Assembly: GCA_029861655.1 (NCBI GenBank)
Contig: JAOTZA010000002.1
Span: 1-33,793, forward strand
From: Acidobacteriota bacterium
GTDB lineage: Bacteria > Acidobacteriota > Thermoanaerobaculia > Multivoradales > JAHEKO01
Direction: 5' to 3'
DNA length: 33,793 nucleotides
Below the pieces are notes generated by a model. It made no database searches and had not been told where the DNA came from. It saw only the letters and a program-made list of their open reading frames with translations. Made by a program: the position numbers and the translations under genes. Below, piece by piece: positions 1-33,793 of this stretch; the first letter of the stretch is position 1, and every line of letters starts with the position of its first letter.

Positions 1-309
1 AGCGATCGCGGTGAGGGCAACGCCCAGGGCAGCAGTCAACCAGCCGATGACGGCCAGCAACCTCCGGTGGTACCGAACGTCAAGGGCGAGGTAGATCGTC
101 AGGACCCCGAACAGCGCGTAGACCGCTGACAGGGAACGCGTGAGGTACTGGATCAAGGGTGTGTTCTCGAGCGGTCCGAGCCCCAACCAGTCATTGCCGA
201 TCTGCATCCAGGTGAACGGCATGACCATCGGCACGACGGCCAAGGTGGCCGTCACGCCGAGGAAAAGGAGAAGCCGTTTCAGAACTTTTTCGGCTAGCTC
301 GGGTCGCAT
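1..309 (-). CDS. Small integral membrane protein of unknown function, partial (3' end runs off the window)
   Basis: ATG at 309 followed by 103 sense codons open to position 1. Third codon positions are almost all G/C, as in the confident genes. The translation MRPELAEKVLKRLLLFLGVTATLAVVPMVMPFTWMQ...LLAVIGWLTAALGVALTAIA has 2-3 hydrophobic helices. It is absent from the ORF track only because it is unterminated. Confidence 0.55.
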   Translation of the reverse strand, partial: MRPELAEKVLKRLLLFLGVTATLAVVPMVMPFTWMQIGNDWLGLGPLENTPLIQYLTRSLSAVYALFGVLTIYLALDVRYHRRLLAVIGWLTAALGVALTAIA

Positions 310-368
310 GGCGGAAGAATAGCGTGGTGGCCGGGTGATATTGTGGCGAAGATTAAGAAAAACAAGGG

Positions 369-398
369 TTGACGGTAGCGGCTGACGCCTCCTAGCCT
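369..398 (+). promoter_or_regulatory. Candidate sigma70-type promoter TTGACG-18nt-TAGCCT, ending 6 nt before ATG 405 (near-leaderless transcript)
   Basis: TTGACG at 369-374 and TAGCCT at 393-398. There is no Shine-Dalgarno between the -10 and the ATG at 405. It lies in the divergent intergenic region between the 309(-) and 405(+) starts. Confidence 0.25.
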
Positions 399-404
399 GA
401 AACT

Positions 405-686
405 ATGTCCGAGATCCTGAAAAACATCGTTCTCTGCTCCGATGGTACGGGTCAGGCGGGAACCAAGGCCCGGGGCTCGAATGTCTGGCGGCTGGGGATG
501 GCCGTGGATCGACACGATCACGAAAGAGACGGGGAACTCCGCCGGCAGATCGTCTTCTACGACCAAGGCGTCGGAACCTCGGCCTTGAGTGTAAAGAAGA
601 CCCTGGGGAGTGCCTTCGGATATGGGCTGGCGGAGAGCATGTGCCATCTCTACATCCATCTCGCCAGGACGGCATCGCCCTCTTGA
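405..686 (+). pseudogene. N-terminal remnant (93 codons) of a DUF2235 / Tle1-like alpha/beta-hydrolase (phospholipase-effector fold) gene
   Basis: The translation ...IVLCSDGTGQAG...SNVWRL...IVFYDQGVGTS...GSAFGYGLAESMCHLY matches the N-terminal DGT / NV / Y-D-x-GVGT / G-x-G-l signature of DUF2235. That family is normally about 400 aa with a GFSRG nucleophile motif. Here the frame stops at 686, none of the three frames downstream encodes GFSRG, and the next gene starts at 808. Confidence 0.55.
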
Positions 687-807
687 AGGCAAGCAAGAAT
701 CGAGTTCGCAAGATGAGGAACCAGGGTATGGATATCTGGCGCCGGGTCTTCGATCGGAATGACTCGCTCGACGGGCTGCGGGGCTCGTAAACGGTAGCCT
801 CCGGCGG

Positions 808-1584
808 ATGGTCATTGCTTTCACTCGAGAGGTTAGCTCCAGTATCGGCCGGTGCGAGCTGACCCACCTCGAGCGCCAGCCGATCGACTTGGGGAAGGCG
901 CGCGACCAGCATAGAGACTACGAACGGTTTCTTTGGGACGCGGGCTGTACGGTCCGGAGACTTAAGGAAGAGGCCGAAATGCCCGATGCGGTGTTTGTGG
1001 AGGACATCGCCGTTGTTCTGGACGAGGTGGCGATCATCACCCGGCCCGGGACTCGTTCACGCCGCCGCGAGAGGCTGTCGATCACCCAGGCGCTCGAACC
1101 GTTTCGTCGCTTGGCTCGTATCCGAGCGCCGGGCACTCTGGACGGGGGTGACGTCCTCCGGATCGGCCGGACACTCTATGTTGGGCAATCGATACGCAGC
1201 AACGAAGAGGGCCGGCGTCAGTTGCGAGCGGTTGTCTCGGGCTATGGATACTCGGTGCGTCGTGTCGCGGTCGTCGATTGTCTGCACCTCAAATCCGCGG
1301 TGACCGTGGTCGCCGAGGACAACCTGCTGTTCAACCCCGGCTGGGTGGATGCGAACGCGTTCCAAGGCGTACAAGCCATTGCGGTGGATCCAGAAGAGCC
1401 CGCCGCGGCGAACGCCTTGCTGGTCGCGGGCCGGGTGGTCCTGCCGGCGCAGCACCCGAGGACGATCGAGCGACTGAGCCGGTCCGGTTTCGATGTCAGG
1501 CCGGTGGATGTCTCCGAGCTGACCAAGGCGGAAGGAGGCGTGACCTGCTGCTCTCTGGTCTTCGACGAGAAAGTGGCGATTTGA
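808..1584 (+). CDS. Dimethylarginine dimethylaminohydrolase-like (DDAH / amidinotransferase-fold) enzyme
   Basis: 258 aa. The motif order is typical of DDAH: ...QHRDYERFL..., PDAVFVEDIAVVLDEVAIITRPG..SRRRE, LDGGDVLRIG, C-terminal KAEGGVTCCSLVF (catalytic Cys). Confidence 0.75.
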   Translation: MVIAFTREVSSSIGRCELTHLERQPIDLGKARDQHRDYERFLWDAGCTVRRLKEEAEMPDAVFVEDIAVVLDEVAIITRPGTRSRRRERLSITQALEPFRRLARIRAPGTLDGGDVLRIGRTLYVGQSIRSNEEGRRQLRAVVSGYGYSVRRVAVVDCLHLKSAVTVVAEDNLLFNPGWVDANAFQGVQAIAVDPEEPAAANALLVAGRVVLPAQHPRTIERLSRSGFDVRPVDVSELTKAEGGVTCCSLVFDEKVAI

Positions 1585-1586
1585 GC

Positions 1587-3293
1587 CTACTCTTCGCCCA
1601 GGAGCAACTCTTGATGGACGATCGAGTCGATCCCCGATAATTCGTCCCACACCCCGACCGCGATTCTCGCCGGCCCGCCCCGGGCCACCAAGGTCATCAG
1701 GTGTCCGATCTCCTTGTCGAGCGCCTCCTCGAGCCGGGCTGCGGGCACCTTGATCGGGTAGGGGCTCTGCTGAACGTCCGAGACTGCGCCGTCTTGGTCC
1801 TTCACCGCGACATAGAGCCGCAACCGACCGCTGTATGACGGGCCGTTGGGCACCAGAGTAACTTTTGAAAAAGGCACCCGCACCAAAACCGGTAGGCGGA
1901 ACTTGTTGCGGCCGCTTTTCTCCCAGCTCCCAAAGTCCACCTGGATCTCCAGCGGGTTCTTGTCCACATCGAGGAGCAACGAAGAAAGCGTTCGATCGGC
2001 CATCAGCTCCGCGGCCGTCTTGGCGACATAGCCCGAGCGATGCCGCACCACCAGTCCGGGTGGCTTCACCCGCACCTCGATCCGCCGGTAGCGGTTGGAA
2101 TCGATGTCCGCCGGGCTGTATCCCAGTGAGTAGAAACTGTCGAAGTCGTCGGCCAGTCGGTCCAAGACCTTGTCGAAGTTGAAGGTCCCCAGAATCGCTG
2201 TTCCTCCCGTGGCCTCGGCGAGTTCGCTCAGCGGCTCCTGGAGATTGGCCTTGCGCATGTGAGCAAACGCCGTCGGTCCGGCGTTGCCGACAATGGCGGC
2301 GCCGCCGGTCGCCGCCGAGAGCCCCATCGTGGTCGGTCCGCTGGCGTCCAGGGTGTAGAAGGTCACCTGGTGAGCGTTGGCCTCGCGCACGATCTCCTCG
2401 AAGAGACTCGTCTGGTCTTCACCCAGGGCATCGCTCGAGGCGTGGAGACCGGCGGTGCGCAGCTGGCGGCTATCGAAGATCTCCTGAATCTGGGCGTAGA
2501 GGCCTTCACCAGGTCGCTGTGGCAACCCCTCGCTGACATACATCAGGGACTTGCGTCCGGGAAGACCGGAAAGCGAGCGCACGGTATCCCGCAGCAACCC
2601 GGTCGACCGTCTGAGCTCGCTCTGCGCCGACTCCACATAGCTGCGAAGGTGTTGGTAAGCGTCCCGAGGGTCGTCGTTCAAGGTCATCGACTTGATGGTG
2701 CGCAAGAGAGCCGCCTCATCGACCTGCCGGTGGGTTGCCGCCTTACGCATCTTGTTCAACGAGCTCGCCACCGTCACCCAGTCGCCGGTGAACGGTTGGA
2801 TCGCTTCGGCGCCGAGGAAGGCGCCGACCAGCATCACGCGGTCTCCGTTCCCCATAAAGCCTTGGAGAAATCCCTCGATGTTGCGGATCGCACGGTTTCG
2901 GCTTGACGGTCGCAAGTTGAAATGATCGATATAGACCACCAGGCTGATCGGGTGCTGGACTCCCGGTGGAGTCTCGGCGGGCGAGCTCTGCTTGTCGGTG
3001 GTCCGGCCGGGCTCGGGGCTGCTTTCGACTCGCCGGTCCCGATCGACGGCAAAGAAGTTGGTGAGCTCGACCGGCCGGCCGTCTTCCAGGACCTCGAAAT
3101 CGCCCCTCGTCAACCCGGTGACACGGCTGCCTTTCTTGTCGAAAACAAAGGCCTCGATGTTGACCACCTGGACATCCACCCGATCCACAAAAAGGGACGA
3201 TGGCGGTTCTTGCGCCGCCAACGGCGCAAGACCGAGACCCAGCAACAGCAAAGAAGGCGCTGAGCTCGTGAACCCGTTATGTCCGAAGATCAT
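1587..3293 (-). CDS. Secreted VWA-domain protein of the 'VWFA-related acidobacterial domain' type
   Basis: The N-terminus MIFGHNGFTSSAPSLLLLGLGLAPLAAQE is a signal peptide. It is followed by FVDRVDVQVVNIEAFVFDKKGSRVTGLTRGDFEVLEDGRPVELTNFF, the hallmark opening of that family, then a VWA-like core (VVYIDHFN...). I prefer the ATG at 3293 over the TTG at 3344 used by the ORF track. Confidence 0.75.
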   Translation of the reverse strand: MIFGHNGFTSSAPSLLLLGLGLAPLAAQEPPSSLFVDRVDVQVVNIEAFVFDKKGSRVTGLTRGDFEVLEDGRPVELTNFFAVDRDRRVESSPEPGRTTDKQSSPAETPPGVQHPISLVVYIDHFNLRPSSRNRAIRNIEGFLQGFMGNGDRVMLVGAFLGAEAIQPFTGDWVTVASSLNKMRKAATHRQVDEAALLRTIKSMTLNDDPRDAYQHLRSYVESAQSELRRSTGLLRDTVRSLSGLPGRKSLMYVSEGLPQRPGEGLYAQIQEIFDSRQLRTAGLHASSDALGEDQTSLFEEIVREANAHQVTFYTLDASGPTTMGLSAATGGAAIVGNAGPTAFAHMRKANLQEPLSELAEATGGTAILGTFNFDKVLDRLADDFDSFYSLGYSPADIDSNRYRRIEVRVKPPGLVVRHRSGYVAKTAAELMADRTLSSLLLDVDKNPLEIQVDFGSWEKSGRNKFRLPVLVRVPFSKVTLVPNGPSYSGRLRLYVAVKDQDGAVSDVQQSPYPIKVPAARLEEALDKEIGHLMTLVARGGPARIAVGVWDELSGIDSIVHQELLLGEE

Positions 3294-3468
3294 GGTGTGT
3301 TCGAAGAATGGGATGCAGTTCTCTTGCCGGGCCGCAACCGACAACCGAGATACTAAGGTCTCAGGACACTACGCGTCTTTGACCTGGGTGGATCGGCCAC
3401 ATTTCGGTTGGGGCGGCGGCGACGCTCAGATTGCCGCTTGTGGGCGAGAAACGGGTAGTCTCGGCGGC

Positions 3469-5115
3469 ATGACTCGAACGACACACCACCTGAGCCTCGA
3501 TTCTCTCCGGTGGGTAGGGCTTCTGAGCCTCTCGTGCATCCTGATGATCGCTTGCGGCAGGACCGCCCCCGAGGGCGACACCGTGAGTGAACGCACCGCC
3601 GCCGCCACCGAAGTGGCGTGGTTCGAAGGCACTCCGGACGAGGCGTTTGCCTACGCCAAAGCCAAGGGTAAGCCGCTTTTTCTTTACTGGGGTGCCGAGT
3701 GGTGTCCGCCGTGCCACTACTTGAAGGACAAGATCTTCCATCGGCCGGAATTTGTGGGGCGCTCACGAGAATTCGTGGCGGTCTATCTCGACGGTGATGA
3801 CGCGAGCGCCCAAATTCTGGGCGAGCAGCTGGATGTTCAGGGCTACCCGACGGTGATGGTCTATAGCGCCGAGGGTGAGGAGCTGCTGCGCATGCCGAGC
3901 GATGTGCCGGTTTCGCGCTATGCCGCCATCATGGATCGGGCTCTGCGTCTCGATCGGCCGGTGAAGGAGATCCTGGACGCGGTGCTTGCGGTCGGCCCAG
4001 CGCGGGCCGACGAGGCCGATCTGGATGTGTTGGCCTACTACTCCTGGGGTCAGGACAGTCAGATCGATCTGGCCGAAGAGGAGCGTCTGGAGACTTTTCG
4101 CCGTCTGTGGGAGGAGACACCGGGCGGACAGGTGGGCGTACGGGCTCGGTTTCTGGGTCTCTATGTCGGTGAGGCGGCAAGCCGCGCTCGCGATGCGGGC
4201 GAGGGGGATGAACCGTTGCTCGGGGAGGCGGAGCGCGTGCGACTCACTGAGGCGATGCTGGCTCTCCTCGCCGACCCTGCACTGTGCCGGGCGAATGTCT
4301 TCGATGTCACCTACGGAGCCGAAGGCGCAATCGGACTGCTGCAGCCCGAGCGCGGTACCGGGAGAACAGAGCTGATCGAAGCGTGGCGTACCGCGGCAGT
4401 GCGCTTCGAGAGCGACCAGGAGCTCTCCACCGACGATCGTCTGACCGCACTGGCCGCGAGTATCGATCTCGCTCGGCTCGAGACCGAAACCGAAGCCGAC
4501 ATTGAGGAGGCGCCGCTGCCGCCGTCGCTGGTGGAGCGAGCGCGAAAGCATGTGGAATGGGCCGTCGGATCGGTGAGCGGCGGCAGCGAACTGCAGACGG
4601 TGCTCAACACTGCGGCTTTTCTGCTCGACGAGGTCGGGCTTGCCCAGGAGGCTCAGGATCTTCTGGTGGACAAGCTCGACGAAGCGGAGGCACCGTACTA
4701 CTTCATGTCCTGGCTGGCGCGCCTCAAGAAAGACGGTGGCGAGACCGAGGAGGCGCTGACCCTCTATCGACAGGCTTGGGAGTCGGCCGGTGGGCGCTAC
4801 ACTCGCTTTCGCTGGGGTTCGACCTATCTGCGGCGGTTGATGGACTTGGCGCCCGAGCGCGCCGAGGTGATCGAGACCGACTCGCTCATTATCCTCGACG
4901 AGCTGCTGACTCACGATGATGCCTTTGCCCTCGGCAACGGCTTGCGTCTCGGTCAATTAGAGGAGGCTTATCGTGAGTGGAACGAGGACTCCACCCACGA
5001 TGGAACCGTCGGCCGCATCCGCGACCGCGTGCGCTCGGCCTGTGAGCGATACCCGACGGAGGGCGAGGACTCGCAGCGGGATCGCTGCCTGGGCTTTCTG
5101 GAGGAGGAAGCCTGA
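3469..5115 (+). CDS. Thioredoxin-fold lipoprotein with a long alpha-helical C-terminal domain
   Basis: I chose the ATG at 3469. It gives MTRTTHHLSLDSLRWVGLLSLSCILMIACG, a signal peptide with a lipobox Cys. This is followed by KGKPLFLYWGAEWCPPCHYL (a WCPPC thioredoxin active site) and GYPTVMVY. The upstream 159 codons of the track ORF overlap the antisense VWA gene and look non-coding. Confidence 0.75.
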   Translation: MTRTTHHLSLDSLRWVGLLSLSCILMIACGRTAPEGDTVSERTAAATEVAWFEGTPDEAFAYAKAKGKPLFLYWGAEWCPPCHYLKDKIFHRPEFVGRSREFVAVYLDGDDASAQILGEQLDVQGYPTVMVYSAEGEELLRMPSDVPVSRYAAIMDRALRLDRPVKEILDAVLAVGPARADEADLDVLAYYSWGQDSQIDLAEEERLETFRRLWEETPGGQVGVRARFLGLYVGEAASRARDAGEGDEPLLGEAERVRLTEAMLALLADPALCRANVFDVTYGAEGAIGLLQPERGTGRTELIEAWRTAAVRFESDQELSTDDRLTALAASIDLARLETETEADIEEAPLPPSLVERARKHVEWAVGSVSGGSELQTVLNTAAFLLDEVGLAQEAQDLLVDKLDEAEAPYYFMSWLARLKKDGGETEEALTLYRQAWESAGGRYTRFRWGSTYLRRLMDLAPERAEVIETDSLIILDELLTHDDAFALGNGLRLGQLEEAYREWNEDSTHDGTVGRIRDRVRSACERYPTEGEDSQRDRCLGFLEEEA

Positions 5116-5130
5116 CGTCGTAGGACGCGA

Positions 5131-6656
5131 TCAGCTTTCGACCAGGAGCTTCTTGTCGATCTTGCCGATAGCCGTCTTGGGTAGCTCTTCGAAAATCTCG
5201 ACAGTTTGTGGCAGCTTGTACTTGGCCAGTCGTTCTGCCAGGAAGCTCCTGAACGAGTCCTGAGAGAACTCGATGCCCGCGGCGATGACCAGACAGGCCT
5301 TGCCGACCTCGCCCCACTTTTCGTCGGGCACGCCAACCAGGGCAGCCTCGGCCACGCCCTTGTACGCGAGCATCACCGATTCGACCTCCGCCGGGTACAC
5401 ATTCTCGCCACCCGAGATGAACATGTCTTTGGAGCGGCCCTTGATGGTGTAGAAGCCCTCGTCGTCTTTGACTGCGAGGTCGCCGGTCCAAAGCCAGCCG
5501 TCCCGGATGGCCGCGGCCGTGGCCTCGGGTCGCTTCCAGTAGCCGCTCATGACGTGGGGGCCGCGAATCAGGAGTTCCCCGGCCTCCCCTCGGTTGACCT
5601 CGCCTCCCGCCCCATCGACGATCTTCATGTCGATGTGGAAGATCGGCATTCCGACCGAGGTCGTCTTGTCGCGCACGCGGTCTTTTGGGAGCCAGAAGTT
5701 GTTGCCGGTGGCCTCGGTCAAACCGTAGCCCATCTTGAAATCGACACCGCGACTCCAGAACCTCTGCATGATCGGCAGCGGGCAAGGCGCACCGCCCGAA
5801 ATCACCAGTTCGAGCTTGGAGAAGTCGGCTTGCTCCCAGCGCGGATCGGCCTGAATCATTTGGTACATCGTGGGTACGCCCACGTAGTGGGTGACGCCGC
5901 CCGTCTCGATCAGATCGAAGGTCTCGTCGAGACTGAACTCGCGGCAGAGGATGGTCGTGCCGCCGACGTGGACCAGCGGCACCATAAAGATGTTGGGACC
6001 GCCGACATGGAAGAACGGCAACTGGAGCGCCGCCACGTGACCGCCATGGATACCCCACGAGACAATCGTGTTGACGCTGTTCCAGGTGATGTTGCCGTGG
6101 GTCAGGACAGCGCCCTTGGGTAGACCGGTGGTGCCACCCGTGTAGTAGATGCCCCAAGGATGATCGAGCGAGAGATCGGGAAGGTCCTCGATCCGTTCGG
6201 GCTGCCCGTCACGCTCCGAGAACGAGTGGTCGCCGGGGCGGGTTCGCCGAACGCGATGACTTCACGGATGCTGTCAAGCGAGGGGCGCAGCTCTTCGACC
6301 TGCGAGCACCAGTCCGGGCTGTAGAACAGCACGCGCGGCTCGGCATCGGTTACGATCTCGCGCAGCTCGTGCACCGTCAGGCGCCAATTGAGATTTTGGA
6401 GAATGGCTCCGATCTTGCCAGCGGCCCAAAAGAGATCCACGAACTCCGGGCAGTTGGAGGAATACACGGAGACCAGATCACCCTTCTCGACTCCGAGCGA
6501 TCGCAGGTAGTTGGCGGTTTGGTTGACGCGCGCGTTCCAGGCGGAATAGGTGATCTGTGCCCCTCCGAGTCCCTCTATCAGCCCGACGCGGTCGGGGGTC
6601 AACCCCGCGCGCTTGGCAAGCCAGTCGGTGACGTAAGCGGATTCGTGTGGATTCAT
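5131..6656 (-). pseudogene. AMP-dependent synthetase/ligase (acyl-CoA synthetase family), reading frame broken once near 6231-6264
   Basis: The N-terminal part (6656-6102 frame) reads MNPHESAYVTDWLAKRAGLTPDRVGLI...ITYSAWNARVNQTANYL. The AMP-binding core reads in another frame: WGIYYTGGTTGLPKGAVLTHGN, then GYGLTEATG, WLWTGDL, ISGGENVYPAEVE, KTAIGKIDKK to the stop at 5131. The start ATG overlaps the upstream stop (ATGA at 6653-6656). Confidence 0.85.
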
Positions 6657-7696
6657 TTCTTTCCCCACTGCACGATGCCGGCACCCCAGACATAGCCGAT
6701 GCCGGCTCCGAGGATCACCATGAGATCGCCGTCCTCCAGCGCGCCGGTACGCTCACCCTCGATCATCGAGAGGATCGCGTCCTGCTCCCCGATGTGACCG
6801 ATGTGGCCGAGATAGACAGACTGGTCCTTTGAGAGACCGAGAAGCTCGAGAATCTGTGCGTGCGCCGAGGGCTTGACCAGGAGCATGTTCAGGTACCCGA
6901 GGTCGTCTCGGTCGTAGGGAGATCCGTCTACCTTATTTCCCGACTTGGCAAGAGCCTGGTCGACGCAGCGCATCCAGTTGTCGATCGAAACGTCCCCGAG
7001 CCGGCTCTTCATCGCCTCCGGCTCGACCAGGTCGAATTTGAATCGACCTGCCGCCACCGCCTCGTCGCTGGGGTGCTCGAGGGTGCCGCTCGCCGGCACG
7101 ACAACGTGGCGACTCATCGAGCCATCGGAGATCAGGTGGGTGCCGAGAACCTGGTTCTCCGGCCAATCGCGCCGCACAATGAGCGCTCCTGCGCCCGCAC
7201 CGATGTTGAACAGGAACGACGTGCGCGGGTTCGAGAAATCGATGAAGTCGGCGACCGTGTAGCCGCCCGCGATCATGACGGTCTCGACCGACGGATCCTC
7301 GCGCATCAGGGCGCGCGCCAGCTTGAGGGCCGCGATCGTGGTGGCACAACGCATGTGGACGTCCATGCCCCAGGCGTTGATCGCGCCGATCTCTGAAGCC
7401 AGGTCGATACCCGCTGTCCACAGGGCGTACTCCTTCCACTCCTCGGTGGTGCAGAGCAGGACATCGATCTCCTTGGCGTCCATACCCGCTGAGTCCAGGC
7501 ACTGTTTCGCCGCTCGCGCGGCCATCTCGTTGGGATGAACGTTGGGGTCGGTGACGTGTTTGCGCTCGATGCCGAGCTTTTCGCGGATCACCCACTCCTC
7601 CATCCCGCTGGCCTGGGCGATGTCGGCGGCCGTCATCACCGTCTCGGGCAGGTACATCCCGGTGGCGACGATCCCCATGGTGGAGGTTTCGGTCAT
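6653..7696 (-). CDS. KASIII (FabH)-like thiolase-fold protein, non-canonical active-site motifs
   Basis: 347 aa. The opening GIVATGMYLPETVMTAADIA is FabH-like and the nucleophile context is DVHMRCATTIAALKLA. The C-terminal ILGAGIGYVWGAGIVQW matches the FabH C-terminal glycine-rich strand. ATGA overlaps occur at both ends (7693-7696 and 6653-6656). Confidence 0.8.
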   Translation of the reverse strand: MTETSTMGIVATGMYLPETVMTAADIAQASGMEEWVIREKLGIERKHVTDPNVHPNEMAARAAKQCLDSAGMDAKEIDVLLCTTEEWKEYALWTAGIDLASEIGAINAWGMDVHMRCATTIAALKLARALMREDPSVETVMIAGGYTVADFIDFSNPRTSFLFNIGAGAGALIVRRDWPENQVLGTHLISDGSMSRHVVVPASGTLEHPSDEAVAAGRFKFDLVEPEAMKSRLGDVSIDNWMRCVDQALAKSGNKVDGSPYDRDDLGYLNMLLVKPSAHAQILELLGLSKDQSVYLGHIGHIGEQDAILSMIEGERTGALEDGDLMVILGAGIGYVWGAGIVQWGKK

Positions 7697-9201
7697 CCGC
7701 TCGCTTGCCGCTTGCGAAAGGCGAGATGAAGGATTCCACCGACGAGAGTCGCGGCCACGATGCCCAGCGCCGTCGAGATTCCGGGGTTCTTCACCGTGAC
7801 GCCGACGTAGTAGGGGAAGTAGTTCTGGCCCGTGTAGTAGAGAGCGAAGTGCACCACGACGGCCGTGACCGCGGCGGCGACGACCGCGACACGGGGCGTG
7901 TCATGAAGAAACGTGCCGAAGAGTACCGGGACGAACGCCGCCGCAAAAAAGGCGTAGACACCCAGCTGGGCGAAGATGATCACGCTCAGGTTGGGTGACA
8001 CCAGCTGCCAGTAGGCCAGACCGAAAGACACGACGGCAAGACCCGTGATGACGACGCGGTTGAGAATAAACAGGTAGTGGTCCGTCAGGGATCGTCCCGT
8101 GACCCAGTCGTGGATGGTGTGAATCAAGTCGTTGGTGATGATGATCGACATCGACTGAATCAGGCCTTCCAGGGTCGACATACCGGCCGAGATGAGACCG
8201 AGAAACACCAGCACGCCGACAAACCAGGGAAACTGGGTCACGAGATAGACCGAGGTCACGCTGTCCGGGGCAATCGCCTGGCCGTTGTGAACCAAATCGG
8301 GGAACTCGAGCCGGGCGTAGAGACCGACGAGCACGACCAGAAAGAAGAGCATCTGAACGATGATTCCCGCGACGAGATAGCGGTTGACGTCCCGCTTCTT
8401 CTTGAGCAGGAGAGACTTGGTGATGATGTGCGGTTGGCACACGATGGCCATTCCCACGACGATGGTGCAGAAGATCACTTCGAAGCCGTCTCGAAAGAGC
8501 GGGCTCGCGGTGTTGAACAGCGTGGCGAGATGGGGGTCGACGGTTCGCAGTCTCTCGACGAAGCCGCCCACGCCTTGCGCGAAATGCTCGTAGCCCGAGC
8601 CCAGCAGGATCACCGCGACCACCAGCATGATCACGCCCTGGATGGTGTTGGTATAGACCATTGAGTTGGCGCCGCCGAACATCATGTAACCAAACGAGAA
8701 GGCGACCAGCGCGGCGAGCACCAGGGTCTCGTTGAGACCCAGCGAAGCCGCAATGACCTTGGTCAGACCGACGAGGATGAGCACGATGAAGGTGACCAGC
8801 AGTAGAGAGAGGATGGCAAAAAACACCGCAAAGCCCTTGCTCTCATACCGCTGTCCGACCCATTGCGAGAGCGTCAGGGCCTTGACCGACTCACCGTACT
8901 TTCGAAAGCCCTTGGTCAGCACGATCAAGGAGGCGAACATCGAGATCGGCAGCACGACGCACAGGCCAAAGACTGCGCTGAGACCGAAATAGGCGACAAG
9001 CCCCGGGTTGATGATGAAGGTCGCGGCACTGGTCGTCGACGCGGCCAGGGCCAGACCCACCGCGATCGGCGAGAAGGCGATGTTGCCTACCGCGTAATCG
9101 GCGACGCTCTTGTTGCGGCGAGCGCCGCGCACGACCAGGACGATAATGGCGGCCATGTAGGCGAGTACGAGCAGCCAGCTGGCGATGATGTTGATTTCCA
9201 T
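7693..9201 (-). CDS. Sodium:solute symporter (SSS/SLC5) family transporter
   Basis: 502 aa with about 13 hydrophobic helices. The N-terminal ...RRNKSVADYAVGNIAFSPIAVGLALAASTTSAATFIINPGLVAYFGLS is typical of SSS permeases. Confidence 0.8.
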   Translation of the reverse strand: MEINIIASWLLVLAYMAAIIVLVVRGARRNKSVADYAVGNIAFSPIAVGLALAASTTSAATFIINPGLVAYFGLSAVFGLCVVLPISMFASLIVLTKGFRKYGESVKALTLSQWVGQRYESKGFAVFFAILSLLLVTFIVLILVGLTKVIAASLGLNETLVLAALVAFSFGYMMFGGANSMVYTNTIQGVIMLVVAVILLGSGYEHFAQGVGGFVERLRTVDPHLATLFNTASPLFRDGFEVIFCTIVVGMAIVCQPHIITKSLLLKKKRDVNRYLVAGIIVQMLFFLVVLVGLYARLEFPDLVHNGQAIAPDSVTSVYLVTQFPWFVGVLVFLGLISAGMSTLEGLIQSMSIIITNDLIHTIHDWVTGRSLTDHYLFILNRVVITGLAVVSFGLAYWQLVSPNLSVIIFAQLGVYAFFAAAFVPVLFGTFLHDTPRVAVVAAAVTAVVVHFALYYTGQNYFPYYVGVTVKNPGISTALGIVAATLVGGILHLAFRKRQASG

Positions 9202-10062
9202 CTAAAACCCCGTCGATTTGGCTTTCATGAACGCTCGGAGCATCGGGAAGAAGACGTCCTTTCTTTCGAGGTAGAGGACGTGTCCGGCACCCTCGACCAG
9301 TTCGAAACGGATATCGGGGAAGATATCGAGCATTTTCTTTTGCTGCCAGAGCGGCAGAACACGGTCCTGCTCGCCGGAGACCAGGAGCGTCGGGGTCTTC
9401 ACGCGGCGGTACTCGGGGTAACGCTCCTCGAGCCCCCTGAAGAAGGGGTCTTGGGCCTCGGTCAGCCGCACCAGGGAGTGGATGCGGTCCTTGTAGCGCT
9501 CGAAGAAGCGCTGACGCATGTCTTGGAGAGTCTCAGGATCAAGCGCTTCGAGAAACGGTTCACCAAAGATCTTCTCGTAGAGGTAGTGGGTGTAGATCTC
9601 GAAGCCGACCGGGCCCGAGCGGTAGAAGAGTAGTGAGAGAGCCTGGTACATCTCGAACTGGCGCTCGTGGCTCAGCAAGATCCCGGACAGGGTCAGGGTG
9701 TGTAGCCGATCCTGATAGAGCCGGCCGTAGTCCAGGGCGATGAAGCCGCCATAGGAGATTCCCATCACATGAATCTTGTCGATGCCGAGATGATCGATGA
9801 TGCCGGTGAGGTAGTGGCAGAAGTCCGGGATGAAATGGGGTTCGTCGGGGCACGACGACCGACCCTGCCCCAGATAGTCGTAGAGGATGACGTCGTACTC
9901 GTCGGTGAGCTCGGGCAGGCACCAGTACCAGGCCGGCGTGTGCATGGCGAGACCGTTCAGGAGACAGACCGCCTCCTTGTCGCCCTTGCCGTGGTACTCC
10001 CAGTAGATTCGGTGCTCGCCGAAAGGCAGGTGCCCGCTCTTCTCGGGGACGACTTCAGCCAT
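9202..10062 (-). CDS. Alpha/beta hydrolase (no signal peptide)
   Basis: ATG at 10062 preceded by GGGAG. The protein has an HG-type oxyanion region (AVCLLNGLAMH), the nucleophile elbow HVMGISYGG and a C-terminal GAGHVLYLE. The TAG stop (9202-9204) directly abuts the symporter ATG at 9201. The 42 extra N-terminal codons in the ORF track are Arg/Ser-rich and look non-coding. Confidence 0.8.
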   Translation of the reverse strand: MAEVVPEKSGHLPFGEHRIYWEYHGKGDKEAVCLLNGLAMHTPAWYWCLPELTDEYDVILYDYLGQGRSSCPDEPHFIPDFCHYLTGIIDHLGIDKIHVMGISYGGFIALDYGRLYQDRLHTLTLSGILLSHERQFEMYQALSLLFYRSGPVGFEIYTHYLYEKIFGEPFLEALDPETLQDMRQRFFERYKDRIHSLVRLTEAQDPFFRGLEERYPEYRRVKTPTLLVSGEQDRVLPLWQQKKMLDIFPDIRFELVEGAGHVLYLERKDVFFPMLRAFMKAKSTGF

Positions 10063-10236
10063 CGTCTGCTCCCGCCTCGTGGAGGTCGACTGCTGCCCCG
10101 ATGGGTGCTGCGTTGTAGCGGGCGAGCTCCGTCTCGACCGAACCCCGTTTCGGAATGACTGCCGACTTCCTGGAACGACGGTCGACACGGAGGTCGACCG
10201 CTACGGGAGCCGTCTCGCTTCGTTCGATCCTCGGCA

Positions 10237-11448
10237 TCAGGCCACTTGTTTGAGAACCGTGCACACCGAGGCGCAGATCGGGCCACCGATGTTGAAGGTC
10301 GCTGCAACTTCGGCATCCTGGCGCTGCAGCTCGGTTGGCGCCTGGCCCAGCAGCTGTTTGGCGGCCCAGCCGATCATCGCAACGCCGGTGGCGCCGATCG
10401 GATGTCCCTTGGCGATGAGCCCCCCGGATGTGTTGACCGCGCAGTCTCCATGCACCGAAGCCCGACACTCCTTCCAGAACTCAGCGCCTTCGCCGTAGCC
10501 GGCCTTGCCGATGACTTCGACGCCGATCGCGCCCATCACGGTGAAGCAGTCGTGGACCTCGGCGACCGTGACGTCGGCGGGCGTGACGCCCGCCGCCTCG
10601 TAGGCGGTGTTCATGGCCCCGAGGGCCCCGGCCGGGCGCAGCACGTCACGGCCTTCTTTCTGGATCGGGTCGGTCGCCTGGGCGAATCCGGCCAACTCGA
10701 CACACTCCTGTTTCGCGACACCGAGCTTGGCCAGGCCTTCTTCGGTCGCCAGGATGAGTCCGGCATAGCCATCGGTGATCTGCGAACAATCGTAGGTCTT
10801 GAGCGGTAGGCCGTCGACGATGTAGCGATTGATGCCTTCGATCGTCGTCGCCTGCTCGAGGGTGAGATCGACTCGGCTCATCTGGGCGTTGGGGTTATGA
10901 GTGGCGTGCCCGTACTCGGCCACGGCGATACGGGCGAGGTCTTCTTCGCTGACTCCGTGGGTGTCCATATAGAGCTGCATCACCTCGGCGAAGAGATGGG
11001 GAAAGATGTAGGCCTTGCCCTCCCGCTCATCGGGGTGTGAGAAAACGCCCAGCGCCCGGCCGATCCGTTTGCCATCCATCTTGCCTTCGTCGTTGCGCAT
11101 CTTCTCGAAGCCGACGGCGATACCGACATCTCCCAGCCCGAGCAGAAGTTTGTGAGCCACCGAAAGAACGGCTTGGCCGCCCGAGGCGCAGGCGTTCTCG
11201 ACCGATTCCATCGGCTTGCCTTCGAGCCCCGAAACCATGGCCATCAAACCGCTCAGTAGGCCCTGATCGTTGAGGGTGAAGCCGCAGGCAGACGCGATCG
11301 AGCCGACGTCGATCGCTCCCGGCTCGCAATCGATCTCGGTGCAGGTGCCAACGACCGCGTTCGAGACGATCTCGGGAACCGTCATCGTCTTCAGTTTGCC
11401 GAACTTTGATTGGTGATAGGACGCGATAAAGAGCGGCTTGTTGAGCAT
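10237..11448 (-). CDS. Thiolase, SCP-x / archaeal-type (thiolase domain protein)
   Basis: ATG at 11448 preceded by AGGAGA. Motifs are VENACASGGQAV (nucleophilic Cys), SQITDGYAGLIL and NTSGGLIAKGHPIGATGV. The C-terminal NIGGPICASV lacks the CxGGGxG second-Cys motif of degradative and biosynthetic thiolases. Confidence 0.8.
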   Translation of the reverse strand: MLNKPLFIASYHQSKFGKLKTMTVPEIVSNAVVGTCTEIDCEPGAIDVGSIASACGFTLNDQGLLSGLMAMVSGLEGKPMESVENACASGGQAVLSVAHKLLLGLGDVGIAVGFEKMRNDEGKMDGKRIGRALGVFSHPDEREGKAYIFPHLFAEVMQLYMDTHGVSEEDLARIAVAEYGHATHNPNAQMSRVDLTLEQATTIEGINRYIVDGLPLKTYDCSQITDGYAGLILATEEGLAKLGVAKQECVELAGFAQATDPIQKEGRDVLRPAGALGAMNTAYEAAGVTPADVTVAEVHDCFTVMGAIGVEVIGKAGYGEGAEFWKECRASVHGDCAVNTSGGLIAKGHPIGATGVAMIGWAAKQLLGQAPTELQRQDAEVAATFNIGGPICASVCTVLKQVA

Positions 11449-11456
11449 GGGATCTC

Positions 11457-12257
11457 CTATTGGGTCTTGTGCCGCCGCAGGAACTCGAGGCAGACCTCGG
11501 TCAACCACTGAGGGTCTTCCGCGACCAGGGCATGGCCGCTGGTCTCGTGGGTGCGGGTCTCGGCGCCGCGAATGGCGGCAGCCAGAGCGATCGAACGCTC
11601 CGGCGGAATGACTTGATCTTTGGCCGCGATGACGACCAGGGTCGGGCAACGAATAGACTCCAGATGGGGTCGCGCGTCGAGGGTTTCCATGGCGGCCATG
11701 ATGCCTTCCAGGCCCTCGAACCAGACATCCGGAAGGGCCGCAACCTGCTCGCGACGCTGGGCGAGCTCGTCCGTGTACTTTGCTTGGAACTGGCGGGAGT
11801 AGACCTCCTCGACGACGCGGTCGTGGAGCCGGCCTTTGTCGCCACCGGCCAGGGCATCGGCCACCAGCAGTCGCAGATCTTCGACCCCCTGCCAGATCGA
11901 TTTGGTCGCATAGTCCATGACAGTGACCGCGATCAGGGATCGCACCCGCTCCGGGCGCAGGGCGGCGAAGAAGAGACCGACCTCACCGCCGTAGGACGTG
12001 CCGAGGACGTGCACCGAGTCGATCTCGAGATGGTCCAGCAAGGCCGTCAAATCCTCCGCGTTCTCGGCCATTGCGGCCGGCGCCCTGCCCGGGCTCAAGA
12101 GCTGCCCGCGCAGGTCGTTGAGAATCAGGCGGTGGCTTTTTACGAGCCGGGCCGACACCGGACCCCAGGCGGCGTAGGTCATCAACCCGCCGTTGAGGAT
12201 CAGGACGGGCTCGCCGTCGCCCTCGACCTGATGAGCCAGGACCTCGGTGGGCGTCAT
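11457..12257 (-). CDS. Alpha/beta hydrolase (no signal peptide)
   Basis: 266 aa with PVLILNGGLMTY, the nucleophile elbow HVLGTSYGG and a C-terminal TSGHALVAEDP. Its ATG overlaps the upstream stop (ATGA at 12254-12257). Confidence 0.8.
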   Translation of the reverse strand: MTPTEVLAHQVEGDGEPVLILNGGLMTYAAWGPVSARLVKSHRLILNDLRGQLLSPGRAPAAMAENAEDLTALLDHLEIDSVHVLGTSYGGEVGLFFAALRPERVRSLIAVTVMDYATKSIWQGVEDLRLLVADALAGGDKGRLHDRVVEEVYSRQFQAKYTDELAQRREQVAALPDVWFEGLEGIMAAMETLDARPHLESIRCPTLVVIAAKDQVIPPERSIALAAAIRGAETRTHETSGHALVAEDPQWLTEVCLEFLRRHKTQ

Positions 12258-13249
12258 TGCGCGTCCTCGTTTCCGGCCTCGTCTGTCGTCTCGACAGAGT
12301 CGTCGACAACAGGTGGAGGAGGCTCAGTCCGGAGTACTTCACCCAGCCGGTCCGCGAGTTTTTCGGGACATTCGTTGGCCGGATGGTGACCGCAGCCCGT
12401 GATGGTCGTGATCCTTGAGCGCGGCAGCTGTGCGGCCATGCGCTCGGCATAGGCGAGCGTCATCAACTGATCGGAGGCGCCCCACAGGAGATCGACCGGA
12501 ACCGTGACCTCTCCCAAACGACCCTCCAGCAAATGCGCGATGAGATCATCGAGCTCGCTGGTCATTCTCCCGATCGGTCCCTTGGCCGACTGCTCGACGA
12601 TGTCGTCGAGAACAAAGTCGGGCGTCGGCGGGCTGGCGGGATCGCGCAGAGAGGTCATGAGCTTGCGCGCCGCCTCGCGGTCGACCGGGGTCAGGCTGAG
12701 ATCCGGCCGGTCTCCGACCAGCCCTCCGCCGTTGATCAACACGGCACGCGCCACAGCTTGTGGATGGCGATGAGCATGGATGGTCGCCAGCCAGGCGCCC
12801 ATCGAGTGTCCCACCAGAATCATCGGTCCGTCGCCGCCCACACTCGACAGGAGCTCTTCGAGACCGCCGTAGACGAGAGTCATGGGCAGCGGACCCTCGA
12901 CGGGTTCACTATCCCCGTGACCGGCCAGATCGGGAACGAGGACCCGGTAGTCGGGCAGGAGACTCTCGACGATGCCCTGGAAGGCGCCCGCCTGATCCCC
13001 GACACCATGGACCAACACCAGCGCCTGGCCGTTGCCGGCTTCCCAATAGGCGAGTTGGCCGGCCGAGCTGTCGAAGCTCTTCAACTCGAGACCGGCTTTG
13101 GCGAGGGCCGAGCGTGTGGCCTTCTCGTACACCGCCAGCGGGTTCTCTCTGGCATACCAGAGAAGGCTGATCGTGACGATCACCAACAGAGCGAGGGCCG
13201 CGAGAGCCCACTTGAGAACGGATCCTTGTTGCCTCTTGACTCTCTTCAT
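12254..13249 (-). CDS. Alpha/beta hydrolase with N-terminal signal-anchor helix and acidic C-terminal tail
   Basis: 331 aa. MKRVKRQQGSVLKWALAALALLVIVTISLLWY is a basic segment followed by one TM helix. Further motifs are LVLVHGVGD, the nucleophile elbow LVGHSMGAW and CGHHPANE. The tail is VVDDSVETTDEAGNEDAQ. ATGA overlap with the upstream KASIII-like gene at 13246-13249. Confidence 0.8.
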   Translation of the reverse strand: MKRVKRQQGSVLKWALAALALLVIVTISLLWYARENPLAVYEKATRSALAKAGLELKSFDSSAGQLAYWEAGNGQALVLVHGVGDQAGAFQGIVESLLPDYRVLVPDLAGHGDSEPVEGPLPMTLVYGGLEELLSSVGGDGPMILVGHSMGAWLATIHAHRHPQAVARAVLINGGGLVGDRPDLSLTPVDREAARKLMTSLRDPASPPTPDFVLDDIVEQSAKGPIGRMTSELDDLIAHLLEGRLGEVTVPVDLLWGASDQLMTLAYAERMAAQLPRSRITTITGCGHHPANECPEKLADRLGEVLRTEPPPPVVDDSVETTDEAGNEDAQ

Positions 13250-14262
13250 GACTTCCCTTCCGGTAGGCGCTGCACTCGGAAGGCACAGCCCGCCTGGTTG
13301 TAGCCGACACCCGAACCGATCAAGACGACCAGGTTGCCGGGTTTCACGCGTCCCCTGCCGACCGCGTCATCGAGAGCCATGGCGAGGCAGGCGGAGCCGG
13401 TGTAGCCGCACTCCTCCATGATCGTGTGAGTCCTCTCGAGCGGCAGACCCAGGTTCTCCATGACCAACTCGATCGAAGGCTTGCGGACCTGGGTGAACAG
13501 AACGAGGTCGATCTCGTCGAGGCTAAATCCCCCCTCGGAAGCCAACCTCCGGACCAGACGAGGCCAGCCCTCGTGGTTGATCTCGGGCGGGTAGCGCTCG
13601 ACCAGTCGCACCTGGGTACGCCCCGCTTCGACGCTCTCGACCGAGGCCGGCTCGAACGTGCCTCCCGAATAGATGCCCCAGTTGCCGTGATACGAGCCGT
13701 CGGCCTGGGTCGCCGCGACCACGAACCCGGGGTTGGAGGCGGCTTCGAGGACGGCCGCGCCGGCGCCATCGCCGTAGAAGAAGACCGTCGGATCATCGGC
13801 AGCCGCCAGTTTGCGCATCATGTAGACGCCGACCACCAGAACCGTTCGCAGGCTGGGATTGGTCGACAACCAGCCGGCCGCTGTTGCCAGGCCGGTGGGG
13901 AAGGAGGCGCAAGCGCAGCCGATGTCGAAGGTCCCGGCGTTTCCGGCGCCGAGCTTATGCTGCAGAACGACCGAGGTGGCCGGGGTGATGTAGTCCGGCG
14001 AATCGGTCCCGACGATGATCAGATCGATCTCTTCCGGGCTGCGGCCGGCTCGCGCGAGAGCTCGCTCGGCGGCACGTAGCGCCAGGTCCGAAGTCGCCCA
14101 GTCGTCGGGCGCGTACCAACGTCTCTTGATCCCGGTCGAGGCTTCCATACTGTCGATAAAGTCTGGGAAGTCGTCCGAGAAACGACGGCGCAAAGCGTCG
14201 TTCGAGACCTCGATCTCCGGCAGATAACTGCCGGTGGCGATAATCTGACCGAAACGATTCAA
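13246..14262 (-). CDS. KASIII (FabH)-like thiolase-fold protein; retains Cys, apparently lacks the His/Asn pair
   Basis: 338 aa, TTG start at 14262 with GAGGG 4 nt upstream. It has IIATGSYLPEIEVSND, the nucleophile context FDIGCACASF, FFYGDGAGAAVL and a C-terminal IGSGVGYNQAGCAFRV. Confidence 0.8.
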   Translation of the reverse strand: MNRFGQIIATGSYLPEIEVSNDALRRRFSDDFPDFIDSMEASTGIKRRWYAPDDWATSDLALRAAERALARAGRSPEEIDLIIVGTDSPDYITPATSVVLQHKLGAGNAGTFDIGCACASFPTGLATAAGWLSTNPSLRTVLVVGVYMMRKLAAADDPTVFFYGDGAGAAVLEAASNPGFVVAATQADGSYHGNWGIYSGGTFEPASVESVEAGRTQVRLVERYPPEINHEGWPRLVRRLASEGGFSLDEIDLVLFTQVRKPSIELVMENLGLPLERTHTIMEECGYTGSACLAMALDDAVGRGRVKPGNLVVLIGSGVGYNQAGCAFRVQRLPEGKS

Positions 14263-14274
14263 GACGCCCTCACC

Positions 14275-15027
14275 TCAGGTGCCGATCACCAGGCCGCCGT
14301 CGACCGACAGCACGGTGCCGGTCACGAAGGAAGCGGCGTCCGAGGCCAGCCAGACATAGGCGTTGGCGATGTCTTCGGGCTCGCCCATTCGACCGATCGG
14401 CGTATGGGACACCATGCCGTCGAGAATCTTCTGCGGCATGGCCTTGAGGATCTCGGTGCCGATAAAGCCTGGCGCGACGGCGTTGACGCGGATCTTGTAG
14501 CGGCCCAGCTCGCGCGACCAGGTGCGGCTCAGGTTGATCACCCCCGCCTTTGTGGGGGCGTAGTTACTCTGCCCGAAGTTGCCGTAATGGCCGACCACCG
14601 AGGAGGCGTTGAGGATCACCCCGCCGCCGCCGCGGATCATGTGCGGAACGACTGCGCGGCCGCAGTTGAAGACTCCCTTGAGGTTGACGGCGATGACCGA
14701 GTCGAACTGCTCATCGGTCATCACCGAGGCGACTTCATCATCCTTCCACTTCACCAGTTGGGCGTCGCGAACGATGCCCGCGTTGTTGATCAAAACGTCG
14801 ATCCGTCCGAAGCGCTCCGCAACTTCCGACGCAGCGGCATTGACCGCCGCAGAGTCCGAGACATCAACGGATTGGAACAACCCGTTGGTCGGCGCCTTGT
14901 CTTCACCGATATCCCATACGGCCACTTTGCAGTCTTCACCGGCGAAAGCGCGGACAGTGTCTCGCCCGATCCCCGCCGCGCCGCCGGTAACGACAACGAC
15001 CTTGCCCACCAATCCGGTTTCGATCAT
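14275..15027 (-). CDS. Classical short-chain dehydrogenase/reductase, FabG-like 3-oxoacyl reductase
   Basis: 250 aa with TGGAAGIG (cofactor-binding), NNAG, S...YxxxK (NYAPTKAG), PGFIGTE and a C-terminal GTVLSVDGG. AAGGAG sits 7 nt before the ATG. Confidence 0.9.
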   Translation of the reverse strand: MIETGLVGKVVVVTGGAAGIGRDTVRAFAGEDCKVAVWDIGEDKAPTNGLFQSVDVSDSAAVNAAASEVAERFGRIDVLINNAGIVRDAQLVKWKDDEVASVMTDEQFDSVIAVNLKGVFNCGRAVVPHMIRGGGGVILNASSVVGHYGNFGQSNYAPTKAGVINLSRTWSRELGRYKIRVNAVAPGFIGTEILKAMPQKILDGMVSHTPIGRMGEPEDIANAYVWLASDAASFVTGTVLSVDGGLVIGT

Positions 15028-15050
15028 GGCGACTCCTTTGTTGCTCGAAG

Positions 15051-15078
15051 CGGCCCCGGCGGTTTGCCGCCGGGGCCG
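15051..15078 (-). terminator. Perfect 12-bp GC-rich hairpin (CGGCCCCGGCGG-TTTG-CCGCCGGGGCCG) between the TonB receptor and SDR genes; no U-tract
   Basis: The inverted repeat was read directly. It lies 24 nt after the receptor stop and 23 nt before the SDR ATG. It could be an attenuating or partial terminator, or an mRNA-stabilising stem. Confidence 0.45.
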
Positions 15079-15102
15079 TCTTCTGAGTGGTTGCCTATGC
15101 GA

Positions 15103-17406
15103 TTACCAGAACTTGTAACCAAAGGTCGCGGTCACCGTCCGCGGCTGTCCGAGCGAACCCGTCAGGATGGCCAACGACGGGATGTTGTAGCCGTTGGTCA
15201 GATAGACCTCATCGGTCAAGTTCTTGCCGTTGATGGTGATCGACCAGTCACCATCACCCGACAGCCATCCGATCGAGGCATTCAGAAGATCGAAAGCCTC
15301 CTGCACGATCGGAGTCGTCCCGTTGCCCTCGTTGGTGAGCTCCGAATCGTCCCGGTAGGAGAAGCCGATCTTGCCGGAGACGAGGCCCCCCCAGGCCGCC
15401 TGGTTGACATTGAGGAAGAGCGCACCGGTGAATTCGGGGGCGTTGGTGATGACCTGGACGTCCGCCAGGGTGTTGTTGTCGGTGTCGACAAAGTTCTCGC
15501 TGGTGTCGAGAAAGCTCACGTTGCCCGACACCCCCAGCCAGCTCACCGTCGGCGACTTCCAGTCGAACTCGACCTCCAGGCCGTTGAGCGTCGCGTCGCC
15601 GGCGTTGACGAAGTCGCCGAGGAAGGACTCGGCCGTGCCATCGCCGTCGCTGTCGAACTCGGTGAAGGTCGAGACCTGAACGTCGGTGTAATCGCCGGTA
15701 AAGACGGCCGCGTTCAAGACCAGGCTGCGGTTGGCGAGGACCGACTTGACGCCCACCTCGGCCACCGTGAGTTCCTCGTCCTTGAAGGGCTCGCCGGTTT
15801 TTGGGACGAACAGCGTCTGGGCGCGGACGTTGAAGCCGCCGCTCTTGAAGCCGCGGCTCAGCGAGACGTAGCCCATGACGTCATCGTTGAACTGGTAGTC
15901 GAGCCCGAGCTTGGGCGAGACCGAAGAAAAGGTCTCGGTTTGGTCGTAGTCCGCCGTCACAAGCACCGGAACAGCAAAAGTATCGTCCAGGTAACCGGCA
16001 TTGAACGCCCGGCCGTTCTTGTCCTCCTCGGTGAAGCGAGCGCCGAAGTTGAAGGTTAGCTGATCGTTGACCTGGTAGCTGCCGTCCCCAAAGATCGCCA
16101 TCGACTCGGTCTTGGTGGTGCCGTCGGTCGTGCCGAACTGCGGAAAGGGCGGGAAGGGGAAAAGCGTCCCGTCGAGGAAGATGTTCCGCACCAGCCCACC
16201 GGCGAGGCCGTCGAAGTAGTAGAACCCGAAGACTCCGTCGAGCCTGCCGCCGCCGGTGTAGATGAATTGGAATTCCTGAGAATCCTGCTCATCGAAGTAA
16301 TCCGCGAACACGTCGACGATTCGCGCCGGCGAGGTGTCGAAGTCGATGTTGTTCTGGGTGTCCGTCTCGCGATGAGCGGTGATCGATTTGAACTGCCACT
16401 CGTTGTTGATGTCCCAGATGATCGTCAGGCCGTAGCCCTCCGAGTCGGTGCTGTTGGTGGGTGGCAGACCGCTCTCGGTGTCGAAGTTGTCGAGGACCGG
16501 GCATGAAATCCCGTAGAACACCGTGCAGACGCCATTTGCCGCCAGCCGGGTCAAGCCCTTGGGTTCGGAGTCGTCCTCGGTGCGGTCGTACCTCAGCTTG
16601 ACGGTCACGTCATCGGACGCCAAAAAGTCCAGACCCAGTCGAAAGGCCGTAGTGTCCTTGTTCGACACCTCTCTACCGGTGAACAGGTTGGTCCCGTAGC
16701 CATCGTGCTGCAGTGAAGCAAAGGCGAATTTGCCGCGTAGTTTGCCCTCGACCAGAGGACCGCCGAAGCTGAGCTTGATGTCCTGGTTCGAGAACGATCC
16801 CGGAGTGATGGAGATCCGTCCTTCCTTCGTGTCGGTCAGCTCCCGGCTCACGTACTTGATCGCGCCGCCGATGGTGTTCTTGCCATAGAGGGTTCCCTGC
16901 GGACCGCGCAGGACTTCGATCCGTTGGACATCGAAGACGTCCAACAGCGCGCCCTGGGGGCGGGCGATATAGACATCGTCTAGATAGAGACCCACACCCG
17001 GGTCGACACCCCAGAGCGGATCGGCCTGGCCGATGCCGCGCATAAAGGCGGTCAGGGTCGTCGACTGGTTGCGGCCCGGATAGATCGACAGATTCGGCAC
17101 GCTGGCCTGGATCTCCGAGATGTCCATCGCCGCGAGATCCTCGAGGGCGTCACCCTGGATCATGGTGACCGCGATCGGCACCTCCTGAATGTTCTCCTCG
17201 CGTTTGCGAGCGGTGACCGTGATCACGTCGCTCTCCTGGTGCATCTCTTCCTCGGCCTCGGCTTCGGCAGTGTCTTCCGCTGTGTCGTCGTCCTGCGCCA
17301 ATACGGGCGCTGTGGGGAAGACCACCACGAGGGCGAGCACCAGAAAGACCGCGCGGATCAGTAGTGCAGTGTTCGGTGAATTGTGATGTGAGTTGAATCG
17401 ACTCAT
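15103..17406 (-). CDS. TonB-dependent outer-membrane receptor
   Basis: ATG at 17406 preceded by GAGGAGGAAG. It has a signal peptide ending ...VFPTAPVLAQD, an acidic linker, the TonB-box-like DVITVTA, plug motifs (IEVLRGPQGTLYGKNTIGGAI) and a terminal ...TATFGYKFW (aromatic C-terminus). The longer 1040-aa track ORF is an artefactual extension through tetR. Confidence 0.9.
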   Translation of the reverse strand: MSRFNSHHNSPNTALLIRAVFLVLALVVVFPTAPVLAQDDDTAEDTAEAEAEEEMHQESDVITVTARKREENIQEVPIAVTMIQGDALEDLAAMDISEIQASVPNLSIYPGRNQSTTLTAFMRGIGQADPLWGVDPGVGLYLDDVYIARPQGALLDVFDVQRIEVLRGPQGTLYGKNTIGGAIKYVSRELTDTKEGRISITPGSFSNQDIKLSFGGPLVEGKLRGKFAFASLQHDGYGTNLFTGREVSNKDTTAFRLGLDFLASDDVTVKLRYDRTEDDSEPKGLTRLAANGVCTVFYGISCPVLDNFDTESGLPPTNSTDSEGYGLTIIWDINNEWQFKSITAHRETDTQNNIDFDTSPARIVDVFADYFDEQDSQEFQFIYTGGGRLDGVFGFYYFDGLAGGLVRNIFLDGTLFPFPPFPQFGTTDGTTKTESMAIFGDGSYQVNDQLTFNFGARFTEEDKNGRAFNAGYLDDTFAVPVLVTADYDQTETFSSVSPKLGLDYQFNDDVMGYVSLSRGFKSGGFNVRAQTLFVPKTGEPFKDEELTVAEVGVKSVLANRSLVLNAAVFTGDYTDVQVSTFTEFDSDGDGTAESFLGDFVNAGDATLNGLEVEFDWKSPTVSWLGVSGNVSFLDTSENFVDTDNNTLADVQVITNAPEFTGALFLNVNQAAWGGLVSGKIGFSYRDDSELTNEGNGTTPIVQEAFDLLNASIGWLSGDGDWSITINGKNLTDEVYLTNGYNIPSLAILTGSLGQPRTVTATFGYKFW

Positions 17407-17429
17407 GCTTCCTCCTCTTGTGTCGGTCC

Positions 17430-18089
17430 CTACGCCGGGCCGGCTGGGTCCTGGGTGTGTTCGCCGCCGGGCCTTGGTAGCAGGCCGTATCGCAGCAAGC
17501 GGATGAACTCTTGGGTTGCCTCCTTGGGCTTCATTCCGAAGTGCATCGGGACCCCGAAGCACTTTTCGACCGTGTAGAAATAGAAGAACCAGCGGGTCGC
17601 GACCATCACGGCGACCATCGGATCGGCTTCGCCGAAGTCGCCGGCGGCCTGGCGGTCGCGAAAGCGCTCGCCGTAGGTGTCCCGGAATCGGCCCGCCATG
17701 CCCTCGTAGAAAGCGTGGATGTGCCGACCCTCGAATTCGATGACGTCGACGTAAACCAGGAGGATGTAGGGCTTGAAGGCGTCTACGACTTCCTCGATGG
17801 CGCCGGCCACTTCTTCGAGGTCCTCGGGGAAGTCCGCCTTTGCGAAGAGCTGGTTGAGACGTAGGCGCGGGTCCGTGACGAGCTCCCAGTACTGGTCGAT
17901 CAGACGCTCGAAGATCTCCTCTTTGTTGGAGAAGTGATGGTAGAGATTGCCGACCGAGAGGCCCGACTCGGCGGCAATCTGCCGCATCGAGGTGGCGCGG
18001 AAACCTTGCGTCGAGAACAGCCCCAAGGCCGCCTCGAGAGCTTGGGCCACGGACAACTCGGATCTTGGGTCCGGCGACGTAATCGGCAT
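17430..18089 (-). CDS. TetR/AcrR-family transcriptional regulator
   Basis: ATG at 18089 with GGGAG 9 nt upstream. The N-terminal HTH reads ALGLFSTQGFRATSMRQIAAESGLSVGNLYHHFSNKEEIF. Confidence 0.85.
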   Translation of the reverse strand: MPITSPDPRSELSVAQALEAALGLFSTQGFRATSMRQIAAESGLSVGNLYHHFSNKEEIFERLIDQYWELVTDPRLRLNQLFAKADFPEDLEEVAGAIEEVVDAFKPYILLVYVDVIEFEGRHIHAFYEGMAGRFRDTYGERFRDRQAAGDFGEADPMVAVMVATRWFFYFYTVEKCFGVPMHFGMKPKEATQEFIRLLRYGLLPRPGGEHTQDPAGPA

Positions 18090-18103
18090 CAAGTTGACTC
18101 CCA

Positions 18104-18117
18104 ACCGAACGTTCGGT
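18104..18117. promoter_or_regulatory. Perfect 14-bp palindrome ACCGAACGTTCGGT, candidate TetR operator
   Basis: Read directly. It sits 15 nt upstream of the tetR ATG, immediately downstream of the candidate -10, and covers the predicted transcription start. Confidence 0.45.
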
Positions 18118-18121
18118 CGGT

Positions 18122-18150
18122 ACTGTAGCGAGGATCTGTCTTGCTGTCAA
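18122..18150 (-). promoter_or_regulatory. Candidate sigma70-type promoter TTGACA-17nt-TACAGT for the tetR-receptor-enzyme unit
   Basis: On the minus strand, TTGACA is at 18150-18145 and TACAGT at 18127-18122, with an exact 17-nt spacer. It lies in the 95-nt gap between the RND stop (18185) and tetR. Confidence 0.4.
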
Positions 18151-18184
18151 CAGATTCAGTTGGAGCAACAAGTCCCGACGGGTT

Positions 18185-21100
18185 CTAGCTCGGGCTGCTC
18201 GGTACCGGTGGCCTGCCGAACCCACGCCGTAGCGCCGCCCGGACTCCGTCCGCGGACTTCTCGCGCGCGTCGTCGAACAAGGTGTAGAAGACCGGTACGA
18301 CCAGGAGGGTGAGCAAGGTCGCGGTGGTGAGACCGCCGATCAAGGTGAGGCCAAAGCTCTTGTAGCTCAGCCCGATGCTCGATGACCCCTGGAGTGTCAG
18401 CGGCACCATGCCGCCGATCGTGGTCAGGGCGGTCATCATGATGGGCCGGAAACGCCGTTCCGCCGCCAGCAGGAGCGCCTCACTGCGCTCGTAGCCTTCA
18501 TGGCGCAGCCGAGTCACATAGTCGATCAGCACGATGCCGTTGTTGACGACGACACCGACCAGCAGTATCAATCCCACGACACCGAGAAAGTCGATATTGA
18601 GTCGTGAGACGAAGTGGGCCCAGTAGACACCCAGGCTGGCGAGTGGGATCGTCAAGATGATCGACAACGGCAAGATAAAGCTCTCGAACAAGAAGCCCAT
18701 CAGCAGGTAGATAAAAACGATCGAGACGATACCGGCAAAGAGCATCCCCGCGAGATCCTCGTTGAGGCCTTGCTGACCGCCGTTGGTGCCGAAGCTCACC
18801 CCCTCCGGAAGATCGATCCCGGCGGTGAGAACGGTGAGCTTCTTGCGGGTGTCATCGGCCTTGTCTTTCTCCAGCTCCAGGTTGATCGTTCTGTTGGTGC
18901 GCTTATTGGTGCGGAAGATGCGGGTGGCGGAGCTCAAATACTGTGGTTTGGTGAGCGCCGACAGGGGCGCTGAGTCACCGTCCATCGTGGGGACGGCGAA
19001 GTTGTTGAGCTCGTCGAGCGAGTCGCGATCCTCCTCGCGGAATCGCACGGTCACCGGGATCTCGGTGCCGCCTTGGCGGAAGCGTGGCAGCCCCTGGCCT
19101 CGCAGGGCGTACCCGACCACCGCCGAGACCACTGTCGGGTTGATGTTCTGCGCTTGGATGCGGTCGCGATCGAGAACCAGTGCCAGCTCGCTCGGCGAGT
19201 CGTCGGCGACCTTCTTCATTCCGACCACGCCGTCGATCGACAGGAACAGGCTCTCCAGGTCCTCCGCTACCTTCTCCAGAGTCTCCGAGTCCTCACCCTG
19301 GAGGACGATCGTGTGGAGGTTCTGATCTCTGTCTTCCCTGCGGTCGTCGTTGGTGAAGAGCTTGACGCCGGCCTTCTCCGGCAGCGCCTCCTTGACCCGC
19401 TTGGTCGCTTCCAACGGAGTGACCTTGTTGGTTCTCGGACTCTTGAACCAGCCCTGCAATTCGCCAAAGGTCGAACGGTGAAAGACAAACCAGCCGTCGA
19501 GATCGAGCTCTTCGGCGAGGTCCTCGATCACCTTCTCGCCTGCCAGAAAGAACTCTTCCGCCTCCTCGAGGGTTGTGTTTTGGGGCAGTGAAGCGGAAAT
19601 TTCGAACCCGCCACGATCCTCGTCCTGCATCTCGACGAACTCGACTTTCTTGAACGCGAAGGCGGCGCTGATGACGAAGACCGCGACCATCGCCAGCACC
19701 AGATCCAGGCGTCGACGCAGAAAAAGCTCGAGCAGTTTTGTGTAGCCGTGATTGAGCAGGCCGAATGTCCCGTCGTACGCCTTCTTGAGCCAATTGAAGA
19801 CAGGATGAGGCTTTTCGGACTCAGCCCCGTCTTTGGGGAGAGATACATAGACCGACAAGGGGATGAAGATCAGCGCCACGAGCAGCGACCCCAGAAGGGC
19901 TACCGAGATGGGAATCGAAAGACGCAGAAGAAAGAACTGACCCATACCCTCCACCAGCGACACCGGTAGAAAGACGATGATCGTCGTGAGGGTGGCCATG
20001 ACGATTGCCAGAGCGATCTCACCGGCCCCCTTGATACACGCCTCGCGACGCGACATCCCCTGACGATGGAGCCGGAAGATGTTCTCCCCGACGACCACCG
20101 AGTTGTCGACCAACAAGCCGACTGAGATCATGAGTGCCAGAAGCGTCAGGATGTTGAGTGATTCGCCGACAAAGTACATGACGGTCAGTGCGATGACGAT
20201 CGATACGGGGATCGAGAGAGTCACGATCAGGGTCATGCGAAAACGACGAAGAAAGAAGAACAGCACCAGGAGGGCGATGATGCCGCCGATCCTGCCGCTC
20301 GACAGCAGGGATCCAAGGCTCTCTCGGATCACTTCGCCCTGGTCGAAAAGAGTGGCCACATCGATCACTTGGAGCCTTGGGTTGCTGCGCATTTCCTCGA
20401 CCACCGCGTCGACGCGGCTGGCGACCTCGAGGGCGTTGGCGTCGCCCTCCTTCATGACCCCAAGGGCTATCGCCGGCCGGCTCATCGCACGCACGCGGTA
20501 GTTCTTGTCGGGAAGGTCGTAGCTGACGCGGGCGATGTCGCTGAGCTTGGTGTTGGGTCCCACCAAGCGGCTCTCGAGCTGCTCGAGGTTGTCGTAGCGC
20601 GATACCGAGCGCAGCAGCAGCTTGCGTTCGCCGTGCCGAACGTTGCCGCTCGACATCGTGAAGTTGTCGTCTCCGAGTTGCTGTGCGAGCTCATAAATGT
20701 TGAGTCCGGCGGCAGACGTTCGTTCGCGGTTGAGCTCGATGAGGATCTCCTTTTCCTCCAAGCCATGGGCCTCGACCGAGGCGACGCCCTCGATGCGCTC
20801 GAGCTTCAAGACGACTTCGTTCTGGACCAGGTTGTAGACATCGACCACGGCGGGGTCGATAGCGAGACCGACGAAGTAGATGGGGATCCCCGAGACGTCG
20901 TCCTTCAAGATGAAGACCTGTTCGACGTCCTCGGGCATCAGCAGGCGGGCGCGCTCGATCCGGTCGCGGACTTCGCGATAGGCGACGTCCATGTCGGTGC
21001 CTTGCTTGAACGACAGCCAGGCCATGCCCAGACCGGTCCTCGCATAGGATTCGAGCTTGCTGATTCCAGCCACCGTCGACAGTTCCTCCTCGAGAGGCCG

Positions 21101-21322
21101 CACGATCTTTTCGAGAACCTCCTGGGACGGCGCGTCTCGCCAGGGGACCTGAATGGTGAGAAAGGGTCCAGTGAATCCCGATGGAAAGAGCTCCACCGGG
21201 ATGCTGAGCGTGGCCACGGCGCCCAGTACGATGACGGTCACGAGCGAGACCAGGACGGTGATGCGGCGGTCAAGGGAGAAGCGCGGCAGGCGCGATTCGC
21301 TGGCAGGAGAGTTTTCTTTCAT
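18185..21322 (-). CDS. RND efflux permease (AcrB/MdtC-like), second of two tandem permeases
   Basis: About 1045 aa. The N-terminal ...RFSLDRRITVLVSLVTVIVLGAVA is followed by 12-TM RND architecture, with LGLLVDNSVVVGENI and VGVVVNNGIVLIDY in TM4 and TM10. I chose the ATG at 21322. A TTG at 21343 overlapping the upstream TGA is an alternative. Confidence 0.9.
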   Translation of the reverse strand: MKENSPASESRLPRFSLDRRITVLVSLVTVIVLGAVATLSIPVELFPSGFTGPFLTIQVPWRDAPSQEVLEKIVRPLEEELSTVAGISKLESYARTGLGMAWLSFKQGTDMDVAYREVRDRIERARLLMPEDVEQVFILKDDVSGIPIYFVGLAIDPAVVDVYNLVQNEVVLKLERIEGVASVEAHGLEEKEILIELNRERTSAAGLNIYELAQQLGDDNFTMSSGNVRHGERKLLLRSVSRYDNLEQLESRLVGPNTKLSDIARVSYDLPDKNYRVRAMSRPAIALGVMKEGDANALEVASRVDAVVEEMRSNPRLQVIDVATLFDQGEVIRESLGSLLSSGRIGGIIALLVLFFFLRRFRMTLIVTLSIPVSIVIALTVMYFVGESLNILTLLALMISVGLLVDNSVVVGENIFRLHRQGMSRREACIKGAGEIALAIVMATLTTIIVFLPVSLVEGMGQFFLLRLSIPISVALLGSLLVALIFIPLSVYVSLPKDGAESEKPHPVFNWLKKAYDGTFGLLNHGYTKLLELFLRRRLDLVLAMVAVFVISAAFAFKKVEFVEMQDEDRGGFEISASLPQNTTLEEAEEFFLAGEKVIEDLAEELDLDGWFVFHRSTFGELQGWFKSPRTNKVTPLEATKRVKEALPEKAGVKLFTNDDRREDRDQNLHTIVLQGEDSETLEKVAEDLESLFLSIDGVVGMKKVADDSPSELALVLDRDRIQAQNINPTVVSAVVGYALRGQGLPRFRQGGTEIPVTVRFREEDRDSLDELNNFAVPTMDGDSAPLSALTKPQYLSSATRIFRTNKRTNRTINLELEKDKADDTRKKLTVLTAGIDLPEGVSFGTNGGQQGLNEDLAGMLFAGIVSIVFIYLLMGFLFESFILPLSIILTIPLASLGVYWAHFVSRLNIDFLGVVGLILLVGVVVNNGIVLIDYVTRLRHEGYERSEALLLAAERRFRPIMMTALTTIGGMVPLTLQGSSSIGLSYKSFGLTLIGGLTTATLLTLLVVPVFYTLFDDAREKSADGVRAALRRGFGRPPVPSSPS

Positions 21323-21339
21323 GACTCGGCTCACGATCT

Positions 21340-24300
21340 TCAAACGGTTCCGATGGTGGAGAGGGTATCGGGCGATGCGGGCGATGCGGGCGATACGGTG
21401 TCTGGCAGTGTCTCCTGACCGGTGAGGCGGGCTCGTAGCTGGTCGAGAAGCGAGTAGATGACCGGGATCACGAGCAGGGTGAGAAAGGTCGAGACCAGGA
21501 GCCCGCTGATGACCGTGATCGCCATGGGTGTTCGAAGCTCGGCGCCGTTACCGAGGCCCAGGGCCATGGGTAGGAGGCCAAGCGCCGTGGTTGCCGTGGT
21601 CATCAGAATGGGTCGCAGGCGAACGGAGCCGGCGGTGACGACGGCTTCGGTCGCGTCCATCCCACGGCGCCGCAGTAGGTTGATGTAGTCGACCAGAACG
21701 ATGGCGTTGTTGACCACGATCCCGGCCAGCATGATCATGCCGAGGAAGACCACGATCGACAGGGAGATGCCGAGAGCGTAGAGGCAGACGACGGTTCCGA
21801 AGAACGCCAGTGGGATGGTGAACAAGATCACCAGGGGATGGAAGAGAGACTCGAATTGGGCCGCCATGATGACGTAGACGAGAAAAATCGACAACGCCAT
21901 AGCCAACCACAGACTGCCTTTGCTGCGCTCCCACTCGTCGTTTTGCCCCGCCATCAGATAAGTCGTTCCCGAGGGCCAGACGAGCCGATCGAGGTTGGCT
22001 TCGATTGCCTCGACGGCGCTTCCCAAGGACCCCTTGGCGATCGAGGCGGTCACCAGCGAGATGCGGCGGCCGTCTACGCGGCGCACCTCACTTGGCCCCT
22101 CCGCCAGCTCGACCACACCGACGGCCGACAACGGAATCGGTCGCGCGCCACCCGGATTGATGATCAATGCGCTGACATCCGCGACGCTCTCGCGGTCGGT
22201 GTCTTCGAGTCGTACGACGATGGGAATCCGTCGGTCTTTGAGATTGAACCGGGTGGCCTCGAAGCCCTGGACCTTGTCGCGAACGCGGCGCGCGACCTGG
22301 CCGGGGGCGAGGTCATAGCGCGCCAGCAGATCTCGGTCGTAGACCACCTGGACCTCGGGCGCTCCGCGGCGAGAGGTCGTCTCGACATCGGCGAGTTCGG
22401 GCATGGCGCTCATGGTTCGTTTGACTAGATCGGCCTGGCGTCGCAACTCGACGAGGTCGTTGCCGTGCACTTCGACCTCGATCGGCGTCTTGAAGCTGAA
22501 AAGCACCGGTCGGGTGACGCGGGCGTCGAGGTCGGGGATGCCGGAAAAGCGCTTGCGAAGGCGGTCGATCACCTTTCGCTCGAGGGTTGGGTTGGCCCGG
22601 TCCAATAGGACCTTGAAACGAGCGGTGTGCTCGCCTTCGTCGGACCGGTTTGAATACGCCGGATCGAAGCCGACCGTGAGCATCAGTGATTCGATGTGCT
22701 CCTTCTCTTCGAGAATGGCCTGCTCGACCGGCGCCACGATGGCCTCGGTGGCTTCGATCGGCGTACCAACGGGCAAACCGACTTCGACTGTGAACTCTCC
22801 TTGGTGAACCTCGGGTAAGAGTTCGGTATCGAGGGAAAGAGCGGTCCACGCGGTGGCGGCGAAACAGAGAAGGACCACGACAACGACGGTCAAGGGGCTG
22901 CGCAATGCCCATCGCAGGGTGTGTGGATACCGTTCATGAAGGCCGTCCAGTGATCCTTGCGTCAGTCGCAGTGGCACCGCGGCCATGAGACCGAAGAGCT
23001 TGCCCATGGCCGGGACCACGAACTTCCGACCGAGCCAGAGAGCACCGAAGAGAAATCCGAGCAGGAGCTTGCCGATGATCTCGAGGACCACACCGACTAC
23101 GAATCGCAGACCCAGATACAGCATCACTACGGGCAAAGCGGTGTATCCTAGCGCCTTGCGGAGCCCACTCCTTTGCTTGGCTCGGGAGAGTGTGCTTTTC
23201 GCGTCAGCGGTAAGCCCACGCCAGGAGGCGAAGGTCTTCCATTCGATGGGCTGGTCGCGGCCGCCGGTCAGACGCATTCCCTGCCGGCTGGCCAGCATGG
23301 GAATCAAGAAGAGGGCGACGACGAGGGCTGCGAGAAGCGAGATGACGACCGCCAACCCGAGGTCTCCAAAGGCCTGACCCGCGACGCCCTCGACAAACAC
23401 CATGGGAAAGAAGACGGCGATTGTCGTCAGCGTGGAAGCGATGACGGGGCCGCGGACCTCGGTGGTGCCTCTCACCGCCGCGGCTTCGAGAGGGTCGCCC
23501 TCCTCGCGACAGCGAAAAATCGACTCGAGCACGACGATGGAGGAGTCGACAAGCATGCCGATGCCGAGGGCCAAGCCGCCGAGCGACATGATGTTGAGAC
23601 TGACGCCGAGCAGATGCAGCGGCGCAAAGGTCACCAGGAGAGAAATCGGGATCGAGATGGCGATGATCGACGTGGTGCGAACGTCCTTCAAGAACAAGAA
23701 GAGAATTGTTATGGCCAGGAGCCCGCCCAGAAGAGCAGTATTGCGGACTTCGCGGATGCTCGACTCGATGAAGAGCGACCGGTCGGCGACCAGGGACAAT
23801 TCGGCGCCTTCGTTGCGCCAGGTCTTTTCGATCAGGCCTGGCGGGCCTCGACGCTTTTTCTTCCTGCGAGCTCGTTGCCCGTCCTTTGCCTCCTCAGGTT
23901 GTTGATCCTTCGAGCCTGAGGCTGCGGCGAGAAGCTCTTGCCGGGCCTCTTCGAAGTCAAATTCGCCGAGGGCGGTCTTGACCCGTTTGGCCAGCGCCAC
24001 GATGTTGGCGTCGGCCTCTTTGAAAACGTCGATCTGCACACCCTCGTGCCCGTTGGTGCGGGTCAGGATCTCGCGCTCCTTGTGCGCTCGAACGACCCTT
24101 CCGATGGACCCTAAACGGACGTCGCGACCCTCGAAGCGGGCGATGATCGTGTCGGAAATCTCCGCAAGGTCCTCGTACTCGTTGAGAGTTCGCACCATGT
24201 ACTCGGTGCGACCCTCGGTCAGCGTGCCGCCGGCGAGGTTGATGTTCTCCTGTGCCAGCCGATCGATGACGCTGCGGATCGACAGACCCGTTCGCTGCAG

Positions 24301-24930
24301 CTCCGTCTCGTCGAGCAGGACGTGGATCTCCTCCTCCAGACCGCCGCGAACCCGCACCGCCGCCACGCCCTTGATCGGCTCGAGCTCCCGCTTGAGCTGC
24401 AGCTCGGCGATGCGGCGCAGCCGTCTGAGCCCCTCTTCCCCGCCAAAGCGGTCGCCCGAGCCGGCCAGCGAAAGCTCCATGACCGGGTCGAGAGACGGAT
24501 CGAAACGCAGGATGAGCGGTCTCTCGGCTTCCTCGGGAAGGAGAATCAGGTCGAGTTTCTCGAGCGAGTCCTGGATGGCCTCGGACATCGAAGTGTCCCA
24601 GCTGAACTCGAGCACGACGTCGCTGACCCCGGCGCGGCTGATACTCGAGGCTTTTCTCAACCCGGCGACCACCCCCAGCGCCTCTTCGACGGGGCGGCTG
24701 ACATCGCTTTCCACCTCCTCGGGTGCGGCCCCCGGGTATTCGGTGCGGACGGTGAGGGTCGGGTAGGAGAGTCTCGGCATCAGGGTCACCGACAGGCGAC
24801 CATAGGAGAAATAGCCAAAGACCAACGCCGCCACGAAAACCATGGTGATGGCCACCGGGCGCTCGGTCATGAAACTCGAGAGGTTGCCCCTCCCGTCATC
24901 GGCCGCCAAGGGTCGGTCGCTCGACTCCAT
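21340..24930 (-). CDS. RND efflux permease (MdtB-like), enlarged to about 1196 aa
   Basis: NLSSFMTERPVAITMVFVAALVFG, GIGMLVDSSIVVLESI and AGIVVNNAIVLVDY are RND signatures. The ATG at 24930 shares one base with the MFP stop (TGATG). Confidence 0.9.
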   Translation of the reverse strand: MESSDRPLAADDGRGNLSSFMTERPVAITMVFVAALVFGYFSYGRLSVTLMPRLSYPTLTVRTEYPGAAPEEVESDVSRPVEEALGVVAGLRKASSISRAGVSDVVLEFSWDTSMSEAIQDSLEKLDLILLPEEAERPLILRFDPSLDPVMELSLAGSGDRFGGEEGLRRLRRIAELQLKRELEPIKGVAAVRVRGGLEEEIHVLLDETELQRTGLSIRSVIDRLAQENINLAGGTLTEGRTEYMVRTLNEYEDLAEISDTIIARFEGRDVRLGSIGRVVRAHKEREILTRTNGHEGVQIDVFKEADANIVALAKRVKTALGEFDFEEARQELLAAASGSKDQQPEEAKDGQRARRKKKRRGPPGLIEKTWRNEGAELSLVADRSLFIESSIREVRNTALLGGLLAITILFLFLKDVRTTSIIAISIPISLLVTFAPLHLLGVSLNIMSLGGLALGIGMLVDSSIVVLESIFRCREEGDPLEAAAVRGTTEVRGPVIASTLTTIAVFFPMVFVEGVAGQAFGDLGLAVVISLLAALVVALFLIPMLASRQGMRLTGGRDQPIEWKTFASWRGLTADAKSTLSRAKQRSGLRKALGYTALPVVMLYLGLRFVVGVVLEIIGKLLLGFLFGALWLGRKFVVPAMGKLFGLMAAVPLRLTQGSLDGLHERYPHTLRWALRSPLTVVVVVLLCFAATAWTALSLDTELLPEVHQGEFTVEVGLPVGTPIEATEAIVAPVEQAILEEKEHIESLMLTVGFDPAYSNRSDEGEHTARFKVLLDRANPTLERKVIDRLRKRFSGIPDLDARVTRPVLFSFKTPIEVEVHGNDLVELRRQADLVKRTMSAMPELADVETTSRRGAPEVQVVYDRDLLARYDLAPGQVARRVRDKVQGFEATRFNLKDRRIPIVVRLEDTDRESVADVSALIINPGGARPIPLSAVGVVELAEGPSEVRRVDGRRISLVTASIAKGSLGSAVEAIEANLDRLVWPSGTTYLMAGQNDEWERSKGSLWLAMALSIFLVYVIMAAQFESLFHPLVILFTIPLAFFGTVVCLYALGISLSIVVFLGMIMLAGIVVNNAIVLVDYINLLRRRGMDATEAVVTAGSVRLRPILMTTATTALGLLPMALGLGNGAELRTPMAITVISGLLVSTFLTLLVIPVIYSLLDQLRARLTGQETLPDTVSPASPASPDTLSTIGTV
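21371..21397. repeat. Three tandem copies of a 9-bp unit (GGCGATGCG, GGCGATGCG, GGCGATACG) inside the 3' end of the RND gene
   Basis: Read directly. It is in frame and encodes the SPASPASPD tail of the 21340-24930 protein. Confidence 0.6.
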
Positions 24931-26150
24931 CAATCCGCCTCGGTCTCATCCTCGGCGTCTTCGATCTTCTTACCCGCTTCGCGCACCAGCGAGCCTTCTT
25001 TGAGACCCGCCTGGCCGGCGACGACAATCCGATCGGCTGCCTCGAGGACTCCAGCCGGCTCGATGTTGTGGCGATCTTCGAGCGCCGCCTCGATCAGCAG
25101 GCGCTCCACTCGCCACTCCCCTTCTTTCAGGTCGTCCCGTTCCTCTTCTTTGACCCGAAAGACATAGATCTGATCGCCGTCGTAGATCAGGGCCTTCTTC
25201 GGCACCAGCACGGCATCGGTGTGGACATCGGTCACCAGCTCGACCGAGACGTACATGCCCGGTAACAAACCCTCGCTCCTCGGTACGGTCACCGTGGCTT
25301 TGACGGTGCCACTCTTGGGATCGACTCGGGGCGCCATGCGGTCGACCGTTCCCCGGCGCGCCTCGCCCCCGGCGGCTTCGGCGATAATCCGCGCCTCGAC
25401 GCCAGGCCGCAGCCGCGCCAACTCCTTCTCCGGCACATAGACCCGTGCCACGATCGAATCGAAATCCACCAGATCAAAGAGGTGTTGGTTCGGTGTCACC
25501 TGGTCGCCGATGTTGACCAGGCGGGCGGTGACGGTGCCCGAGATCGGTGCCCGTACCGCGGTGTAGCCGAGGTTTCGCTGAGCGTCCTTGAGTGCCAACT
25601 CGAGCTGTTCGATCTCGTAGGTAGCCTCGTTGAACGTCTGTTCGCTGATCAGTAGTTTTTCGTACAGGTCTGTCTGGCGGGTGTATTCACGCGTCGCCTT
25701 GGCGAGCTGGCTCTCGACCCGGGCCAGGGCGGTGCGCTGCTCGTCGTCCTCGAGACGAAGCAGAACCTGTCCCTTGCGCACTTCGTCGCCTTCCTCGACC
25801 AGCAGACTACGCACTTTGCGTGCGGCCTGCGAGAACACCTTGACATCGCTCTCGGCCTCGAGATTGGTGGAGAAGCGAAGGACCGTTTCGATGGGTCCCC
25901 GCTCGAGAGTCACCAGTTCAACCGGAACAGCTTCCTCTTCGTCCTCCTCCTTCTTGCCGTCTTTCTTGGCGTCGTCGCTATCGTCGGCTGTCTGCTGGGT
26001 GTCTTTCTCATCGTCCTTTTGAGACACAGAGTCGGAATCCGTTTGCGCCTTCTGGTTTCCCCCACAAGCCCACCCGCCGCCAAACACCAGCATCAGCAAG
26101 CTGAGGAGCACCAAGATCCCTGTCGCATCCATCCTGCGCATCATCGACAT
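24930..26150 (-). CDS. RND periplasmic adaptor (membrane fusion protein, HlyD family), probable lipoprotein
   Basis: It has the signal MSMMRRMDATGILVLLSLLMLVFGGGWACGG, an acidic/Lys-rich linker, then ...VRAPISGTVTARLVNIGDQV (lipoyl/beta-barrel motifs). GGGAAGG abuts the ATG at 26150, so ATG 26144 or 26141 are possible true starts. Confidence 0.85.
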   Translation of the reverse strand: MSMMRRMDATGILVLLSLLMLVFGGGWACGGNQKAQTDSDSVSQKDDEKDTQQTADDSDDAKKDGKKEEDEEEAVPVELVTLERGPIETVLRFSTNLEAESDVKVFSQAARKVRSLLVEEGDEVRKGQVLLRLEDDEQRTALARVESQLAKATREYTRQTDLYEKLLISEQTFNEATYEIEQLELALKDAQRNLGYTAVRAPISGTVTARLVNIGDQVTPNQHLFDLVDFDSIVARVYVPEKELARLRPGVEARIIAEAAGGEARRGTVDRMAPRVDPKSGTVKATVTVPRSEGLLPGMYVSVELVTDVHTDAVLVPKKALIYDGDQIYVFRVKEEERDDLKEGEWRVERLLIEAALEDRHNIEPAGVLEAADRIVVAGQAGLKEGSLVREAGKKIEDAEDETEAD

Positions 26151-26314
26151 CCTTCCCTGTGCAAATGAGGGCCGCCATCGAGCCCCGAGAAGTCCCGAGT
26201 GCCGCCCAAGTTGATTCTACGTTTTGTGACGGTGTTTGTTGTGCTCCGCCGCGGCAGAATCCGGAAATACCGTTACTGTCCGATCGACCGCGGCCGGCCC
26301 GTGACAGCCGATCC

Positions 26315-26343
26315 TTGACAGGTATCGAAACATTAAGATAAAA
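26315..26343 (+). promoter_or_regulatory. Candidate sigma70-type promoter (TTGACA + A/T-rich -10 GATAAA/ATAAAA) in a locally AT-rich patch
   Basis: TTGACA at 26315-26320 and GATAAA at 26337-26342 (16-nt spacer). AGGAAG (26364-26369) precedes the ATG at 26374. Confidence 0.35.
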
Positions 26344-26373
26344 CTTAAAGTCAATTCCAAAAAAGGAAGAACA

Positions 26374-27205
26374 ATGCACGAGATAACCGCTAGAGCTTTG
26401 ACCCTGGCTCACGAGACTCTTCGATGTGGTGTTCCCCACTTCCGCGAGCGGCGGTTGATTCCGATTCGAACGTCAGCCCATTTGATCGTGTTCGACGCGG
26501 CCAAGATCAGCCCGCTGTACACCATGCTCGAAGTCCAGCCGACCGACGAAACCGTTGTCAAACGCGAGGACAATTTCAGCAGCGGCGACATCTCGCTGCC
26601 GGGCGAGCTGAGTACGACCGAAAAGCACTACGCCAACTGGAACAAGAAACACTCCGACTTCCCGGTCGACAAAGGGCACAGCGCGGGTTCTCAGTATCGT
26701 CGCGGTGATGTGGTCGAGCAGTCCGATATCGACACGTTGGCCGGTGTGACGCCCGAGGCCAGCAAGACCAATCAGAACGTCAAGGGGCCGCTGGAATCGG
26801 CGATCCTCGCGCACGCGAAAAAAACACCCACACCTACTTGGTGCAAGGGCCGGTTTGGTACGGGATCGAACCGATCCACGGCAAACTGGAAAACGGTCAG
26901 TGGATTCCGGATGCGCTCTTCATCTCCGCAATGTTTTTGCACAAGAAGACCGCAAGATCGTGGACGTTCCTGATGGAAAACTCGAAAACGATCAAAGGCG
27001 CCAACCTCCGCGAAATAACCCTCGATGAACTCGAGGCTCTCACCGGTCTGTATTGTTGGGGCAATGTCCGTTCGAACGACTTCAAGAAGCGTCGGAACAA
27101 GCTGAGCGGCGGCAAATGGTGGCAGGTCGGTCAACCGGGTCCAAGCCCAAGGCAAAGTCGAAGACCAGGGCGAGATCCAAGAAGACGACGAAGCGCAAGG
27201 CCTAG
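26374..27205 (+). pseudogene. DNA/RNA non-specific endonuclease (DRGH / beta-beta-alpha-Me family) with two frame disruptions
   Basis: Segment 1 (26374 frame) reads GVPHF..LIPIRTSAHLIVFD..K.P...L, KREDNFSSGDISLP, DKGH (DRGH motif) and TPE..NQN..PLE. Segment 2 (frame of 26838) reads YLVQGPVWYG...WIPDALFISAMFL...FLMEN...ITLDELEALTG. The Lys-rich tail SKPKAKSKTRARSKKTTKRKA* is in the third frame and stops at 27203-27205. Confidence 0.65.
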
Positions 27206-27370
27206 CGGTAGTCCCATCCTCGCAGCAGCCGGCGCTGGTCGCCGAGTCCGTGCGAAGGATTCTCGGTCGATTCGCATCTAAGAGTCGTAGTGGGACTCTC
27301 AGGGCTTCGGCGGATGATGTGGTCCGTCTCGATTTGAGGGTCGAGAAATGGATTGACCGAAGGAGGCGAC

Positions 27371-28135
27371 ATGGAACACGGAATCAGAGGCGGCGGACGG
27401 TTCGGAATCGGTTGGATGATCGTACTGGCGTTCATTGTGGCGTTGGCATCGATCCAATTACCCGTGAAGGCCCAGGAGTTCACAGAGGATTTCGACGTAC
27501 AGGACTGCACCTGGAAGCACAGAGGTAGTCAGAACAAGCTCTTCCCCTTGAAACCCGGTCGGCAAACAGTCCTCGAAGGTGAAGAAGAAGACGACGAGGG
27601 CGAGATCGTCACGATCCGAGTGGAGATCACGACTCTCAATGAAAAGGAGCTCATCCGATTCGAGGCGCCCAACGGTGACCGGGTTTCCCTGCGGGCCCGC
27701 GTCTGGCAAGAGACCGAGTTCGAGGATGACGAGTTGGTCGAGATTTCGCGGAATTTCCTGGCCATCTGCAAGGAAACCGGCGACATCTTCTATTTCGGTG
27801 AGGACGTCGATGACTATGAGGACGGAGAGATCGTCGGTCACGACGGAGCGTGGCGGGCCGGAGTCGATGGAGCACAACCCGGCATTCTGTTCCCCGGACG
27901 GTTCCTTCTGGGCTCGCGGTACATGCAGGAGATCGCGCCCGGAGTCGCCCTCGACCGGGCCGAAAACGTGTCAATGGGTCTCGATGTTCTTACTCCCGCC
28001 GGCAACTTCAGCGGCTGTGTGGGTGTTCTCGACTCGACTGCTTTCGAGCCAAACGCCGAGGGCGATCCCAAGGTCTACTGTCCGAGGGTGGGATTGGTGA
28101 TGGACGAAGACATCGTCCTGGTCGAGCGCAACTAG
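27371..28135 (+). CDS. Secreted acidic protein of unknown function
   Basis: ATG at 27371 with GAAGGAGG 4 nt upstream. The signal peptide is MEHGIRGGGRFGIGWMIVLAFIVALASIQLPVKAQE. The mature part is Asp/Glu-rich with three Cys. GC3 bias is strong. I recognised no family. Confidence 0.65.
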   Translation: MEHGIRGGGRFGIGWMIVLAFIVALASIQLPVKAQEFTEDFDVQDCTWKHRGSQNKLFPLKPGRQTVLEGEEEDDEGEIVTIRVEITTLNEKELIRFEAPNGDRVSLRARVWQETEFEDDELVEISRNFLAICKETGDIFYFGEDVDDYEDGEIVGHDGAWRAGVDGAQPGILFPGRFLLGSRYMQEIAPGVALDRAENVSMGLDVLTPAGNFSGCVGVLDSTAFEPNAEGDPKVYCPRVGLVMDEDIVLVERN

Positions 28136-28281
28136 AGCCGACGCTCCCTGCCAAGGGTGCAACCCACTTTTTTGGGTTCCGGCAGGCCGGCTCGAGGGCG
28201 CATAGCCCTCGCGCAGCTGAAACCGGGAGGGTGGCGGTTCGAACGGCTCGCCACGTGCGATGATCCTCGTGGAGGGCCACC

Positions 28282-28764
28282 TTGGGTCGGCTGCTGCTTC
28301 TCTTCATCCTGGTTCCGATCGCCGAGCTCGTCCTTTTGATCGAGATCGGCAAGCGGGTTGGCTTGACGACCACCCTGGCGCTGATCGTGCTCACCGGCGT
28401 GATCGGTGCTTGGCTGGCCCGGTGGCAGGGCCTGGGGATCTTGGCGAAGATCCAATCTGAAATATCCGAAGGCCGGCTCCCGGCCGGCCAGTTGATCGAT
28501 GGTGCCTTGATCCTGGTGGCGGGCGCCGTACTCATGACGCCCGGGATCCTCACCGACGCTCTGGGTTTCTTTTGTTTGATCCCGCCGGGCCGCAGGGTTC
28601 TCAAAAACTACCTCAGCCGCAGATTTGAGCGTGCCGTCCAGAGCGGCACGGTCCGCATGTCCGCCGACCGCGGTGGGTTCTCGCGACCCCACCCACCTGA
28701 ACCTCGCGACATCACGCCGCAGCCAAAGCCGGATCGGAACGCATCTTCAGAGTGGAGTGAGTGA
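28282..28764 (+). CDS. fxsA: FxsA-family inner-membrane protein
   Basis: TTG start with GGAGGG 5 nt upstream. LLLLFILVPIAELVLLIEIGKRVG..TLALIVLTGVIGAWLARWQG and LVAGAVLMTPGILTDALGFFCLIPPGRR match the FxsA signature. Confidence 0.75.
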   Translation: MGRLLLLFILVPIAELVLLIEIGKRVGLTTTLALIVLTGVIGAWLARWQGLGILAKIQSEISEGRLPAGQLIDGALILVAGAVLMTPGILTDALGFFCLIPPGRRVLKNYLSRRFERAVQSGTVRMSADRGGFSRPHPPEPRDITPQPKPDRNASSEWSE

Positions 28765-29200
28765 GAGTCTGTTGACCGGCTACCGTTTTCTAGAGCACAC
28801 CGCGGATGCCGGTGTCGAGATCGATGCTCCGAGCCCGACCGAGATCTACCGACTGGGTCTCTTCGCTCTGACCGATTGCTTGACCGTGTTGAAAAAGATC
28901 GAGCCGCGCGAGCGGCACCCATTCTCCCTGCGGGCCGGCGGTCTGGATCTGTTGCTGGTCGACTGGTTGCAGGAGCTTCTTTTCCGCTTCGAGACCACCG
29001 GCTTTGTGGCTCGAGACACCGAACTGCGGTTGACGAGCGAAGACGAAGGAGAGTTCGTTCTCGAGGGAGTCCTCCTCGGTGAGCCGTTCGATCCTGCCAG
29101 GCACCCGGTGAGATTGCCGGTCAAGGCCGTGACGTATCACCAGCTGGTCTTCGAGCCGACGGATCACGGTTATTTTGCCCGAGTGATCTTCGACGTATGA
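28757..29200 (+). CDS. Archease (RtcB activator/chaperone)
   Basis: YRFLEHTADAGVEIDA near the N-terminus and PVKAVTYHQLVFEP....ARVIFDV at the C-terminus are archease hallmarks. The start is uncertain: GTG 28757 overlaps the fxsA end by 8 nt, and TTG 28772 is the alternative. The stop overlaps the rtcB ATG (ATGA at 29197-29200). Confidence 0.8.
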   Translation: MSESLLTGYRFLEHTADAGVEIDAPSPTEIYRLGLFALTDCLTVLKKIEPRERHPFSLRAGGLDLLLVDWLQELLFRFETTGFVARDTELRLTSEDEGEFVLEGVLLGEPFDPARHPVRLPVKAVTYHQLVFEPTDHGYFARVIFDV

Positions 29201-30645
29201 AACCGCGACGGAGGATCGAGCTCGAGCGGATCGACGCCAATCGATGGCGCATTCCGAAGTCCGGTGGCATGCGGGTCGACGGCATCGTCTACTCGAGCGC
29301 CGAGTTGATCGATGGCCTCCTGGGCGATCCGTGTCTCGAACAGGTGGCGAACGTGGCCCATCTTCCAGGAATTGTCGGCGCCTCGCTCGGCATGCCGGAC
29401 ATTCATTGGGGCTACGGGTTTCCAATCGGCGGCGTCGCCGCGATGGATCCGGACGAGGGCGGTGTCGTGTCGCCGGGCGGCGTCGGCTATGACATCAACT
29501 GCGGTGTCCGGCTCCTGCGCACCAATCTCGAGCGCGCTGACCTCGGAACCCACCTGACGAGTCTGGTCGAGGAGATGTACCGCAACATCCCGACCGGAGT
29601 CGGTGCGGCGCGCAAGGATCTGCGACTGACCGTCCCGGAGCTCCGCAAGGTCCTCGCGCAAGGCGCCGAGTGGGCGGTGGAGCGCGGTTTCGGCGAGCCC
29701 GAGGATCTCGAGGTCCTGGAGGAGGGTGGGTCCCTGGCGAACGCGCGACCGCACCTGGTGTCCTTCCGGGCGCTGGAGCGCGGTCGAGCACAACTCGGCA
29801 CCCTCGGTTCGGGAAACCACTTTGGTGAGGTGCAGGTGGTGGCCGAGATCTTCGACCGGAAGGCGGCCACCGCGCTCGGTCTTGAGACCGGCCAGATCAA
29901 CGTCACCCTCCACACCGGTTCACGAGGACTGGGTCATCAGGTCTGTACCGATCATTTGAAGACCATGGTCGAGGCCGGCCGCCGCTACCGGATCGATCTT
30001 CCTGACCGACAGCTCTGTTGTGCCCCCATCCGCTCGCCGGAGGGCAAGGCCTACCTGGGGGCGATGTCGGCGGCGGCCAACTACGCGTTTGCCAACCGGC
30101 AGGTGATGACCGATCGTGTGCGGCGGAGCTTCGGCCGGGTGCTTGGGAGTGATTGTCGGGTCGACGTGGTCTACGACGTCTGCCACAACATCGCCAAGTT
30201 CGAGGAGCTCGAGGTTCGAGGCAAGCGGCGTTCGCTCTGTGTCCATCGCAAGGGAGCGACCAGGGCCTACCCACCCGGACATGAGAAGACTCCGGAAGCC
30301 TACCGCGACGTTGGGCAGCCGGTCCTGATACCCGGCGACATGGGGCGCTATTCCTTCGTGCTGGTTGGAACCGAGACCGCCTTTGTCGACACCTTTGGCT
30401 CGACCTGCCACGGCGCCGGTCGCAGGTGGAGCCGGAAAAAGGCGAAGAAGGAGGCCAGGGGTCGGGACCTCCTGCAGGAGATGACCGAGCGCGGGGTGGT
30501 GGTACGGGCGGCCGGAATGGCGACCGTTGCCGAAGAGATGCCGGAGGCCTACAAGGACGTGGCCGAGGTGGTCCGGGTCGTCGAAGCCGCCGGGCTCTCG
30601 AAAATCGTCGCGCGGCTCGAGCCCATTGGCGTCATCAAGGGCTGA
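29197..30645 (+). CDS. rtcB: RNA 3'-phosphate/2',3'-cyclic-phosphate ligase RtcB
   Basis: 482 aa with LPGIVGASLGMPDIHWGYGFPIGGV, GGVGYDINCGVRL, GSGNHFGEVQ, HTGSRGLGHQV, DVCHNIAK and STCHGAGR. This is the full set of RtcB metal- and GMP-binding motifs. Confidence 0.95.
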   Translation: MKPRRRIELERIDANRWRIPKSGGMRVDGIVYSSAELIDGLLGDPCLEQVANVAHLPGIVGASLGMPDIHWGYGFPIGGVAAMDPDEGGVVSPGGVGYDINCGVRLLRTNLERADLGTHLTSLVEEMYRNIPTGVGAARKDLRLTVPELRKVLAQGAEWAVERGFGEPEDLEVLEEGGSLANARPHLVSFRALERGRAQLGTLGSGNHFGEVQVVAEIFDRKAATALGLETGQINVTLHTGSRGLGHQVCTDHLKTMVEAGRRYRIDLPDRQLCCAPIRSPEGKAYLGAMSAAANYAFANRQVMTDRVRRSFGRVLGSDCRVDVVYDVCHNIAKFEELEVRGKRRSLCVHRKGATRAYPPGHEKTPEAYRDVGQPVLIPGDMGRYSFVLVGTETAFVDTFGSTCHGAGRRWSRKKAKKEARGRDLLQEMTERGVVVRAAGMATVAEEMPEAYKDVAEVVRVVEAAGLSKIVARLEPIGVIKG

Positions 30646-30719
30646 GGATAGGCGACTGCACAATCCCTCAGCTGGGTCTGGACTTGGCCATGGTGCGCGA
30701 TCGAATGGCGGCTGTCGGG

Positions 30720-31949
30720 CTAGAAGAGCTTGCGCGGTTCAATCGTCAGATTGGCCAGCAGTAGACCGGTCACGAGAGCGAGCGCGATCATGGCCATGGT
30801 GAAGCCGGCCTCGACACCGGAGACGACGTCCTTGGCGATCAAGGCCGAGAGGCTGCGGAACCCGAGGCTCCCGGGGACCAGAAGAAGCAGCGCCGGCAGG
30901 ATCGGGGTAGCCGACGGGATGTTGCGCCAGCGCGAGATGATCGTGCCCACGGAGCCTACGAGATAGGCGCCGAGACAGGTGCCGAGCTCCAATCCGAGGT
31001 ACTCGGACCCGTAGCGGGCGCCGAGAAACGCCGTCGCCGCCGCGGCCAGGATGATCGGGGCGTCTTTGAGACGCGCTTGAAAGAGCACCGAGAGAGCCAT
31101 CGCGTTGACTACAAGAGCGGCCGCCAGAAACGGAAACGGCAGGCTCTCGGGCGCCGCCGCCTCGACCTCGCCGAACAAGCGCCAGGCCACCGCGTTACCC
31201 AACGCCATTCCGAATCCGATCTGAAGAAAGGTGATGAGCGCGCTCGCGAGCCGAGCCGAGCCGCTGACGATGTGTCGGTGCGCCATTTCATTGACCGCGA
31301 TCGTAAGCGTCAACCCCGGCAGCAGCACGATCAAGCCGGCCAGCGTCGGAATGGACGGGAAGAGAGGCTCGACCCAATGCGCCGCGATCTGAGCGCCGGA
31401 GGCGCAGGCGATTCCTGCAACGGCCGGTAGCACCAGCGCGAAGCGAGGCGAGCGGCCGGCCGCGACCACCAGCACCCCGACCATGACACCCAATCCCAAG
31501 GCCACCATGCCTTCCCGCAGACCGCCACCGAAGAACATCGATACCACACCCGAGACCACGCCGAAGCTCACCACATTCGCCAAGGGTCCGTAGAGGGGCT
31601 GCTTTTCTTCGATCCCGATGAGTCGTGCGCTCGCCTCGGCCGGCGTCGCACGGCCGGCGAAGACATCCCGCAGGACATCGTGGAGGTCGGCGAGCTTGGC
31701 AAGGTCGGCCTCTCCTTGATCGAGTCGCAAGAGGGTCGTCTGTGAGCGCCCCTCGGTTCCGATCGAAGTCACGATCGAAGTCGGCGTGACCAGAAACTGC
31801 GCCGGTACGCTCAGCTTGGCGGCGACTTCGGAAAGCGCGTGCTCGATCCGATGGACCGGCGTGCCGTAGCGATGAAGAGCGCCGGCAAGCTTCCTGAGGA
31901 ATCTCCCTGCTTCCGCGTCGTCCACGGCTTGGCGGTGCGACTGGAGCAC
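30720..31949 (-). CDS. ThrE-family (DUF1212+DUF3815, YjjP/YjjB-like) putative amino-acid/carboxylate exporter
   Basis: 409 aa. The N-terminal cytoplasmic part is FLRKLAGALHRYGTPVHRIEHALSEVAAKL, followed by about 10 TM helices. The GTG start at 31949 has no obvious SD. Confidence 0.7.
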   Translation of the reverse strand: MLQSHRQAVDDAEAGRFLRKLAGALHRYGTPVHRIEHALSEVAAKLSVPAQFLVTPTSIVTSIGTEGRSQTTLLRLDQGEADLAKLADLHDVLRDVFAGRATPAEASARLIGIEEKQPLYGPLANVVSFGVVSGVVSMFFGGGLREGMVALGLGVMVGVLVVAAGRSPRFALVLPAVAGIACASGAQIAAHWVEPLFPSIPTLAGLIVLLPGLTLTIAVNEMAHRHIVSGSARLASALITFLQIGFGMALGNAVAWRLFGEVEAAAPESLPFPFLAAALVVNAMALSVLFQARLKDAPIILAAAATAFLGARYGSEYLGLELGTCLGAYLVGSVGTIISRWRNIPSATPILPALLLLVPGSLGFRSLSALIAKDVVSGVEAGFTMAMIALALVTGLLLANLTIEPRKLF

Positions 31950-32087
31950 GGAGCAGATGATACCGCTGGGTGTGCTTGCGGGATGTGTCTCCGCCCCCGC
32001 GCCAGGTGGGTGGGCGGCGACTCACCCGCTCGGGTGTGGGAGCGGTAAGAGCGAGCGCGGTACGTTTTGCCTCGGAGAAGAGGAACG

Positions 32088-33236
32088 ATGATCGAACCAG
32101 CACCTTCGACGACTAGACCAACGTCCGTCGCTTCGAAGCGGCGAGATGAGAAGAAGATGCAGCTCGTTTGCGGGCGCCAGCGCGGCGGAGAGAATCAGAG
32201 CGCGTCCACCGGCTGGCCCGAGAAAACGGTCGGCAAGAAGGGCGATCGAACGTATCGGTTGAGGCTGTTGGTCCAGGCTGGATTCGCCCTTGGGTGCGTT
32301 CTGCTGGGCATTCAATTCGCTCGCTTCACTCGCGCCGCGGTCGCCGGCGACCTGCCGTTGCCGGTGCGCCCGCCCGGGGTCGAAGGCTTTCTTCCGATCA
32401 GCGGCATGATGGGGCTGTTGGACTGGTTCCACCAAGGCACCCTGAACCGGGTCCATCCCGCCGCGACGATGCTCTTTGTAATCATCGTTGGGGTTGCCTT
32501 TGTGGCTCGCAAATCGTTCTGCTCCTGGATCTGCCCGGTAGGCTTCTTGTCCGAGACGCTGGCGCGTTTAGGCAGGCGGATCTTCGGCCGAAACTTCAGG
32601 CCCTGGAAGTGGCTCGACATCCCTCTTCGGGGTCTCAAGTACCTCCTCATGTTCTTCTTCGTCTACTCGGTTGTCACGATGAGCGACACGGCCTTACGGG
32701 CGTTCATCGAATCACCCTACAACCGGGTGGCGGACGTCAAGATGGGACTGTTCTTTGTTCGCCTGGGAACAGTGGGAGCGACAGTCATGGTCGTTCTCTT
32801 TGTTCTCTCCATTCTGATCAACGGCGCTTGGTGCCGCTATCTCTGCCCGTACGGGGGTCTGCTCGGACTGGTGTCGTTGTTCTCCCCGTTCAAGGTCACC
32901 CGCAAGGCCGAGGCCTGTATCGACTGTGGGCTCTGCGACAAAGTGTGTATGGCCCGGCTGCCGGTGTCGACCCTCGATCGGGTGTCGAGCGCCGAGTGCA
33001 CCGGTTGCTTAGACTGTGTTGCCACCTGCCCGATTACGGAGGCTCTCGACGTCCGGGCGGCGCGGCGCTGGCGGGTGAGCTTGCCGGTCTTTGCTCTGGT
33101 GGTCCTCGTCCTCTTCCTCGGCGGGTACTCGGGAGCTCGGCTGACCGACCTGTGGCGGAGCGGCATCAGCGACGCGGAGTACTCAGAGCGGATTCAGAAT
33201 CTCGATCGACCCGAGTACGGGCATCCCGGCAGCTGA
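32088..33236 (+). CDS. Membrane-bound 4Fe-4S ferredoxin-type protein (NapH/YccM-like polyferredoxin)
   Basis: ATG at 32088 after GAGAAGAGGAA. It has TM helices carrying CSWICPVG and CRYLCPYG motifs, plus CIDCGLCDKVC and CTGCLDCVATCP cluster motifs. Confidence 0.75.
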   Translation: MIEPAPSTTRPTSVASKRRDEKKMQLVCGRQRGGENQSASTGWPEKTVGKKGDRTYRLRLLVQAGFALGCVLLGIQFARFTRAAVAGDLPLPVRPPGVEGFLPISGMMGLLDWFHQGTLNRVHPAATMLFVIIVGVAFVARKSFCSWICPVGFLSETLARLGRRIFGRNFRPWKWLDIPLRGLKYLLMFFFVYSVVTMSDTALRAFIESPYNRVADVKMGLFFVRLGTVGATVMVVLFVLSILINGAWCRYLCPYGGLLGLVSLFSPFKVTRKAEACIDCGLCDKVCMARLPVSTLDRVSSAECTGCLDCVATCPITEALDVRAARRWRVSLPVFALVVLVLFLGGYSGARLTDLWRSGISDAEYSERIQNLDRPEYGHPGS

Positions 33237-33415
33237 ACACGGGAAAAGGTCCCTGGTCGGCGTACCAGAGAGCCCCAAGGGCCCTCGGCTTGAGAGGTTG
33301 GTCGAATTCTGCTAAAATTAAGGGAGACAAAACTGATATTCGATGGTCAAAAGCCTGACGCGTCGAGAGCGCCTGCGGTGACGGCGCTCCGAGCGTCAAA
33401 CCGAAAGGCCGGAAG

Positions 33416-33793
33416 ATGAACGAAAAAGGGAGTCCTGGAGGCAAGGGCGCAACGCGCGACCGCCGTGACCAAGCCCAACACGTTCAATCGTTCTTGCTCG
33501 AGCTGCTCAAGGCCGCCAGTACATCGAGCGGCCTCGAGGAAATGCTGGCCACAACTCACCGAGCGTTGGGCAAGTTGATGGACACCACCAACTTCTATGT
33601 GGCTCTCTACGACGAAGCAACCGAGCACTACTCGTTTCCGTTCCACGTCGACAAGCACGAGACCGATGAGCAACCACCGCGCAGCCTGCCGCGCAGCCTC
33701 ACCGATTATGTCCGCAGGACCGGCCAGCCGCTCTTTGCCGACGAGAAAACCGATGAACTTCTGATTCGCGAGGGGCATGTCGATCTGGTGGGT
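33416..33793 (+). CDS. N-terminus of a GAF-domain sensor/regulator, partial (runs off the window)
   Basis: ATG at 33416 then 126 open codons with strong GC3 bias. LLELLKAA....LEEMLATTHRALGKLMDTTNFYVALYDEATEHYSFPFHVD....P....SLTDYVRRTGQPLF is a typical GAF-domain opening. The antisense 143-aa track ORF (33347-33778) is rejected. Confidence 0.55.
   Translation, partial: MNEKGSPGGKGATRDRRDQAQHVQSFLLELLKAASTSSGLEEMLATTHRALGKLMDTTNFYVALYDEATEHYSFPFHVDKHETDEQPPRSLPRSLTDYVRRTGQPLFADEKTDELLIREGHVDLVG

Follow-up and report, generated by a model that had tools for sequence, protein, structure and literature searches.

Described systems and the gene set of the locus

FabH (KASIII) carries out the initial condensation in type II fatty-acid synthesis, and its His244 and Asn274 are needed for malonyl decarboxylation. 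An (R)-specific SDR, a MaoC hydratase and an SCPx thiolase make up the D-specific beta-oxidation system. Relatives of these enzymes lie together in the window analyzed here, a 33,793-nucleotide stretch of contig JAOTZA010000002.1 from an Acidobacteriota bacterium, where two FabH-fold proteins (KAS_A and KAS_B), an SDR, an SCP2-type thiolase (THL), an acyl-CoA ligase (LIG) and three alpha/beta hydrolases (ABH1, ABH2 and ABH3) are encoded with a TetR regulator, a TonB-dependent receptor and an SSS-family symporter.

Several described systems share part of this gene set. In OleABCD (LstA-D, NltA-D), genes for KASIII-like thiolase-fold, alpha/beta hydrolase, AMP-ligase-family and SDR proteins also stand side by side, but the window lacks the OleA catalytic residues, its SDR is classical, its ligases are FadD/MenE-like, its hydrolase is predicted to face the periplasm, and it additionally encodes a thiolase, a TonB receptor and a symporter. 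PhlACB and the archaeal thiolase/HMG-CoA synthase/DUF35 complex likewise pair a KASIII-like protein with an SCP2-type thiolase, and the Chloroflexota version of the cluster has a DUF35 protein; however, a DUF35 gene is missing from the window and from every acidobacterial locus, the HMG-CoA synthase Glu/His are not conserved, and PhlC and HMGCS are matched only weakly. D-specific beta-oxidation (MFE-2 dehydrogenase/hydratase with SCPx thiolase, and the bacterial steroid side-chain enzymes) has in common a FabG-type SDR and a type-1 SCP2 thiolase with HDCF, as well as the MaoC (R)-hydratase of the Bacillus variant of the cluster. In contrast, the acidobacterial operon carries extra FabH-derived enzymes and esterases and contains no enoyl-CoA hydratase or acyl-CoA dehydrogenase gene, so that ordinary beta-oxidation cannot run from the operon alone. 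In TonB-receptor-linked utilization loci and degradation operons repressed by TetR/FadR-type regulators, the repressor gene also comes first, a palindromic candidate operator overlaps the promoter, and receptor, periplasm-facing hydrolase, inner-membrane transporter and cytoplasmic enzymes form one unit, but no described locus with the enzyme set of the window was found. An earlier note on this DNA had recognized no characterized cluster, and our comparison likewise found no characterized operon, and no curated equivalog or publication, that accounts for it. Among the curated models, no enzyme exceeded a substrate-specific cut-off; the generic PRK06840 alone was passed.

A repressor-headed operon

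The candidate transcription unit comprises 11 minus-strand genes (5131-18104), and all of their ORFs were confirmed. The tetR stop lies 23 nt from the ATG of the receptor gene, and 75 nt separate the latter from the SDR gene. The gap between SDR and KAS_A is 12 nt, KAS_A/ABH1 and ABH1/ABH2 share ATGA overlaps, ABH2 and THL are 8 nt apart, THL and ABH3 are 174 nt apart, the ABH3 stop abuts the symporter start, and symporter/KAS_B and KAS_B/LIG again form ATGA overlaps. The 10 junctions and 11 ORFs of the earlier note match this recheck exactly, and Pfam bears out all of its family assignments. Its 11-gene claim stands for genes and junctions but not for an intact ligase gene: LIG (5131..6656, minus strand) spans 1526 nt in the window as given, which is not a multiple of 3, and a 1-nt deletion near 6236 splits it into two frames. 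In the ENA record of the same contig, LIG is intact and encodes 508 aa.

A sigma-70-like promoter, TTGACA-17 nt-TACAGT (18122..18150, minus strand), lies directly upstream of tetR (17430..18089, minus strand; 219 aa, as in the gene call of the source record; Pfam TetR_N, E = 7e-18). No second site of this kind occurs on either strand of 4800-18600; a count of 1 is not above chance by itself (1.9 in shuffles), and the weight of the site comes from its position and the adjoining palindrome. This perfect 14-bp palindrome, ACCGAACGTTCGGT (18104..18117), sits just downstream of the -10 and is a candidate TetR operator. The start of tetR is most likely the ATG at 18089, which has a GGGAG ribosome-binding site upstream, and not the TTG at 18104. 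With its tight or overlapping junctions and a lone promoter-like site upstream of tetR, the locus upholds the proposal of a single, tightly packed, TetR-headed unit.

Nine other acidobacterial loci (L082, L001, L002, L043, L046, L066, L072, L090 and L091) likewise have promoter and palindrome upstream of tetR, with the palindrome at the equivalent place and either identical or altered at 1-2 positions; elsewhere in 1.57 Mb of loci, only 4 matches with at most 2 mismatches were found. The TetR proteins of these 10 palindrome-bearing loci, the window included, are at least 44% identical where measured. A PDB search with the TetR ligand domain found no relative. TetR would occupy the palindrome and be released by the substrate or its CoA ester, making the operon autoregulated and TetR-repressed.

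Within the 75-nt gap between receptor and SDR genes lies a 12-bp G+C hairpin (15051..15078, minus strand; MFE -39.7 kcal/mol, z = -5.8) without a U tract, possibly an attenuator or mRNA-end element; L082 and L090 have a hairpin of different sequence at the equivalent place. Upstream on the same strand are three further genes (MFP, RND and RND, 18185-26150), which are unlinked to the cluster in relatives.

Two FabH-fold proteins without the condensing residues

KAS_A (13246..14262, minus strand) has the FabH fold (TM about 0.8), with Cys118, Thr257 and Tyr287, the latter two in place of His/Asn, and the motifs FTQVRKPS and GYTGSAC; GYTGSAC is found in 119/120 KAS_A homologs. KAS_B (6653..7696, minus strand) combines Cys117, His301 and Asp306 (GHxxxxD) and belongs to the PRK06840 family, scoring 412.6 bits against NCBIfam NF005308, above the cut-off of 315. 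Both carry ACP_syn_III domains and the FabH fold (TM 0.75-0.86 for the two together), and FabH structures are the best sequence and structure matches of both. In alignments, the acyl-accepting Cys is kept, but FabH His244/Asn274 are replaced by Thr/Tyr in KAS_A and by Leu/His in KAS_B. Because this pair is missing, neither protein is, as judged from its active-site residues, a decarboxylating condensing enzyme, which goes against the condensing-enzyme reading of the earlier note. The surroundings also differ from those of FabH: genes for ACP, FabD and the rest of fatty-acid synthesis are absent near the cluster in the window, where the neighbors are importers, esterases and a CoA ligase.

A precedent for non-condensing KAS proteins is provided by CerJ and ChlB3, KSIII-like acyltransferases with a Cys-His-Asp triad (PMC9573744). 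KAS_B shares the His-x4-Asp spacing of ChlB3 (Cys117-His301-Asp306 versus Cys113-His296-Asp301) and nearly the same Cys-to-His distance (184 versus 183), although overall it is nearer FabH than CerJ, ChlB3 or DpsC, and CerJ and ChlB3 belong to antibiotic gene clusters whereas KAS_B lies in a probable catabolic/uptake operon. With its Cys-His-Asp site, KAS_B may be the acyl-transfer or thiolation partner of the ligase encoded next to it. In KAS_A, unlike in CerJ and ChlB3, the positions of this His and Asp are occupied by Tyr and Cys. Since KAS_A always adjoins the SDR, whose gene is directly upstream in Acidobacteriota, Chloroflexota and Bacteroidota, the simplest reading is that KAS_A (Cys-Tyr-Cys) would work on the 3-oxoacyl product of the SDR; we found no precedent for a thiolytic role of a FabH-fold enzyme with a Cys/Tyr/Cys site.

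Dehydrogenase, thiolase and ligase

The SDR (14275..15027, minus strand; 250 aa, Pfam adh_short_C2) is a classical FabG-like enzyme that reaches 243.6 bits against NCBIfam FabG, under the cut-off of 296. THL (10237..11448, minus strand; Pfam Thiolase_C_1) is identified as an SCP2-type (type-1) thiolase by the NACASG Cys, the HDCF and GHP motifs and its PDB relatives. It is 69-84% identical across 80 acidobacterial loci, and because it occurs at about 72% identity without the other cluster genes in 17/54 loci, it may be a general enzyme recruited into the operon. SDR and SCP2-type thiolase also form a stand-alone adjacent pair in L013, L016, L067, L075 and L079.

LIG is a FadD/MenE-type acyl-CoA ligase (Pfam AMP-binding once the frameshift is repaired) and shares 72% identity with the ligase adjoining KAS_B in Acidimicrobiia. 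The core ligase of related loci, LIG', is missing exactly where the KAS_B-LIG pair is present (the window, L082 and L090, versus about 30 loci), a pattern that suggests functional replacement of LIG' by KAS_B-LIG. In the Chloroflexota variant, a CoA-transferase (acetyl-CoA hydrolase/transferase family) takes the place of the ligase.

Hydrolases and importers

ABH1 (12254..13249, minus strand) is, by Pfam, a serine alpha/beta hydrolase (GHSMG) with an N-terminal membrane anchor and a catalytic domain predicted to face the periplasm. Its best PDB match, over the full length including the anchor, is 6i8w (E = 5e-17), a membrane-anchored phospholipase-type hydrolase or membrane-bound lipid esterase. 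The transmembrane helix is kept in 15/16 orthologs examined, and L001 has a lipobox instead. ABH2 (11457..12257, minus strand; GTSYG) and ABH3 (9202..10062, minus strand; GISYG) are cytoplasmic serine alpha/beta hydrolases by Pfam, with carboxylesterases Est1 and MGS-M2 as the best PDB matches of ABH2 and esterases as those of ABH3. In relatives, an inner-membrane transporter gene follows ABH3.

The TonB-dependent receptor (15103..17406, minus strand; 767 aa) has a signal peptide and Pfam Plug and TonB_dep_Rec_b-barrel domains, and a receptor of varying type accompanies the cluster in all variants, that of Terriglobia measuring 1161 aa. The sodium:solute symporter (7693..9201, minus strand; 502 aa, Pfam SSF) is 56% identical to that of the Chondrinema cluster. 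Receptor and SSS symporter occur together in the window, L082, L090, L001 and Chondrinema; an MFS or ABC importer stands in for the symporter in other variants, as in L091 (receptor and MFS), and LIV-type ABC importers lie beside the enzymes in Chloroflexota, Acidimicrobiia, Bacillus and Halobaculum. Importers thus adjoin the enzymes in every variant. KASIII-like genes among transporters had been called unusual, but the association recurs across phyla: in Halobaculum such a gene overlaps an ABC permease gene, and in Chondrinema one is followed by the SSS symporter.

Proposed pathway and alternatives

The earlier note had left biosynthesis and catabolism undecided; the importers beside the enzymes, the CoA-activating ligase or CoA-transferase, the conserved ABH1 anchor with its likeness to a lipid esterase and the gene set kept under shuffled order favor catabolism and uptake. 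Protein families, active-site residues, the ABH1 anchor, promoter/operator conservation, synteny and the importer link are observed, and from them we infer step order, breakdown direction and substrate. The locus is probably a catabolic operon, autoregulated and repressed by TetR, whose products take up an ester-type organic acid from outside the cell and degrade it. First, the TonB-dependent receptor would bring the compound through the outer membrane; in the periplasm, ABH1, as a serine esterase anchored in the inner membrane, would then free the carboxylic acid. The symporter would move this acid into the cytoplasm, and the acyl-CoA ligase would form its CoA thioester. The FabG-like SDR would interconvert 3-hydroxyacyl-CoA and 3-oxoacyl-CoA, THL and KAS_A would cleave the 3-oxoacyl-CoA or pass acyl units on, and finally ABH2 and ABH3 would hydrolyze leftover ester or thioester bonds in the cytoplasm. 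As a weak guess, the substrates may be esters of (R)-3-hydroxy acids, for example polyhydroxyalkanoate oligomers or lipids with 3-hydroxy fatty acids. On the other side, PHA-depolymerase models give just 50-59 bits, where the cut-offs are 250-300.

Alternatively, the operon could turn over lipids or salvage fatty acids from outside the cell. PlaF-like ABH1 would split fatty acids off (lyso)phospholipids and the FadD-like ligase would activate them; KAS_A, limited to a transacylase half-reaction, would move acyl groups from CoA onto ACP or a lipid, and FabG and thiolase would adjust chain length. The resemblance of ABH1 to 6i8w would fit, as would ligase scores of 448-462 bits, just below the long-chain fatty-acid-CoA ligase cut-off of 476, the closeness of KAS_A to genuine FabH with its acyl-accepting Cys, and the weak similarity of the Terriglobia TetR to Bacillus FadR. 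We consider it unlikely, however: no variant has ACP, an acyltransferase (PlsX/Y/C) or FabD, a TonB receptor with an SSS, MFS or LIV-type ABC importer is unusual for long-chain fatty acids, the Chloroflexota acetyl-CoA hydrolase/transferase-family enzyme is typical for short acids, and KAS_B-type genes lie beside ABC importers in haloarchaea, which to our knowledge do without ACP-dependent fatty-acid synthesis.

There is also little probability that the substrate is a polyketide-like beta-di- or tri-keto acid or lactone (triacetate, phloroglucinol-derived 3-hydroxy-5-oxohexanoate, acylphloroglucinols or pyrones), with a hydrolase opening the ring or lactone, a ligase or CoA-transferase activating the acid, the SDR oxidizing the hydroxyl and two thiolase-fold enzymes performing two thiolyses. 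The classical CoA-dependent scheme for 3-hydroxy-5-oxohexanoate uses a CoA-transferase, a dehydrogenase and two thiolyses, which speaks for this proposal, as do the 2-3 thiolase-fold enzymes per cluster, a lactonase-like NHL/SGL propeller replacing the alpha/beta hydrolase in Bacillus, and the KASIII-like, SCP2-thiolase and DUF35 trio of Chloroflexota (compare PhlACB). The hydrolases reach 65-117 bits on enol-lactonase and C-C hydrolase models, but all of these scores are far under the curated cut-offs; THL matches PhlC at only 1e-12, in its C-terminal part, the reductase and cyclohydrolase known from phloroglucinol breakdown are both missing, and a TonB receptor together with an esterase that is anchored in the membrane and predicted to face the periplasm points to a substrate that is larger and esterified.

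A chance fusion under one promoter of the acidobacterial core with a horizontally acquired symporter-KAS_B-LIG module for an unrelated substrate seems improbable as well. KAS_B and LIG each share 72% identity with an adjacent pair in Acidimicrobiia, which has its own TetR, hydrolase and ABC importer, and KAS_B occurs in 0/80 THL-seeded loci. Yet the fusion is retained in three diverged genomes (KAS_A 78-88% identical), L001, L002 and Chondrinema have the symporter with KAS_A but no KAS_B, and the fusion coincides with loss of LIG', so that the KAS_B-LIG pair would supply the missing activation step.

Ole/beta-lactone or other head-to-head condensation biosynthesis (KAS_A as OleA, ABH1 as OleB, the ligase as OleC and the SDR as OleD, making a lipid or signal, with the receptor for re-uptake or in an unrelated role) is highly unlikely: the core order SDR-KAS_A-ABH1-LIG' holds exactly the four Ole superfamilies and its enzymes show very strong conservation (65-84% across classes), but the His and Asn retained by OleA are missing from KAS_A, which matches OleA structures far more weakly (1e-15) than FabH (7e-47), the SDR is not of the extended 3-beta-HSD type, the ligases score best as FadD/MenE-type CoA ligases, ABH1 faces the periplasm by prediction and reaches 43.7 bits on the haloalkane-dehalogenase model (cut-off 241), and the conserved neighbors are importers rather than exporters, with a CoA-transferase in one variant.

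Conservation of the operon

The gene order of the operon is conserved beyond this genome. Two other genomes, L082 and L090, share the exact 11-gene order. A core made up of TetR, TonB receptor, SDR, KAS_A, ABH1, ligase and thiolase is found in 30/54 informative acidobacterial loci; L020, L030, L046 and L011 have a shuffled gene order and retain the gene set. Related modules, always beside an importer, are present in Chloroflexota, Bacteroidota, Actinomycetota, Bacillota and haloarchaea. On comparative sequence grounds, the repressor-controlled operon is real and widely conserved in Acidobacteriota.

Operon organization and gene families

Eleven consecutive genes are found on the minus strand between 5131 and 18104, as confirmed by an ORF listing and direct reading, and the ten junctions between them, in transcription order, measure 23, 75, 12, -4, -4, 8, 174, 0, -4, and -4 nt, matching the layout claimed in an earlier note on this DNA. 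Every family call of that note is upheld by a Pfam HMM search. The first product carries the N-terminal HTH of TetR_N, the TonB-dependent receptor has its plug and barrel, and the SDR is a classical enzyme of 250 aa (adh_short/adh_short_C2). The two KASIII (FabH)-like proteins, KAS_A (13246-14262) and KAS_B (6653-7696), each match ACP_syn_III and ACP_syn_III_C. Three alpha/beta hydrolases (ABH1, ABH2, and ABH3), a thiolase (Thiolase_C_1, E = 1e-27), an SSS symporter, and an AMP-binding ligase (LIG, 5131-6656) complete the set, all encoded on the minus strand. The 174-nt gap between the thiolase and ABH3 genes contains a 60-aa ORF called in the source record, which we do not count as a gene because it is unconserved and the gap varies in length among related loci (77 nt in locus L001, 377 nt in L082). 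An Rfam search of the window found no riboswitch or other known RNA.

The description of the unit as headed by tetR is correct, in that the MFP-RND-RND genes upstream are unlinked to the cluster in the related loci L082, L090, and L091, where they are missing at the corresponding position. In the window these MdtABC-like pump genes (406, 1197, and 1052 aa; 18185-26150, minus strand) lie directly upstream of tetR and overlap one another at their stop and start codons. The ACR_tran match of the first RND protein is broken into three stretches, and this protein may carry an insertion. The flanking genes (1587-3344, minus; 27353-28135, plus; 29197-30645, plus; 30720-31949, minus; 2992-5115, plus) comprise two long ORFs to which Pfam assigns no family, genes for an RtcB RNA ligase and a ThrE-family exporter, and one for a thioredoxin-like protein of the DUF255 type, which is convergent with the ligase gene, only 15 nt separating the stop codons.

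The earlier observation is essentially right, with the exception of the ligase gene, which is frameshifted in the window by a 1-nt deletion near 6236. The ligase region spans 1526 nt, and its first 188 codons are read in a different frame from the C-terminal part. When 21 kb are compared with the ENA record of the same contig (ERZ28013244:k141_2732775), the window differs by this one deleted base (6230-6240; CGCCGGAGGCGGG to CGCCGGGGCGGG) and by three substitutions. The base is present in the ENA record, where the ligase is consequently intact at 508 aa. The deletion could reflect variation between strains or the onset of pseudogene formation, or it could be an error of assembly or polishing. 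All three substitutions, the sole ones over the 21 kb, fall inside ABH1 within 450 bp (12689, 13024, and 13136), and only one of them is non-synonymous (A76 in the window, T76 in the ENA record).

Promoter, candidate operator, and hairpin

A sigma-70-like site, TTGACA-17-TACAGT, is located at 18150-18122, within 80 nt upstream of tetR, and is immediately followed by a perfect 14-bp palindrome, ACCGAACGTTCGGT (18104-18117). Scanning both strands of 4800-18600 returns this site only, a number that does not exceed chance, as shuffled sequences average 1.9; the promoter is credible because it is conserved. A -35, a -10-like hexamer, and the palindrome (with at most 2 mismatches) are found upstream of tetR in nine further loci (L082, L001, L002, L043, L046, L066, L072, L090, and L091), where the -35 matches TTGACA with the exceptions of L090, which has one mismatch, and L091, in which none is evident. 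The palindrome has just four other matches, at the same tolerance, in 1.57 Mb of fetched loci. It is retained in loci whose TetR, where measured, shares at least 44% identity with that of the window, and is missing where identity is ~32%, as is the case in the Terriglobia loci. This distribution is the pattern expected of a co-evolving repressor and candidate operator, and at the sequence level the protein has the attributes of a TetR repressor with a cognate operator: an HTH, and a palindrome at its own promoter that is co-conserved with it. The tetR start is most likely the ATG at 18089, preceded by a conserved GGGAG. Neither TetR nor the receptor yielded, when searched against the PDB, any clue to a ligand. 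In L001, from a MAG, a single 802-aa ORF (1476-3884) runs from tetR into the TonB receptor gene and covers the N-terminal part of the receptor; no full-length receptor is recovered there, and its gene may be frameshifted or degraded.

A strong 12-bp G+C hairpin (15051-15078; z = -5.8) lies in the 75-nt gap 3′ of the receptor gene. Hairpins of unrelated sequence occupy the equivalent position in L082 (9182-9216) and L090 (~9107-9150), the latter followed by a T-rich tail, such that the structure is conserved across the three genomes and the sequence is not. This element may be a partial terminator or an mRNA-end element.

KAS_A and KAS_B lack the decarboxylating residues of FabH

In FabH, His244 and Asn274 drive decarboxylation of the malonyl thioester. 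We aligned KAS_A and KAS_B with E. coli FabH and family members, using 120 homologues of each for motif counts. The acyl-acceptor cysteine is kept, with Cys118 of KAS_A and Cys117 of KAS_B aligning with FabH Cys112. At the His244 and Asn274 positions, KAS_A has Thr257 and Tyr287, while KAS_B has a leucine at the first position and His301 at the second, followed by Asp306 (GHIGEQD). These replacements are near-invariant in both sets of homologues: GYTGSAC of KAS_A and GH....D of KAS_B are each found in 119 of 120. FTQVRKP, from the FTQVRKPS motif of KAS_A, is found in 81 of 120. With His244 and Asn274 absent, neither protein can be a normal condensing enzyme, which removes the framing given to them in the earlier note. 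Neither the cluster in the window nor any of the relatives inspected contains an ACP-sized ORF or a FabD, FabZ, or FabI gene. The two proteins are sister families by profile-profile comparison (probability 99.8%, 26% identity), sharing the KPS motif, with Tyr287 and Cys292 of KAS_A aligning with His301 and Asp306 of KAS_B.

The active site of KAS_B invites comparison with the KSIII-like acyltransferases, which use a Cys-His-Asp triad, as in ChlB3 (C113/H296/D301) and CerJ (PMC9573744). C117/H301/D306 of KAS_B equals their Cys-His-x4-Asp arrangement, whereas KAS_A lacks the triad, having Tyr287 and Cys292 at the His and Asp positions. Both proteins are nonetheless closer to FabH in sequence and predicted fold than to the CerJ/ChlB3-type enzymes. 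KAS_B matches FabH with E = 1e-22 to 1e-31, compared with 6e-14 for CerJ, 4e-12 for DpsC, and 1e-7 for ChlB3; Foldseek searches with models of KAS_A and KAS_B return FabH as the top matches (TM 0.75-0.86), a result that does not discriminate function, and CerJ, ChlB3, and DpsC are absent among the best 50 structural matches. As judged from sequence and predicted models, the likeness of KAS_B to CerJ and ChlB3 is one of active-site resemblance, not of family membership. Among the operon's products, KAS_B alone scores above a curated NCBIfam cut-off, and the model is generic (PRK06840, "3-oxoacyl-ACP synthase"); no other operon protein reaches a curated NCBIfam equivalog.

Hydrolases, thiolase, ligases, and SDR

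All three hydrolases carry a GxSxG serine. ABH1 (GHSMG) has an N-terminal membrane anchor preceded by positive charges, which would place its catalytic domain on the periplasmic side. Of 16 orthologues examined, 15 have the anchor; the remaining one, in L001 (~6483-7577), has instead a lipoprotein-type signal with an LAGC lipobox and an Ala/Pro/Glu-rich linker. The best PDB match of ABH1, at a modest E = 5e-17, is 6i8w, which aligns from the anchor onward and which we take to be PlaF, a membrane-bound phospholipase A1. ABH2 and ABH3 look, by sequence, like cytoplasmic carboxylesterases; in searches with these two, PDB 8ynv aligns to the N-terminal part only. The cut-offs of the PHA depolymerase and 3HB-oligomer hydrolase models are not reached (NF050089, 50-59 bits against 300; TIGR02240, 49 against 250).

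Direct reading of the thiolase finds NACASG (with its Cys), HDCF, and GHP motifs, which together with Thiolase_C_1 identify a type-1 SCP2 thiolase, with PDB relatives that include 7yvy, 3zbg, and 6hsj. The best NCBIfam model for LIG, and for the distinct core ligase of most related acidobacterial clusters (LIG'), is the long-chain fatty-acid-CoA ligase PRK06187 (448-462 bits, just below the cut-off of 476), with the MenE-like PRK06839 also among the best. The SDR is nearest to FabG (243.6 bits, cut-off 296).

Conservation within Acidobacteriota

A scan seeded with the thiolase, using one genome per species, recovered 288 relatives. The loci of the best 80 of these are nearly all from Acidobacteriota (Thermoanaerobaculia, Terriglobia, Holophagae, Vicinamibacterales, and Bryobacterales), and all window proteins were searched against them by tblastn, with 54 loci having enough upstream DNA. 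SDR, KAS_A, LIG', and thiolase are encoded on one strand in 30 of the 54, with ABH1 additionally present in 22. TetR and the TonB receptor usually come first, the receptor of Terriglobia being a 1161-aa CarboxypepD_reg type, and ABH2 and ABH3 are often present. Median identity to the window is 72% for the thiolase, 69% for KAS_A, 65% for the SDR, 60% for ABH3, 45% for ABH2, 41% for ABH1, and 34% for TetR.

The gene order proves to be conserved beyond the source genome, as the earlier note had required of it: the exact 11-gene order is found in L082 (GCA_024224155.1; KAS_A 88% identical) and in L090 (JGI 3300041083; KAS_A 78% identical). In these two and in the window, LIG' is missing from its place between ABH1 and ABH2, and SSS-KAS_B-LIG follows ABH3; L091 has LIG', with an MFS transporter after ABH3. 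The order is shuffled and the gene set kept in L020, L030, L046, L076, and L011, which speaks for a functional link. Fusion of two modules by chance is not favoured by the context data. The thiolase stands alone, at ~72% identity, in 17 of the 54 loci, and in L013, L016, L067, L075, and L079 a FabG-like SDR lies directly beside an SCP2-type thiolase without KAS_A, ABH1, or ligase. The other genes may have been inserted into an older SDR-thiolase pair.

Related units in other phyla

Relatives of KAS_A and KAS_B occur in comparable company elsewhere. MAGs of Acidimicrobiia encode TetR, KAS_B (72%), LIG (72%), an alpha/beta hydrolase, a LIV-type ABC importer, a second ligase, and a crotonase. Bacillus sp. 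N5-665 has TetR, a ligase, a MaoC hydratase, a KAS_B-like protein in which Ser replaces Cys, an NHL/SGL propeller, and a LIV-type ABC importer (L087, NZ_CP093325.1; the replicon, 'plasmid p1' in PLSDB, is 5.5 Mb and evidently a chromosome, with scant annotation there). On Halobaculum megaplasmids, a LIV-type ABC importer is found with a KAS_B-like gene that overlaps the permease gene, a PQQ-like propeller, and an acyl-CoA dehydrogenase. On a plasmid of Chloroflexota strain ZRK35 (CP069395), SDR (59%), KAS_A (58%, GYTGSAC), a CoA-transferase of the acetyl-CoA hydrolase/transferase family, and an SCP2-type thiolase are followed by DUF35, an alpha/beta hydrolase, and a LIV-type ABC importer. On a plasmid of Chondrinema litorale WSW3-B12 (Bacteroidota; NZ_CP111049), FabG, KAS_A (41%, GYTGSAC), and an SSS symporter 56% identical to that of the window are followed by a ligase, an alpha/beta hydrolase, an unknown protein, and a TonB receptor.

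From these gene orders a recurrent unit emerges, in which a non-condensing FabH derivative is combined with a CoA-activating enzyme, a hydrolase, and an importer, and often also with an SDR and/or with a thiolase or hydratase. The placement of a "condensing enzyme" among transporter genes, which had seemed an oddity, is a conserved feature across phyla. The KAS_B-LIG pair of Acidimicrobiia loci L083, L084, and L085 (9387-13640) is 72% identical to that of the window (5131-7696), a value between phyla far above that expected of vertical descent, and this two-gene module has therefore likely, on sequence grounds, been horizontally transferred between Acidobacteriota and Actinomycetota.

Proposed function and comparison with known systems

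The layout would follow the cell envelope, from an outer-membrane receptor to a periplasm-facing esterase, an inner-membrane symporter, and then a cytoplasmic ligase, SDR, and thiolase-fold enzymes. This arrangement, the constant presence of importers (TonB with SSS, TonB with MFS, or ABC), and the interchangeability of ligase and CoA-transferase point to a catabolic role, and the operon most likely imports and degrades an exogenous ester-type acid, with TetR repression relieved by the substrate. Lipid or fatty-acid salvage, and the catabolism of a polyketide-like keto acid or lactone, are not favoured by the context data.

SDR and KAS_A are adjacent in three phyla, and Chondrinema has no separate thiolase, from which the simplest inference is that KAS_A would act on the 3-oxoacyl product of the SDR, by thiolysis or acyl transfer via Cys118. 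The mutual exclusivity of LIG' and KAS_B-LIG suggests that the pair supplies the activation step. For a ligase with a KASIII-like partner, the reported two-step activation of salicylate by SdgA/SdgB may be a precedent; the reviews found on it go no further than 'probably salicylyl-CoA synthetase'. The FabG-type (R)-specific SDR and SCP2-type thiolase, along with the MaoC hydratase in Bacillus, recall D-specific beta-oxidation, and by this analogy we would guess, weakly, at an (R)-3-hydroxy acid, with PHA oligomers or 3-hydroxy-fatty-acid lipids as examples of the esters that would yield it; with PHA-specific models far below their cut-offs, this substrate stays conjectural.

An Ole-like biosynthetic cluster is likewise not favoured by context, and the Ole/beta-lactone reading is rejected on active-site residues, SDR class, apparent ligase type, and predicted topology. 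The OleA active site (Cys, His, and Asn, plus Glu) is not matched, as KAS_A lacks the His and Asn, and OleA structures match KAS_A over residues 43-134 only (~1e-15). OleD is an extended, 3-beta-HSD-type SDR, whereas that of the window is classical and FabG-like, and no OleC model is among the 25 best NCBIfam models listed for each ligase. A PhlACB or thiolase-HMGCS complex is rejected on the absence of the Zn-ribbon OB-fold scaffold DUF35, which accompanies the Chloroflexota variant only and is found neither in the window nor, by tblastn with the Chloroflexota protein, in the 80 acidobacterial loci. PhaCAB-type PHA synthesis is rejected because Ser, rather than Cys, is the nucleophile in all three hydrolases.

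Searches of the literature, NCBIfam, and the PDB by sequence and fold found no characterised counterpart, and the claim of an undescribed pathway stands; literature on PRK06840, on FabH-like catabolic operons, and on TonB receptors with 3-hydroxybutyrate oligomers held nothing relevant. A more ambitious reading, to which we give low credence, is that KAS_A (Cys-Thr-Tyr, GYTGSAC) and KAS_B (Cys-His-Asp, PRK06840) are sister FabH clades turned degradative, by thiolytic/retro-Claisen or acyl-transfer chemistry, and with an acyl-CoA ligase, esterase, and importer define an unrecognised catabolic route, spread over at least six phyla and near-ubiquitous in soil Acidobacteriota, for an ester that is common in the environment, (R)-3-hydroxyalkanoate oligomers being one example.

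Significance

Receptor-linked catabolic operons under repressor control are already known as a type; this one centres on two uncharacterised FabH-derived clades, has a wide phylogenetic reach, and is exceptionally conserved in Acidobacteriota. The cluster is among the most conserved accessory operons of this phylum, with KAS_A and thiolase 65-84% identical across classes, and metagenomes hold thousands of homologues. Together with its conserved candidate operator, the repressor would lend itself readily to a biosensor for the cluster's ligand, and a new reaction type for the FabH fold could emerge. As the KAS_A and KAS_B genes are not fatty-acid synthesis genes, a systematic mis-annotation would be corrected. 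Acidobacteriota are among the most abundant bacteria of soil and peat, with little of their substrate range linked to genes, and identifying the substrate would make clear what a large set of genes now annotated "3-oxoacyl-ACP synthase III" is for.
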